The notes beneath the pieces are model-generated. The model did no database searches. It was given only the letters and a program-made list of their open reading frames with translations, and was not told where the DNA came from. DNA of 64,000 nt from Diplonema japonicum (taxonomy: Eukaryota > Protista > Euglenozoa: Diplonemea), in contig OZ025713.1 in the NCBI GenBank assembly GCA_964019335.1, forward strand, positions 186,001 to 250,000. Direction: 5' to 3'. Made by a program: the position numbers and the translations under genes. Shown in pieces: positions 1 through 64,000 of this stretch (position 1 is its first letter; each line of letters opens with the position of its first letter).

Positions 1-43
1 GCGGCATGCCCAAAGATGCAACGAAAGTGTCAATTGGCCTCAT
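1..43 (-). CDS. Possible 5' end of a further gene running off the left edge (MRPIDTFVASLGMP...)
   Basis: Minus-strand ATG at 43-41, preceded by an A-run as in most starts here; frame is open to position 1. Too short to identify. Confidence 0.35.
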   Translation of the reverse strand, partial: MRPIDTFVASLGMP

Positions 44-127
44 TTTTTTTGGGGGGGGTTTTTTTTTGAAATCGACCCATATATAGCGGTGTGTGTATTT
101 TCTTTCTTTTCGGACTATAAAAAAAGC

Positions 128-175
128 AACTCGATACAGATTCCGAGTGTGCAGGTGTTCCCCGTGGTGTTCACC
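128..175. repeat. Dispersed repeat family A, degenerate short copy
   Basis: AACTCGATACAGATTCCGAGTGTGCAGGTG...GGTGTTCACC aligns with 4613-4656 and 59180-59222. Confidence 0.5.
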
Positions 176-214
176 CCGTGGTGTCTACCTTCGGGGAGCT
201 GATACTTCAGCTTG

Positions 215-2527
215 CTACAACGGAAAAGTGGGGTGGTTCGAATTCCTCATCATCCGCACCACGCTGGTGAGCGTAGGATCGTCCTCTGCTTCATTGTGCA
301 TAGCGATGCCCTTGTCGTCCTGTTTGTGGAAACAATCAAAATACTCCTCAGACCATGGCCAGGATAGAGGGTCGGTGCACTCCGCCACATCAAGCTGGTG
401 CACCGTGGTCAGCTCACTATCGACAGTGACCACCCCAACGGGCCGCGTCAGGTAGTGCGTCGCGATATGTGCGGCCGTGGCCATACTGCACACGATGCTC
501 GCTTGCACGCCCATATACTGGCAAACACGGAGACCCGCAACACATAACTGCGGTGCCTTACCCAACGTAACATAGTACTTAGCCTTTGCTGTCCCTACAG
601 TACCATGCGTGGCAGAACCAGTACCGACAGATGCGGACACACCGGACACCCAGCTTGCTGCGGTTCGCTTCAACACTTTAAACAGCGTTGCGACATAGTG
701 GACGGACTCGAAGGTGTGGGACTGGCATCTTTTTTGCATGTTCCATCCAAGAGTCACGTCGGTTCCGGTTACAGCGAGCACTCCGCCTTGGGACTGCTCT
801 GACAGACTGTTCACGGTGCTCAGAAGCTGGTTCAGTCTTGATCCAACATCCCCGTTGTTTTCCAGGCACACCCCGTCGACCGATAGAATCACACAACTTG
901 CCGCCACGGCCCTCTGCAGCCTTGAATGGTGATTACCTTGCGGTTGCCCTGCCGCGCTGCGTCTTGACGATTCGGAACCAGAATGCACTGTTCGTTTATT
1001 GTGTTTTTCATTGACCTTAGACATGACTTCGGAGAGACGAGGAGCCAGGTGATCCGGGAGGAGCAGGTACACCATTAGTTCGGACGCGATTCCCTTCAAC
1101 GAAAGCTTACCGATCTTGTGGGTCACATGATTCGGCTCCAACATATCGGGCAGAGCATCATGTACCTGTTGTGTTACGAAAACCCCTCCGCCAGCACCAC
1201 AACCTTCAACCCTCGCAGCAGTGTTGACCACTGTCCCATGGTAATCATAACGAGACGTCAGAGGGTTGAGATCAGGTTCAACATCACCACAATGTATACC
1301 CACACGGACTCGAATACCGTTCCAGACGTCATCACGGGTGCAGCATTGTTGAATTCCTCTTAGAGAGTCGTCCCATGTGTAGTTGAAAAGTGCGTTCTGT
1401 GCTAGAATGCCGAACTGCACTGCGTCGGGTGCGCAGTCGAAGGCGACCATGAAGGAGTCGCCGATCGTCTTGACCTCGTACCCGTTCGCCTCCACAATGC
1501 ACTTCCGCATGATGGTGTTGTGTGCGGCAAGGGCTGTTTTCATCTTGTCACCGATGGCCTCCCATATCATTGTGGAAGCCTCGATGTCAGTGAACACTAA
1601 CGCGGCTGAATGTGAAATAAGACCAGGTGGGTTCGTTCGCATTTTCGACATCTCATTATCGGCCTCGTTGTCGGGCACCGACGTTGTACCCGATGACCCC
1701 TCGAAGATCGCGGCAGGGAGGTAAGGACGGTAGTTCTCGAGGTTCGAGAGTAACCGTCGAAGAAGCTCTGTGGTTTGCGATTCAGGGATTGTTGATAAAA
1801 CGGATTCCGCTTTCTCCAAATCGAAATGGACCAATGCCTCGGTTACCTTCTCCGTGGCCATGATGGACGCTTCAAGCCGTTCCTTCTCCAGCGTGACTGT
1901 TTTCGCGAAGCCCCTTGTGAAATAAAAATCGATCAAGAACACGATCAGCTGAGCGGTTATCGTTTTGAGCAGTACGTTCGCGTGACTCGAGCAAGGCGGG
2001 GTGTCGCAGTCCGTCACCTCCTTTCGATCTGATACGGACGCTGTACCAGGGACGTCGTAAAGTCCGAAGCGAAACAAACCTTCCCCCACCTGTATGAACA
2101 GCCATAGACATACAAGTGAAACAGCTGCCTTTGAATAAAAATCCGGCATTCGCATCACAAGTAGGGCGTCGATCAAGAGGACGAACAGCGGCCAAGCTCT
2201 GTCACTTAATGTAGACGCGGAGTCGACGTCAGCAAAGCATACTGCACTTGATAGACAAGCCAAATACAGAGCAATGGCCTTCTCGGAGAGCTTCTTTGTC
2301 AGAATCATCAGTGCGAGGCACGCCGCGGAGCTGACCCCGCCCGTTATGATCACCATGTGTTCCAGCATGAAACCGCGTGACACTGACACTGCTATAACCG
2401 GTAATAGGGCCATCATGATTAGGAGGCACAGCGTCCCTGTGAACCGCTTTCGTTGCTGCATCAGATCGCTGTCATTCTCGTGCTTTACCAAGCTATAAAT
2501 TCGGTTAGACACCGACCACCAAGTCAT
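215..2527 (-). CDS. Multi-pass membrane class III adenylate cyclase (770 aa): kinetoplastid-type catalytic domain plus a degenerate C-terminal cyclase-like domain
   Basis: Motifs VFTDIEASTMIWE, YEVKTIGDSFMV, RVRVGIHCG and DYHGTVVNTAARVE; about 6 N-terminal hydrophobic helices. Start placed at MTWWSV (2527); the ORF-track extension is translated poly-A. Confidence 0.92.
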   Translation of the reverse strand: MTWWSVSNRIYSLVKHENDSDLMQQRKRFTGTLCLLIMMALLPVIAVSVSRGFMLEHMVIITGGVSSAACLALMILTKKLSEKAIALYLACLSSAVCFADVDSASTLSDRAWPLFVLLIDALLVMRMPDFYSKAAVSLVCLWLFIQVGEGLFRFGLYDVPGTASVSDRKEVTDCDTPPCSSHANVLLKTITAQLIVFLIDFYFTRGFAKTVTLEKERLEASIMATEKVTEALVHFDLEKAESVLSTIPESQTTELLRRLLSNLENYRPYLPAAIFEGSSGTTSVPDNEADNEMSKMRTNPPGLISHSAALVFTDIEASTMIWEAIGDKMKTALAAHNTIMRKCIVEANGYEVKTIGDSFMVAFDCAPDAVQFGILAQNALFNYTWDDSLRGIQQCCTRDDVWNGIRVRVGIHCGDVEPDLNPLTSRYDYHGTVVNTAARVEGCGAGGGVFVTQQVHDALPDMLEPNHVTHKIGKLSLKGIASELMVYLLLPDHLAPRLSEVMSKVNEKHNKRTVHSGSESSRRSAAGQPQGNHHSRLQRAVAASCVILSVDGVCLENNGDVGSRLNQLLSTVNSLSEQSQGGVLAVTGTDVTLGWNMQKRCQSHTFESVHYVATLFKVLKRTAASWVSGVSASVGTGSATHGTVGTAKAKYYVTLGKAPQLCVAGLRVCQYMGVQASIVCSMATAAHIATHYLTRPVGVVTVDSELTTVHQLDVAECTDPLSWPWSEEYFDCFHKQDDKGIAMHNEAEDDPTLTSVVRMMRNSNHPTFPL

Positions 2528-2640
2528 GTTTCCCTTTTTTTTTTTTTTTTTTTTTTTTTTTGGTCGCTCCTCCCCTCTTTTTTCTTTTTTTTTTTGCGCC
2601 GTAAAATAAAAAAAAAAATACGCAAGAAAACGAAAAATCA

Positions 2641-2793
2641 AAGTTCGATGAGGTTTCAGCTTGGGGAGATTGTTCAAGGATGAAATTCACACTAACCGGC
2701 CACCGTCTGGTGGTCCTGCGGCTGTTTGTCGCGATGAGATGGACGGAATCTGGCTAGTTTGGTTCGAGGAGAAAAAAGCTGTCTCCAGTCGTA
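2641..2793. repeat. Dispersed repeat family A, long copy
   Basis: GGCTGTTTGTCGCGATGAGATGG (2720-2742) is identical to 59276-59298; GAAATTCACAC and TCGAGGAGAA are also shared. Confidence 0.8.
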
Positions 2794-2824
2794 ACCATGT
2801 GCCCGCCCCCTGTATGTCTCAGGG

Positions 2825-4093
2825 TTACACAACCCATCCCGGGTGCCACGAGGGACCTTTTACATCAGGGCACGCCTGATTACCGTGGCTGATCCATTGT
2901 TCTATAGATGGGTAATGTTGGTGAGGCTGTGATGAAGTAAGCCTATTGCACAGTTCACACCATCCTATTCTGTTTCCTTGAACAGGGTGAAGTGCCTCTG
3001 CAGCGTACGGCCGGTATGAAAGGTGGTGGTGCAAGAGAGAGGGTGTCGTGACAACTCGGTGGAGGTACTTCGCGAATTCTTTCGAAGAGTTGAAATTGTT
3101 GGTGTTGATCGGGGCGCCTGGATACGCTTCCGGTGGGCCGTTGACGAGTGGGATTGAACCCCATGTCAAAACCCTCCAGTACTTTTCAGTTATATAATCC
3201 ATGCAGTAAGAATTTTCAAACGCGTAGTGGAAAAGAGAATGTTGCAGGTCCCGTGTGAGCTCGTGGTCCTCAACCCACTCGCCAGACCAACATCGTCCCT
3301 TCAACTTCGAAGGAAACATCGTTGCAATCGAGTTCAACATCTTCTTTCGTTCCTCAATACAGTTCCCCACCACAGCAGACGCCTCGGGGACCTTCGACCT
3401 CAGAGCGTCGGCCTCGAACATCGTAACATTTCCCCTTCCTTCAAACCTTTTCTCCGTGGATATCCTGAAGAAAATATCCCACAAGTATGGAAAAGGAACG
3501 TCTGAATCGTGCCGGTACGACATAGTCCAGTTGAACAAAGGGTCCGGTCCTGCATGTCTACCAAGCTTAGATGTAGGTGCTTCGGCACCCCAAGACACCA
3601 GTACAGCAGAAGGCTTCATGTCGCGAAGTTCATTCTCCCGCGTCACTTTCGCTTGGCTCGCCAACGGTATGACTACCGCATCGGCGTCTTTAAGAAGCCT
3701 TCTGTCTGTTGTAATTCTGCATTTTGCGCGTGTTGATTCTGTGCAGGGCATGGTATATTTCTCGGGTATGCAGTACCCGTCACCCCGTTTGACTGCCTTG
3801 CTAGGACAGTACGGGGCCTGCCAGACCAAGATTAAAGGGTTTTGAGCAGGTTCGCGGGATCGGTTTGTGTCGATGATAGGGGTGAATGCCCTGCCCTGTG
3901 GTTTGAAATTGTAGTCGAATTCGGAGGCCTTCGTCACCGATATTCTCGCGGTGGTGTGGGCCTCTCCCGATAGCTGGTCGATCGCCGCCTTCAACGGGAG
4001 CGAGTGTTTAAAATCGAACCTGTTGGCGTCATACAGGAGCAGCATTACCATGGAGATGAGGATGAACGACAGTGTCCGGACACAGTACGTCAT
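2825..4093 (-). CDS. Alpha-1,3/4-fucosyltransferase (glycosyltransferase family 10), type II membrane protein
   Basis: N-terminal TM anchor; FNWTMSYRHDSDVPFPY and FHYAFENSYCMDYITEKYW alpha-1,3-FucT motifs. Confidence 0.92.
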   Translation of the reverse strand: MTYCVRTLSFILISMVMLLLYDANRFDFKHSLPLKAAIDQLSGEAHTTARISVTKASEFDYNFKPQGRAFTPIIDTNRSREPAQNPLILVWQAPYCPSKAVKRGDGYCIPEKYTMPCTESTRAKCRITTDRRLLKDADAVVIPLASQAKVTRENELRDMKPSAVLVSWGAEAPTSKLGRHAGPDPLFNWTMSYRHDSDVPFPYLWDIFFRISTEKRFEGRGNVTMFEADALRSKVPEASAVVGNCIEERKKMLNSIATMFPSKLKGRCWSGEWVEDHELTRDLQHSLFHYAFENSYCMDYITEKYWRVLTWGSIPLVNGPPEAYPGAPINTNNFNSSKEFAKYLHRVVTTPSLLHHHLSYRPYAAEALHPVQGNRIGWCELCNRLTSSQPHQHYPSIEQWISHGNQACPDVKGPSWHPGWVV

Positions 4094-4576
4094 TTTCCCT
4101 TTTTTTTTTCCCCCCCTCCCTCCACCCCTCCCCTTCTCTCACCCCCTTTACTTTTTTAAGAATAAAAAAGGAGGAATTTTATTTTCTTCTAAATGAGAAT
4201 AAAAAGAGAGGGAAAATGGGTGGCGACACTTTTTTTTTTTTTTTTTTTGCCATATTTGGTGCCCACAGCGGTGATATTCTCTCCCATCTTTTTTTATTTT
4301 ATTTTCTTTCCTTCCATTAGGAAAGGAAAAAAAAAAAAAAAAAAAAGAAGACAGAAGAAGAAGTTTAGGAATTTGAAACATCTGTCAGCCTCTCCTTTTG
4401 AGATTCTTATCTTTCACTAGGGAGGGACATAAATATTCATGTATAATATAATAGCTATTTTTTTTTCTTTTTTTTTTTCCCCCGCCTTCCTTTTCTTTTT
4501 CTTTTATGTACACGCGTGGAAACACGAGAAAGAAAGAAAAAAGAAGAGAAGAATCCATTTGGTATGCCGAGCTGAG

Positions 4577-4612
<36 letters not shown>

Positions 4613-4617
<5 letters not shown>

Positions 4618-4656
4618 GATAAAATTTCAGTGTGCATGGGGGTGCTCACTGTTCAA
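4613..4656. repeat. Dispersed repeat family A, short copy
   Basis: AAATTTCAGTGTGCATGGGGGTGCTCAC versus AAATTTCGGTGTGCGGGTGGGTGCTCAC at about 59189-59216. Confidence 0.7.
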
Positions 4657-4731
4657 AAAAAAAAAAAAAAAACTATTCTTTTAACTGAACCGTCCAATAC
4701 TTCCCATAGGTGCTCTTGCAACAAAGAAAGG

Positions 4732-5285
4732 TGATGTCACATGCAAACTCCGCGCGAGAGCCGCAGGCCCCTAGAAGAAGGGAAGGGGGTATGGCCAGTA
4801 CTGAGGCATCTCTCGGCATCTCTCAGCTTCGGACATATCTCGCAACTCCTCCAGGTGCTATCCTCATCAGGCGAGAGGCACCCTTCAATGGCTCCTACTA
4901 GCGTCCCAGCAGGTTTGGAGAGTACCGTTCCCGACCACGGTCTCCGCATTCGCTCTGTGGACAAGGCTATGGAAGAGGTCCTTAGTGGCTCCTGCGGGGG
5001 GGTTTTTGGAATTATCCAAGTGGGCCCAGGTGGACATTGTGGGGCTGTAGCATCGATATCTACTGCTGACCAATAGCTTGAGGGGCGAATCTCAAGGCAC
5101 GGATCGGATATGCATGCATGAACCCGCAGACCGATTCGGGATCGGGGGGGCCACGGGGCGTGAACGCAACCCAGACAATGCCTCTTACAATTACCTGTTC
5201 CCACGAAAATAAATAAAGATGATGTCACATGCAAACTCCGCGCGAGAAGAAGTATGGTCAGTACTAGGCATCTCTCAGTTTCGGA
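4732..5285. repeat. About 550-bp segment bounded by direct repeats (TRIM-like element or local duplication)
   Basis: TGATGTCACATGCAAACTCCGCGCGAGA is identical at 4732-4759 and 5220-5247; both copies continue with GTATGGYCAGTACT(G)AGGCATCTCTC...TTCGGA. Confidence 0.7.
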
Positions 5286-5301
5286 AGAAGGAAAAAAAAA
5301 A

Positions 5302-7281
5302 TCACTTTTGCCGCCTCCTTCGTTTCATGCGGTTGAACCTCGGTGGGTTTTTGATGTCCTTCAAGGCTTCTGTCAGGTCGCACGATGTGTTTATAGACGC
5401 CTGTTTCTTCGGCGGGGGTGTTGGTGTGTACTCCATCCATTCCGCAGGCTTCGCTTGAGCAACAGTGTTGTTCGTGATGATCCAGCATTTCTTCGCTCCC
5501 TGCGACGTCCCTGCAGGATGCACGGCAGCAGGCGAACAAGGCGTCACCTTCCTGTCCTCAAAGTGAAAGGGTACACTAATCCCTTGCGGGAGCCCCGGGA
5601 AAGGGTGCAACACAGGCGGGATCAAATACCCGTTTTTACTATACCGACGGTCAAGCATAACTGAAAGAGGGAAATACTCATGCTCGACAAGGGAGCGGCG
5701 TACGGCGGACATTACTGAAGAATAGTGATCGTGCGCTTCAAGACATGACACAAACTCGGATTTTTCAAGATACCACATATCACACCCAGCTACGGATTGG
5801 ACAGGGAAGAGCCATCTGTGGAATGCCAAACACGACACACCAATCACATCCCCGGATTTGAAATATAAATGTTTTTTCGTCAGGTTATTCTGGACACAAG
5901 CTTTCCCCGAGACTAAAATGTACAGTCGGTTGCATTCGTTGACGGCGGAGAGGATGTTCTGATTGGGAAGAAACACCAGCGGCTTCAGCCTAGTCGCCAC
6001 GTCAGTCAAAAAGCTTCTGGAACACAGTTCACCGATTATGTGCGAGCGGGACAGCATTTCAACCGCCGTTTCTATCCTTACTGGTGATGTTCGCTGCTCT
6101 TCCAAGTATTTCATCCTAGCCTCACTTGATCTGTTGTAAATACACTTTCTGATGTTCTCGTACTTAAGCAATTCAAGCAGTTTAACGAAGGGTAAGAGCC
6201 ACATATCACAGTGCTGTACTGCCCTCACAGAGTCGGCCTGCTTACCGCATCCAAAGACAAATGTGATCTCTCCAAATGTTGAGTTGCTTGTTGGTGTGTG
6301 CACGGTCACCTCACCGGTTGGGGTGACACCTTCAGCCCTTCCACGGCATAGATAGTATACACCTTTCCCAATGTCGCCTGCCTCGTATATTGCGTTTTCC
6401 GAGCGTATACAAAGCGGCTGGAGGATTTCTACTAACATTCCGGCTTCGTGGTCTGTGAGGTCTGCAAAGAGAAACGAGGCTTTGAGGTCAGCCGCTGTTC
6501 TTGGGAGGAATGTAATGATGTTCCTCTCTCTGCGTTGAAAAGCTTTGTTGTAGATGGAGTCCTTGTGGTTCTGGGGGAGGAGGTTCAGTTCCTTCACGAA
6601 CAAGCTGCGGGGTATCGTCCAGCAATCGCAGTCCTGTTCCAACACCACACTTGCGGTGCGCGGCTCGTCGGTCAGCAACGCAAAGTCTCCGATTAGCTTC
6701 GGAGCCGAGATTCGAGCAATGACAGCAACATGGTGCAAACCTTTATTATTCGGGATTTTCTCTTTTTTTGTGATGGTGACCCTGCCCGATAATATTAACC
6801 ACAACCCTGTTCCCCCTGACTCTCCTTCATGTATGATTACATCGCCGGTTTGAGTTGTAACGGGAAGAGCTTCCTCTGCAAGGTGGTGCAGGGATTCCAT
6901 CGGCCAGCAAGATAAAAGCTCGCCTGTTCTGAGGAGTTGTACGATAGAAGAGAATTCGGTGTTTAAGTGGTTCTTGTCCTTTCGCCGTTTGTTCTTTGAA
7001 GAGCGGAGCATCACGCGGGGCACCCATAGAAAGCTGAGTTTTACTGCTGCGTATCGTCTAACCTCGTCCTGAACTTCATTGGGAATACCCTGCATTAAAG
7101 CGCTCTCCGTGAAGCCAAAGTCGTGGTTCTTCAGAACAGAGGTGGCGACATGTTCATTAATCATAGTTGGGGCCCGTTGTTTCTTTTTCATTGGTGTGAG
7201 GCACCTCCGGGCAGCGGTTGATTGGTCAGTAGATACATCGATGGACAGCGTGTTTTGTGTTCTTCGAGTGCTCTCATGCAT
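5302..7281 (-). CDS. Protein with three cyclic-nucleotide-binding (cNMP/CAP-like) domains (659 aa)
   Basis: IIHEGESGGTGLWLILSGRV...IGDFALLTDEPRTASV is a canonical phosphate-binding cassette; two further degenerate copies (IYEAGDIGKGVYYLCRG...FGEI; RLYILVSG...GDVIG). Confidence 0.88.
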   Translation of the reverse strand: MHESTRRTQNTLSIDVSTDQSTAARRCLTPMKKKQRAPTMINEHVATSVLKNHDFGFTESALMQGIPNEVQDEVRRYAAVKLSFLWVPRVMLRSSKNKRRKDKNHLNTEFSSIVQLLRTGELLSCWPMESLHHLAEEALPVTTQTGDVIIHEGESGGTGLWLILSGRVTITKKEKIPNNKGLHHVAVIARISAPKLIGDFALLTDEPRTASVVLEQDCDCWTIPRSLFVKELNLLPQNHKDSIYNKAFQRRERNIITFLPRTAADLKASFLFADLTDHEAGMLVEILQPLCIRSENAIYEAGDIGKGVYYLCRGRAEGVTPTGEVTVHTPTSNSTFGEITFVFGCGKQADSVRAVQHCDMWLLPFVKLLELLKYENIRKCIYNRSSEARMKYLEEQRTSPVRIETAVEMLSRSHIIGELCSRSFLTDVATRLKPLVFLPNQNILSAVNECNRLYILVSGKACVQNNLTKKHLYFKSGDVIGVSCLAFHRWLFPVQSVAGCDMWYLEKSEFVSCLEAHDHYSSVMSAVRRSLVEHEYFPLSVMLDRRYSKNGYLIPPVLHPFPGLPQGISVPFHFEDRKVTPCSPAAVHPAGTSQGAKKCWIITNNTVAQAKPAEWMEYTPTPPPKKQASINTSCDLTEALKDIKNPPRFNRMKRRRRQK

Positions 7282-7605
7282 TTCTTTTTTTTTTTTTTTG
7301 CACCCCCTTTTTTTTTTCTTTTTTCTTTTTTCTTTTAAGTGAAGTTATGAGGAAAGAAAATTTTAATTAAAGGAAGAAAAAGAAAAGAAAAGAAAAGTGT
7401 GTGTGTGTGTGTGTGTGTGTGTGGAGGGGGGGGAAGGGAGGAGGGTTGGAGAAGAGAAAAAAAAAAGTTTTTTTTTTAAAAAAAAATACAGGGCAAGTTA
7501 GTTATGAAAAGAAAGGAGGATTTTTTTTTTTTCCCCTCCCCCTCCCCCTCCCCCCCCCCCCCCCCTCCCGCAAGAAGGGGGAGAGAAATGAAAGGAGGGG
7601 AAACA

Positions 7606-7639
<34 letters not shown>

Positions 7640-8422
7640 AAAAAAGAGAAAAAAAAAAAAAAAAAAAAAAAAAACCAAAAGAAGAAAAGAGGACAAATCG
7701 GCCCATTGTTGGTTCACTGCCAACATGTTCCCCTCTTACTTTGCTTCAAGGCCCCTTTGTCATCGGCGGCAGTTTCTTTTTTTTTTTTTTTTCTTGTTTT
7801 TTTCTTTTTTTTAAAATATTCTTATTTAAATGAGCAAAAGAAAGAAAAATAACAGTATAAAGAGCGGGTTAAAAAAAATAGAAAAAAGAGGGGGGGGAAA
7901 TAAAAAAAGAAACTGCACTTGAGAGGAGTAGTTTCTTTTTTTCCGTATCCTTTCTTCTCGTTAAGAAAATGAGAACAAAAAAAAAGGGGTTGGATGAAGA
8001 CAGAGAAGATGAGGGTATAAAGATTAAAGAAGAAAAAAAGTAATTTCACTTATTCTTGTTTTGCGAGGAAAGGGGAGATTATAAAAAGAAATAGGGGGGG
8101 CAGAAAAAAAAGAAAAATAAATAATACAAAATCCCTACAAAACAAGTGTACACTTTTTTTTTTTTAAAAAGAAAAATGAAAACCTTATTTTTGAAACCCC
8201 AAAAAGAGATTTTCCTGGTGTTATTATTTTTTTTTTTTTTCCTTCTCTTTTTTTTTCCCAAAAATATGCTCAATTTTTTCTAATGGAGGGGGGGGGGAGG
8301 AAAAAAAAAAGAAAAAAGAAAAAAAAAAAAAAAACCATTTGTTTGCGCTTTTTTCTTTTTTCTGTTCTTTTTATACAAGCTTGGGGGGTGGTGTTGAGAA
8401 CGGGTGGGGAACAAAAAGAAAT

Positions 8423-8457
<35 letters not shown>

Positions 8458-8524
8458 AACTATTTTAAAAACACTGAATTCCCCCCTCTCAGAAAAAAAT
8501 AAAAAAAAAAAAAAAAAAAAAAAC

Positions 8525-9828
8525 TCATTTGAGCGAACTCACAACTGCAGGGCCAAGCGCCTCCACAACCTGGCGGTAGAAATCATGGAAATCAAGGGTA
8601 TCACCTCTGCCCCTTCTGATCTGCAATATTTTTTTTTTTTTTTTTTTTTCTTTTTTATTCCTTTCCCCCAAACCTCCACAAAAGTAAGCCCATCCGCGCT
8701 CACAGGCAAAACCACTGCAATATACGTGAGGAGGCCCTTGTTGGCGTTGGCGAACCCCTTAATTTCCCACGAGCCCTCTTTGTTCTTGGGGTTCCCCTTC
8801 AAATTCCCCAGAACCTGCACAAGCGACTGCAACGAAGCAGTAGGGTTCGACGACATAACGAAGCGTGTCGCTTTCTTGATGAGAGCGGACGCACCCAGCG
8901 TCAAAGGGTTAAGCGACCCGGCAGTCAGCCTGCTAATGATGTCAAAAGCATCAAGACTCGCGACCGAATCGGGCTTGGGGTCGCTGGTCCCGCTCGGCTC
9001 CGCGACCTAATTTTTTTTTTTTTTTTTTTTTTTTTTCAATTTACAACATACATTAGAGACTGCCCCCTCTACCTCGGTGCTTGACACCTGAACCTTGCTG
9101 TTCTTGGAACGGTGGAGGCACGACGGGTCGAAGTTCTCCGCGAACCAAGGGTGCTTTATCAACTCGTCAAGGGTAATACGTTTCTCGGGCTCGATGACAA
9201 GCATCTTGCTGATGATGTCCTTAACGGGTTCGGAGAACTGCCGTGCCATTCTATAGTCGCCTCTCTCTATCTTGTTGAACAGTGCGTTCATGTTGGGATC
9301 GTCAAAGGGAAGGTACCCTGCGAGCATCACGAACAAAATTACACCGCAAGACCAGATGTCGGCGGTGATTCCGTTATAACCCTTCTCTTTGAGGACCTCC
9401 GGTGCAACGTAGTTAGGGGTCCCACACACTGTTTGAAGTAGGGTACCGCCGCCGCCCGCACCGCCTCTCTGCAGATTTGACAAACCGAAATCGGTGATTT
9501 TAAGATTGTCGTTGCCGTCCAGCAAAAGGTTCTCGGGTTTTAAATCCCTGTGGGCGATGCCCTGCTGGTGGCAGTAGTAGATACCCATCACAAGCTGCTG
9601 GAAGTATCTCCTTGCAGTGGCCTCGTCGAATTTCTTTGCTGCGACGATTCGGTCGAAGAGCTCACCGCCTGTGACGAGCTCGAGAATGAGGTAGATGTGC
9701 TTCTGCGTCTGCAGGACCTCGCGGAGCTGAACGATGTGGTCGTGCTTAAGAACCTTCATCACTGCAATCTCTCGTTTGAGCTGTTCCTCCATGTGTTCCT
9801 TGGCCAGCTGGGACTTGTCGATGATCTG

Positions 9829-9873
<45 letters not shown>

Positions 9874-9989
9874 CAATACCTTGATTGCAAAAGCCGTTCC
9901 CGTCTCCATGTCGGTGCCGTACTTCACCTTTGAGAAGGTTCCCGTCCCGAGCGTCTTCCCCAACTCGTACTTTCCTATTCTCTTCGGCA

Positions 9990-9990
<1 letters not shown>
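8525..9990 (-). CDS. CBL-interacting (CIPK/SnRK3-like) Ser/Thr kinase, 437 aa; exons 9990-9880, 9825-9052, 9006-8674 and 8620-8525
   Basis: Motifs GTGTFSKV, HRDLKPEN, DFG and CGTPNYVAPE. Removing three GT-AG introns gives a continuous frame with a NAF-like motif (LDAFDIISRL) and a CIPK-type tail (VEIRRGRGDTLDFHDFY), ending at TGA 8527-8525. Confidence 0.9.
8621..8673 (-). other. Intron 3 of the CIPK-like gene (53 nt, phase 0, A-rich)
   Basis: GTTTGG...poly(A)...TTGCAG; removal restores the conserved C-terminus. Confidence 0.85.
9007..9051 (-). other. Intron 2 of the CIPK-like gene (45 nt, phase 0, A-rich)
   Basis: GTATGT...poly(A)...TTAG; its terminal TAG is the in-frame stop that truncates the raw ORF. 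Confidence 0.88.
9826..9879 (-). other. Intron 1 of the CIPK-like gene (54 nt, phase 0, almost pure poly(A))
   Basis: GTATTG-poly(A)-CCCAG interrupts kinase subdomain II (FAIK|IIDK). Confidence 0.9.
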
Positions 9991-10020
<30 letters not shown>

Positions 10021-10264
10021 GGGTCTTTTTTTTTTTTTTTAGTAGGAATGGACGGCGAGGAGGGGGGGGGGGAGAAAAAAAACACTGTTTGGTGTTGTCA
10101 GAAGGATGAAAGATTAAAAAAAAAAGAGAAAAAAAAAAAAAAAAAAAGAGGAACCAGGACCGTTGTTCGTACGTGCCGGGTAAAAACCTGGAGAAGTTTG
10201 TAAAAAACCCGAAACACGTTGCCAACGTTCCCCTTTTGTTTAGACAAGTCAAAGACTCGTTCTT

Positions 10265-10311
<47 letters not shown>

Positions 10312-10379
10312 CCTCCCGGCTTTATCTTGTTTTCTCAAAAAAAAAAAAAAAAGAAAAAAAAAAAAAAAAAAGAGAAACA

Positions 10380-10414
<35 letters not shown>

Positions 10415-10429
10415 ACAAAAGATGTAAAA

Positions 10430-13318
10430 TCACACAACACCGCCTTGCATCACGCTGATCAGAGACGAAAGCCCGGGACACACATCTTCCAAGGTGATGA
10501 GTTCTTCGGGGAGAAGGAAGTCGGCGACAAGCCTCCAGGGCTCCTCAGGAAGCGAACCAGGGAGAGGCCCATGCGGCGTAATCGTCACATCGGCACCACC
10601 ACCCGATTCAGGAGGGTGAGATATAACAGTGACAACACCAGACCACCCTTTCGACACAAGTGCGGTGACAAGGTCAGGGCCGGGACAATATGGGACGGGA
10701 AGAGGCCTTCCCCATAAAGGTGCCTGTGGAGTGAACCCCACCACACCTATACGGATACCGGTGTACCTTTCTGTCTTTGAAAGACCCTTCGCCACCAAGT
10801 ACCTTTCCAACTTCGCGACCACAGTTTCTGAGACCTTCTCGTGAAGAGGAACGTGCACATCGCTTGCCCAGCTTCCCTTCCACGAAGCGTCGATTATAAT
10901 ACGGGTTTTCTGTCTGGAGAAGTTGTCCCCTTCGATCCATGCACAGGGCAGCGGTCTGAATAATACCCCTGGAGGTGGCTCCATATATGTCGGCGGACCC
11001 TCCAGTCCAGTAGGGGTCTTCTTGAGGTGAGATTTGGCGGAACGGATACAGTCGTGGATGTTCACCTCCAACAGCGAGTTTTTCCAAATTTGCGTGGCGT
11101 CTGTAACCTCAATACACGTTAGCAGTTCGGTCCGTTTCGATGCCAAAAAGGAAAGCGCAAGGGCGTAGATCAAATCCCGCTTCCCCAGTAGAATGGCGTC
11201 CCATATTAGAAAGATTTTCTCAAGCGGAAGATCGTGCGCGAAGTGGGTACGGAGACGGGACAGGAAAACATCGTCTGGAAGCTCCAAGCTCGACAACTTC
11301 TTCCAGATTTCAGCATCGTGGAGGGCGAAGTGGCTGTATAGTTTAGGCCTTAACATATCGTAACCGGACGAAGGATCGCATCCTAGATACGCGTAACCAT
11401 TCAGCAGATTTGTGTAGCATTGGTACGCGCCTGGTTCGTCCTCCGATAACGTTGCGATAAATGGAGCAGCGAGGGAGGCCATGCCTTGTATGTACCGCCC
11501 TACACCTATGTCGCCTCCGTTGATGACCCAAGTTTTTAGTATTCTTGAAAGACGTTTTCTTCCTGCAGGGCTGCCTAGGTTGCGGTTGTACTGGTGACAT
11601 CTCGGAACGTCTTTTGCAACTTGATCGTCATCTGCCGTTGTGATCGACGTGTCCACCGCCCAGTACTGTTTTTCAACAGATGCTTCTGTTGAGACCCCGA
11701 GGGCAGCTTTCCATATCCCTCCGCGGAGCAACGCCGGGACACCATCCCTTGCCGCAAGGCCGATTACCTCCGCACGGGTGTCTGGGTACTGTATCAACAG
11801 ATCCCGTAATTCTTCCACGAGGCCGTCTCGAAGTGCTTCGTTGCCTTTCAGAAGCGTTTCGCGAAGCGATGCTTTGGATTTTCGGTGTCCGTCTTTCTCC
11901 ATCGCCTTTACAGGGTAGTTTGAAAACCCGCCGACATCCTCCAGCGAATCTGTTCGTTCCGGTGCGAGGGTGTGCGTTGCAGCTGCAAACCACTTCAACG
12001 GGAGTAAATGGTACGAGTTTTCCCTCCAAACCCCTGTAGGCCCTGCATGGTACGAACCCTTCGATTTACTGTACCCGGAGGGGCATCTGAACAGCAAGGG
12101 AACGGTTGTTCTTGGAGCCGCTGCGTTCATGCCCTTGTCTCGAAGTAGTGTTAGAGCGTTCTCCTCCGCGGTCTTCCCGATCTTTGTGTAGAGGTTGAGG
12201 CTTGATTCGATTAAATGTGAATCGGAGACTATTCTTGCGGTGGCTTTGGTCATCGCGTCTCTTTTAGTGTTGAGAAGGTTTGCTTTTATCGCTTCCAGTG
12301 CTGTTAAAACCCTCCCTAAGTCCGTGTCGGCATTGCGATAGGTCACGCTGAGCATTCCCTCGGCGATGTGGGGGGTACGGTGGGTTTTGATCTTCTCCGG
12401 TGCTGATCGGATGCATTGCAGCCAGCTGTTTGTTTTCGTGTTATCGGTACCAAGCTCGCCCTCGAACTCCTCGCGCATTACCATAGCGGTGGTCCGATTT
12501 GCCGGGTTGACGTGAACGAGACGAAGGATTGTTTTAAGAGCAGTCTCGCCGGCTGTCTTCCTTCGCAGCTTTTCCAGACAGTCGTGAAAATTCTTGCCCG
12601 CCGACCCGCTCTGCCCATCACCGTGCGCGAACATTGTGAAATCCACGATAATTTCCTCGGCGTCAGCGACAGTATGCTGACGGAAAAAATCAATCCCCGA
12701 CGATCTCCATGGGTTCACAGGCGCTGTTAAAAGCTCGAGAAACCCAACTCCAACAGACCATGAATCAGCTGCCTCACCACCGATTCCCCAAGTGCTTATT
12801 CTTCGTTGAATTTCAGGAGCGACATAAGGGTCTGGTTGGCGTTCAAAAGACGGGTTGGTGTCGATGTACTCCGTCAGCTTGCCCAGGAGAAAATCTGATA
12901 TTTTCGGGACGCCTTGAGAGTCTATGACAATTCTCCCGGGGTGGAGCGTTCCCACAACGACTTCGTGTTTGTGAAGGTGCGCCAAGCCAGATACCACCCC
13001 TCGGAGCATGGTCAAGGCATTATCGGCTGATACGCCCTTCTTTAAGGAGTACAGCTTGTCTAGTTGGACCGCCATGGTGTAGTCGCTGGATACGGAGACG
13101 AGCCTGAGGTTGTTGGGGGAGACCTGTACGTGGCCCAGCACCTCGGCCAGGTTCGGGTGGACTACCTTCTCCTTCAAATCGTCTATGAGGTTCTGTAGTG
13201 AGATGTCCACGCCTTCCCCTATGGCCCGCTTCAGGGTGAACAGACACCTTGAGTGGCAGGATACCATTTTGGGGAGAGTTGTTGGGTCATCTAGACGGAC
13301 GGCTACCTTCTTGCTCAT
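10430..13318 (-). CDS. TBCK: TBC domain-containing kinase-like protein (pseudokinase plus Rab-GAP TBC domain; possible degenerate rhodanese-like tail), 962 aa
   Basis: Kinase fold without HRD/DFG (GTLHPGRI, SDFLL). TBC motifs GVPALLRGGIW, VAKDVPRCHQY (R finger) and YIQGMASLAAPF (Q finger). Confidence 0.85.
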   Translation of the reverse strand: MSKKVAVRLDDPTTLPKMVSCHSRCLFTLKRAIGEGVDISLQNLIDDLKEKVVHPNLAEVLGHVQVSPNNLRLVSVSSDYTMAVQLDKLYSLKKGVSADNALTMLRGVVSGLAHLHKHEVVVGTLHPGRIVIDSQGVPKISDFLLGKLTEYIDTNPSFERQPDPYVAPEIQRRISTWGIGGEAADSWSVGVGFLELLTAPVNPWRSSGIDFFRQHTVADAEEIIVDFTMFAHGDGQSGSAGKNFHDCLEKLRRKTAGETALKTILRLVHVNPANRTTAMVMREEFEGELGTDNTKTNSWLQCIRSAPEKIKTHRTPHIAEGMLSVTYRNADTDLGRVLTALEAIKANLLNTKRDAMTKATARIVSDSHLIESSLNLYTKIGKTAEENALTLLRDKGMNAAAPRTTVPLLFRCPSGYSKSKGSYHAGPTGVWRENSYHLLPLKWFAAATHTLAPERTDSLEDVGGFSNYPVKAMEKDGHRKSKASLRETLLKGNEALRDGLVEELRDLLIQYPDTRAEVIGLAARDGVPALLRGGIWKAALGVSTEASVEKQYWAVDTSITTADDDQVAKDVPRCHQYNRNLGSPAGRKRLSRILKTWVINGGDIGVGRYIQGMASLAAPFIATLSEDEPGAYQCYTNLLNGYAYLGCDPSSGYDMLRPKLYSHFALHDAEIWKKLSSLELPDDVFLSRLRTHFAHDLPLEKIFLIWDAILLGKRDLIYALALSFLASKRTELLTCIEVTDATQIWKNSLLEVNIHDCIRSAKSHLKKTPTGLEGPPTYMEPPPGVLFRPLPCAWIEGDNFSRQKTRIIIDASWKGSWASDVHVPLHEKVSETVVAKLERYLVAKGLSKTERYTGIRIGVVGFTPQAPLWGRPLPVPYCPGPDLVTALVSKGWSGVVTVISHPPESGGGADVTITPHGPLPGSLPEEPWRLVADFLLPEELITLEDVCPGLSSLISVMQGGVV

Positions 13319-13347
13319 GGGTTGTGTGTTGTGTGGTTAGGCTGTGT

Positions 13348-13378
<31 letters not shown>

Positions 13379-13502
13379 GTGTTGGAGATACATATATATA
13401 TATCGGTTTGGGGGAAACAAGGAGGGAAACGTGAAATAGTTTTGAGAAGAGGGAAAAAAAAAAAAAAAAAAAAAAAAAAAGAAGAAGAAAGAAAAGAGTT
13501 GG

Positions 13503-13542
<40 letters not shown>

Positions 13543-14259
13543 TACTAGCCCGGTTGATACCTGGCAGGGAAAGGTATTAACCCGTGCCATTACTCCTTTT
13601 TTTCTTTTTTTCTTTTTTTCTTTTTTTTTTTAGCAGAGATTTCTTTTTTCTTTTTGTAATAGGTAGGTAGGTAGGTAAAAAAACGTAGTAAAAAGAGTTA
13701 GCGGGTCGAAGTATTTCTAAAAAAAAAAAAAAAAAAGGAAAAGAAAAAAAAAAAAATAAGGCCTCGAAAAGGTAGATTTCATACGCTGCTCTATGTTCTC
13801 CCCAGCACATCATTGGTGCGTGCGAGATCATCAAGATAGTGTATCTACAGCAGATCGAGGGGAAAGCTTTCGTGCAGAACTACAGAACGCAGCGACATTT
13901 GTTTTCTTTTTCCTTTTCTTTTTTTTTTTTTTGTATTTGATTCCGGCCTCCTTTTCTTTTTCCCCCCTGTTCGTTTGGTGTAAATAACAAATCAAAGATC
14001 GCTGTGCACAGCACATAAGATGTTTTTCTTTTTTCTTTTCTTTTTTTTTTTTCATTCTTTCTTTTCTTTTGTTCCCTTTAGAATGGGGTAAAACAGGAAA
14101 AATTGCGTGTAAATATGGGTATTTCCGTTTTTTTTTTTCTTTTTCTTCGTTTCTTTTTTTTTTTTTTTTCTTTTCTTTTTTTCCCTTTTTTCTTTAAAAA
14201 GGGGGAAAAAAAAAAGAAAATCGCACGGTTTTTGTGGGAGAGAAATAGAAAGGAAGGGG

Positions 14260-14297
<38 letters not shown>

Positions 14298-14329
14298 AAA
14301 CCACAAATTTCTGGTCTTAATGAAAAGAC

Positions 14330-14363
<34 letters not shown>

Positions 14364-14452
14364 GGCGGCTAAAAAAAACTGAGAATTCTTTTTTGATAAG
14401 GGGCGCAAAATTTCTGCTTCATCATAAAAGGAAATGTCAGAAAAACACCAAC

Positions 14453-17400
14453 TCAAGGAGCAACAAATGTTACTTCCTCGATGTCTGCCTGGTTGCTGTC
14501 CCCGTCGCACCAGGTAGAAAACGACCCTTTGTCCGTTTTCAACGCAGCCCACTCTGCGCTACTGAGCTGCAACCTCACAGAGGAAATGAACCAACCATCC
14601 CCACCCGTCGAGGCAAAGTTCACCGACACAAACTCATCAGGAGCAACACCCGGCACATCCAGATACACAACCCCCTTCAACACCGAGGGAACAACATCAA
14701 ACACAGTAGTCCCACCAGACAGCATCACTAAAGTGACGTGAAACGTGTTTTTCGAATTGTGGTATTTATCACCACCGGTTTGAACTCTAACGTGTAATGA
14801 TGACATGGGAACGGGGTAGAAATTAACAGATTTTTGTGAAGATTTTCCATCACCGTCGACCCATGACGAAGCCGACCCGCCCGACGTCACTGTGGGCAAC
14901 AATGAACCGATGGCAGATTGAACCTCAACCTTGGATATTTCCCAGCCGTCAGAACCTCCGTGCATCACCCTTACGTAATACACACTATCAGGTCCAAAGG
15001 GCGCATGCTGCACTGTTAAACTGTTTATACCGAAACGCGGAGCGGACACTGATCCGGCATGGATTTTATCCCCTGACCCGGATACGATTTCAATGGCGAA
15101 GTTAGAGTTCGAATCAGAGAAACCCTGCTCGCCCGTCGTAAAAAACACCGTTATGGTATCGCTAGAAACCTGTCCGACCGGCGGTTTGATTACAACCTCC
15201 TGGACGGTATTGTCAACCGTGAACTCAACGCTGCCGGTTTCTGTTTCGAAAACAACATTTCCGACAGTGCACTTCGACAAGGTTAAACTATCATAACCTC
15301 CCATTGAAACGCCCTGCGTTGAGATTTTCACAGACATGACCTCAGCTTCTGATATCAAAGCGGTCTTCGAGGAGAAGGTGAACGTTCCGGTACTGCTCGA
15401 CACAAAGTGCCCGACAAGGTGTTCCTCTCCGACAAGCGATGTCACGCTGATATCGAATATTCCTTGGGAAGGGTCGGTTGTGGTGCATGTCATGTCGAAT
15501 CTGTTAGATGGCCGGCGGAGTCCTTTGAAAACTTCGCCCCTGTCGACTTTCATCCACATTGATGTGGATCCTGTCTCTTCGTCAATGAGGTATGAAGATT
15601 GATCGATTGCAAGGCTGTTCAGATACCACCCATCTGTGGATGAACTGCCGAGGATACTAACGAAATCAACAGCAGATGTCGGGTACCACGCGGTGTCAAT
15701 GTTTACCGTGAAGGAATTTCTGTCGCCCGGTGTGAACACAGCTGCGTTCGGCTGAACCTGTCCATTGAAATAACCAAGCTCAACGGTGAACGACGCTTCT
15801 GATCCGTGGTACGATGTTCTCATATCCGTGGTGAGCTTCAGCTGTACGTTATTTCTCGGGATCGGCGTGAAGGACAACACCTTTGGAACAGATGTTCCTC
15901 CGTCCAGACCGATCCACGACGATCCGAGGAACCCCAAAGACGGGACAACCCATTGCGACAATACGTTGTTCGATCCCATTACCTCCACAGACTGTATCAT
16001 CCATGCATCCGCTGTACCGGTTACATCGATACGAAGAAGGTCGTTAACTGTGTGTTCTGTTGATGGGAAGGTTATGAAAGAGCTTCCACCGGAAACCCTG
16101 CCTCCTGAGAATGTGTCGGACACGCTGTCGCCGTTGGAAAACCACAGGGTGACGTGGGTGTCGACTTCTGTCTTTGCCATTGGGTCAGTTCCGGTTGTGA
16201 ACTTAACCTGGATACCGCTGTCCGTCGTGTTGGCCGAGACACAGTTCCAGTCCAGCGTGAACCCGTACTCCGGTTGAACACCGTCGCTTTCCATTCTGAT
16301 GAGGGCGTTGCCGTCGATAGCAGGGTACACGGGAGGGATGAATCCTGTAGCGTGCTTGTTGTTTGTGAAGAGCCAGTCGTAGTTGGATTCGAACGAGAAG
16401 CGTGTGTATGATAATGTGAGCTGCCCGGCGCATTTTATTCTCCAGCATTTCAGGTCGTTTGTCTTGTAAGGCGCTCCGACTGTCTCCGGGAAGTTGATGG
16501 TTCCTTGCAGCGCACCATGCTGCGCCTCGAACACACCAAAACAGTTCTCCGTGGTCGCCGCTTCATCGGGGTACACAGGCGTGAACGCAATACTCGGAAG
16601 CCGTGCCATGAGATCCGGTGATCCGGTTCCAGTTTGCCCAGCGAACACTGAGGTAGTCCCGGATGCCAACACCCAGTTTTTAAGGTCGGCGGGTGTCATA
16701 GAAACCCCGCTTGTCGAGAGTTTAACCGCGAGGATCCCTGCCACATGAGGCGCTGCCATTGAGGTACCGTTTCGAACAGCAACGTCGGTCGACGACGATA
16801 TCCCTGCACCTGGTATAAACACCCCAGGAGCCATGATATCAACACAAGAACCGTAGTTGGATACGGGTAAACGGAAGTCCCCGTTGACATCTAGACCAGA
16901 CGCGCCGACAGTGATCGCTGTAGAGACGGAAGCAGGACTGTACCCGCATGCATCGTCAGCTCGGTTCCCAGATGCGGTAACGACGTGGAAGCCCGACGTG
17001 ATGGCTTCTGCAACGGCGCTGTTCAACGATGCTGAGTAAGTTGTTCCAAGGGACATGTTGATGACAGTTTTTGAAGGGACGGAGTTCGTGTTATTGGTGA
17101 TCCATTCAAGGCCTTGTATCACGTCGGAGATGGACCCTAGCCCGTCCCTGTTCAACACTTTGACAGACACGATCTTAGCGGACTTAGCCACGCCGAACCG
17201 TGTCCCTGCTATTATCGATGCAACATGCGTGCCGTGTCCACTATTATCGAGATTTGTTTCGGTGGTGACTAAGTTGAGGCCGTGGGTGCATCGGTTGATC
17301 AAATCTGAGTGGTCGCACTTGACACCGCTGTCGACTACGTGAACGGTAATGTCGGGGTTGCTGCCCCATGAGGGGTCGTGGTGGTAGTTTTTGTGGAGCG

Positions 17401-17737
17401 TTGGGGTGTTCTGTTGGATTCTACGGAGGCCCCACGCCGCGTCGTGTTGCGGTGCGATGCTTGCCGCGAGAACGGTTTTCTCGTCCTCCTCGACTCTTTC
17501 CACCACGTTCCCGAACAGGTCCAGAATCGTCGCCTTCTCTACGCTAGTTAGTGTTGCCTTTACGTACTTTACGTTCCTGACCCGGATGGTTCTGCCTTTC
17601 GACGCGTAGGCGACCTGTTGGTGAAGATCCTGCCCCACACCCTTCCTCAGCATCATCAGGTAGTCCTTCGTTGCCGTTGGTGTTGTTGTCCCTGAAATGG
17701 ATACGATCAGGCAGGCTAGTATTAATCTCTCATACAT
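14453..17737 (-). CDS. Secreted subtilisin-like serine protease (S8A, proteinase K type) with I9 propeptide, CUB domain and five PLAT/LH2-like repeats (1094 aa)
   Basis: Signal peptide; catalytic triad VVDSG, HGTHVAS, GTSMAAPHVAG; CUB-like CWRIKC...FSFESNYDWL...GFTLDW; repeated TTG...DGWxxxxV units. Confidence 0.92.
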   Translation of the reverse strand: MYERLILACLIVSISGTTTPTATKDYLMMLRKGVGQDLHQQVAYASKGRTIRVRNVKYVKATLTSVEKATILDLFGNVVERVEEDEKTVLAASIAPQHDAAWGLRRIQQNTPTLHKNYHHDPSWGSNPDITVHVVDSGVKCDHSDLINRCTHGLNLVTTETNLDNSGHGTHVASIIAGTRFGVAKSAKIVSVKVLNRDGLGSISDVIQGLEWITNNTNSVPSKTVINMSLGTTYSASLNSAVAEAITSGFHVVTASGNRADDACGYSPASVSTAITVGASGLDVNGDFRLPVSNYGSCVDIMAPGVFIPGAGISSSTDVAVRNGTSMAAPHVAGILAVKLSTSGVSMTPADLKNWVLASGTTSVFAGQTGTGSPDLMARLPSIAFTPVYPDEAATTENCFGVFEAQHGALQGTINFPETVGAPYKTNDLKCWRIKCAGQLTLSYTRFSFESNYDWLFTNNKHATGFIPPVYPAIDGNALIRMESDGVQPEYGFTLDWNCVSANTTDSGIQVKFTTGTDPMAKTEVDTHVTLWFSNGDSVSDTFSGGRVSGGSSFITFPSTEHTVNDLLRIDVTGTADAWMIQSVEVMGSNNVLSQWVVPSLGFLGSSWIGLDGGTSVPKVLSFTPIPRNNVQLKLTTDMRTSYHGSEASFTVELGYFNGQVQPNAAVFTPGDRNSFTVNIDTAWYPTSAVDFVSILGSSSTDGWYLNSLAIDQSSYLIDEETGSTSMWMKVDRGEVFKGLRRPSNRFDMTCTTTDPSQGIFDISVTSLVGEEHLVGHFVSSSTGTFTFSSKTALISEAEVMSVKISTQGVSMGGYDSLTLSKCTVGNVVFETETGSVEFTVDNTVQEVVIKPPVGQVSSDTITVFFTTGEQGFSDSNSNFAIEIVSGSGDKIHAGSVSAPRFGINSLTVQHAPFGPDSVYYVRVMHGGSDGWEISKVEVQSAIGSLLPTVTSGGSASSWVDGDGKSSQKSVNFYPVPMSSLHVRVQTGGDKYHNSKNTFHVTLVMLSGGTTVFDVVPSVLKGVVYLDVPGVAPDEFVSVNFASTGGDGWFISSVRLQLSSAEWAALKTDKGSFSTWCDGDSNQADIEEVTFVAP

Positions 17738-18497
17738 TTTTTTTTTTTTTTTTTTTTTTTTTGGTTTACCTTTTTTTTTTCTTTCTTTTTTTTTTTTCCG
17801 GATAGCAAGATGAAAATATATAATTTTGAAAAAATCTTTCTTAAAAAAGTCTTTTGGAATTAATCCTGAAGTTCAGGGAAGAAGGGGGAAGAATGAGAGA
17901 GAAACAGAATAAGTAAATGAGAAGGGGGAAGAAGTGTTCAACTCGACGACATCTTCTTCTCCCCCTCACTCTTTTCCTTTTTTTTTTCTTTTTAAATTTG
18001 GGCAAACAAACTCTAAATAGAACAGTGGGTGGAAAAGAGGACCTGGCCGCTGCTTGCACGTACCAGGAGATACTAAAAGAAGAGAATGTAAAAAAAAAAT
18101 ATTCAAAAAGTACTTTGTTTGTGCACACAGTACAAATCCTGAGATAAGTACTGCATGTCACTACTCATTTTTGTTCTTACAAGAAAACTGAGCAATACTT
18201 GTCAAAATACAAAAAAAGAAAAAAGACAGAAAGAAAGAAAGAAAGAAAGAAAGTGGGTTATGTATCTTTGCCCAACCACTTGCACGCCTTTCATAAAAGG
18301 TTGGGCCAACAAAGAAAACATCCAAAACAAAAGAATATTTGATCTTTTTCTTTCCGAAAAGAAAAAGAAAGTGTAAATGAAAAGAGTAGGGGGGGGGAAG
18401 GGAGGAGAGAAAAAAAAAAAGAAAATACGGTATTCTCGAACTTAAAAATAAAGGGGGGGAGGAAGGAGAAGAAACAATCCCGTTTGTTAAAACAGTT

Positions 18498-21400
18498 TCA
18501 TTCCTTCTCAAGGTTTTCCGGTTCATCGTTATTAATGCGACCAGATAGTGGGAAGTCAGCTCGGTGTTTGTCAGCGCCATCGTCGTCAGTACCGTTCTCG
18601 AAATTGTCTAAGGTCCGTCGCTGAGCGCCAGTGGTCCCACCGTTGTTGTCATCGTTGGGTATAACTTCACCGTAAGAAACCTGCCAGTGGTCAAGCATTT
18701 CATCCTCATCGAAAGCTTTTTTCTTAATGACAGCCTTGCGGGGCTTACCGGAACGAAGATCGAGGACAATGGAGAAACGATTTTGCCTCGGATCGCGGGA
18801 TTCGTAATAGTCGTTCCAGTACCCAACGAGACAGGACTGTGTCAGCCCTACAGATGGCGTCCCCACTCCGCGCAACGCTTCACGTTGCAGTTTAGCGTAG
18901 CGGAGCCATTTTGTCCGCATTCTCTCGTTTAGAGTTTGCATCCACTGCTCCTGGTTTGTCATGAAGATCGACGGCTTCGCTTGTTTCCACTGCATGTTCA
19001 CGTACTTCGACACCTCGTCACACGTAACATCTCCAGAATTATCCTCATCAACCCTCGCGAAGATCTCCTCCTTCAACTGCTCCCCAATGTACCTTGCAAA
19101 GACAACATACACCACCATGTTGCACAGGAAAATGATCAAGGTTACGGCGAACCTCGCGCTGGACGACAGCTCTTCGAGGTACAATATGCCGATGTTCAAG
19201 GTTACCGTGATGCTGATTAGCGACAGGTTTTCGAGCCGCCACAGAATCGAGTATTTGAACGGTTTTAAAAAGATGTTTAGCAGCGCGAACACCGACATCA
19301 GCCACATGGCGCAGTACAGTTGATACCGTGCCTCTTGCGACATGAACACAACGATGAAGACCAAAAGCATCTTTCTGATCATGATGATCATCTCCCAGTA
19401 GTAACGCTTCTCACGGAACCCGGAGTACAAAAACCCGAGCGTCGACATCACTTCTTTCGATCGCAACGCGCCGCGCACCTTCCGAAGCTGGAGGTACCCG
19501 AAGAACGGCAGTCCAAACCCATACGTGATGAACAGCAGGAATGCCATGAACTGAAAAGTCGGATACGGCGACTCCGAGCAGTCCACCGCAGGGTCCTCGT
19601 CCAGAAACTTATGACACTTTCCCTCTTCAACGCATATTTCTTCGGTGCAGTTGAGCATCAAAGCGATCTCCTTCATCAGTGACGGGTAGATCAAGAAGAT
19701 GATCACAATGACCGACACCGTGTAGATATCGGTCAGTTTCAATGTTAGTTCGTAACCGGCCTCTACCAATGGGGACGCCTTTGGCTGTGGTTTCACCCGT
19801 TGGTGGTGGGAACGTTCGCCGAAGTGGTGCATCGATCGATCGCAAAGCTCGCAGTAGTGCGCGTTGCACAGCGGGCACATCCACACCGCGAAGTCGGAGT
19901 GGCAGAGGTCGCAATTCTCAATGACCTCCATTTTTCTGTCTAACTCGGCGACTCTTGCGAGCTTTTGCTCGTTCCGGTTGAACTCTTGTTCCAGCAGAAC
20001 CGCGGTGTCTTGGATGTCCTCTTCCCTGAGCTGAATCGTTCCGCGGCGTTCGTTCCCTGTCAGGCTCTCCCTTGCTCTTTTAGCAGTCTGGGGGTCGTTC
20101 TTGGCAGCGTCGGCGTAGCTGCCGTGATCCGTCAACCTCCGTTGTATCTCCGCCTCCGGGAACCCTCTGTCGACCCACCCTTGGATTTTATCGCCCATTC
20201 TGCGCAGCCTCGCAGCGGCGTAAATTTGCGGGTAGCTCACCATCTTCGAAAGCTCCAGGATGCTGAACACGGGGTGTCCTTTACCGTCGACCGGCACTTC
20301 AAGGAGCGAGTTCGCTGTGCGGATAGCAGCTGCTTCTTCTAACCATTGAAACTCGGCTTGGATGTACCACGACGGGACGGCTATCCTGGCGGTGTCGTCT
20401 CCCGCATGGCGTGCGACGGAGATCGTCGGGCGCAACCCGGTTATCCCCGATTTCGGTGTTCTTGGTGGTGTGATGGGATCTTCGGACGAGAAATACTCCG
20501 CGGTATTCCCTGTTACCGGGTCGGTTCGTAGGTACTTGAACACGGAGTCCTGTCCCGGTGTGCTCACCTTCTCGGCCTTCAACGAGTCCTCGATGACGGG
20601 CGTTGCAACGGCGAGGCAGTCGTTTTCGGAGTGTTCCTTGAAGTAATGATCCGCGTTGTTGGAGAACTTCTTCAGTTTAATCGCGGCCTTCCCCTTTGCG
20701 AACTCGCAGGAACCGTCGAAGTAAACGCTTGTGGTGGCCTCGCCGTCGTCGCCGCTCGGGAATGGCAGCATCGGGTGCTGCACCACCGGGTAGGGTGGAA
20801 GCGTGGACGTCGCGTACTTCCGTTTCTGAACGTCTCGTTCCCGTTGTTCTCTGTTCCCTGATTCGGAGATAGGGAAGAGCTCCGATACAACCTTCTCCAG
20901 AAACACCTTATTTCTCTTGGATTGGTTCACGCATTTCTTCTCGAAAGACGTGACTAAGTCATACCGTGCAAGCACGGAAATGAGCAGTTCCCCTCTGAAC
21001 AAGTGTTGCAGGACGGCTCTGTTCACCATATGCGACTCTATCTCGCAGGAGTACCATGTTCCCTTGAGAAACTCGATCATCTGATCGTCTGTTCCAAGCC
21101 TCCCCACTCCCGGGTTCGGGAACAATCGTTCAAGAACGCAGCAACGTTTGCACAACCAGCATCCGTGCGTTCCGGCGGTGATGTCGACCTCCCACAGAAT
21201 CTCCCCGTCCGACGGAGAGGTTATCACCCCATTCGAGCTGAAGGAAAGCCCTTGTATCTTCGTGGGTTGATATGTCTCCGAGGCGTGGGGGTACGCCGTC
21301 AACGCGGAAAGGCCGGTTGTACTGGGAATCTTCTTCGGGTCGATCTTCTTGCTGACCTCAAGGTTTAGTTTCAAGAGCTTTTTTTCAGAAGGATGCAGAC

Positions 21401-24400
21401 TCGCGAACTCCTCCAACCGCCTTCTCAACAGCCTCTTGTCCCTGTCATCAACGCACCAGTCGTACGCCCAATGATACACCGACTGGCATTCCAAGTTCGC
21501 CTCGGGGATCTTTAGTTCTTCCTCTGCTCCCCCTGACACTTTCCTTTTGAACTGTATGATCAGAATCACAATACCCGGGAGCACGATGATGAGCACGGGC
21601 AACACCATCCAACCTATGAAGGTGGTGTAGTAGGAAGCTTGTGTGGCGCACGACACCGAGACCACGTTGCTGGTAGGGGTTGTTTTCGATTGGGAATCGA
21701 AGGTGTCTTCCATGAGGCTGCCCCATTTCACAGCGAAGTCGCCTGACAAAGCGGAGACCTGGATGTGGTTCATCAACATCTTGATCATGACGCTGACCTT
21801 TGGTGTCTCCTGCACCACCTCACCGGTCTGCAGGTTCACCACGATCATGACTAGGATTACAAGCAGCATTACGAGCGCAGAGACTCCGAGAAGGAGGTAG
21901 TTCACCCCAGGGGAGGGGCACTTCGCACAGTTGTCCGCGTTTCTCGCGTACCCGTTCGGGGCGTCGGCCGATGGTTCGTGTATGCACACCCCGCAAAGCG
22001 GGCCTTTGTTCCCAACCTCGCACTGCATTGCTGCGCGTGTTTCGTCGGTTTCGTTCAGCGCTGATGGCTGTCCGAGCTCTCCAAGCCCAAACCCTAAATT
22101 GCCACCCACGCAGTTCCCCGGTTTGCACTCGAACCCCTTGTACGTGTTTGGCTCTCTGTAGTACTCGGACTGCGTCGTGATGGTCACGTTGCCGTAGCAG
22201 TCCATCCCCGTCTCGCAGGTCCCACATTCGTACAGACACCCGTAAGGATTGCTCTTGTCCACCCCTATGAAAGCGGATCCTAACCCTGTCGAGGGGTTCT
22301 GCGGTCCTGACTTCAAGCGATCGTTAATATGATCGATGCAGCCAAACTCGAACGAGTACGAGAATAAGGCGCACTTGGTGGTTTCTGTGTTCGCGCAGCA
22401 GTCCTGCGCCCTGACGGTGGCCTCTATCGGAGGGTTTGTATTTGCATTCAGGCTCCGTGCGAGTTCGTTCTGAGCGGGGTTCGCCGTGGTGTCGACCACT
22501 TTCCATTCCAAGTCGCACTGCATCCCCCGCCACAGTTTGAATCTCTCGAAAGAAAATACAATCTGCGTCGTGTCGCGTCCGGAGCCAAGCAGCGCAGTCG
22601 AGTCAGCGGCCCCTACTACACTGAAGAAACACCCGAGGTCCTGCAGCTCGCGGATCCGCTTGTCGGTGTAGTCCTCTCCTCTTCTCCTGAATAGAATAGG
22701 ACCCGTGCTGTTGTCCCATAGCTGCGGTACTCTTTTTGTGACCTGTACTTGTATGGTGAGCTGGTTCCCGTTTGCGTCCTTGATGTCGGTTCTGTCCAAA
22801 ACATTTCCTGCAAAGTCAGTCACCTGAAGGATGTACTGCGTGTTCTGTGTGTTTGCGTTATCGATCACAGTTGTTGGCGTTGAGACCCAGTTCAGCTTGA
22901 AGGGTTCCCCTCTGACCACTCTGAATGCGTATACTGAGCGTCTCCCAGTATTCTCTGCGCAGATCACAGAATCCGGGTAAGGCAGCCTCCCCCGTGCCTC
23001 GTTTGGCCCCGTCCCGACATCAACCCCGTTTACCACGTGGGGGCCTGTGCAGGATGGGAGCCGTGTAGTCCCGCCGCTCCACGCAGCCGGTGTTATGTCC
23101 TCAACTTGTATCCCATAATCTGCTTCCTTCGGCGACTGCAGGGAGATGTTGAAGTTAGCCACCCCGTTCACCATTTCAGCTTCATCGGAGATGTCATGCC
23201 CCGTGGTGTTCACGATGCGGACGCACTCCGTCTCTGAGTTAGAACAAAGCTTCTGGTTTGTGATGCTGTGCGGCAGACAGGTGTTCGGTTTGTAAGACAC
23301 TGGGGTGCAGTCGCCTGTCACCCACCCGTTGTCCTGCGAACTCACCTGCTTCTCTAAGTAGATGCGGACCCTGCGTCTTGCTGTGTCTCGTTCCAGAAGG
23401 TCGTTCCCAGACTCGTCCTTCGACGTAATCCGAATGACAAAGGAAGCGACGTTATTCGCAGAGGTCTTCACACGGTGATCGCCTGTCAGAATGTGCGACT
23501 CGTGCACACCCAGCTGCGCTGGAGGCCCGATCTTCGGAGGTCCTGTTGTAGTAGCGGCATTGGCTAACGCATTGGCACACGTTCCTGTCGCGCTGCACGA
23601 GGTGGCAACGGCCAGCGACGTCGATGCTGGCGATGTTAGAGCTGTCGCCAGCCCGCTAACTGCCGCTTGCAAGATCTGTGCATGCCTTCCCACCCCTGTT
23701 GCAGTGCACGGGGTCTGGTCTTCTTTAAAGTTCGTCGAGCAACAAAGTTCCCTGTCTCGGTCGGTGTAGTCCGCCGCTGTGAAGTAGTTCAAGCAATAGA
23801 AATGGCAAGTTGGCACGTTGATGGTCACACTGCAAGGGTCCCGAAGCTTCGCCGGCAGCACACATGGGAAGTCCACCTGCTTAATGCGATGCGTCAGCAT
23901 CACACGCAGACTGGAGTCCTGTTCACCTGACTGCGCAAAGTTGTAGTAGTCCCCGAAGATAATAAGCTTCTCCCCTAATGCTGATGCCGTGGTGGACTGC
24001 CCGAACTTCCTGGGAAGCATGGCACAAATCTTGCGGTCGTTGCAATTAGGCTCGCAGAAGGAAGCCGGGATAGAGGGGGACGTGAGTAACGGGAGATTGT
24101 AGCCGAAGTTTTCGAGACCCGGACCGTAGAAGTGGAAGGTGACTGTGTAGGTGGAACCTTCGTCTTTGGCCCAGATGTTCAAAGAGGCCGTACGTGAGGT
24201 AGAGCCGAACTCAGCGATCCCGTTGGAGCCAAAAGTCGGGTCCGGCAGTCCTCCACCCGATATGGAAGGGTCAGGGGTGTTCCATGGGCAGTCTCCTTTG
24301 TCAGTCCTGTCCTCCACACCCCACATCCCTGGGAGAGTCAGGTCTTCGGTACAATTTGTGCAGGGCTGGGGGCGGCAGCGTGGCCATGGCGACACGCTCC

Positions 24401-27400
24401 ACACCCGTGCGTGGATAACATGTGCCGTGGGGAGTGCCGTCAATGTGTTCCGCGCAACGTCGAGAAGCCGCAGGCGCGGCTGAGTCGTCAGCTCCCGCTT
24501 GTTGGTGAGCGTAGACTTCGGTAACCCGTCCTTTCCGCCCGTCCATCCAATTTGCCCTTCCTTATCAAATTCCACATGATGCGGCAGGCCCTCGAGAACC
24601 GTGATGAACAAACTGACTGTGCCCAGCTGCTTATTTGACGGGTTGAGGTTAATTACGTAATCCCCCTTCGCAGGCATTTCCATTTCTACTTCAGGGAACT
24701 CCGCGTAAGAATTGTTAAAGGTGTGCGTGAAGCGGTTGCTGCTGCTGCGCTTCCCGTCCACTCTGATGATAGCACCGACGCGGATGGGGTTCAGGCTCGC
24801 AACGTGCACGCCGGTGTCGTCTTTAAAGGTCGCAACAGGGGAAACCTCTAGTGTCACGGTTACCTTGTCGGCAGAAAGCTTCTTCCCTGTCTCCTCAAGG
24901 AGGAGCTGCTTGTGCACAGCGGTGAACGAGCCTAGCCACTTATTCAGTCCTACTACACCATCGACAATGGCGACACGCAGTCGCGTGTCCATGTTTGCCC
25001 CACGGAGGCCCTGTACTGTTGCTTTACGTTCCCAGTCATCGAGTGTTCCGAGCTGGACCCCAGCTAGTGTGGTCCAAGTGTCTGCCCTGATCACAGTTTG
25101 CCTGTTCACGACGTGATCTGAGTACATTAGCAGCTGGAAGTTGAAGTCAGTGCGGTCGAATTGCCCGTTCGCAAAGTCCCCGGAGTGGAAGAATCGCACT
25201 CCGTTGGATAGGGACACATTCACAGACGCGTACTGGGCGACGTTGGTTTGCTGTGCTAGTGCAGCGGAGTATGGGTGGAACTCGGGGGCTGTGACCCCCA
25301 GCGATGTATTCAGGTTCCATACCCGCATTGCAGCTGAGTCTCCCACGTATTTGTGATAGTAGAAGAGCTTCAACTTCGTCTCGTTGTAACCAACCGAACC
25401 AGTGTTCTGGCACACCGACCCGTCTATGCAATCAGCCCCACAACACAACGCAGGCTGTACTAAATCCATCCCAGCAATGAGACGGTACTCCTGCGGCGGG
25501 AGGCACTCTAATGTGCATGAGTCAACGAACACAGCCTTCACTGCAGTCTTGTAGAGCCCCGTGTCCGCATCGCGCATCACGCAGTAGTAGTCCCCTGAGG
25601 TGCCGATATCTGTGTATTTCCACCCTTTAATGTAGAAGGGGAGGGAAGTCCCCGCTGGTTGTTCTTCCGGCTCAATCCATGAGAGCTTTGTGTTCCCGAC
25701 GTAGCTGGAAGAGCAATCTACCATGCGGAGGGTCGACTGCATTTGGTTCAGCCCCGGCACACGCGTACCATTTGCATAGATCACCGTAAAGATGATTGTG
25801 AAGTAAAGCCGCTCGTAGGCAACGGATGAAATCTGCTTGAACTCCGCACTGCGGCCAACGAGGGTCGTTGAGATGCGGAGGTTCTTGAACGGGAAGGAGA
25901 TCGTGGCAGGGTCAAGGCTTGCCGTTGCCTCTGACAGCTTGATAAGAGAGCCGGACGTCACAGGGTCTACAAGCTCTTTTGGGAGTGTCGACCTATCTAA
26001 GGTGCACTCTACCTTCCACACCACCTGTTCCACAGGGTTGTTCGCAGGGTCAACCACCTGAACCACAGGCTGTGGGGAAAGTACTTCTCTGTTGTTGGAG
26101 TACGAAGGGGGCTTCACGTCTAACTTTGCTGCGTGTGGGACACCGCCGACAATCGTGAGGCTAACTTGTGTTTCAAAGAGCACCCCTGACGTTGTCTCTG
26201 TGTAGGTCACTGTGAAGACGTAGTTGCTGGCCAACGGCTGCTCCGTGGCGAGGTACGAGAAAACTGCTGCGCCGTTAGTCGGTGTCGCTGTTAGTGTGGA
26301 GTTCGCTGTGAAGACGAAGTTCTTTGGTGGTTTGATCTCGGCCGTCCCAACAGGGCCCACCCACACGCTCCCTACGAATCTGCCCAGCTCGTCCTTGAAC
26401 ACCACAGCAACATCATTGAGAACAACAAGGTTGGCCGAAGGTTTCCTCGGAACCGTGAGGCAGGCTTTCGGGTCCGACGGGTCCTCGTCACACAGCACAA
26501 AGGCCTCGATCGACGCGGGGCGACCGATCCCGTAGTACACCTTTGCGTCAGTTGAATAGATCTGCCCATCCATCGTCACCTCCACCGCTGTTTCAAACGG
26601 TTTCTCGAACACCGGCTGCAAGCACAACATTTTCACCGTGGTGAGGAACGTGGCGGGCCGTGCCTCCCCGTTCACAACACACTTCGCAAACGGGGACTCG
26701 AAGAACCCTGCTCCCTTTACCGTAACCACAACTTCTTCGTTGTACGGCCCCGAGGGAGTAGTCTGGATAAGTCTTTCGTGCGTCCCACCGAAAGAGTCCT
26801 TCACAGGCCCAGCAATTCTGAGGGTTTTACTGTCTTTATCAATCTCAATGGAGCTGAGCTTTTGATCACTCGTGATGGTGTTCACTGTTGTGGGGAGATC
26901 CTCAACACTGGCGTACGGATGGACCCAGTTTCCAGGTGAGCCAGCAGTGCCAAGGCCGAGGATCAACGGCGTGTCCACACGGCGAGCAGGGGTCTTCGTC
27001 TCTGTCCATCGCAAGTCTGCTTCGTTGATGGCGACCTCTAAGGAAATCCAGTTGCACTCCGAGTAGCCCTTCTCTGGGACGGCGGCGTGGCATACCATCC
27101 CGACTACACCGTTTTCGCCGTGAGTGAATGTCGCGTTGTAAAGCTCGTTTCCTATCATACACTTGGGGGTGAATCTCCCCCCAAGGGTGGAGAAGCCATC
27201 CCCCGTGACTGTGATGTTCGTCCCTGCCATGGGTGCGTCTGAGACGTTGGGGGTGATTGCCGTAACGTCGTAAGCGTTCAGAACAGAGATTGCCGTCTTC
27301 TGCATGTGATGCAGTACGAATAGTGCGCGTCTCGCCCTGTCCATCGAGGCCTCCACAACCACCTCTATCTCGTTTAAGGAGTTCCCGTACCCCATTGTCC

Positions 27401-30400
27401 TCTCCTGCCGTGTTTTCAACGTCAATGCGTCGATTTTAAACACTTTCGACGGGGACCCCGCCGTCTTCGCCCCGACGCTGTAGTACAGAAGCCCCTTGTC
27501 GTCCATCGCAAAGCCCCCGATCCCTTGCCTGCCTTCCGTCTGCTTCAAGATGTCGACCATAATCCGAACACATCGCTCTTGTATCCAATTGCACCTCGCT
27601 GCTTCGCAGGTGTCCCTCGTTTCGAACTTTGCGCACCAAGGATGCTCCACGTTGGGCAGCACAGACGGTTCCTTGAGGTTTGCAAGATCTAAACGCTGCA
27701 CCGCGAACACTGTGTCCGTAAGTCCCGACAGTGCATCTACCACTACTTCTGTTTCAACAAACAACAATGCTGTTGATATGTCCGATTTGAACATTCCCGA
27801 GTCCGTCTGCACGGATAGCGATCGCGTCAAGTACTGCACTCCCTCGAACCTCAAGCAGTTGTACAGCAAACACACAGACGGCACTAAATCGACGACTTGC
27901 CTGAAGGTAGGCTCTTCGGGGGTCGGCAAGAAGATCTTCTGCAGAAGCGACACACCGTTTTTGGCTACACCCAACAGGAGTGCAAACGGGCTTCGGGATT
28001 CAGACGCATCCACGGACATTGACTGTACTTCCCTGAAGGCTCTTAGCAGGTAGCTGCCATTTAAGAAGAGCTCGTTCGTCAGGTCCGTACGCATGGAGCG
28101 CAGGTAATATGTTACCTGTGCCGAGTTGTCTGTGTCCTTCACGATTGCAAAGCATGTGTGCACCTCTGAAACGAATGCCCATGATGTAACCTCCGACGAG
28201 TCGGCACCGTCACTAGGGTTTTCCCACCACGCCACTGTGACCAGGGGTCGGACTTCCTCGGCAGAGTACAGATGTAAGCTTTGGTCCGATGCATGGCATT
28301 GCGTGCCTTCACATGGCGTCATATGCTCTGTGCGGACCCACAGTCTAGAAACCCCTGACGAATCTAGTTCCACTTGCACCACCACGCCCGCGACACCGTC
28401 CGGTTTGGTGGATGATGGAACAATCACTTGTTGACCCTCAGCGCAGCCTGCACTGCAAGTGCTGTCTCCGGTGAATGGGTTCGAGGACCCATCGAGACCC
28501 CCGATACCGTGCAGAGTGTTGTCGCTGCCAACCGGAAGCAGGCAGAAATTGCACTTCGGAGTAAAAACGGCCCACACACGACCTAAGTAAGAGTCTGTAT
28601 CGTCTCCCACGACAAAGTAGAGGAACCGCCGGTCTTGGAACATCCCTAGAACACGCTCTCCTGCTATAGAACCGGATGAGTAGAGTGTGTGCACACCAAG
28701 GCGACGGTCGTAACTCCCGCGGAAGTCTGTAGATGTGCTTAGTCCTTTCGACCACATTTCTACAGGCACCGTGTTCGTGACAGGGTCGCGCGACCCCGAT
28801 GCTGCAAAGAGGAATTCTGTTGCGCCGCTGTCTCCTTTCGCCGCTGCTGTCTCACTTTCTACTAACGCTGCTTCCTCGTCGGCCACACTCCCAGACTGGT
28901 AGTTCACGCCGTCGATTCTAGCAAGCAGCTCCATAGACGTGAGGTAAAACAATGCCCCTGTCTTCACGGTTCGTCCTGCGTCCTTCTCCGTCGTTCCTGG
29001 AGCCACCAAATCATAGGCCTTGCCTAACTGCGGTACGCCCACCGTTGTTTCTCTCACAGTGCAGTCTCCACTGTACCCCTGTGCGCATTGCTGGCATGCA
29101 TCCCCTTGGAAGTGCCCTCTTATATCGTCGTCATAGCAAATGCAGGCACCGCTCTCTCTGTTGCATGTCCCGTGGAGGTTGCACAGGCATTCGAGTGTAC
29201 AGTCTTGCCCCCAGTAGGCTTCGGCACAGGTTCCGCATTCTGACGTTGGATCCCAGAAGCCCTGTGTCACGCTGCCGTGGCAGGTGCATGGAACAGTGAC
29301 GGAAGCCCCTGCAGCAGGGCAATCACCGTGTCCGTTGCAAGTTGTCTCATTGCAGAAAATAGCGCAGAGCCCAGCGGGATTGGCGTACCACCCTTCTGTG
29401 TTTTCACACTCGCAGTCTCCGTCCACGCTGCACACCCCATTGACACAAGTCGTCTCATTGCAAACCTTGTCGCATGTGGAGCCGTACGCGTAGAACCCTG
29501 GCCTGCAGTCCTCGCAGAACTTCCCGACGCGGTTCCCTGTGCAATCCCCGTCGGTCACGCATGCACCCTCACTGTCAGACGTGTTACACTTTCCGAAGTT
29601 GCTGTTGCAGCCGCAAGGCACACTGCAATTGGCGTGGAAGTATCCTTCTGCACAAATACCGCAGTCGCCACTTGACCAGAAGCCGTTGTCTGCATTTTGC
29701 GTGCACAAGCACTCTCCTTGCTCCGAGCATATCCCGTGTCCAGAACACCCATTCGGGCAAGTCTTGTCGCACTCCATCCCAAACAGACCTTCTTTGCAAT
29801 TGCACCGTTCGTATAAGTTCTCCATCACGGGGTATGCCTTGCATTCCCCGGAATCCGCGGCGCAGTTGTTGTCTCCGCAAACCTCGGGGCTGTACTGGTT
29901 GCACCCTGATCCTCCGAACCGGTATCTGCACTCGGAGCAGAACGCTCCATCCCAGTGCCCGGTTCGTGATCCCTGTTTGCAGGAGCCAAGACGTTGTGTT
30001 GCTTCGAACTGCCCTGTCGGAGTCCATCCTACAGATAGATTATATGTCGCCTCGAGCGAGAAACCTAAGATCCGCACCACCAGGAAGCCGCTATCAATTG
30101 GAGACATCACGCTGCAGCGTTCAACCGCCTCTTTTGTGAGGGCGATGCATGAGGTCTCCACGAAGAGGGCGTCTTCCACAGCGTTGGAAACCGATCCCCG
30201 CATCAAAGACACATCCGGCGTGGTGTCCACATCAGCGAGGAAGCTTCTGGGCTCTGTGCGGAGCATGCCGCCTATTTCTGCGTTGGATGACACGTCTTTA
30301 AAGGCCAGTAGGAGCCTGCTTGCGTGGTTCACGTCTTCTTTCACATATGTCGAAGTGTTTGATGAGGGGAGGCCAACACTGCCACATCCGGGCTTTCCAT

Positions 30401-33400
30401 TGTCTACTGAACACACGGCAGCCCAGTCTGACCTGTACTCTCTTGGGGTGAACATTGCGACGCATCCACTCTCGCCGATGATCGCGAAGGTGATATCAAT
30501 AGCATTAACGTTGCTTCCGCCGGCACCTACAGCACTGCTGCCGTTCTGCTGCACGCCGTAAGCATCTAAAAGGTCTGCGTGGCTTATTGAGACGCGCAGC
30601 TCGTGTCCTTCTTGGGTTGCGGAAACTGTTTCAGTGGCGACAAGTACCTTGGACTGCAGTACCTCCACCGCCGTGGGACCACTCAGATTCGCCTCGAACG
30701 ACCTCCCGTGTCTTGTCACCATCCATGAGCTGGTGGACAGACTAGGCACCACGTAGAAGCTTAAGGTTACACCCTCAGAGGAAGCGTTTTCGCAGCGCCC
30801 ATTGGCTTCCCACAGACGCAGGGTCATGCTATCAATGTCATACTCAGATCGTCCTTGCAGGTCAAGCTCCACTCCCGTGAATGCAAGAAATGCGTATTCT
30901 GTGCTAGTCACCTTCATGGGTTCGGGGCCTCGTCCGCAACACGGCTCATCGTTGTTGGCTCCACAGAAGTATGCTGTCTCTTGGCACTGTTCCACTGTGG
31001 GGCTGCATGCCCCGTTGGTTTCGCACTGCGTGGATATGATCCTTACGCCAGCGTCACCGCTCACGACGTACTCTGCGAATGAGAAGGGTCCTGCCTGGTC
31101 ACACGCGATGCCCATGGTGGACATGTCGCAGTCGCACGTTCCGTTTCCGAAGATCCCGTCGAAGCAACCGTAGCCGGAGCAGTAGTTCGCAGTGCATTCC
31201 TCTGTTGCAACTTCCCAAGTGCAACTTGGATCCCTGCAGGCGTCTCTCGAGAGCCCCTCGCACGTTGGCATCGGGCAGGCTTTGTTACACGATTCGCCGT
31301 AGTACCCAGGTTTGCAGTCCTCGCAGTCGTTGCGAAGGGCCACAGTCTTCTCCTCCCACGCCCCCATCGTGCGTGGCCAATGTTCCCTCCATGCGAAGCC
31401 TCCTGGACGGTACAGTTCCTCCCCAGTGAATGTACTGGAGTTCGTGTCCTTCCAGATGCTTTGGAACCCGGCGAACCACCATCCCGCGTGTGGTGTTGTC
31501 CATAGTGTTTCAGTCGAATACTTAAGGCTGTCCGGCGCCATGTAGTTAGAGTACACGAAGTTAGTGGTTTGCGTGTTATTTCTATAACACGACAGGCACC
31601 CTTTGGGCAACGCTGGTACTTGGTGCGGCTCTGGTCTGCAGTTTGTGATGTTATCGGAAACCAAGCAAGATCTGCCCGCCTGGAGTGCCGGATTCGTGGG
31701 CCATGTTTGGTTGGAGTCGTAGAAGGCACCGATGATGTCTCTGTTGCAGCAGTGCTTGTTCGGAACTCCAAGACCGTCCTCCGAGCCACCTTCTACAACT
31801 TCCTCGACATCCCACATCCCGCCAGCACGCTTTGCAATTTTGTAAAGGTTGCGCTTGCAGCCATCATAGGCCGGGATGTTTACCCCTGTCATCACCTTTG
31901 TGTAGTAGTCAGCATTGTCGTAGCGGGAAAGGACGCCCTGGATGCGTCCAGGAGGGTAACATGAGGAGTTAGGATCGAGCGTTGCTGACTCATAGGTGAG
32001 GTTGAGCTCTGACGGGTCATAGGCCCAGAACAGCGTTGTGTCGTCCCAGGTCTCCAGTCGAGAGATTTTCACAGGGGCATTAGTTCGCCAGACAGCGGTG
32101 GATTCCCACTGCTGGGCGTTAGTACGCGTGTACCACAGGGTCTGCTGCACCTGTGACGAGAACTGCGGCATCGGGTGGTCGGAGGAGTTCGTAAGGAAGA
32201 TCCCGGTGGTGGAGGTCCCTTCGTCATGCCCCACCCAGAAGAACCCCGATCCGTCCTCTGCAGGGTGCATCCATATCGGGTCTGACGCAGTGTCGTCTCC
32301 ATTGTCATCACTGATGAGATCGAAGTGCTGGTCGTCCTCATACCACCACAGCTCCACGTTGCCCCTTTGAGAGTCCATGCACTCGAAGTATTTCTGGTAG
32401 GTGTGCAGAAGAGTGTTTCCATTGCATCCTTGAAGCTCCACACACCCATGCTGCTGCTGTGTCGTGTTCTTCGGTGTCATCGACAGCACCAGACGTCCTC
32501 CGGATTCAATGATCGGTGCGTACCCCACGCTAAGAGGCGGGATGTACGGGGACAGCACCCCGGTGTTCGTGTGGAGGACCACGACGTTTGCTTTATTGCT
32601 CCCTAGTGGCCATTTGTAAAGCTTCAGTCCCTCTCCACTCATGGAATCAAAGTAGAAGTACACCGCGTTGTTGTAGTACACGAAACCAGGGTGGCCTTGC
32701 ACGTGATGGCAATGAGGAAGCACATCTGCAGCTCCCACAAGAACTGTCGCGTCCCCAACTGCACCGAAGGAGACGTAAACGCTCAGCTTTGTGGCAATGA
32801 GGTATTGGTGTGATGCCGTCCGGCCTCCGTACCCGTACGAGTCGCCAAGCGGAGTGTAATCGAAGCTGTTCGGTGTGCTTGCAGGGACTTGCTCCCCGAG
32901 GAAGAACAGAGCATCTTGAGTTGGGAGGGCTACTTTGGTCAAATATGATGGGAACCGCACACCAGGCGTTGCAATCTCAGCTTGATCAGGAAGCCCAGTC
33001 GCACTATTCAGCGACATCTTCCACACCTGAGGGTATATATCCGAAGAAATCTGCGTCTGGACAGAAGTGTCCGACACGGTGTCGCCCCCTCCATCTGTGC
33101 TTATTAACACCAGCACTTCCTCTTTGGCGCCTCCTTGCTGCGACACTGTCATCTTCGTCAGCTCCTTCGCCCTTGTGTACACTCTCATCCCGTACATTTC
33201 CCTCTTCCTCTCAGTATCAGAGAGACTGCTATGAAAATCTGGGTACACAGGACTTCCTATCCGCAGACTTGAAGACGTTACCTGGCCGAATGTGCTGCCC
33301 TCCTTCGACCACGGCAGACCCTTCGTGTAAAACACCTCTCTGGAACCCTGGAAGATAGTGCTTGACCTGTGCACTGGGTTGCAAGGGTGCTCGCCTTCAT

Positions 33401-36400
33401 CTGCAACTCCCTCCCAGTCCGACACTGCAAGGAAGAACATGTACTCCCCTATTTGCGTGAAGTCGATGGGGTCTTGGAAGAAGAGCTCCTTGGGGCAGGG
33501 GCAACCGAAGCACGCGCTCCCGTCAGGTCGGCTGGATCCTGTCTTGTCGTACCGGCGTAGGGCACGTGCCCCGGAGGCGTCGTCCGACAGCCACGGAGCG
33601 AGACTGGTCAGTGCATCTGCTGTAAAGAGGCTGAGGTAGGGTTGACCATGTTGGTGCTGTGAGAGACGTGGGGTTTCCATAGCGAGGAAAAGACGAGAGG
33701 GCTGGCGGTGTCCTGAGTGCTTCAGTACAAGCTTGTGGTCTGTTGCAGCAGGCTGGCAGTCGTCCTCCCCATCGGACTCGGTAACAAACACGAATGACAA
33801 TCCCATAGTCGGTACATTCATATATTTCGTTGCCCTCCCAAGCCAATCTGTGATGTCGATCGTCCTGCTGCGCCCCAATACAGACTCCTCTTGCACATAG
33901 GATACAACTTCATAGAAGAACTGCTGATCTTCCTCGGGGGCAACTCCGGTCCACCGAAGCTCTTCATCGACGCCAGCCTCGTCATAAACTCGCCCGTGGT
34001 ATCGCTCTGCTTCCCAGCTGCAGCCCAGGGAGCGAAGAACGGGTAAACACACGCCCTCGAAGCAGCTTGTACGGCCCATCTCGTCGCTTATATCCTGTGT
34101 TGTGGTGCATTTGCACGTCCCGTCTTGCTCTTCTTGCATAGGCCAGTCAGCCTCGCACCCCGTGCCTTGCACCCCTCTTTCGTCACACATGTTCACTTCT
34201 TGCGATGAAAGACACCTGCCAAGCAAACATTTCTTCCCTGCGTTGCAGATGCACTTGTTCATATCCAGACTGGCGTCAGGCCCACACTCCACTGTCTGGG
34301 TTGATGGGAGAACAGCGTTGCACGGGCTATAATCGTCTGCTGCCGAACCGTTCACGGTCCTGGTATCGTTAGCGCTTGGCATGCTGCCATTCACAGACCC
34401 CAAACGGTGGGTCGCATAAATGTGCACCTGCTGCTTTCTCCTGCAGTGGTTGGTTGCCTCGTTTACAAGGATGGCGGCATATTCAAGCTTCCCATCTGTC
34501 GGGACGGGTATGTCGCGCCACCCCACCCACACCCTTGCAGACGTGTTTGATGGTATGGCGTAAGGCTCTGCGTTGCAAGAGCGGTACTTCCCGTCTTTCA
34601 CGTACAGGCATTCTGCTGTGTTGAAGGTCTCGCTGCCGCCTTTGTAGGTACATCCACTGCCAGAGCAATATGTGCCGGATGGTGACCACCTACCTCTTGC
34701 AACGTTGTCGAAGCATGTACACACTGAGTTGTCACCTGTGCAGCTTCCATGGAGGGAGCAGCAGACGGAGCTACAGTCCGATCCATGGTAACCGTCCTCG
34801 CAAGAACACTGCGCCTTCCCGGTGTTGTAGTCGAAGGAGCACTCCCCGCGTCCCGAGCACGGGACGGCAATCTGGTTCACTTCCAAGCGAGACAAATCGC
34901 GGATGCTGGACTGGCCTGGGCATGACACAAACGACAATGCAAAGTCTGCGTCGCCAGAGATACTGGTCACGTTCACCAACACCTGTGTCTCTGGGTGCAC
35001 GCTGGCCACCACGACGTCCCTGCCGCCAGCGGTTTTCGAGCCTCCGATCGTCTCTTCTCTGGTGTACTGCCCATCAAACACAGTGCAAGCGTCGCCCCCG
35101 TAACCTGTTTTGCAGGAAGTGCAGTTTTGTCGCTGGTCCCAGTACCCGTTTGCGAGAGTTTCGATACATGTGCACCGCGACTCGTCGTTTCCTTGGTCCA
35201 CATAGTTGTCACTACATGTCTGCTGCCCCACGCAGCACAGCCCGTGCCCGGAGCAGCATGTTTGTACCATCGCAAGCGTTGCTTCCATTGCTATGTACCC
35301 CGCCACTTCCATCTCTAGCTGTACCCAGTTCTTGTTGCTCGAGATGTCGAGACCACATTGCAGCCCATTCCATCCGGGGTTCACAGTTGTGTCAGTGCAG
35401 TCGCGCTGACACTCCACTGCCCCTGTCCACAGGTCTGCTGCGTTGCAGTCTGTGGGCACCACTTGTATCAGTGCTGAGCGCACCGACGCAGAAGATTTTG
35501 CATGTTTGAACACAACACGATAGATACCATCGTGCGACACTGCAAGCTTCCTGAACTGGAAGACCGTGGTCTTCGACCCAGCGATTGTAGTTACCCCGTT
35601 TGCGTCAGGGCCCACAAGCGTCGCTTTCGTTGCCGGCTTGCAATCATTCTCGTCCAGCAGATATTCGCGGAGCGGCGCACTTGAAGAGTCTTGCAAGATG
35701 GGGTTCAGTGTTGTGATTGCCTGCTCTACAGCAGTAGAGAAAGGCTGCCCGCACTCCTCCAGGCTGGGTATGATGGCATCGTTCTCTAAAGGTGTATCGA
35801 CCCCTTTTTCGTCCTGCACTGTGACGGTGAACGAGAGCGACCGCGAGCCAGTGATCACGTTTGCTGCGGCGTTGATAGTTGCGGTGGAGCTCTGCTCGAT
35901 TACAAGCTTGGACGGGATGCCCAAGCCCTCGAGCAATTCGCCTGTCACTGCCTTGAACCTGTTCAAACCGTTCAAAACACGCACCTCAAACTCATCAAAG
36001 ACAAGGGTCGGGGCGCCTTGCGTAGACGACGCGAGTGCAACGGGACGGAAACTTTCTGGATCGAAGCTTGCGTCGTCGAATAAGCTCCTCGTCGTGGTGG
36101 ACACGAACATGTCATTGAGGGGGTAGAGTTGGAAGGCGGCTTCTGCCTGTGGCCCAAGTCGCGTGTGCTCATTAGTGGCAGCAGCAGCAATGCCGATTCC
36201 ACAGTTGCAGTCCGTACTGGCAGTGCAGCAAAGAGTGTTTAGACCAGGTAGCTTCCTGGCAACATCGTTGTCAGTAAGCATCACTAAACTATCGTCGTAG
36301 ACACCAACAGCGCCCCACGTCGCGTCTGCCTTTCCAGCGTCCATGCAGAGCTGAGGCAGACCGTCCGACCAACGGCAGCTCGTGTTGAACTTTGGGGAGA

Positions 36401-39400
36401 ATGCATTCACCCGCTCGTCCAGCATCGTCTCCGAGTGAAGCGATGTCCACGGGACCTGAAACATTGAGTGCACGCTGTTGAAGCCGTTCTCCAAAGCACG
36501 CGTCTTGTCGAAGCGACCATCTGCACCCGTCGCCATGCATATTTTGTCCCCCTTCATAAAGATAAGCCACCCAACAACCTCTACCATCGGGTCTGTTGTT
36601 GTTGGCTTGTAGTATATTGCCGCGTCGTAGTCTTTGTTGTAGCCCGTGCCGAAGATCAGCGGGTCGCTGCAGGCATCGAGGTTCATGACAGCGTAGTACT
36701 CAGTGATGAGCGAGCTTGTTTCAAGCACAAACTTGCTGTTTGTATACTTGTATACATACACAGACCGATCTAGCAAGACATGGAGCTTGTGTTCTGCGTT
36801 CTGGTCACTCCATGATGACGGAGCAGGGCCGTAGTATGCGGCGTCCACTGCCAGCGTAGTCTTCGCTGGGTAGGCAGTTGTAGATGTTGCCGTCTCTCCG
36901 TGCGTTGTCTTCATCGCCCTTAAGGTCATCTTCACCACGGACCCGCTTTGAATGCCCTGCAGCTGCACTGAAGCGTCAGAGTTCGGTGCCACGTTCCATG
37001 GTGGAGGAAGCCACTTTGATGTAGTCCCCCCGCCCCCGTCTCCGCTCGGGTTAAACAGCTTGGGCACCATGTAGGTCAGCTGTGCGAACGTCTCGTTACA
37101 AAACGTGCCGTACTTACCCCTAGCGCAGGGATTCTCGCAGGTTGGGCCTGTCAGCTCCCCGAGGCACGAGCAGCGTTCCGTTTCTGGGTCGTACTCACCA
37201 CAAGAGATATCTCCGCAAAGCGCACACTCTAAAGAGCAGGCCGGTGCTGCGAGGCTCGTTTGCAAGTACGAAACAACTTCAGCGTTCAGATCCCACAGCT
37301 GCGACCCTGGGACAGGAAACCGCCCTGCCTCGCACTGTGTACAGTCCAGCTCGCCGCTCGTTTGCCGAACGCCAAAGTTCTCATCACACTCGCACGTCAC
37401 GCTCGGCACTTCGACCAGTATCCCTGAAGCATCTTCGAGAGTCTTTGCAGGTTTAGCTAGGACACACTTCCCATGCACCTTGCCGTCTGATGCTACTTTG
37501 TCACAAGGGCATTCTCGTGCTGCTCCAGACGGGTAGCAAATGCTCAGCGATACAGTGGCATCACCACCAAGTGCCTTTAACCCGACCACGAACGGCCCGC
37601 AAGCGTTGATGGTGCAGGCGGAGGTACCGCCTCCTGACCCCGCGTGACCACGGCAGTGGAACCGCGTTACCCCGTCTGACATCATTGCATTTGTGAGGTC
37701 CATGTCAGGCTCGTCGCCGACCATCAGGCCCAGGATCGCCTTCCCACTTACGACACGTTTCTTCACGGTTAGCGTCACGGCTGCAGAGTCCACGTCAGAT
37801 ACGGAATAACTGTTGAATACAACGTTCTTTACCATGCCTTCCGTAACGTTTACTTGTATTTCCAGTCCGGCTTCCGTGCTGTCTGTGCCGCCGCAAGGTG
37901 TGCTGGGGTCTGTGTTTCCAGCGCAAGGGTTGCACATTTTCACTTCCCCAGACCCCCAGAAGTCTGTTGCGATGGGACAATTTTGGTTCACGATGAACTC
38001 CTCGCCTGTCGTCACCACCTGCTCCTCTTGGGTTGCAACTGCTATCAGCTCGGCAATCACCGGGAAGGAGCCGATCGTAGCCGAGCTCGTCACAGTCTCC
38101 GTCACCTGAGCAGCCACGTCTGCCGCTGTAGTCTCAGGGGTTGTGATTTCTGAAACTACCTCAAGATATGCCCCTTGTTGCTGTTGAAGTTTCCGTTGGA
38201 GTTCTTCCCATAAAATGTAAGGACCTGTCTCCGATTCAGAGAAGTGGTACCTCACCGAGGCGATGCTCACAACTGCATCCATCGGAAGACCTACCGAGAG
38301 CGCTGAGGTGATGTCGTCGAAGAGTGCCTTGAGTTGTGCCTTTGCAGCAGGTGTTGGGTTGTCCCCCAACATGTTGTTGAACTCCTCCTCACTGACTATG
38401 AAGGCAAGCGACACCTCGACCGTCTTCATTTTCACTACTATGGGTGCTGCTTTTTTCTTGCAGATGCACGGAAGGACCGAAGTGCAGAGCCCAAACCCTT
38501 CACGAATAGCAGTACAATTCCCGTCAGGCAGCAGGGTGCATCCGTTGTCGAGTGTGCAAGATGCAGCAGTAGGGGATGATGTATTATGCCCCGGGCACTG
38601 ATTCTCCGGGTGGAACCATACACGGAACGGTCTGGTGATGTCGCCGTCTGAACCCAACACAACAGAGCACCCTCCCTGCCATCGCTCGTCTCCTATGGAG
38701 GCGGGGTCCGTGACTCCGCCGGTTTGGCTTGTTTTGTAGCCTGACTCCAGCTTGCCAGTGTACGACGACCTCGCCTCTCCAGCATCGTAAACTGGATACG
38801 ATCCCCATGTCGGTAAGGTTCCATTCAGGATTTGTGTCTTGTAAAGCTGGCACACCGCTGCCCTGCACTCGTCAGGCGAAGTGACATCGACGATCTCAGA
38901 CACCGACAGAGTACCTCCGATGGCTAGCTTTATCGGAGTGCTGCCGCAACCCGGCCCGAACGTCTGGATGATGAACTCCTCTTCTGTGTTTGCTTTACAG
39001 GTCTCATTGTAAACCACTGGCGGACCGAGGTCCCGGAGACACACGCATCGAACATTCTTCTTACCGGCTGTGATGCAGGACGAGGGTTCAGTTGTTGTAA
39101 GCTCGAACCAGGAAGCAAGGAACTCGCACTGTGCGGTGTCGCTGACACAGCGAGCGGAGCAGCCTGTGGGGATCTGGCCTGCAGTTCTGTTGGCAGGGTC
39201 AGGAACGGGGAGGTCCGCCAAATAATTTACGTCAGCAAGTGCACAAAGCGCGGCCTGGCACTGCTTCGACGTTACGACTGGTGCGTATCCCGCGGCCTCG
39301 CACGACTCCTTATCGGTGACAAACACATACTCATACTGATGGGCGTACCCGTCGCTGCTGCTCACAACAGTGATATACTCAGTCACTGCAGGGTCCAACC

Positions 39401-42400
39401 ATTCGGTTTCCAGCTTGTTTGTCAACCCGAGTCCCTCCGAGGTACCTGCATCGCATACTTGCCTGAAGAGCTCCACAGCTCCGCATACAGCAGAGCTGCA
39501 CAGTCCCCCAGCATCGTCTCTGCACTTGCCTTCAACCACAGTACAGGTGGTATCGCATCCATCACATTCATCTGCCTCAGTGCATCTCCCACCAATGTAT
39601 AGGAAACAAATAAGATCTGCTGTTCCGTCTCCTTGCGAGGGGTACTCATCAGATGCCCCGTCTCGCACTGCCTCCCACAAGCCATCAGTGTCCACGGTAA
39701 ATGTAAGAGTCTCACCAGCTTTAATGGAAAGTATGCATTTGGGTCCCTCCATTGGAGGTGCAGCGCCTTGGAAAGCAACCCCTCGAACAAAGCAGTTCGT
39801 CTTCGCGATAGAAAGAGCTAGGTCTCTGCAGTGGTTCTCCCAATAAGTGTTTCCTAGATATGAGGGACCGATGTCACCAGTAAGTACAAGGGCGTACTCA
39901 GTGAAGCGCCTACCGTCCCTATCAACGCAATATCCTTCACCTAAGAACTCGCCAACAACAATGCCAGCAGTATTCTCAAGGGGGCGCGGAGTCGGGGCTG
40001 GTGTCGGTGCTGGTGTAGGCTGAGGGGTGTGCGGCTTGCACAGACCATCGATCTCGCTGCATTCCCCAAGGTTCACAGCTGTGTCCTCGAGCTTGCAGAG
40101 ACAGACTCCGTCCTTCACGAATGGCCCAACAGAGTAGTCGTCTAGTGATTGCTTACAAACGCTATTGGTAGCAGGGTACCCGCACCACCCTGCCCTCTGC
40201 GATTCCTCAGGGCTGATGGGACGAGCGTTACATGTGCCACCACCTTCAATCGACTTTTGAAAAGGCCATGCTTGGGCCACGGGCTTCTCGGGCTTTTGGA
40301 TAGGCGTATCGTCGGGACAAACGTTGCGCTCGTAAAGAAAGTACCTCAAAGAGGGTTCGTGTTCACACGGACCGTGTGTGATGATGCAAGAAGCGTCCTG
40401 CTGCGACCATGACATGTGCGTGCAAGTTCCGTCCGACACGCAGCTGGCTTCGCACTCCAAGAGACTGGCGACAATAAGGTTGTCCCCCTCGCGACACCTC
40501 CCAGCCCCGAGCTCTATCGAGCAGCCAGAGGCACGTCGCCTGTATATACAACTCACAAGTGGACCGCCTGGGTACACCGTTGCAGCACACTGCTTGCATT
40601 CATCTGCTGTCGGCGAGCTTGCTGGGAAAGTGTCCATACACCAACACACGCTTTTCCCTTCTGCGTCAAATTGGAAACTGAAAAACTGGTAGCCCACGCA
40701 GGCGGAGTAGCAGTATCCAGTGGACGCATTCCCGATAGCAGGGAAGTACGGCCCAACAAAGGACGCCGTGTTGCTGTGCACGCAGGTTTCCCAACCTGAA
40801 ATGGTCGGCGGTGCTGGAGCTGTTTTGCAGATGACGTGGCATCTCTGCATCACCGCAGGACAAGTAATCATGCTAGTATCGCCTCCAGCTGTGTTGAAGT
40901 AGACCCTGTTATTGCTCTGATCGTTCCAACAGCCCGCAGGATACTCATCAGTGTTCAATGGCGATGTGGGCTTCGAGTAGAAGATGTGTAGGGCATCGGC
41001 CGCTGCATAACACTCCGTTTCGTCCTCGATTGGGAGCTTGCCGTCTTCACACTGCACCATGCCGTGCGCGAATTGGTATGGAGCTGGTTCCTTCACGTAA
41101 CACTGGCTTTGAGAGACACAGGCATCACGAGTGAAGCTGTTGGGAAGTGGAGACCGGAATAGCCAGCATTCTTGACACGCTGTACCATCGGTCTGCACTT
41201 CATATGCAGTGCATGTCGAGTCTGCTAGACATGCCTCGCTGCACGCAGCGTCCGTTCCGCACGAGAACGACGCTAACATGTCCTTCAGCTGCACCGAGTT
41301 CACAAAACAGCAGTTGCTCGTTGTGTTCGGCTTCATCTCTACGTTGCTTGTCTTGAACACACACGACTTATCCAAGCAGCTTGGCTCCAGCCCCACGACG
41401 TTTGCCTCAATTAGAATACACTCCGATGTGGATAGCGAGCGCTCCACAGCAATACACCTTGTGTTCTGTGCGCACTCTGCTTCGCACGTGCTCACGTCGC
41501 TTTGCACTAGAACAGTTTCAATTGGCGTTGAACAGCACCCGTTTGCCGTAGCCTGTAGCTCTGCAGCAGGTACATATGCGCTGTCCTTTCTGAAGCACGA
41601 TGACAAGTCTGTGGTCTCTACGATCGAGGTTGGGATCCCACCCCCGCCTGTCCCACCCACAGCAGTCCATGTCCAGCCCAAGGTTGCCCTTCCATCGGGG
41701 TCGAACACGGTGCACAATAGTCTTCCACCTTGGCCCCCGATTCGCGTCAATTCGTACCCTACACAATTCTCCCTCATCTCAGTGCAGAACCCTCGACACC
41801 GTGTCTCGGATAGGACGACGTCGCTAGAGGCCTCTAGGTATATAGTCCACCCGTTGATAGTGTCGTATCCATCACGGCACTTTCCTTGTCCCACTAGGGT
41901 GTACGGCTCCGAGGGAATGTGGGGTAGAACTCCATTGTCGCAAGGCCACTCAGGGCACAAGATGCTTCCGAGGCTGTCTGTGCTCTCGCACGTCCCACGT
42001 AGACCGGTCGACTGCGGGTGTTCTGGAGGGCAGACTCCCGTACTTCCCACAGAAGTGCACCTTGTCCCGTCTGTAATCTCTTGGAACCTCGTGAGAACCA
42101 TTTCGCCACAACGTTGGCCACGGAAGCTATGCATACCGTGCAGAACGAGAGGGACGACGCTGATGTCTGTGAAAATCTCCGTGTGGTTGCCCCACATGAG
42201 GATGACCGAACCGTTCGGGGTTTTTCCCAACGAACCCCTTGGCCCTTGTGTATCGAAAAGCGTCTCAACTGACCCGTTGCTGTAGATGCGCAATGTGCTT
42301 CTGAGGCGGGTGTCGTCACACCTAAGATCGTTCCATTCAGCTTGCCACACGCCTGATAGCCCGCAGTACGCAAAATTGCATTGTGCAGGGGCACTTGTTC

Positions 42401-45400
42401 CCACTCCTGAATATGCCCCTGTGCACTCGCACATGAAGTTTCTATCGAACAGAGCATCTGTGTCAGTACACGTTTGCGTCGAGTCTGTGTCGCCTCTGCA
42501 ACGACGGGTGCCATTTTTGCAGTCGTCTGGCAAGCACATCATGCACTTCATCGGGCAGAGATCACGCACCTTGTACGTTGGTGGATAGTCGGTCGTACCC
42601 GTCAAAGCGTTCAGTCTGGCATTGCATTGTGAAATGCCCCATCTAACACACAACGACGTGTCGACGCACCCGTGGTCTTCGCATGTCTTGTTCTCGCACG
42701 AATACGGGCACTCATTGGCATTAGGGTACGGGCAACATGACGACCCGTTAGCGCTGCTGTACGGGTAGGACACAGGGCACTTCAATGTGTCTAGAACAAC
42801 CGACGCAACACATGTAACAGGGCACAGCTGGGTTCCCGTGAACCACCCGTCTGGGAGCGACACGTTCGCGTTATCGCACCATGAAGAATTGGACGCGTCG
42901 GTCCCACACTGCGGGTGGTCCGTTTCAGCTCTAGAACCGCAGATATCAGAAGGACACGGTATGCATTCTGTGCCGTCGGACGAACAGCAGATAGACCTTC
43001 CCATAATGCCTATGCGGGGGACCGGGTGGCTTGCTTTGCATGGTGCTTCACAAATTCCATTTACATTCACCGCGGGCCATCTGCACGAACATCTGTAGTT
43101 GCCGTCCTTAACTCCATCATCGTCGTGGCACAGCATCTCTTTTGTGCATGGATTGACAGAGCAGTCGGTCACACCGCATGTCCCGCAAAGCACTGGGCAC
43201 GCATACGCTACCCTGTAGTCAAACACGGGACCTGCGGAGTAGAATCCTGAACACACCATGTTAGAGCATCCTGCTGCGTCCATACAACTGCTGGGGGTGT
43301 TGTCGAAGCAGCTGGTGTAGTTGCACGGGATACACGTCCCTGGGAGCGGCGGCGGGATATCGCAACACATGTTGGCCATGCCATCGTATACAGGGTATTC
43401 TGGGGAACATGTAGACATGCAGCTGGCAGGTTCAGACACCGAGCTTCCTATGAGGGGTTCCAGACAGCTGCAGAAATATTGGTTATTCGCGACACCATCG
43501 GGGTCAGAACAGGTTTGCGACGACGTGCAAGGGTTTGTCAGACAATCATCTACAGGGGTTTCACTGCAATACACCCCGTCCCTGTCAAGTACTCCATCTA
43601 GATCTCTACAGAACGGTGTGACGCCTTGGCACAGTGCAGCGTTGCTACAACTTCCAATGCACATTCCGCAAGTCACTGGGCAGTCGGCGCAGTTGAAACT
43701 CCCCCGCATCGATCTGCATTGAGGCATGTCACTGTTTGCAGTGCAAGTGCACTCTGCGCCCATCCCGTTGAGCATCCCATCGGAGTCTGTACAACCGTCA
43801 GGACAGCTCATTGTGCTGCAGTCGTCCACGGTCGCCGCACATGTGTTGCAGGTAAGCTGGCAAATCCCTGCCCATCTTGGGTCACTACAGAGTCCGGTGC
43901 TGACAGGGTTGAGCCACTGGTAATCAGCACACATTCCATTGTCAAGGCACGCGTAGTCACGGGTTGGTATCCCTATCGGGTTAGCTGTCGTATCGCATGT
44001 TGGTGTTGCGCAGCAATATGTATTTTGCATCCCTGGTGACACTGGCATGGGGGGGTTACCCGAATGCGGAAATGCTTGCGAGCAGACATGCTCACAGACC
44101 GCATGCCCATTATCTGCCCTTCCGGCGAGGGGTGGTATGCAACTGCATGAATAGCCCATCCCGTTGGCCACATTGTCCCTGTCGAAGCAGGTTTGATCAG
44201 ACGGGCACGCCCCATTAGCGCAGTCGTCACCGGGACTGTTGCTGCTGCATCCATAGAACTGCACGCTCAGTGAGACATCAGGGGTGCCCATCATATTAGC
44301 TATCCTCACATACCTTGCAAAGATCGAGGGCACAAGGGGATATGACATGGACGGACATGACAGCGGTGGGGTCACAGGTCCTGTGTAGCCCGTGGTCCAT
44401 GTCGAAGTGTCGTTGCTGTATTCCAGGGTAAGCGACGACACAGAAGCAGTGTTGAGGTTACTTTTCAGGACGAAGGAAACGACTTCAGAGACCTCTGGGA
44501 ACCTGACTAGCAGCCACTCTGTGGGACCAGACGTCACTGGACACCACACGTCATTGTTGCACATAGGTACATTGGGAGTCTCTGCGTTACACGGCATCCC
44601 GCCGACAGACCCCACGGAACTAGCGAGAATTAAATCGGGAGTCAGGAAGGAGCTGCATCCGCCTCCTGGAGACGTACCGGGAGACGGTGTTGACAACCAT
44701 TCGTAGAACTCCAAGTTGTTTCCGATTGCTACAGCGTAATGCATGCTTGTCAGGAAACCCGTCATAGGATGGTCTACCATGTTCATCAACGAGAGTGTTG
44801 TCACTGTGCTTGGTGCTGTGATGGTAGACGTTTCCATGAAGTAGAAAGTTCCACACCCAAGGCCGCCGCAGAGCCCAAGCACAGCGTTGTCATGCACAGC
44901 TAGGTGATGCAGTGGACCGGTGATGACGGAACTTACGAATGTCCAAAAAATGGAGGGGTCGTTGCTCACTTCATAGATCTTCATCTCCATGCCGTCACCC
45001 ATCACGAAGTAACTGTTTCCGTTTTCCGTCCGCAGGAACTCGAGGCAAGTCGCGAAGGTTGAGTCAAACCCGCTAAACATAGGCGGCATCCCTGCGAATA
45101 GCTGGTATTTTTGCAACCCAGCTGTCGCGTCACCGACGATCAACCAGCTACTCGACGTAGCACAGTACGCAGCCGCAGAGATTGGGCTGTACAGTGTCTG
45201 GTTAGATACGAGGAACATGGCGCCGGCATCAATCACGTGCACGGTATTACCTGAGATGTAGAAGATCTCTGCACCGTTTGTGCACAGCGTATTCGCAACT
45301 TCGCCCACGATAACACTGCTCATTAAGCCACCCGAACTGTCTACCTTTTGCAAAGATACACCAATTGACACAAAGAATTCCACGCCATTTGTTACAATAT

Positions 45401-48400
45401 GACCGGGTTGCCCTGCTGGCGTTAAAGTTCCCACACTAGCAGGTGGCGAGAGGTTAGTATCGTACCTCGTAATGTTACTGCCTTCAATCACAAAAAGAGC
45501 GCCACCCGCCATTGCCATGTCTATCACTGGGCCGCCGTTCGATGTTATGGTACTGATCAGGCTGAATCCTGCTCCACCTGGGGTATTCGTTTGCATTCCA
45601 TAACCAGTATGAGTAACCCTATCGTAGCGAGTGAGCTGTGACATCGACAACAACAGGTACATGTCGTCCGTCACAACAGCACCAGCTGCCGTTCCACCCG
45701 TTTCAAGCATCGAGAACGAACCGAGATCAACGATGTTGTAAATATCAGAAACATTGTAAGTGTACACAGTCTGACAGGCATCACACAGAGCCACAAGAAG
45801 GCCACTCGAAACACTCACATGACTCAGTCCATCGAGTGTGAAGGTCCTCAGGTCTTGCGTACCACCTGTTCCGAGTACCTCGATCACCTTCAGATGGTGA
45901 GGCAAAGAGCCACCAAGACCCGCCAACGCAAAGTAAGAGTTCCCTGAGGAGGAACTTGTTTCGATTACCGCAATTTCCTTAACGATGTCAATCCCTGATA
46001 TGAAGAAGTGGAGACCAGGTAAGGAATAGATATGTAACCCTGATTGGTCACTAACAATTACGTGATCATCAGAAGCAGCAATGGAAACAGGTGGCATGAA
46101 GCTTCCAGATACATTTGCAACAACGTTAAATCCCACCGTAGACGCAGTGAATTGCAACACGCTATTTTCAGTTACAGCATAAATGTTGTTACCTCGAACA
46201 GTAAACGTAAAGACTCCTGAATTCACATTGTAACTCGCCAAGATAGCCATTCCATCCATGAGATATAGCGTGGTACCTCCAATTGCAAACAAGTGGGTCG
46301 CATTCGATGATACAAGGTCTGCCATCGGAACTGCTGCTATGTCAACCAGTACTGTTGGGGGATCAGTGCCGATATCGAATTGTCGGATCATGCCTGCACT
46401 TGTGGTGTATGCCATGTTTGTGTCACTCATCACAGCAAGGCCATCATTGCCAGATGTCATCACATTGCCTGTCTCCTGTAGCCCGTAAAATGGGCCAGTC
46501 GGTGTGGGGTCAACAGGTACAGTGGCGTACCCAGTATAAGCGACCCTATCGTAGCGAGTGAGCTGTGACATCGACAACAACAGGTACATGTCGTCCGTCA
46601 CAACAGCACCAGCTGCCGTTCCACCCGTTTCAAGCATCGAGAACGAACCGAGATCAACGATGTTGTAAATATCAGAAACATTGTAAGTGTACACAGTCTG
46701 ACAGGCATCACACAGAGCCACAAGAAGGCCACTCGAAACACTCACATGACTCAGTCCATCGAGTGTGAAGGTCCTCAAGTCGTTCACCATCCCAAAGGAA
46801 CCAAGTACCTCGATCACCTTCAGATGGTGAGGCAAAGAGCCACCAAGACCTGCCAATGCAAAGTAAGAGTTCCCAGAAACACTTGACTCGATGACAGCCA
46901 CATCGGTTGCCACGTCAGACCCTGACCAGAAGCTGGATAACCCAGAAACACTGTAGACAGAGTAGCCATTGGCATCAGTGACAATCACGTGGTCATCAGA
47001 AGCAGCAATAGAAACAGGTGGCATGAAGCTTCCAGGTGCACTTGTAATGAAGTTGAAGGCCGTTGAAGAAGCAGTAAGGTGTGTCAAGGAAGTTGAAGTA
47101 GCTACATAAATGTTCCCCCCTCGCACAGTCATTGCAAGAGCATTCGAACTTCCAACGAAGTAGCTCGTCACAGCAATCATTCCATCCATGAGGTAAACAG
47201 TGCCAGTTCCATGTGCGAACAAGTGGGTTTCATTCGATGAAACAAGGTCGGCCATCGGAACTGCTGCTATGTCAACCATCAGCATTGGGGGGTTTGTGCC
47301 GATGTCGAATTGTCGGATCATGCCTGCACTTGTGGTGTATGCCATGTTTGTGTCACTCGTCACAGCAAGGCCATCATTGCCAGATGTCATCACATTGCCT
47401 GTCTCCTGTAGCCCATAAAATGGACCAGTTGGTGTGGGGTCAACAGGTACAGTGGCGTACCCAGTATAAGCGACCCTATCGTAGCGAGTGAGCTGTGACA
47501 TCGACAACAACAGGTACATGTCGTCCGTCACAACAGCACCAGCTGCCGTTCCACCCGTTTCAAGCATCGAGAACGAACCGAGATCAACGATGTTGTAAAT
47601 ATCAGAAACATTGTAAGTGTACACAGTCTGACAGGCATCACACAGAGCCACAAGAAGGCCACTCGAAACACTCACATGACTCAGTCCATCGAGTGTGAAG
47701 GTCCTCAAGTCGTTCACCATCCCAAAGGAACCAAGTACCTCGATCACCTTCAGATGGTGAGGCAAAGAGCCACCAAGACCCGCCAATGCAAAGTAAGAGT
47801 TCCCAGAAACACTTGACTCGATGACAGCCACATCGGTTGCCACGTCAGACCCTGACCAGAAGCTGGATAACCCAGAAACACTGTAGACAGAGTAGCCATT
47901 GGCATCAGTGACAATCACGTGGTCATCAGAAGCAGCAATAGAAACAGGTGGCATGAAGCTTCCAGGTGCACTTGTAATGAAGTTGAAGGCCGTTGAAGAA
48001 GCAGTAAGGTGTGTCAAGGAAGTTGAAGTAGCTACATAAATGTTCCCCCCTCGCACAGTCATTGCAAGAGCATTCGAACTTCCAACGAAGTAGCTCGTCA
48101 CAGCAATCATTCCATCCATGAGGTAAACAGTGCCAGTTCCATGTGCGAACAAGTGGGTCGCATTCGATGATACAAGGTCTGCCATCGGAACTGCTGCTAT
48201 GTCAACCAGTACTGCTGGGGGATCAGTGCCGATGTCGAATTGTCGGATCATGCCTGCACTTGTGGTGTATGCCATGTTTGTGTCACTCGTCACAGCAAGG
48301 CCATCATTGCCAGATGTCATCACATTGCCTGTCTCTTGGAGCCCGTAAAATGGACCAGTCGGTGTGGGGTCAACAGGTACAGTGGCGTACCCAGTATGAG

Positions 48401-51400
48401 TAACCCTATCGTAGCGAGTGAGCTGTGACATCGACAACAACAGGTACATGTCGTCCGTCACAACAGCACCAGCTGCCGTTCCACCCGTTTCAATCATCGA
48501 GAACGAACCGAGATCAACAATGTTGAAAACATCAGAAACATTGTAAGTGTACACAGTCTGACAGGCATCACACAGAGCCACAAGAAGGCCACTCGAAACA
48601 CTCACATGGCTCAGTCCATCGAGTGTGAAGGTCCTCAAGTCGTTCACCATCCCAAAGGAACCAAGTACCTCGATCACTTTCAGATGGTGAGGCAAAGAGC
48701 CACCAAGACCTGCCAATGCAAAGTAAGAGTTCCCAGAAACACTTGACTCGATGACAGCCACATCGGTTGCCACGTCAGACCCTGACCAGAAGCTGGATAA
48801 CCCAGAAACACTGTAGACAGAGTAGCCATTGGCATCAGTGACAATCACGTGGTCATCAGAAGCAGCAATGGAGACAGGTGGCATGAAGCTTCCAGGTGCA
48901 CTTGTAATGAAGTTGAAGGCCGTTGAAGAAGCAGTAAGGTGTGTCAAGGAAGTTGAAGTAGCTACATAAATGTTCCCCCCTCGCACAGTCATTGCAAGAG
49001 CATTCGAACTTCCAACGAAGTAGCTCGTCACAGCAATCATTCCATCCATGAGGTAAACAGTGCCAGTTCCATGTGCGAACAAGTGGGTCGCATTCGATGA
49101 TACAAGGTCTGCCATCGGAACTGCTGCTATGCTATACAGGAATGTAGGGGGATTTGTGCTGACGTCGAATTGTCGGATCATGCCTGCACTTGTGGTGTAT
49201 GCCATGTTTGTGTCACTCGTCACAGCAAGGCCATCATTGCCAGATGTCATCACATTGCCAATCTCCTGTAGCCCGTAAAATGGACCAGTCGGTGTGGGGT
49301 CAACAGGTACAGTGGCGTACCCAGTATGAGTAACCCTATCGTAGCGAGTGAGTTGTGACATCGACAACAACAGGTACATGTCGTCCGTCACAACAGCACC
49401 AGCTGCCGTTCCACCCGTTTCAAGCATCGAGAACGAGCCGAGATCAACAATGTTGAAAACATCAGAAACATTGTAAGTGTACACAGTCTGACAGGCATCG
49501 CACAGAGCCACAAGAAGGCCACTCGAGACACTCACATGGCTCAGTCCATCGAGTGTGAAGGTCCTCAAGTCGTTCACCATCCCAAAGGAACCAAGTACCT
49601 CGATCACCTTCAGATGGTGAGGCAAAGAGCCACCAAGACCCGCCAATGCAAAGTAAGAGTTCCCAGAAACACTTGACTCGATGACAGCCACATCGGTTGC
49701 CACGTCAGACCCTGACCAGAAGCTGGATAACCCAGAAACACTGTAGACAGAGTAGCCATTGGCATCAGTGACAATCACGTGGTCATCAGAAGCAGCAATA
49801 GAAACAGGTGGCATGAAGCTTCCAGGTGCACTTGTAATGAAGTTGAAGGCCGTTGAAGAAGCAGTAAGGTGTGTCAAGGAAGTTGAAGTAGCTACATAAA
49901 TGTTCCCCCCTCGCACAGTCATTGCAAGAGCATTCGAACTTCCAACGAAGTAGCTCGTCACAGCAATCATTCCATCCATGAGGTAAACAGTGCCAGTTCC
50001 ATGTGCGAACAAGTGGGTCGCATTCGATGAAACAAGGTCTGCCATCGGAACTGCTGCTATGCTATACAGGAATGTTGGGGGATTTGTGCTGACGTCGAAT
50101 TGTCGGATCATGCCTGCACTTGTGGTGTATGCCATGTTTGTGTCGCTAGTCACAGCAAGATCTCCATTGCCAGATGTCATCACAAAGCCGTTCTCGCTTA
50201 GCCCGTAGAGAATAGTTGTGGTGGTTGTGTTGTCAACAGGCGCAGTCGAGTTATCCACAGGTACAGTTGAGTTATCAACAGGCGCAGTACTATTGTCAAC
50301 AGGTGTTGCGGGGTAACCAACATAGGTTGTCCTGTCATATCGTGTCAAGTAGGTAGCCGACAACAACAGGTACGACTCGGGAAGGACAGCAGCGCCAGGT
50401 GCCGTTCCACCGATCTCTGACGCCGAGAACGTCCCGAGATCAACGATGTTGGAAACATCCGAAACATTGTAAGTGTACACAGTCTGACAGGCATCGCACA
50501 GAGCCACAAGAAGACCACTCGAAACACTCACGCGACTCAGCCCAGATAAGCTAGCGAAGGTATTCACAGTGTTAACCATCCCGTGGGACGAATGAACTTC
50601 AATAACCTTCAGTTGGAACACTGCATTCCCAGAAAACACGAAGTAAGAGACTCCAGAGACGGCTGTTGACGACGATACAAATGCCACATCTGTTGCTATG
50701 TCCGACCCGGACCAGAAGGTAGTCAGACCAGCAATGGTATACACGACGTAACCACTTGAAGAAGCTAAAACAACATGATCATCAGAAGCAGCAATCGAGT
50801 GCGGGACACTGCTGACGGACATGACTGAAATCAAGTTGAATGACGATGAAACTGTAAAATGCAGCAAAGCCGACCCGGTAACCAGAAACAGGTTCTCGCC
50901 TTGAACCGTCATTGCAACGACAGCTGTACCTAGGTAATGGCTAGTCGTGTATACTGTCCCTGACATGAGATAAATGTTGCTCGATCCGTGAACGAACAAG
51001 TGGGTTGCATTAGATGCAACAAGGTCTGCACTCGGGACCGCTACTATGTCAACCAGCGCCACGGGGGGAGCAGTGCCGACGTCGAACTGTCGGATCAGTC
51101 CAGAACTTGTCGTGTACACCGTGTTCGTATCACTCGTCACAGCAAAACCAATGTTGTTAGATGTCGTTGCAGCTGCAGTTACACTAAGTCCATAGAGTGT
51201 GGGTGCAGTCGGAGGCTCAACAGGAGGGTCCACCGGAGGTGCAAAATAAACAGGAGTCGCGACGGGGGTGAAAGACACATTGCTCCTGTCGAACGTGAAT
51301 AGGCTGCTTCCAGAGGCAACGGCAAGCTTGGTGGATGACAATGCACAACCGATTGTGTCATTTACCGCAGGCAGCATGTGTGTGGAAACCAAGGTCGCAG

Positions 51401-54400
51401 CTGAAGGCGTGGTGATGTCAATGGTGTAGTAAGCATCACAGGAACCGGCACACACCGCCACGGCAGTGTCACCTTGTGCGCAAACATGCTGGACGGGGGA
51501 AGTAATGACTGTGCTGCTGATGTACATGCTTGTATCGCTGGCGACAAACACCACCATATCAGCGGTGGTCCCAATACCAAAGTAGCAGGTGGTGGACACT
51601 TCTTTGAGAAGCGTCATGCTGTTGATGTTGTTGCCGAACGGAACTGAAGTGTTGATGACTAGATTCGACGCAGAATAGACATACACCGTCTGCGTTGAGA
51701 ACTCGTGAGCAACGAGGAGCCACGATCCGCATGCCGCAGCGCGAAAGACAGCACTGCCGACTGAAAAACTATGTGCCGTAGTGAGAGCCAATGAAGGGCT
51801 TATCCCTGCGTAAAACTGGTACTTATATATACTGCTGCCGGTCACTATGTAGCTCACCTCGCTGCCGTCAGACGTTGCAGCATACGTGGTGCCTGTTGTG
51901 GTGATGGACGACGTGTTGCTGCCTGCGCTGGTCACCGAGGTTATCTGCGAGTCGCTTGTTATATAAAAATACTGACCGGAGTCCAACACATAAATCGACG
52001 ACGTCATTCCAAGGTCTGTGCTGTTGCTTCCCGTTGCATTCAGGTCGGAAACCCACGCAGTAGTACCATCCAAGACAACCCCGGTGGTCCCGATGGCAGC
52101 CACACCAGTGATATTCGTGAAGCTCTCTGTGTTGAATAACGTGTACGTGGAATCAGTGGGAGGGCTGTACGGGGGCAGCACAGGCGGGTCCACCGGAGGT
52201 GCAACATAAACAGGAGTCGCGACGGGGGTGAAAGTCACGTTGATCCTGTCGAACGTGAATAGGCTGCTTCCAGAGGCAACGGCAAGCTTGGTGGATGACA
52301 ATGCACAACCGATTGTGTCATTTGCTTCAGGCAGCATGTGTGTGGAAACCAAGGTCGCAGCTGAAGGCGTGGTGATGTCAATGGTGTAGTAAGCATCACA
52401 GGAACCGGCACACACCGCCACGGCAGTGTCACCTTGTGCGCAAACATGCTGGACGGGGGAAGTAATGACTGTGCTGCTGATGTACATGCTTGTATCGCTG
52501 GCGACAAACACCACCATATCAGCGGTGGTCCCAATACCAAAGTAGCAGGTGGTGGACACTTCTTTGAGAAGCGTCATGCTGTTGATGTTGTTGCCGAACG
52601 GAACTGAAGTGTTGATGACTAGATTCGACGCAGAATAGACATACACCGTCTGCGTTGAGAACTCGTGAGCAACGAGGAGCCACGATCCGCATGCCGCAGC
52701 GCGAAAGACAGCACTGCCGACTGAAAAACTATGTGCCGTAGTGAGAGCCAATGAAGGGCTTATCCCTGCGTAAAACTGGTACTTATATATACTGCTGCCG
52801 GTCACTATGTAGCTCACCTCGCTGCCGTCAGACGTTGCAGCATACGTGGTGCCTGTTGTGGTGATGGACGACGTGTTGCTGCCTGCGCTGGTCACCGAGG
52901 TTATCTGCGAGTCGCTTGTTATATAAAAATACTGACCGGAGTCCAACACATAAATCGATGACGTCATTCCAAGGTCTGTGCTGTTGCTTCCCGTTGCATT
53001 CAGGTCGGAAACCCACGCAGTAGTACCATCCAGAACAATTGCAATGGTCCCGATGGCAGCAACACGGGTGATATTGGTACTGAAACTCTCTGTGTTGAAT
53101 AACGTGTACGTGGAATCAGTGGGAGGGCTGTACGGGGGCAGCACTGGCGGGTCAACCGGAGGGGAAAAAGGAGGTTGGACCGGGGTTGGCAAGCTACGCG
53201 CCCACCAGTATAACTGAGAGTTAACTCCGACAAAGTAAAACTCAGTCCCAACCACAGTACTGACTGGTGTAAGTGACGATGGGTACGAGAGGGTGAAACG
53301 ATCGGTGAGCGCTGCAGGGTCGCTCGCATTCCACGCCTCACCACTGCTGCACGGGGTGGGATCGCAGACTGTAACGAGCATGTCATACCCATATGCAATC
53401 TTCTGCTGTGAGGTAACGGGGTATAATGTGCCTAATGCTTTAGTGCCTCCGGTCACTGAGAACAGCTGGACACCAGATGACACGGTGGCTGCAAAATAGT
53501 ATGTTCCTCCCTGTTCTGTCATGTAGGTTATAGACGTAGGTGTCATCGATGTGAATTGGTCTGTCTGGGTGATGCCACTCGAAGCATTGTACACATTGAC
53601 GTACGGGCCGTTTCCGATAACCAAAACACTGCCATCGCTCGACACCGCGACCAGGACAGGCGACGTGAGGCCAACTGAGAGCAAAGTGTCGGATGCCAGC
53701 GTCTCCGCGTTCAATTTCTCAATGCTGACCGTGTTTACAACGAAGATGTAGTTGCTCGCGTAAGCAGCCACGTCGGGGGTGAAGGACAACCCGCTATACA
53801 TCAATATGCCTGCAGTATCCAAAACGTAAATAACTGGCGAACTGGCTAGGTTGATGAGTACCCTTCCAGGGGAGAGCGGTGTTATACCGAGTGAGGTCTG
53901 TCCTAGGGGGATGTTAGCATAAGTCGTAAGACTTGCCCCAGTCGGCACAACATATACCCAGACGTAATTCTGCGAGGCGACCCACAAGTAGTCCCCTGAT
54001 TGCACCATGCCAGTGACAAATGTTGGAAAGCCTCCGGTGCCCGTGTACGATAAATCAGTCCCAGTGGATGAAGTCGGCTGCGGTGTGGGCACAGGAGTCG
54101 GTTCTGTTGTTGCAGACGCGGTGGTGTAGAGATGCATCCTGCTCTGCGTGACGACGATGTAGTGGCTGTCTGTCGCGAAGCTCGACACAGTCTCGTTGTC
54201 GGAGTCAGGTATATCATAAACCCCACGTAACGACGGCCGTTCGTTAAACGTGACATCGATGACAACGAATTGAGAGCACGACCCATAGCACAAACCGTAC
54301 ACGTCTGTTCCAACCGTTCTCCATTCCCTGGTGGTTGCGGTGTTCCATGAAAACGAAAGCGATGACACAAGGGTGTAGGTGTACGGGGTCGGAACAATAT

Positions 54401-56747
54401 GGTACATGTACAGCACAGCTGACGACTTCGCCACGAAGAAATAATCATCTTGGTACCATGTCACGGCGTAATACCCTGATGTTGTGGTCAACAAGGATAA
54501 GCTTGTCGTGCTCACAATGTTGTAAAGTACCGTTCCCCCGCCACGTATACCAAATATAAGTGTAGAGCTGGACGCAGCAGCGAACACATCGCTGGTAGAC
54601 GTCATTGTTATCCCGGTGATGGCAACGCTCGACAGTGTAACACGAGACGCCGCATCTATTACAAAGATCGTGGAGGCCGTGATGTAGTAAAAGTAACCTC
54701 TTGGGTCGGCAACGAGCAGCAGCGCAGGGGAGCTGTCAATGTGGAACGCCGTTCCGTAGTAAGTATCGTCGATCACCGTGTGAACAAGTCCCCCTGCCGC
54801 ATCTGTGAACATGAACATCGACCCATTCGTGGCGACCTTTCCCGTTGCAAGAGCAAAGTTCGATGTGATATCGTACGTGGCGTTCAGGGTGTTGTTCGAC
54901 AGGTCCAAGCTAACAATGTTCCCCGCAGATGCCTTCGACGTTACCATATGTGCGACATCGCCCACCACAGCAAGCGTTGCATCCGTTAAAAAATAAGCAA
55001 CAGAGTCCTCCAAGATATACCCAGAATAAACCAGCCCAGCAGGGTCGAACGCAGGCGTTTCTGCAGGAGGCGGGACAGGCGTATCAGGAGCTGGCGTATT
55101 CGCATTATAATTAGTCCATCGATAATATGAAAGCACCTCGGATTGCGAGAAAATTGACAAGGCAGAACTCCCCAATGCCGCACCAACAACTTCGACCGAA
55201 TTGAAATAATAAGTTGATATCGTACTCAGCGTCAGGCCTGCTCCGGACCCGGATATGTGCATTTCAATGAAGTAACCGCAGGTTCCGGTGCACATGCATA
55301 CAAGCTTGGATCCGCTAACGTGGAGCGAGAAGGGTCCTATCGTCGTCATGACGCTCATCGTTGCGAACCCGCTAGACTGGACGTTCAGCCCTGACAGCGT
55401 GTCGTTGTCGTAAGACATCACAAAATCGTTTCCAGTATAGGCTGCAACGGAAATCACGGCGAACGAGGTGTCGGACGATTTGAACTGAGGGTCTGAAACA
55501 TTGCTGACATCCCAGAAATGCAGCCCGTCAAGATCGCCGACGAGCACCCAGCTGTCCGAAGCGGCTGCCACGGGGCTCGTGAGGTTCAGTGAATGCGCTA
55601 GTGTAGCCTTAACCGTCAGAGAATTCGATGCAATTGTCATCGTAATGAGGTCCGTCGCGGTGATGAGAAACAGCTTATCATAACTCGGAGCAGCCACAGT
55701 CATTGTAAGGACGACATCATTGGTAACGAACAACCTGTGGTTAATGATCCCAGTACTCTGATACGCGGTGACGTACCCCGAGTCCACGCCGTACGCCCAG
55801 TTCCCCGTCGTCAGCAGCAACTCTGGTGTGAGTGTGGCTGAATTACTACTTACAAAGACGGAATCGCTTGATGAGTAAGCCCGCAAACTACCGACGTAGA
55901 CGATAAAATTCGATGAAAAAACTGCACCCGCGGTAACGTTCCCATATGCAGATACATCCACCGTTCTGTTGCCGAAGAATTCAACCGCGCTGAGCGACTC
56001 CGCTTCGCGCTGAAAGACCGCTTTGTGAGCGCTGTGTCGTCCCGCCCCGCGCATCTCACGCGGCTTCACCGATCTGAACCGGTACTGTTTTTTAACACGC
56101 TGCCGTTTCTGTCTGCCGAGGGTTGTTGCATAGCGTTGCCCCGACATTGCGTTGGGCTGTGCGATGCAGGATCCGTTCGCGGAGCACATGGTGGTAGAAG
56201 GGTTGCACATGCAGTGCCCGCCCGTTAAAATAGTATTGTCAAGACACGTTCCGTTCAACGTTTGGTTTTGAACCTTTAAAGTGCAGACGCACGATCCATC
56301 GAGACATGGCCCCGACTTGTAGAAGGAAGGACTGAACGAGCAGCTAGCAGACATTGGATCACGAAGACAGTTTGGCGCAGTACATGAAGAGTCTGTACAG
56401 GTAGCTGGCGGGCCAGCATTCCAACCCATTGGAAAGATGAGGCCGTCTGTCGAAATTTGGTATCCACCGCAAAGAGGTTCACCACTACACAGTGACTTGA
56501 TACATTGAAGATTCGGGCCTGTTGTGGTGTAAGCAATAGTTGATTCCAGTAAGGCGCCGGTGGTTGGGTCGGCGAAGTCCAAGCAGAATGTTTCTCCTGG
56601 CCATATCCCGTTCTCGCCACACATTATGGGGCCTTCCTCGTTGAACCCGAGTCCCGTGCACTTTCCCTTGAACTCCACCCAGGTGTCGGCCGAGTTGCAT
56701 GTTTGAGCGACTACAAAGCCGGCCACGGTGATCACTACCGCAGCCAT
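18498..56747 (-). CDS. Giant 12,749-aa multi-domain cell-surface polytopic membrane protein
   Basis: 38,250 bp without a stop codon or homopolymer interruption. Hydrophobic N-terminus, many recognisable extracellular modules and about 9 C-terminal TM helices including LGFLYSGFREKRYYWEMIIMIRK. Confidence 0.93.
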   Translation of the reverse strand: MAAVVITVAGFVVAQTCNSADTWVEFKGKCTGLGFNEEGPIMCGENGIWPGETFCLDFADPTTGALLESTIAYTTTGPNLQCIKSLCSGEPLCGGYQISTDGLIFPMGWNAGPPATCTDSSCTAPNCLRDPMSASCSFSPSFYKSGPCLDGSCVCTLKVQNQTLNGTCLDNTILTGGHCMCNPSTTMCSANGSCIAQPNAMSGQRYATTLGRQKRQRVKKQYRFRSVKPREMRGAGRHSAHKAVFQREAESLSAVEFFGNRTVDVSAYGNVTAGAVFSSNFIVYVGSLRAYSSSDSVFVSSNSATLTPELLLTTGNWAYGVDSGYVTAYQSTGIINHRLFVTNDVVLTMTVAAPSYDKLFLITATDLITMTIASNSLTVKATLAHSLNLTSPVAAASDSWVLVGDLDGLHFWDVSNVSDPQFKSSDTSFAVISVAAYTGNDFVMSYDNDTLSGLNVQSSGFATMSVMTTIGPFSLHVSGSKLVCMCTGTCGYFIEMHISGSGAGLTLSTISTYYFNSVEVVGAALGSSALSIFSQSEVLSYYRWTNYNANTPAPDTPVPPPAETPAFDPAGLVYSGYILEDSVAYFLTDATLAVVGDVAHMVTSKASAGNIVSLDLSNNTLNATYDITSNFALATGKVATNGSMFMFTDAAGGLVHTVIDDTYYGTAFHIDSSPALLLVADPRGYFYYITASTIFVIDAASRVTLSSVAITGITMTSTSDVFAAASSSTLIFGIRGGGTVLYNIVSTTSLSLLTTTSGYYAVTWYQDDYFFVAKSSAVLYMYHIVPTPYTYTLVSSLSFSWNTATTREWRTVGTDVYGLCYGSCSQFVVIDVTFNERPSLRGVYDIPDSDNETVSSFATDSHYIVVTQSRMHLYTTASATTEPTPVPTPQPTSSTGTDLSYTGTGGFPTFVTGMVQSGDYLWVASQNYVWVYVVPTGASLTTYANIPLGQTSLGITPLSPGRVLINLASSPVIYVLDTAGILMYSGLSFTPDVAAYASNYIFVVNTVSIEKLNAETLASDTLLSVGLTSPVLVAVSSDGSVLVIGNGPYVNVYNASSGITQTDQFTSMTPTSITYMTEQGGTYYFAATVSSGVQLFSVTGGTKALGTLYPVTSQQKIAYGYDMLVTVCDPTPCSSGEAWNASDPAALTDRFTLSYPSSLTPVSTVVGTEFYFVGVNSQLYWWARSLPTPVQPPFSPPVDPPVLPPYSPPTDSTYTLFNTESFSTNITRVAAIGTIAIVLDGTTAWVSDLNATGSNSTDLGMTSSIYVLDSGQYFYITSDSQITSVTSAGSNTSSITTTGTTYAATSDGSEVSYIVTGSSIYKYQFYAGISPSLALTTAHSFSVGSAVFRAAACGSWLLVAHEFSTQTVYVYSASNLVINTSVPFGNNINSMTLLKEVSTTCYFGIGTTADMVVFVASDTSMYISSTVITSPVQHVCAQGDTAVAVCAGSCDAYYTIDITTPSAATLVSTHMLPEANDTIGCALSSTKLAVASGSSLFTFDRINVTFTPVATPVYVAPPVDPPVLPPYSPPTDSTYTLFNTESFTNITGVAAIGTTGVVLDGTTAWVSDLNATGSNSTDLGMTSSIYVLDSGQYFYITSDSQITSVTSAGSNTSSITTTGTTYAATSDGSEVSYIVTGSSIYKYQFYAGISPSLALTTAHSFSVGSAVFRAAACGSWLLVAHEFSTQTVYVYSASNLVINTSVPFGNNINSMTLLKEVSTTCYFGIGTTADMVVFVASDTSMYISSTVITSPVQHVCAQGDTAVAVCAGSCDAYYTIDITTPSAATLVSTHMLPAVNDTIGCALSSTKLAVASGSSLFTFDRSNVSFTPVATPVYFAPPVDPPVEPPTAPTLYGLSVTAAATTSNNIGFAVTSDTNTVYTTSSGLIRQFDVGTAPPVALVDIVAVPSADLVASNATHLFVHGSSNIYLMSGTVYTTSHYLGTAVVAMTVQGENLFLVTGSALLHFTVSSSFNLISVMSVSSVPHSIAASDDHVVLASSSGYVVYTIAGLTTFWSGSDIATDVAFVSSSTAVSGVSYFVFSGNAVFQLKVIEVHSSHGMVNTVNTFASLSGLSRVSVSSGLLVALCDACQTVYTYNVSDVSNIVDLGTFSASEIGGTAPGAAVLPESYLLLSATYLTRYDRTTYVGYPATPVDNSTAPVDNSTVPVDNSTAPVDNTTTTTILYGLSENGFVMTSGNGDLAVTSDTNMAYTTSAGMIRQFDVSTNPPTFLYSIAAVPMADLVSSNATHLFAHGTGTVYLMDGMIAVTSYFVGSSNALAMTVRGGNIYVATSTSLTHLTASSTAFNFITSAPGSFMPPVSIAASDDHVIVTDANGYSVYSVSGLSSFWSGSDVATDVAVIESSVSGNSYFALAGLGGSLPHHLKVIEVLGSFGMVNDLRTFTLDGLSHVSVSSGLLVALCDACQTVYTYNVSDVFNIVDLGSFSMLETGGTAAGAVVTDDMYLLLSMSQLTRYDRVTHTGYATVPVDPTPTGPFYGLQEIGNVMTSGNDGLAVTSDTNMAYTTSAGMIRQFDVSTNPPTFLYSIAAVPMADLVSSNATHLFAHGTGTVYLMDGMIAVTSYFVGSSNALAMTVRGGNIYVATSTSLTHLTASSTAFNFITSAPGSFMPPVSIAASDDHVIVTDANGYSVYSVSGLSSFWSGSDVATDVAVIESSVSGNSYFALAGLGGSLPHHLKVIEVLGSFGMVNDLRTFTLDGLSHVSVSSGLLVALCDACQTVYTYNVSDVFNIVDLGSFSMIETGGTAAGAVVTDDMYLLLSMSQLTRYDRVTHTGYATVPVDPTPTGPFYGLQETGNVMTSGNDGLAVTSDTNMAYTTSAGMIRQFDIGTDPPAVLVDIAAVPMADLVSSNATHLFAHGTGTVYLMDGMIAVTSYFVGSSNALAMTVRGGNIYVATSTSLTHLTASSTAFNFITSAPGSFMPPVSIAASDDHVIVTDANGYSVYSVSGLSSFWSGSDVATDVAVIESSVSGNSYFALAGLGGSLPHHLKVIEVLGSFGMVNDLRTFTLDGLSHVSVSSGLLVALCDACQTVYTYNVSDIYNIVDLGSFSMLETGGTAAGAVVTDDMYLLLSMSQLTRYDRVAYTGYATVPVDPTPTGPFYGLQETGNVMTSGNDGLAVTSDTNMAYTTSAGMIRQFDIGTNPPMLMVDIAAVPMADLVSSNETHLFAHGTGTVYLMDGMIAVTSYFVGSSNALAMTVRGGNIYVATSTSLTHLTASSTAFNFITSAPGSFMPPVSIAASDDHVIVTDANGYSVYSVSGLSSFWSGSDVATDVAVIESSVSGNSYFALAGLGGSLPHHLKVIEVLGSFGMVNDLRTFTLDGLSHVSVSSGLLVALCDACQTVYTYNVSDIYNIVDLGSFSMLETGGTAAGAVVTDDMYLLLSMSQLTRYDRVAYTGYATVPVDPTPTGPFYGLQETGNVMTSGNDGLAVMSDTNMAYTTSAGMIRQFDIGTDPPTVLVDIAAVPMADLVSSNATHLFAIGGTTLYLMDGMAILASYNVNSGVFTFTVRGNNIYAVTENSVLQFTASTVGFNVVANVSGSFMPPVSIAASDDHVIVSDQSGLHIYSLPGLHFFISGIDIVKEIAVIETSSSSGNSYFALAGLGGSLPHHLKVIEVLGTGGTQDLRTFTLDGLSHVSVSSGLLVALCDACQTVYTYNVSDIYNIVDLGSFSMLETGGTAAGAVVTDDMYLLLSMSQLTRYDRVTHTGYGMQTNTPGGAGFSLISTITSNGGPVIDMAMAGGALFVIEGSNITRYDTNLSPPASVGTLTPAGQPGHIVTNGVEFFVSIGVSLQKVDSSGGLMSSVIVGEVANTLCTNGAEIFYISGNTVHVIDAGAMFLVSNQTLYSPISAAAYCATSSSWLIVGDATAGLQKYQLFAGMPPMFSGFDSTFATCLEFLRTENGNSYFVMGDGMEMKIYEVSNDPSIFWTFVSSVITGPLHHLAVHDNAVLGLCGGLGCGTFYFMETSTITAPSTVTTLSLMNMVDHPMTGFLTSMHYAVAIGNNLEFYEWLSTPSPGTSPGGGCSSFLTPDLILASSVGSVGGMPCNAETPNVPMCNNDVWCPVTSGPTEWLLVRFPEVSEVVSFVLKSNLNTASVSSLTLEYSNDTSTWTTGYTGPVTPPLSCPSMSYPLVPSIFARYVRIANMMGTPDVSLSVQFYGCSSNSPGDDCANGACPSDQTCFDRDNVANGMGYSCSCIPPLAGRADNGHAVCEHVCSQAFPHSGNPPMPVSPGMQNTYCCATPTCDTTANPIGIPTRDYACLDNGMCADYQWLNPVSTGLCSDPRWAGICQLTCNTCAATVDDCSTMSCPDGCTDSDGMLNGMGAECTCTANSDMPQCRSMRGSFNCADCPVTCGMCIGSCSNAALCQGVTPFCRDLDGVLDRDGVYCSETPVDDCLTNPCTSSQTCSDPDGVANNQYFCSCLEPLIGSSVSEPASCMSTCSPEYPVYDGMANMCCDIPPPLPGTCIPCNYTSCFDNTPSSCMDAAGCSNMVCSGFYSAGPVFDYRVAYACPVLCGTCGVTDCSVNPCTKEMLCHDDDGVKDGNYRCSCRWPAVNVNGICEAPCKASHPVPRIGIMGRSICCSSDGTECIPCPSDICGSRAETDHPQCGTDASNSSWCDNANVSLPDGWFTGTQLCPVTCVASVVLDTLKCPVSYPYSSANGSSCCPYPNANECPYSCENKTCEDHGCVDTSLCVRWGISQCNARLNALTGTTDYPPTYKVRDLCPMKCMMCLPDDCKNGTRRCRGDTDSTQTCTDTDALFDRNFMCECTGAYSGVGTSAPAQCNFAYCGLSGVWQAEWNDLRCDDTRLRSTLRIYSNGSVETLFDTQGPRGSLGKTPNGSVILMWGNHTEIFTDISVVPLVLHGMHSFRGQRCGEMVLTRFQEITDGTRCTSVGSTGVCPPEHPQSTGLRGTCESTDSLGSILCPEWPCDNGVLPHIPSEPYTLVGQGKCRDGYDTINGWTIYLEASSDVVLSETRCRGFCTEMRENCVGYELTRIGGQGGRLLCTVFDPDGRATLGWTWTAVGGTGGGGIPTSIVETTDLSSCFRKDSAYVPAAELQATANGCCSTPIETVLVQSDVSTCEAECAQNTRCIAVERSLSTSECILIEANVVGLEPSCLDKSCVFKTSNVEMKPNTTSNCCFVNSVQLKDMLASFSCGTDAACSEACLADSTCTAYEVQTDGTACQECWLFRSPLPNSFTRDACVSQSQCYVKEPAPYQFAHGMVQCEDGKLPIEDETECYAAADALHIFYSKPTSPLNTDEYPAGCWNDQSNNRVYFNTAGGDTSMITCPAVMQRCHVICKTAPAPPTISGWETCVHSNTASFVGPYFPAIGNASTGYCYSACVGYQFFSFQFDAEGKSVCWCMDTFPASSPTADECKQCAATVYPGGPLVSCIYRRRASGCSIELGAGRCREGDNLIVASLLECEASCVSDGTCTHMSWSQQDASCIITHGPCEHEPSLRYFLYERNVCPDDTPIQKPEKPVAQAWPFQKSIEGGGTCNARPISPEESQRAGWCGYPATNSVCKQSLDDYSVGPFVKDGVCLCKLEDTAVNLGECSEIDGLCKPHTPQPTPAPTPAPTPRPLENTAGIVVGEFLGEGYCVDRDGRRFTEYALVLTGDIGPSYLGNTYWENHCRDLALSIAKTNCFVRGVAFQGAAPPMEGPKCILSIKAGETLTFTVDTDGLWEAVRDGASDEYPSQGDGTADLICFLYIGGRCTEADECDGCDTTCTVVEGKCRDDAGGLCSSAVCGAVELFRQVCDAGTSEGLGLTNKLETEWLDPAVTEYITVVSSSDGYAHQYEYVFVTDKESCEAAGYAPVVTSKQCQAALCALADVNYLADLPVPDPANRTAGQIPTGCSARCVSDTAQCEFLASWFELTTTEPSSCITAGKKNVRCVCLRDLGPPVVYNETCKANTEEEFIIQTFGPGCGSTPIKLAIGGTLSVSEIVDVTSPDECRAAVCQLYKTQILNGTLPTWGSYPVYDAGEARSSYTGKLESGYKTSQTGGVTDPASIGDERWQGGCSVVLGSDGDITRPFRVWFHPENQCPGHNTSSPTAASCTLDNGCTLLPDGNCTAIREGFGLCTSVLPCICKKKAAPIVVKMKTVEVSLAFIVSEEEFNNMLGDNPTPAAKAQLKALFDDITSALSVGLPMDAVVSIASVRYHFSESETGPYILWEELQRKLQQQQGAYLEVVSEITTPETTAADVAAQVTETVTSSATIGSFPVIAELIAVATQEEQVVTTGEEFIVNQNCPIATDFWGSGEVKMCNPCAGNTDPSTPCGGTDSTEAGLEIQVNVTEGMVKNVVFNSYSVSDVDSAAVTLTVKKRVVSGKAILGLMVGDEPDMDLTNAMMSDGVTRFHCRGHAGSGGGTSACTINACGPFVVGLKALGGDATVSLSICYPSGAARECPCDKVASDGKVHGKCVLAKPAKTLEDASGILVEVPSVTCECDENFGVRQTSGELDCTQCEAGRFPVPGSQLWDLNAEVVSYLQTSLAAPACSLECALCGDISCGEYDPETERCSCLGELTGPTCENPCARGKYGTFCNETFAQLTYMVPKLFNPSGDGGGGTTSKWLPPPWNVAPNSDASVQLQGIQSGSVVKMTLRAMKTTHGETATSTTAYPAKTTLAVDAAYYGPAPSSWSDQNAEHKLHVLLDRSVYVYKYTNSKFVLETSSLITEYYAVMNLDACSDPLIFGTGYNKDYDAAIYYKPTTTDPMVEVVGWLIFMKGDKICMATGADGRFDKTRALENGFNSVHSMFQVPWTSLHSETMLDERVNAFSPKFNTSCRWSDGLPQLCMDAGKADATWGAVGVYDDSLVMLTDNDVARKLPGLNTLCCTASTDCNCGIGIAAAATNEHTRLGPQAEAAFQLYPLNDMFVSTTTRSLFDDASFDPESFRPVALASSTQGAPTLVFDEFEVRVLNGLNRFKAVTGELLEGLGIPSKLVIEQSSTATINAAANVITGSRSLSFTVTVQDEKGVDTPLENDAIIPSLEECGQPFSTAVEQAITTLNPILQDSSSAPLREYLLDENDCKPATKATLVGPDANGVTTIAGSKTTVFQFRKLAVSHDGIYRVVFKHAKSSASVRSALIQVVPTDCNAADLWTGAVECQRDCTDTTVNPGWNGLQCGLDISSNKNWVQLEMEVAGYIAMEATLAMVQTCCSGHGLCCVGQQTCSDNYVDQGNDESRCTCIETLANGYWDQRQNCTSCKTGYGGDACTVFDGQYTREETIGGSKTAGGRDVVVASVHPETQVLVNVTSISGDADFALSFVSCPGQSSIRDLSRLEVNQIAVPCSGRGECSFDYNTGKAQCSCEDGYHGSDCSSVCCSLHGSCTGDNSVCTCFDNVARGRWSPSGTYCSGSGCTYKGGSETFNTAECLYVKDGKYRSCNAEPYAIPSNTSARVWVGWRDIPVPTDGKLEYAAILVNEATNHCRRKQQVHIYATHRLGSVNGSMPSANDTRTVNGSAADDYSPCNAVLPSTQTVECGPDASLDMNKCICNAGKKCLLGRCLSSQEVNMCDERGVQGTGCEADWPMQEEQDGTCKCTTTQDISDEMGRTSCFEGVCLPVLRSLGCSWEAERYHGRVYDEAGVDEELRWTGVAPEEDQQFFYEVVSYVQEESVLGRSRTIDITDWLGRATKYMNVPTMGLSFVFVTESDGEDDCQPAATDHKLVLKHSGHRQPSRLFLAMETPRLSQHQHGQPYLSLFTADALTSLAPWLSDDASGARALRRYDKTGSSRPDGSACFGCPCPKELFFQDPIDFTQIGEYMFFLAVSDWEGVADEGEHPCNPVHRSSTIFQGSREVFYTKGLPWSKEGSTFGQVTSSSLRIGSPVYPDFHSSLSDTERKREMYGMRVYTRAKELTKMTVSQQGGAKEEVLVLISTDGGGDTVSDTSVQTQISSDIYPQVWKMSLNSATGLPDQAEIATPGVRFPSYLTKVALPTQDALFFLGEQVPASTPNSFDYTPLGDSYGYGGRTASHQYLIATKLSVYVSFGAVGDATVLVGAADVLPHCHHVQGHPGFVYYNNAVYFYFDSMSGEGLKLYKWPLGSNKANVVVLHTNTGVLSPYIPPLSVGYAPIIESGGRLVLSMTPKNTTQQQHGCVELQGCNGNTLLHTYQKYFECMDSQRGNVELWWYEDDQHFDLISDDNGDDTASDPIWMHPAEDGSGFFWVGHDEGTSTTGIFLTNSSDHPMPQFSSQVQQTLWYTRTNAQQWESTAVWRTNAPVKISRLETWDDTTLFWAYDPSELNLTYESATLDPNSSCYPPGRIQGVLSRYDNADYYTKVMTGVNIPAYDGCKRNLYKIAKRAGGMWDVEEVVEGGSEDGLGVPNKHCCNRDIIGAFYDSNQTWPTNPALQAGRSCLVSDNITNCRPEPHQVPALPKGCLSCYRNNTQTTNFVYSNYMAPDSLKYSTETLWTTPHAGWWFAGFQSIWKDTNSSTFTGEELYRPGGFAWREHWPRTMGAWEEKTVALRNDCEDCKPGYYGESCNKACPMPTCEGLSRDACRDPSCTWEVATEECTANYCSGYGCFDGIFGNGTCDCDMSTMGIACDQAGPFSFAEYVVSGDAGVRIISTQCETNGACSPTVEQCQETAYFCGANNDEPCCGRGPEPMKVTSTEYAFLAFTGVELDLQGRSEYDIDSMTLRLWEANGRCENASSEGVTLSFYVVPSLSTSSWMVTRHGRSFEANLSGPTAVEVLQSKVLVATETVSATQEGHELRVSISHADLLDAYGVQQNGSSAVGAGGSNVNAIDITFAIIGESGCVAMFTPREYRSDWAAVCSVDNGKPGCGSVGLPSSNTSTYVKEDVNHASRLLLAFKDVSSNAEIGGMLRTEPRSFLADVDTTPDVSLMRGSVSNAVEDALFVETSCIALTKEAVERCSVMSPIDSGFLVVRILGFSLEATYNLSVGWTPTGQFEATQRLGSCKQGSRTGHWDGAFCSECRYRFGGSGCNQYSPEVCGDNNCAADSGECKAYPVMENLYERCNCKEGLFGMECDKTCPNGCSGHGICSEQGECLCTQNADNGFWSSGDCGICAEGYFHANCSVPCGCNSNFGKCNTSDSEGACVTDGDCTGNRVGKFCEDCRPGFYAYGSTCDKVCNETTCVNGVCSVDGDCECENTEGWYANPAGLCAIFCNETTCNGHGDCPAAGASVTVPCTCHGSVTQGFWDPTSECGTCAEAYWGQDCTLECLCNLHGTCNRESGACICYDDDIRGHFQGDACQQCAQGYSGDCTVRETTVGVPQLGKAYDLVAPGTTEKDAGRTVKTGALFYLTSMELLARIDGVNYQSGSVADEEAALVESETAAAKGDSGATEFLFAASGSRDPVTNTVPVEMWSKGLSTSTDFRGSYDRRLGVHTLYSSGSIAGERVLGMFQDRRFLYFVVGDDTDSYLGRVWAVFTPKCNFCLLPVGSDNTLHGIGGLDGSSNPFTGDSTCSAGCAEGQQVIVPSSTKPDGVAGVVVQVELDSSGVSRLWVRTEHMTPCEGTQCHASDQSLHLYSAEEVRPLVTVAWWENPSDGADSSEVTSWAFVSEVHTCFAIVKDTDNSAQVTYYLRSMRTDLTNELFLNGSYLLRAFREVQSMSVDASESRSPFALLLGVAKNGVSLLQKIFLPTPEEPTFRQVVDLVPSVCLLYNCLRFEGVQYLTRSLSVQTDSGMFKSDISTALLFVETEVVVDALSGLTDTVFAVQRLDLANLKEPSVLPNVEHPWCAKFETRDTCEAARCNWIQERCVRIMVDILKQTEGRQGIGGFAMDDKGLLYYSVGAKTAGSPSKVFKIDALTLKTRQERTMGYGNSLNEIEVVVEASMDRARRALFVLHHMQKTAISVLNAYDVTAITPNVSDAPMAGTNITVTGDGFSTLGGRFTPKCMIGNELYNATFTHGENGVVGMVCHAAVPEKGYSECNWISLEVAINEADLRWTETKTPARRVDTPLILGLGTAGSPGNWVHPYASVEDLPTTVNTITSDQKLSSIEIDKDSKTLRIAGPVKDSFGGTHERLIQTTPSGPYNEEVVVTVKGAGFFESPFAKCVVNGEARPATFLTTVKMLCLQPVFEKPFETAVEVTMDGQIYSTDAKVYYGIGRPASIEAFVLCDEDPSDPKACLTVPRKPSANLVVLNDVAVVFKDELGRFVGSVWVGPVGTAEIKPPKNFVFTANSTLTATPTNGAAVFSYLATEQPLASNYVFTVTYTETTSGVLFETQVSLTIVGGVPHAAKLDVKPPSYSNNREVLSPQPVVQVVDPANNPVEQVVWKVECTLDRSTLPKELVDPVTSGSLIKLSEATASLDPATISFPFKNLRISTTLVGRSAEFKQISSVAYERLYFTIIFTVIYANGTRVPGLNQMQSTLRMVDCSSSYVGNTKLSWIEPEEQPAGTSLPFYIKGWKYTDIGTSGDYYCVMRDADTGLYKTAVKAVFVDSCTLECLPPQEYRLIAGMDLVQPALCCGADCIDGSVCQNTGSVGYNETKLKLFYYHKYVGDSAAMRVWNLNTSLGVTAPEFHPYSAALAQQTNVAQYASVNVSLSNGVRFFHSGDFANGQFDRTDFNFQLLMYSDHVVNRQTVIRADTWTTLAGVQLGTLDDWERKATVQGLRGANMDTRLRVAIVDGVVGLNKWLGSFTAVHKQLLLEETGKKLSADKVTVTLEVSPVATFKDDTGVHVASLNPIRVGAIIRVDGKRSSSNRFTHTFNNSYAEFPEVEMEMPAKGDYVINLNPSNKQLGTVSLFITVLEGLPHHVEFDKEGQIGWTGGKDGLPKSTLTNKRELTTQPRLRLLDVARNTLTALPTAHVIHARVWSVSPWPRCRPQPCTNCTEDLTLPGMWGVEDRTDKGDCPWNTPDPSISGGGLPDPTFGSNGIAEFGSTSRTASLNIWAKDEGSTYTVTFHFYGPGLENFGYNLPLLTSPSIPASFCEPNCNDRKICAMLPRKFGQSTTASALGEKLIIFGDYYNFAQSGEQDSSLRVMLTHRIKQVDFPCVLPAKLRDPCSVTINVPTCHFYCLNYFTAADYTDRDRELCCSTNFKEDQTPCTATGVGRHAQILQAAVSGLATALTSPASTSLAVATSCSATGTCANALANAATTTGPPKIGPPAQLGVHESHILTGDHRVKTSANNVASFVIRITSKDESGNDLLERDTARRRVRIYLEKQVSSQDNGWVTGDCTPVSYKPNTCLPHSITNQKLCSNSETECVRIVNTTGHDISDEAEMVNGVANFNISLQSPKEADYGIQVEDITPAAWSGGTTRLPSCTGPHVVNGVDVGTGPNEARGRLPYPDSVICAENTGRRSVYAFRVVRGEPFKLNWVSTPTTVIDNANTQNTQYILQVTDFAGNVLDRTDIKDANGNQLTIQVQVTKRVPQLWDNSTGPILFRRRGEDYTDKRIRELQDLGCFFSVVGAADSTALLGSGRDTTQIVFSFERFKLWRGMQCDLEWKVVDTTANPAQNELARSLNANTNPPIEATVRAQDCCANTETTKCALFSYSFEFGCIDHINDRLKSGPQNPSTGLGSAFIGVDKSNPYGCLYECGTCETGMDCYGNVTITTQSEYYREPNTYKGFECKPGNCVGGNLGFGLGELGQPSALNETDETRAAMQCEVGNKGPLCGVCIHEPSADAPNGYARNADNCAKCPSPGVNYLLLGVSALVMLLVILVMIVVNLQTGEVVQETPKVSVMIKMLMNHIQVSALSGDFAVKWGSLMEDTFDSQSKTTPTSNVVSVSCATQASYYTTFIGWMVLPVLIIVLPGIVILIIQFKRKVSGGAEEELKIPEANLECQSVYHWAYDWCVDDRDKRLLRRRLEEFASLHPSEKKLLKLNLEVSKKIDPKKIPSTTGLSALTAYPHASETYQPTKIQGLSFSSNGVITSPSDGEILWEVDITAGTHGCWLCKRCCVLERLFPNPGVGRLGTDDQMIEFLKGTWYSCEIESHMVNRAVLQHLFRGELLISVLARYDLVTSFEKKCVNQSKRNKVFLEKVVSELFPISESGNREQRERDVQKRKYATSTLPPYPVVQHPMLPFPSGDDGEATTSVYFDGSCEFAKGKAAIKLKKFSNNADHYFKEHSENDCLAVATPVIEDSLKAEKVSTPGQDSVFKYLRTDPVTGNTAEYFSSEDPITPPRTPKSGITGLRPTISVARHAGDDTARIAVPSWYIQAEFQWLEEAAAIRTANSLLEVPVDGKGHPVFSILELSKMVSYPQIYAAARLRRMGDKIQGWVDRGFPEAEIQRRLTDHGSYADAAKNDPQTAKRARESLTGNERRGTIQLREEDIQDTAVLLEQEFNRNEQKLARVAELDRKMEVIENCDLCHSDFAVWMCPLCNAHYCELCDRSMHHFGERSHHQRVKPQPKASPLVEAGYELTLKLTDIYTVSVIVIIFLIYPSLMKEIALMLNCTEEICVEEGKCHKFLDEDPAVDCSESPYPTFQFMAFLLFITYGFGLPFFGYLQLRKVRGALRSKEVMSTLGFLYSGFREKRYYWEMIIMIRKMLLVFIVVFMSQEARYQLYCAMWLMSVFALLNIFLKPFKYSILWRLENLSLISITVTLNIGILYLEELSSSARFAVTLIIFLCNMVVYVVFARYIGEQLKEEIFARVDEDNSGDVTCDEVSKYVNMQWKQAKPSIFMTNQEQWMQTLNERMRTKWLRYAKLQREALRGVGTPSVGLTQSCLVGYWNDYYESRDPRQNRFSIVLDLRSGKPRKAVIKKKAFDEDEMLDHWQVSYGEVIPNDDNNGGTTGAQRRTLDNFENGTDDDGADKHRADFPLSGRINNDEPENLEKE
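19014..19049 (-). other. EF-hand loop in the C-terminal tail of the giant protein
   Basis: DEDNSGDVTCDE fits the 12-residue DxDxxGxVxxxE pattern. Confidence 0.7.
19090..21903 (-). other. About 9-TM TRP/Flc(PF06011)-like membrane domain split by a long loop
   Basis: Hydrophobic helices from VNYLLLGVSALVMLL to AVTLIIFLCNMVVYVVF; motifs IKMLMNHIQ, FLIYPSL, GFLYSGF..YYWE..RK, KPF and LENLSL. Confidence 0.7.
19798..19913 (-). other. B-box-type zinc finger inside the large loop of the membrane domain
   Basis: CDLC-x8-CPLC-x4-CELCDRSMH-x6-HHQR. Confidence 0.8.
44248..44658 (-). other. F5/8 type C (discoidin) domain in the giant protein
   Basis: WCP...EWLLVRF...VSSLTLEYSND..TW...PSIFARYVRI...LSVQFYGC. 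Confidence 0.8.
45600..51195 (-). repeat. Coding tandem repeat with a 930-bp (310-aa) period: four near-identical units, one mosaic unit and one diverged unit
   Basis: AGYTGTGACATCGACAACAA recurs at 45634, 46561, 47491, 48421 and 49351; a diverged homologue lies at about 50330-51195. Confidence 0.95.
50221..50305 (-). repeat. 21-bp coding minisatellite (PVDNSTA-like x4), a linker with N-glycosylation sequons
   Basis: TPVDNSTAPVDNSTVPVDNSTAPVDNTTTT. Confidence 0.85.
51226..53160 (-). repeat. Coding tandem duplication with a period of about 960 bp (320 aa), two near-identical copies
   Basis: 51241 onward matches 52201 onward almost base for base; a 3-nt indel lies near the unit start. Confidence 0.95.
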
Positions 56748-57154
56748 CTACCTCTTCCTCCCCCCTCCCCCTCGCTTTCTTCTTTCTGCTTTTTCTTTTA
56801 GAGTGTAATTAGACGAAAGAAAAGCAGGTGATTTTTTTTTTTTTTTATATTAAGGGGGTGTGGTGTGGTGTGTGTGTGTGTGTTGTGTTATGTTGTTTGC
56901 CCTGTGGTTTTATTATTATTTTTTTTTGTTTTTTTTGTCATCCTTTTTTAAAAAAGAGGAAAAAAATAATTCCAAAAAACGGGGGAGGGGGGGGGCGTAG
57001 GGGGGGTCATAAGGGGGTCGTTTTTTGCCCTTTTTCAGGCTCTTCGCCAAGGGCATTTTGGGCTTAAAAAAACTGTAACCACCCCAAAAGTGCCCACAAA
57101 TCACCCAAACCCCCGTTTCCCGATGGTTTCCGGCCCCAGAAGCTTCCTTCTTAA

Positions 57155-57235
57155 GGAAACATAAGGAAACGTTTCCGTTTCCTCCCTTTTTTCAAAAAAT
57201 GCATGGAAACGCGTTTCCATGCCAGCATAGCCCTG
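57155..57235. mobile_element. Palindromic MITE-like family B copy (inverted relative to 62834-62915)
   Basis: Reverse complement of 62834-62915; perfect 22-bp palindrome GCATGGAAACGCGTTTCCATGC at 57201-57222; ends GCCAGCATAGCCCT followed by poly-G. Confidence 0.7.
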
Positions 57236-57432
57236 GGGGGGGGGGGGTGGATGGGACAAAAAGAGGATAGACAGTTCTTAATTTTTCTTCTCCTTAAGGA
57301 CCATTATGTAATAATTTAAAAAAAAAAAAACTTCTTTTTTTTTTTCCACTTTTTTTCTTTTCTTCTCTCCCCAAAAAAAAAAAAACCACACAAAAAAAGG
57401 AACCCCTCCCCCCCCCCCCCCCCGCCCCCTCT

Positions 57433-58308
57433 TCACGAAATTATACAGATAATGTTGTTTCGCAGAACGTACCGAGAAGAAGCGTGGGAAGGCCGGTGAA
57501 CGATCTGCGGGTGGCTGGGCTCCACAGAAGTGGTATGGGATTGGTTGCTCTGCTGAGTAACAGACGACTGAGGGCCGGCCTGATACGCCCCAGACCCATA
57601 TTCATGATTAACACTTGCAGAAGTCCGTGATTGAAGGGAACTAAACGAAACCACCTCCTGCTGGGCTTCTTCATGGTGACTAGAATTTTGCGACGCACGA
57701 GAACTGGGGGTCGAGTCAATATCCCGACAGGACGACCCTTCGTCAGAAGCGTCCTTTGCTACGATAATCGTGTTCTGTAGAAGCTCAGGCTGCCCGAGCT
57801 TGCTGTCGTGTTGCGGGTAGTGCTCAGCTTGGAAGGCCACAAGAGATTTGCTCTGCTCGGCAAGCATTTCTGTCAGCTCTTTCAACGCATTCTCTTGAGA
57901 CCGCATCTTGTACTTTTGTTGGTTGATTTGCTCTTCGCTTTTCTGAAGCTGTTCACCGAGTCGTTCTCTCGCGGTGACCTGCAGCTCTATCCGTTTACCT
58001 TGATCGTCCACCACTTCCATTAACCTGTCTATTTGGTTCTTCTTCTCTTGGATGGCTCTGTCAACAATCTCCCCATCTTCATTGGGGCTTGCCTGTGTCT
58101 TGTCAGATACGGTTCCTACTTTTGCCATTTCGCGTACTGCTGTCAGTGTGGCCGATTTCTGGTGTAGTCTGACGTGTGTTTTTTCGAGTTCCGCCCTCCG
58201 CATCTTTATGTCCCTCTTCGTGTCGCTTATCTCGTCTTCCTTTCCCCTTAGCTTGGATGCGAGGTCCAGTTCCTGCGAGTTGTTGTTCGGCATGTTGGAC
58301 TGTGACAT
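57433..58308 (-). CDS. Hypothetical coiled-coil protein with an S/Q-rich disordered tail (3' end may be spliced)
   Basis: Heptad-like E/K/Q/L-rich region; first ATG at 58308 (MSQSNMP); donor-like GTACGT at 57472-57467. Confidence 0.7.
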   Translation of the reverse strand: MSQSNMPNNNSQELDLASKLRGKEDEISDTKRDIKMRRAELEKTHVRLHQKSATLTAVREMAKVGTVSDKTQASPNEDGEIVDRAIQEKKNQIDRLMEVVDDQGKRIELQVTARERLGEQLQKSEEQINQQKYKMRSQENALKELTEMLAEQSKSLVAFQAEHYPQHDSKLGQPELLQNTIIVAKDASDEGSSCRDIDSTPSSRASQNSSHHEEAQQEVVSFSSLQSRTSASVNHEYGSGAYQAGPQSSVTQQSNQSHTTSVEPSHPQIVHRPSHASSRYVLRNNIICIIS

Positions 58309-58541
58309 TTGCTTTGTTTCGCCGGGGGGGGGGGCTCCCTCACACACCCGTTGTATATTCCTTTTTTTTTTAAATTCTTTTCTTTTTTGCCTTGTGTTGT
58401 TGTTGTTGTTGTTGTTGTTGTTGTAGGTTTTGTGGGTAAATTTTAAAAAAAAAAAAAAAAAGGAAACAGAAAAAAAAAAAAAAAAAGCACGTTTATTTTC
58501 ATAGCAAACACGTTTATACTCCCCCCCCCCCCCCCCCCCAA

Positions 58542-58640
58542 GGCTATGCTGGCAAGGAAACGGGAAACCTTTCCATATTTTGGGATTGTTTCCTTAAGTA
58601 TCTGAAAGAAACGTTTCCCTTGTTTCTTGCCAGAATAGCC
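58542..58640. mobile_element. MITE-like family B copy with terminal inverted repeats
   Basis: GGCTATGCTGGCAAGGAAAC ... GTTTCTTGCCAGAATAGCC; preceded by poly-C. Confidence 0.7.
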
Positions 58641-59179
58641 GTCCCCCCAACCCCCCAAGTGCGAGGCGGATCCTCACTAAGAAAAAAAGGAAGTATAAAA
58701 CTTTTTGATTCGGGGGGGAAGAGAAAGAAGGCCTAACCGATGAGGGGCTCGAAGGTTGTTTAAAGTCGGGGTTCTGTTACCTATTGTTGGAAAATAAAAC
58801 AACTTATTTCTTCTCAGGGAGACGTGCACGAAGAACGGGAGTCGGTGGGTCGGTCAGTAGGTACCCTGTGCCCTCTAGAAGGGACCTGAAGAAAAACACC
58901 TACTGGAAAGTTCCCCCCCTCCGATTGATTTTCTTTAACAGTAACTATGGTTATTAGGAGGTAAAAAAAAAAAGAAGAAACAAAAAAAAAAAAGCAACGT
59001 TCTTTTTTTTTTTTTTTAAAACACGCACGGGGAGGGAGGGGGGAAAGAAGAAGAAAGAAGTCTATCATTCCTTTTAAAAAAAAACACGTTCCCACCCCTC
59101 CCCCCCCCCATTTATTTATTCTCGATTTTCGATTGTTCGTTTTTCATGTTCCCATGAGGAGGGGGGAGAGAGTAAAACA

Positions 59180-59346
59180 AAATTTGACAAATTTCGGTGT
59201 GCGGGTGGGTGCTCACCATTCAGGGAGAAATTCACACACTAATCGGTCCTGCGGTTGCTGTCTGGTGCCTGCGGTGGCTGTTTGTCGCGATGAGATGGGC
59301 GAGAAACATTGCTTGGAGTGGCTCGAGGAGAAGAGTCCCCTGTCGT
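59180..59346. repeat. Dispersed repeat family A, longest copy
   Basis: Shares blocks with 2641-2793, 4613-4656 and 128-175. Confidence 0.8.
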
Positions 59347-59595
59347 AGCCTGTGTTGTCGGGCCCCCAAGATGTCGAAGGGTGTGTACCCTTGTCTTTGC
59401 GTTGGCGGGGAAAGCATTCTTCCCACTATCTGCTGTGCACTTCTGAATACGTGTATCGCATCTTCCAGCCTTCTTTGTGAGCCAGTCCTCATAACAAAAC
59501 AAAAAAGTATTTTTTTTTTTTTCAACCTCCCTACCTGGTGTAGGGAGTGGGCTATTCCCCTTCCCCCCCCCCTTTTTATTATATCTTCACCCCTC

Positions 59596-61083
59596 TCACA
59601 GCGTGCACAATGGAGCAGCGAACCCACCGTTCTTCGAAGCAGCTTCCTTCAAAGTGGTACAATTGTTGTAACCGTATGTGGAATTCGTCTGGAACCTCCC
59701 TTCAACGTACTTGGCAAGCTGTGCTTTCATCGCTTGCTGCCGTTCGGGGTACTGCGTAGATAGCTCATGGTGCTCAGTGACATCATCAGCAAGGTTAAAC
59801 AGACAACCGTCAACAGGACACCCAGGATCCGCTTCCAACGGAACGTGCGCAGAAGTAATGGGCCACCACGGCCCCGTCCAGTACCCACAGTCACCGTGCT
59901 GGCAGTACGATGCATTCACCGTACTGGCAACGTACTTCCAGTCTCCAGATATAAACGCATTCGACGATAGAACAATATCCTTTACAGGACGGGTCATGTT
60001 CAAGGGTGCAACGAAATAACCCCGGAGATCCATTCCGTCTGTTGATGGGTACCCTGGTATCTCGTCACCGCATTGTTCATCGGATTGCCCTGAGAGTTTG
60101 CACATTGTCGTGTGGAGGTCGACCAAATGCATGGCGGAGGTGATGGTTGTCCCGCGAAGCGACGGGTCGAGAAGACCTCCGGTGACGAACGCAGCGACGC
60201 GTACACCGCCTTCAAAGTCGGTGGTTTTCCCGCCGCGAAGCGGGTAGTTGTTCGCAGACCAGTATTGCGGGCCGCCGTTGTCCGACGCCCAGACAAATAA
60301 TGTGTTGTCCCACATGTTCTTCCGTTTTAACGCATCCGTAATGTTAACCGTTGCATCGGCAACGCACGACACCATCGCTTGCATTATCTTAATAGTTTCG
60401 TTGGGAATGGTTGGGTCTTCGTACTTCGGTACTGCTTCATAAGGAGCATGGGTGTCGTGGAATGGAATGTACAAAAACAAAGGGGAGGTCGTGTCGTGGT
60501 TCTCAATTACGTTGACAGCCTCGTCCCCGTACAGGTAGCAGGAATAAGTTCCGTTTCTCCCGATTGCCGGTTTTGTGTTTAACCAGAGATCGACGTACGG
60601 TGACGTTGACCCGGCAATTTGCGTGAAATGGTCTTCTCCTCCTGTTAAAAAACCAAGGTGGTGGTCGAAACCCCTGTTGATCGGGAGGTTCGCATCGGAA
60701 CGAGCTCCACAATGCCATTTCCCTACCATTGCCGTCTTGTACCCAACTTTCTTTAATTTTTGCGGGAGGAGCGTCATTTTGATGTCGATGCCGCCAGGGA
60801 CACCCACTCCAACGGGGTTTTCCTCATTGACATGGATAGGGAACCTCCCGCTCAACAGGCTGCTTCTTGTAGGGGAGCATACGCGGAAGGTGTAGAATCT
60901 ATCCAGAATGGCGCCTTCTTCTGTTGCGAGCTTGTTCAGGCCCTCTGCCTTTGTCTGGTTCGGGTTGTACCACGGCACGTTGTACCTCCCCAAATCGTCC
61001 ACCAGGGCGATAACTAGGTTAGGGAGCTGTGCGGTGTGCGCCTGTGCCACTATGCAGAGCAGCAGTATTGTGTGGGCTCGCAT
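59596..61083 (-). CDS. Secreted formylglycine-dependent sulfatase (family S1, arylsulfatase B-like), 495 aa
   Basis: Signal peptide MRAHTILLLCIVAQA; motifs PNLVIALVDDLG, CSPTRSSLLSGR, GKWHCG, ASDNGG and NYPLRGGK. Start placed at 61083. Confidence 0.93.
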   Translation of the reverse strand: MRAHTILLLCIVAQAHTAQLPNLVIALVDDLGRYNVPWYNPNQTKAEGLNKLATEEGAILDRFYTFRVCSPTRSSLLSGRFPIHVNEENPVGVGVPGGIDIKMTLLPQKLKKVGYKTAMVGKWHCGARSDANLPINRGFDHHLGFLTGGEDHFTQIAGSTSPYVDLWLNTKPAIGRNGTYSCYLYGDEAVNVIENHDTTSPLFLYIPFHDTHAPYEAVPKYEDPTIPNETIKIMQAMVSCVADATVNITDALKRKNMWDNTLFVWASDNGGPQYWSANNYPLRGGKTTDFEGGVRVAAFVTGGLLDPSLRGTTITSAMHLVDLHTTMCKLSGQSDEQCGDEIPGYPSTDGMDLRGYFVAPLNMTRPVKDIVLSSNAFISGDWKYVASTVNASYCQHGDCGYWTGPWWPITSAHVPLEADPGCPVDGCLFNLADDVTEHHELSTQYPERQQAMKAQLAKYVEGRFQTNSTYGYNNCTTLKEAASKNGGFAAPLCTL

Positions 61084-61765
61084 TGTTTTTTTTCTTCTTC
61101 TTTTTTTTTTTTTTTCTTTCTTTTGGCGGATAATGGTGAGGGGGTAAAAAGAAAAAAAAAAAAAAGAGAGAGGGAAAAAAAAAAAAAGAAATATGGTCGT
61201 AAAGTAAAAATATTCTTTTTTATATCTCGCACAGATACGGAACCCTGCGAGGGGGGGGGGGGGGGGGGGGGGGGCATGCGGGCATGCGTTGTGTGCTGGA
61301 GGTTGGGGGGGGGGAAGAGTCGGTTTACGCACAGCCGGGGTTAACCTGTAGAAGGATAAGCCCAACAATGCTACCACTACTCTTTTAGCAATATCAATAC
61401 ATTGTTTTTCTTGTTCAAGCAAAAAGAATTCACTATGATAGGAACGAAGGTGTTAGCAACGGCCCGCCAAAAGAAAAAGAAGAATGAAAAAACCTTTTTA
61501 AGGAGAGGGTCAAAGCCCGAATCAAAAGCTGCTGCTCGACTCTTTCTTTTTTAAATCTTTTCTTTTAAAGCAAGAAAAAAAAAAAAAACAATTCATTTTA
61601 CAATTCTATTGTTTCAATTTTCTTTTTTGTTTGTACCGTTGCCGAGAAATACAGTTTTTTTTGTAAACTCGTAAAAAAAAAAAAAAAAAAAAAAAAAGAA
61701 AAAAGAAAAAAAGAGACATTTAAGGGTACCTGTGGTATGTGGCAGGACGCCTGAAGAGTCTCAAT

Positions 61766-62533
61766 CTATCTCTTGATCGAACCTTTCTGCTGTGGTGTGG
61801 CCTTCGGCCCCTCGTTCGCCCTCCTCTGTACCTTAGGTATAAAACCCTCAACCGAGTTGGTAAGGACACAATAGTTGTACAGTTGTTTCTCAAGGATGTG
61901 GCGGGTCGCCGGGGAGGCGAATACCGGTCTAGAGGAGTAGCCCCTTATGGAGCCGTTGTAGTAACCCAACGTGCGTAGGGAGTGGACAGAGGCTACCGAA
62001 GCAGCTGGAATGAGTGGCGCTATGCGCTTATTGGTGTGGATGCGTTCTAGTGCCGCTATCACCCGGCCTATGACACGCGCGCTCTCCTGGATGTCCTCAC
62101 CCTCTCCACAAGGCGAGAGTCCCTCTGTGGCAATGAAGTCCACGGCCAGCTCAAGCCTGGAGACCTGTCCACCTGTTGTGCCCCAGTGAAGGGCCGAGAG
62201 CCATCGGATGACGTGCGGGAATAGCCGCGGGAGGTACTGTTGCCTCAAACCGTTGTCGTAGTACCACCTCAGTGACCGTGGCTTGAGCAAACTCCCCTTC
62301 TCGAAGGGCCTGTTCCACAGGTGAACACTGAAGTCCACTGTCTTCTTTCGTGCAAAGGCGAGTTGCAAGTTACCAGTAATCTCCGCCATCATTAGCTGTA
62401 ACTCAGCAGTTTCCAGCATGAGTCCCCCCGTCGCAATGCCATGCAGTTGTGTGCACCGTGGCCACTGGTTACGTTGTGCGCATAGCGCCGCCCGCTTCTC
62501 GGATGCTGTCCTGATGTGCTCGTGTGCCTGACA
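61766..62533 (-). mobile_element. 5'-truncated C-terminal fragment of a non-LTR-retrotransposon-like ORF
   Basis: Frame is open upstream of the ATG at 62419 (CQAHEHIR...QWPRCTQLHGI) and contains WLSALHW...VSRLELAVDF. These resemble the post-zinc-finger tails of protist RT/RNase H elements (from memory, not searched). No RT domain is present. Confidence 0.5.
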
Positions 62534-62534
62534 G

Positions 62535-62565
<31 letters not shown>

Positions 62566-62584
62566 CTCACCCCCTCCTAAGCAT

Positions 62585-62827
62585 AGCTGTGAAACGAATC
62601 GGTTCGCGCACATTTTCGCATTTTCAACTCTGAACCCAAATTTTTCGCAAGACGATTCGCATTTTCGCATCATTATATGCGAAAATAGTACAAACTAGGT
62701 GAAAACTATGTACTTCTGTTGGCCCGATGGCACTCAGGCACGAACCCCCGGCAACCTTCCTCCACAAACCAAAGGATTACTACTACTGCGAAAATATGAT
62801 ATCGAAAACCGATTCGCATCACTACTA
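62585..62827. repeat. Array of TTCGCA/TGCGAA motifs in both orientations; possible DNA-transposon end remnant
   Basis: Multiple TTTTCGCA, GATTCGCA and TGCGAAAATA copies; ends GATTCGCATCACTA. Confidence 0.5.
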
Positions 62828-62833
62828 TGCCTA

Positions 62834-62932
62834 GGGCTATGATGGCATGGAAACGCGTTTCCATGCATTTTTTTGAAAAAAAAGGAAAACGGAAACGGAA
62901 ACGTTTCCTTAAGTTTCCTGCCAGCATAGGCC
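62834..62932. mobile_element. MITE-like family B copy, complete with both TIRs
   Basis: GGGCTATGATGGCATGGAAAC ... GTTTCCTGCCAGCATAGGCC followed by poly-G; 22-bp palindrome at 62845-62866. Confidence 0.72.
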
Positions 62933-63105
62933 TGGGGGGGGGGGGGGGGGGGGGGGGTCACACGCCCTTTAAAAACGTAAAAAGAAAATGAAAAAAAAAA
63001 GTTTTTAAAAACAAATCTTTTCTAAGAGGAAAAACAACAAAAAAAAAAAAAAAAACACTCAAATATATAGCACAACTTTTTTTTTTTTTTTTTTTTTTCC
63101 CCCGT

Positions 63106-63939
63106 TCACGCACGCGCCATCATATAAGCCCGTGTCCGCTCGGCGGTCTCCGCCACCTCCTGCGCCCCAGACGACCCAAACGTATCGATGACCCGCGAAA
63201 TAATACCAGGTAGCACCGTGTTGCAAATACACGTTATATTCGTGACAAGCAAACCCCCAGCAGGAGAATTATGGTAGAGAAGGACAGACTTCACCGTCTT
63301 TGTAGAATCGTTGTACGCAACATGCCTCTTAGTCCGCTCCAAAAGCAGCGCATGATGAACGGCAACACCATCATTCAAAGTAGCCGCCAGCCGCGGGTAG
63401 TTCTCCATCGGTATCACAGAAACCTTCAACTGTATCGTAACCTTGTAAATCACGGCAATAACAGTCTTGGTGAATCTAAAAGTATCTGCTTCTTTGGTGT
63501 CGGTCCACACATATGGATTTGCAGGTTGGCAAGCTTTCTGATATGCCACATTACTAACTAGTGAGGGTGTGAAGTCCTCCGCCCTTATTGGCGTCGGCAT
63601 CGCATACTGTGCCTTATTCAGTATAACTACGTATTTCCCGGCTTCTGTTGGGTTAAGGATATCGATGGGCACCGACTGAATGGGGTCGGTGAAGGATGAC
63701 AAGTTGATGAAGTTCGAGATGTATTTGAGTTTGTCGGGGGCGAGCTCTGACCCGGGGCAACATAGGAATGCGTAGATGGAGCCGCCCGACGCCAGGGTGG
63801 TTAGATTTTCTGGTGTATGAAAGTCCCATTCGTGGGTAATGGTTGCTTTGCACGACATATTCGTGAAGCTCCCGATGGTGTCCGGGATTTTCTTTTGGTT
63901 TTCCGTGATGGTGCTGCGTGGTACTGTGTCCAGCGACAT
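63106..63939 (-). CDS. Hypothetical protein (277 aa), globular composition
   Basis: Clean ORF on the coding strand with no homopolymers; stop followed by an A-rich spacer; no family recognised. Confidence 0.75.
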   Translation of the reverse strand: MSLDTVPRSTITENQKKIPDTIGSFTNMSCKATITHEWDFHTPENLTTLASGGSIYAFLCCPGSELAPDKLKYISNFINLSSFTDPIQSVPIDILNPTEAGKYVVILNKAQYAMPTPIRAEDFTPSLVSNVAYQKACQPANPYVWTDTKEADTFRFTKTVIAVIYKVTIQLKVSVIPMENYPRLAATLNDGVAVHHALLLERTKRHVAYNDSTKTVKSVLLYHNSPAGGLLVTNITCICNTVLPGIISRVIDTFGSSGAQEVAETAERTRAYMMARA

Positions 63940-64000
63940 GCACGATTCAAATCCTATTTCGCTGTCTCCCCCTACAGGTGTTCCTGCTATAGGTGTGTCG

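Follow-up and report, generated by a model that had tools for sequence, protein, structure and literature searches.

Does the 38.25-kb reading frame found in the diplonemid Diplonema japonicum encode a single giant membrane receptor, and if so, what kind of protein is it? The frame lies in a window of 64,000 nucleotides (the whole stretch of DNA that was analysed), where it occupies positions 18498–56747 of the minus strand and specifies 12,749 amino acids plus a stop codon, according to the list of open reading frames and the translation. The original prediction was of one huge modular ectodomain carried by a multi-pass membrane module that includes a B-box and an EF-hand, and the analysis supports that plan. 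All features discussed here are on the minus strand, and each is located by its residues (aa) and its positions in the window.

Integrity of the reading frame

Translation of 18498–56747 begins with an ATG and contains no stop codon other than the terminal one, and the gene is intron-less (38.25 kb, 12,749 codons), with no need for a spliced model. Because about 3 of 64 codons are stops, it is effectively impossible for a frame of this length to be open by chance (by our own arithmetic, the probability that a random frame has 12,749 sense codons is approximately e^-600). The uninterrupted frame is also borne out by short-read contigs of 27.5 kb and 27.9 kb from two independent studies, which span the window from ~17.8/18.2 kb to 45.7 kb with 0 differences; the type of the underlying runs is unrecorded and none is registered as RNA. 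The ends of these contigs at window positions ~18228 and ~17770 fall at (TTTC)n and poly(A) tracts, and we rejected them as transcript ends. The gene sits within an array of genes on the same strand, with a Peptidase_S8 gene directly downstream.

We considered whether the frame could be an assembly artefact (a mis-join or repeat expansion) or an unexpressed dead frame. It includes 930-bp repeats with 95–100% protein identity, which are a classic site of assembly errors; the short-read contigs shatter within them, and the copy number of these near-identical repeats comes from the assembly, being beyond the resolution of short reads. The lack of any run registered as RNA, and the absence of the protein from the protein libraries searched, point the same way. 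However, contig depth in the repeats is ~4 times that of unique sequence, which fits the four near-identical copies as assembled, and the repeats belong to a set of 12 units that are diverged paralogs (18–98% identity) rather than one copied unit. An artefact is also hard to reconcile with the openness of 12,749 sense codons, with the exact agreement of two independent studies over 27 kb, with the intactness of every near-invariant residue of the membrane module, or with the homology of both flanks of the large insertion described below to one Flectonema protein. We judge this explanation to be very improbable, and conclude from the sequence evidence that the 38-kb ORF is a genuine gene, predicted to encode a single giant surface protein.

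An expanded member of a diplonemid protein family

Database searches show that the protein has relatives. Residues ~4,800–12,700 are colinear with diplonemid proteins of 5,800–8,000 aa, over ~5,900–7,900 residues and with 31–37% identity. These relatives include two proteins from D. papillatum (KAJ9454236.1, annotated 'Laminin subunit alpha, partial', 6,030 aa; and 'Teneurin-m, partial', 6,632 aa), two from D. ambulator (EP01059_P034027 and P034029; 5,799 and 6,477 aa), one from Flectonema neradi (EP01060_P025404, here P0004; 7,777 aa), and an ENA protein of 7,961 aa (P0001). The D. ambulator and F. neradi relatives, of 5,799–7,777 aa, are single transcriptome contigs. The diplonemid relatives have the same juxtamembrane Cys region, helices 1–3, ~600-aa loop, B-box, helices 4–9 and EF-hand as the D. 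japonicum protein, and the Flectonema relative additionally has the N-terminal Cys-rich cap. What all of them are missing is a stretch of ~4,600 aa that contains 12 predicted propellers, a discoidin-like domain and EGF/ShK-like modules. Since the body of the protein is colinear with its relatives and the cap is common to Flectonema, residues ~200–4,780 represent a lineage-specific insertion, and because cap and body are homologous to single proteins elsewhere, the insertion occurred within one gene. These alignments place the protein, as an enlarged form, in a conserved diplonemid family of 6,000–8,000-aa proteins whose plan consists of a Cys-rich cap, a body of ~7,000 aa with EGF/laminin-EGF-like, TIG and unassigned regions, and a nine-helix PF06011-like module. 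We regard the gene, its architecture, its homology relationships and the folds of three of its modules as demonstrated.

The database names of the relatives are mislabels derived from EGF-like repeats only. Teneurins are defined by type II orientation, EGF repeats, an NHL propeller, a YD shell and a toxin-like C-terminus; here there are EGF-like motifs, an NHL match of 18.9 bits against a cut-off of 20, no YD/RHS match, and a C-terminus formed by the nine-helix module. Laminins have an LN domain, LE repeats, a coiled coil and LG domains, and we found LE-like cysteine motifs only (aa ~8920–9235), with no match to Laminin_N, Laminin_EGF or Laminin_G. Literature searches for diplonemid giant proteins, for teneurin or laminin in Diplonema, and for PF06011 in protists yielded nothing relevant. 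The proposal that no characterised protein has this architecture holds to the extent that all the relatives are uncharacterised, but with colinear relatives of 5,800–8,000 aa in existence, 'no protein' was an overstatement.

The N-terminal cap and the polybasic stretch

The protein starts with a short hydrophobic leader (aa 1–15) and a Cys-rich cap (aa 1–200, positions 56148–56747), identified by translation and by homology to Flectonema: there are 19 cysteines in aa 1–200, and aa 1–181 are 31% identical to the N-terminus of P0004. They are followed by a polybasic stretch read directly from the sequence (RQKRQRVKK..., aa ~205–245, positions 56013–56135), so that all three N-terminal elements of the original prediction are present. 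The polybasic stretch may be a processing site of the kexin/furin type.

This site raises the possibility that one gene gives rise to several mature products, either because the precursor is cut (for example at RQKRQR, by a kexin/furin-type subtilase) or because the mRNA is processed internally; either way, the full chain of 12,749 aa would not function as a single polypeptide. The polybasic stretch falls exactly at the border between cap and propellers, the next gene of the same array encodes a Peptidase_S8 protein, and cleavage is known from giant receptors such as polycystin-1 and Notch. On the other hand, the relatives that do not have the insertion have a Pro-rich linker at this position instead of a polybasic site. 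We consider multiple products improbable; cleaved fragments often remain associated, so this explanation overlaps partially with our main one.

The propeller array

Between the cap and the discoidin-like domain, internal repeat comparison identified paralogous units of ~300 aa separated by Pro-rich linkers (aa 250–4064, positions 44556–56000). About 12 propeller-sized units had been predicted and there are exactly 12, with pairwise identities of 18–98% and two cysteines (CxxC-like) that are invariant in 12 of the 12. We modelled one unit, using an alignment made up only of the 12 paralogous units, and obtained 28 strands arranged as 7 blades (pTM 0.71, mean pLDDT 68.6). A Foldseek search with this model gave at least 500 PDB matches at E ≤ 0.001 (best E = 9e-9; TM 0.5–0.59), and all the matches listed are propellers or propeller-containing chains. 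The modelled unit has the features of a generic beta-propeller, and by extrapolation from it the 12 units are predicted to be seven-bladed beta-propellers.

Within the array are the four 930-bp tandem copies (aa 2180–3420, positions 46488–50210), which are 95–98% identical as DNA and 95–100% identical as protein. Non-synonymous differences among them are concentrated at unit codons 40–50. The array is apparently still growing by tandem repeats of 930 bp that undergo homogenisation, and it has a variable loop.

We did not find relatives of the propeller units outside the gene, either by a search for copies in the same genome or by a search of giant proteins, and a search with a 12-unit profile found none among proteins of 171–544 aa (lengths of 545–2,749 aa and >8,750 aa were left out of the searches for relatives of the array). 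The nearest clusters in a protein-language-model Atlas are bacterial LVIVD-repeat propellers (PF08309; score 0.93, with low Atlas recognition, 1770), and inspection of the sequence shows blade motifs, LHFWDVSNVSDP among them, that resemble the LVIVD motif. However, none of the 12 units matches the PF08309 profile even at E ≤ 10, and we rejected the LVIVD assignment as an Atlas lead that neither Pfam nor the 12-unit profile search confirmed.

The remainder of the ectodomain

We carried out Pfam scans on the whole protein, in pieces of 4,500 aa and 1,000 aa. Most of the ectodomain is without a match in these scans and shows no recognisable binding domain; matches such as FTR_C, DDT, Bee_toxin and Colipase were dismissed as chance. 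An IPT/TIG domain (aa 9998–10070, positions 26538–26756), which had been predicted, passes the Pfam cut-off (PF01833; 33.4 bits against 20.9), with a second, weak TIG at aa ~9828–9881. The discoidin (F5/8 type C)-like domain (aa 4065–4151, positions 44295–44555) is borderline: PF00754 scores 28.4 bits in the 1,000-aa piece, just over the cut-off of 28.2, but 26.4 bits in the 4,500-aa piece, which is under it. In sequence searches of the PDB with all three thirds of the protein, we found only two hits, both weak: factor VIII C2, which matches the discoidin-like region at E = 0.015, and a Jagged EGF.

In a Cys-rich region (aa ~4165–4790, positions 42378–44255), five EGF-like motifs take turns with ShK-like C...CP.TCG.C motifs, and further on there is a run of laminin/teneurin-type EGF-like repeats (aa ~8920–9235, positions 29043–29990; internal repeats 34–37% identical). 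The EGF, ShK and laminin-EGF modules can be recognised only as cysteine motifs, with Pfam matches at E = 0.006–0.2. We found no support for SEA-like and WSC modules. The conserved body (aa ~4782–11600, positions 21948–42404), which is colinear with the diplonemid relatives P0001–P0005, is mostly without Pfam or PDB matches.

The membrane module and its relationship to PF06011

The ectodomain leads into a Cys-rich juxtamembrane region and helices 1–3 (aa ~11550–11737, positions 21537–22100), placed by hydropathy, family alignment and model at aa 11613–11638, 11650–11668 and 11706–11737; this is the family's second conserved stretch. Helices 4–9, with a GFLY..YYWE..RK motif, form a PF06011-like core (aa 12338–12566, positions 19050–19736). 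The predicted number of about nine helices agrees with both the AlphaFold model (pLDDT 85–98) and a hydropathy scan. The module defines a family with 4,844 cluster representatives at E ≤ 1e-3, mostly at the C-terminal end of proteins of 1,000–8,000 aa, which, together with the giant relatives, confirms that it occurs behind large ectodomains in protists; the family also has short members of 480–520 aa, such as P0085 and P0090. At least 23 paralogs are present in the same genome, one of them on a frame of 8,691 aa. The D. japonicum protein retains all the nearly invariant residues of the family, including polar or charged ones (D, E, Q, W, P).

The resemblance to PF06011 that had been proposed is indirect. 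The protein's own score is 13.6 bits (E = 0.03), below the cut-off of 28.5, and aa 12430–12551 match positions 272–395 of 426, so only the C-terminal third of the profile is involved. Nine of 20 relatives match PF06011, the best at 5.1e-8. A paralog in the same genome (C7:19472-20305), which is 49% identical to the membrane module (E = 5e-90), scores 28.2 bits, or 32.8 when neighbouring matches are included, and is flagged as over the cut-off. The Atlas cluster nearest to the module is 42% PF06011, and its ectodomains include Ephrin_rec_like. An hhalign comparison of the family alignment with two genes of this genome that are PF06011-positive gave E-values of 0.025 (in the right register) and 0.3, neither of which is significant. 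Sequence similarity thus relates the module to PF06011 (Flc/Pkd2, "TRP-like") transitively, through intermediates only.

Foldseek and VIA-align searches with a 1,150-aa model of the membrane module recovered no solved fold apart from the B-box, the other matches being helical-bundle noise with Z ≤ 8.2. Partial matches to ZnT, to the transmembrane parts of Cys-loop receptors, to TMEM120 and to connexins are in the noise range of the tool and were rejected as its fold. In the predicted topology, Cys-rich loops and sequons face outwards and the B-box and EF-hand inwards, and from this model we infer that the N-terminus is outside and the C-terminus inside, a parity that requires the amphipathic helix at aa 11650–11668 to span the membrane.

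The fungal members of PF06011 include S. pombe Pkd2, S. cerevisiae Flc1-3, C. neoformans Flc1 and A. nidulans TrpR. They have in common with the giant protein a multi-helix module, an N-terminus outside and C-terminus inside (predicted here), and the GFLY..YYWE..RK region, but their N-terminal domain is small and ML-like where the giant protein has an ectodomain of 11,600 aa, and they possess neither the 600-aa B-box loop nor the EF-hand. The ML-like domain (TRP_N) has no match in any Pfam scan of the giant protein. Reconstituted S. pombe Pkd2 allows Ca2+ to permeate upon membrane stretching and is oriented N-out/C-in (PMC9727806). A role of fungal members in Ca2+ homeostasis is documented (PMC9727806, PMC9600462, PMC8618638), and the S. 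cerevisiae Flc proteins were originally reported to be flavin carriers and proteins of the ER, not plasma-membrane channels (PMC9600462).

Could the protein instead be a true homolog of polycystin-1 or TRP channels, with a voltage-gated-like six-helix pore and a PKD1-type ectodomain? The Pfam name of PF06011 is 'TRP', its fission-yeast member is named 'Pkd2', and there is a C-terminal EF-hand, as in PKD2. But whole-protein scans gave no Pfam match to PKD, PKD_channel, REJ, GPS, PLAT or ion-transport families, and the modelled helices number nine, as opposed to 6 or 11. TRP and PKD2 structures were not recovered in the fold search with the 1,150-aa model, which is a weak negative; TRPA1 and CNG channels occur in the Foldseek results only as noise (E > 0.5, TM 0.06–0.08), and no such fold is among the top VIA rows. 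We regard true homology as extremely improbable.

What the protein shares with polycystin-1 (4,303 aa) and ADGRV1 (~6,300 aa) is a concept alone: a huge modular ectodomain, a multi-pass part, and possible Ca2+ coupling. It is ~3 times as long as the former and ~2 times as long as the latter, their domain set (PKD, REJ, GAIN/GPS, PLAT, 7TM) is absent, and the model of its membrane module differs. The original analogy to polycystin-1 survives as a functional idea and fails as a statement about domains or fold.

The loop, B-box, EF-hand and tail

Helices 3 and 4 are separated by a loop of ~600 aa (aa 11738–12337, positions 19737–21536), mostly of low pLDDT but conserved in the diplonemid relatives, which would be cytoplasmic by the parity of the modelled helices. 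Directly before helix 4 it contains a B-box zinc finger (aa 12276–12324, positions 19776–19922), with the Cys/His pattern C-x2-C...C-x2-C...C-x2-C...H at aa ~12280–12311. Pfam places it below threshold (E = 0.0023; 18.4 bits against 27), but the modelled structure matches CONSTANS/COL2 B-boxes with a Foldseek probability of 1.00, and its VIA alignment to the COL2 B-box has Z = 9.2 and an rmsd of 1.7 Å over 49 residues. The model thus confirms the predicted B-box in the TM3–TM4 loop, and it is kept in close relatives.

A single EF-hand (aa 12556–12590, positions 18978–19082) follows the last membrane helix. The canonical form is a 12-residue loop with D at positions 1 and 3, S/D at 5, G at 6, a hydrophobic residue at 8 and E at 12, between two helices; the loop D12567–E12578, DEDNSGDVTCDE, is canonical and is flanked by helices in the model. 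This agrees with the prediction, and the EF-hand is kept in close relatives, but its Pfam score is below threshold (15 bits against 25) and there is one hand rather than a pair. The protein ends with a presumably cytoplasmic tail (aa 12591–12749, positions 18501–18977) that is partly helical in the model, with low pLDDT at its end.

Possible function

We infer that the protein is at the cell surface, binds ligands and may conduct ions. By analogy, it could be an expanded surface protein of the diplonemid family in which ligand or load is coupled to a membrane module that is possibly Ca2+-permeable, a reading to which we give an even chance. The long multivalent ectodomain would bind extracellular ligands, surfaces or prey; the engagement or load would be relayed to the membrane module, which might pass Ca2+ when the membrane is stretched, as fission-yeast Pkd2 does; the B-box in the presumably cytoplasmic TM3–TM4 loop could serve in clustering or partner binding; and the EF-hand just past the last helix could provide Ca2+ feedback. 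The only PF06011 protein with demonstrated channel activity is a fungal one, which has neither the B-box loop nor the giant ectodomain. A more specific form of this reading, which we hold to be doubtful, is a tether-gated sensor: prey, substrate or matrix pulling on the twelve-propeller ectodomain would open the Ca2+-permeable module, tuned by B-box clustering and EF-hand feedback.

It is also possible, if somewhat unlikely, that the protein is only an anchored adhesin or component of the glycocalyx, whose PF06011-like module serves as an anchor or in sorting or quality control and conducts nothing. As expected of a generic anchor, this module forms the end of thousands of large Cys-rich proteins that are otherwise unrelated; its model does not match known channel folds; and the Flc proteins of S. 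cerevisiae were, as noted above, first described in other roles (PMC9600462). However, nine helices with near-invariant polar and charged residues, a conserved B-box and an EF-hand far exceed what an anchor needs, and the fungal Pkd2 is Ca2+-permeable on stretch (PMC9727806).

Discussion

Diplonemids rank near the top in diversity and abundance among the heterotrophic protists of the sea, and to our knowledge almost nothing is known about how they sense and attach to prey or particles. Our results indicate that they carry a conserved family of predicted surface proteins of 6,000–13,000 aa, which end in an Flc/Pkd2-type membrane module common to thousands of large protist ectodomains, and that in one lineage an array of propellers containing a variable loop appears to be undergoing active amplification. 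At 12,749 aa, the D. japonicum protein would probably rank among the largest predicted proteins of the multi-pass membrane type. Its membrane module combines a confident model with no solved structural match, which makes it a target for cryo-EM and a test of the channel identity of PF06011. If the tether-gated reading is true, the module would mark a class of 'adhesion-gated' channels that extends across protists and counts thousands of members with different ectodomains, and it would open a first ligand-side approach to PF06011, a family that is poorly understood.

A single giant reading frame

The giant gene is one ORF with an ATG start on the minus strand (window 18498..56747), and the terminal stop is the only one in its 12,749-aa translation, so the uninterrupted 38.25-kb frame of the original prediction stands. 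Residues a..b of the protein correspond to window positions (56747-3b+1)..(56747-3(a-1)). All 11 window ORFs of at least 300 aa are on the minus strand, leaving out those antisense to the giant ORF. The same-strand ORFs have ordinary eukaryotic products (a nucleotide cyclase, a fucosyltransferase, a cNMP-binding protein, two kinases, a subtilase and a sulfatase), and the arrangement fits a euglenozoan polycistron-like array. The subtilase (Peptidase_S8) gene adjoins the giant ORF downstream (window 14453-17737, minus strand); upstream is a 304-aa ORF (window 57433-58347, minus strand) for which no Pfam match was found at E ≤ 0.001. Chance is the most likely origin of the two plus-strand ORFs inside the giant ORF (window 29539-30561 and 41209-42285; 340-358 aa), given their GTG starts and their position within GC-rich coding sequence.

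The source assembly comprises 62.5 Mb in 132 contigs (the window is C66:186001-250000), and a mis-assembly or a dead frame is an unlikely explanation of the gene. Five sequencing runs, which come from two of three studies listed, contained 96-97% of the words sampled from window 40500-46500; none of the runs is recorded as RNA. Starting from window 40501-46500, runs from two studies each gave one contig with 0 differences: 27,555 nt for run X1 of study P1 (window ~18228-45782) and 27,864 nt for run X3 of study P2 (window ~17770-45633). These contigs reach from just beyond the stop codon to the first near-identical repeat, and short-read contigs fragment within the repeats. Repeat depth is about four times that of unique sequence (~750-1,100 versus 240 in X1; 63-70 versus 15.6 in X3), which fits the four near-identical assembled copies. 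GC content is 0.55 in the unique ectodomain versus 0.49-0.52 in the repeats. Also against an artefact, relatives are colinear with the protein, and one of them shares both its cap and its body. We rejected the contig ends at ~18228 and ~17770 as transcript ends, because they coincide with a (TTTC)n microsatellite in the 3' flank (window 18225-18260) and a long poly(A) tract immediately before the ATG of the next gene (window 17740-17800), where contigs of several short-read runs stop.

The membrane module

AlphaFold modeling of aa 11600-12749, using an alignment of 57 family sequences, predicted nine helices, in keeping with the roughly nine transmembrane helices first proposed. Two parts have pLDDT values of 85-98: the juxtamembrane region with helices 1-3 (aa 11613-11638, 11650-11668 and 11706-11737), and helices 4-9 (aa 12338-12363, 12395-12423, 12451-12468, 12473-12494, 12500-12524 and 12529-12566). 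The ~600 residues between helices 3 and 4 are mostly of low confidence, except for a B-box (aa 12276-12324) whose modeled fold matches the COL2/CONSTANS B-boxes (structure alignment Z 9.2, rmsd 1.7 Å over 49 residues; Foldseek probability 1.00). Some 25-30 of the closest relatives, Papus and Entosiphon among them, retain a B-box in this position, directly before helix 4. Immediately after helix 9 is a canonical EF-hand loop, DEDNSGDVTCDE (aa 12567-12578), flanked by helices on both sides and conserved among the closest relatives; both the B-box and the EF-hand had been correctly anticipated. From nine spans we infer that the ectodomain and the Cys-rich loops (between helices 2 and 3, and between helices 4 and 5 with an NCT sequon) would be outside, and the same parity would place the B-box loop, the GFLY..YYWE segment and the EF-hand inside.

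A search with the last 1,150 aa against 1.84 billion cluster representatives gave 4,844 hits at E ≤ 1e-3 (1,160 at E ≤ 1e-10), sharing a common core of helices 4-9 and a second stretch over helices 1-3. The core is mostly C-terminal in proteins of 1,000-8,000 aa, with named members from Diplonema papillatum, D. ambulator, Flectonema neradi, the kinetoplastid Papus ankaliazontas and the euglenid Entosiphon sulcatum. Paralogues of the six-helix core number at least 23 in the genome itself (one at C57:129839-130564), and several lie at the end of very long open frames: 8,691 aa (C57), 4,243 aa (C34), 3,772 aa (C87), 3,469 aa (C76) and 3,169 aa (C94).

The proposed resemblance to the Pfam family PF06011 holds through these relatives, but not through the giant protein itself, which scores 13.6 bits (E 0.03, profile positions 272-395) against a cut-off of 28.5. 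PF06011 is matched by nine of 20 relatives (best E 5e-8) and by a paralogue that is 49% identical (C7:19472-20305; 28.2 bits, or 32.8 with neighboring matches, flagged over the cut-off), and it makes up 42% of the nearest cluster in a protein-language-model atlas. Comparisons by hhalign with two more distant PF06011-positive genes of the same genome were not significant. We conclude that the module represents a subfamily that has diverged within the PF06011 superfamily and falls below Pfam's own threshold for membership. Despite the name 'TRP' in Pfam, homology to canonical TRP/polycystin channels should not be assumed: no domains of such channels were found in the giant protein, and the module's model had no fold match to their structures (a weak negative, the model being long). 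Contig C7 also carries a tandem cluster of near-identical genes above the PF06011 cut-off (603221-603640, 613126-613533 and 621255-621653; frames of 884-1,118 aa), which belongs to another subfamily than the module of the giant gene.

Colinear relatives and a lineage-specific insertion

Four giant proteins (P0001-P0004: an ENA protein and sequences of D. ambulator, D. papillatum 'Teneurin-m' and F. neradi) are colinear with the conserved body of the query, between aa ~4,780 and ~12,700, with 31-37% identity in the main alignments and 26-30% in shorter pieces. D. papillatum 'Laminin subunit alpha' (P0005) matches the entire C-terminal 1,094 aa. Contrary to what had been supposed, the architecture is not unprecedented: public databases already contain the sequence family, misnamed and unstudied, and our literature search found no study of it. 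The F. neradi protein (P0004) matches the cap (aa 1-181) and resumes at aa 4782, so aa ~200-4,780 are an insertion, in frame, that is specific to the lineage of this gene. The suggested search for full-length orthologues thus recovered colinear relatives, but these lack the propeller, discoidin and EGF/ShK insert of 4,600 aa that brings this copy to 12,749 aa. P0004 is a 7,777-aa transcript ORF labeled complete, yet its match to the query stops at aa 12101 and does not reach the B-box or helices 4-9, which may point to a transcript truncated in assembly or to an alternative isoform.

The protein begins with a 15-residue hydrophobic leader and Cys-rich cap (aa 1-200), followed directly by a polybasic stretch, RQKRQRVKK... 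(aa ~211-245; window 56013-56135, minus strand). Twelve ~300-aa units with Pro-rich linkers between them occupy aa 250-4064, agreeing with the count of propeller-sized units first given. Two Cys are invariant in all 12 aligned units, which are 18-98% identical to a reference unit. One pair of units has a 320-aa period (94-99% identity), and a set of four, the 930-bp repeats of window 46488-50210 (minus strand), has a 310-aa period (94-100% identity in protein, 95-98% in DNA). In this four-repeat set, 10 of 20 non-synonymous codons fall within codons 40-50 of the unit, a variable loop within otherwise homogenised propellers. An AlphaFold model of one unit, based on an alignment of the 12, has 28 strands in seven predicted four-stranded blades (pTM 0.71, mean pLDDT 68.6). 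Foldseek gave at least 500 PDB matches to it at E ≤ 0.001 (best 9e-9), and all those listed were propellers or propeller-containing chains (BamB, WD40, DDB1 and the LDLR YWTD propeller). The atlas pointed to bacterial LVIVD propellers, a lead borne out neither by Pfam (no LVIVD match in the units at E ≤ 10) nor by a profile search with the units (proteins of 171-544 aa), which found no relatives. The unit was not found in giant proteins of 2,750-8,750 aa or elsewhere in the genome.

The remaining ectodomain modules fared unevenly. The proposed discoidin domain is present at aa 4065-4151, but is borderline. The EGF/ShK and laminin-EGF runs exist as cysteine motifs, but at motif level: aa ~4165-4790 contain five EGF-like motifs in alternation with ShK-like C...CP.TCG.C motifs, and aa ~8920-9235 contain EGF motifs of the laminin/teneurin type. 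Across aa ~4800-11600 the only above-cut-off Pfam match is the expected TIG (aa 9998-10070, 33.4 bits); below it are another TIG and one EGF_2, both weak, and a single, very weak PAN_4, the last being all that was recovered of a PAN/WSC region, with WSC unsupported. A SEA-like module found no support, and a PDB sequence search of aa ~4800-11600 matched nothing further.

Possible functions

What our analysis establishes is architecture and homology. Functional precedent comes from fungal members of the module's family only: reconstituted S. pombe Pkd2, oriented N-out/C-in, passes Ca2+ on membrane stretch, and mutants have lower Ca2+ (PMC9727806), and two further reports describe effects on Ca2+ homeostasis of C. 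neoformans Flc1 (PMC9600462) and A. nidulans TrpR proteins (PMC8618638). By analogy, the giant ectodomain would bind ligands or surfaces and pass load to a membrane module that may be Ca2+-permeable, and B-box clustering and EF-hand feedback might tune that module. The main rival is an adhesin in which the membrane part serves purely as an anchor for the ectodomain. Because of the polybasic site after the cap and the neighboring subtilase gene, it is also possible that the protein is a precursor cut before acting; the subtilase and the RQKRQRVKK stretch are a candidate protease-substrate pair. The giant gene is real and striking, and the load-coupled reading gives a testable hypothesis for the poorly understood PF06011 family.
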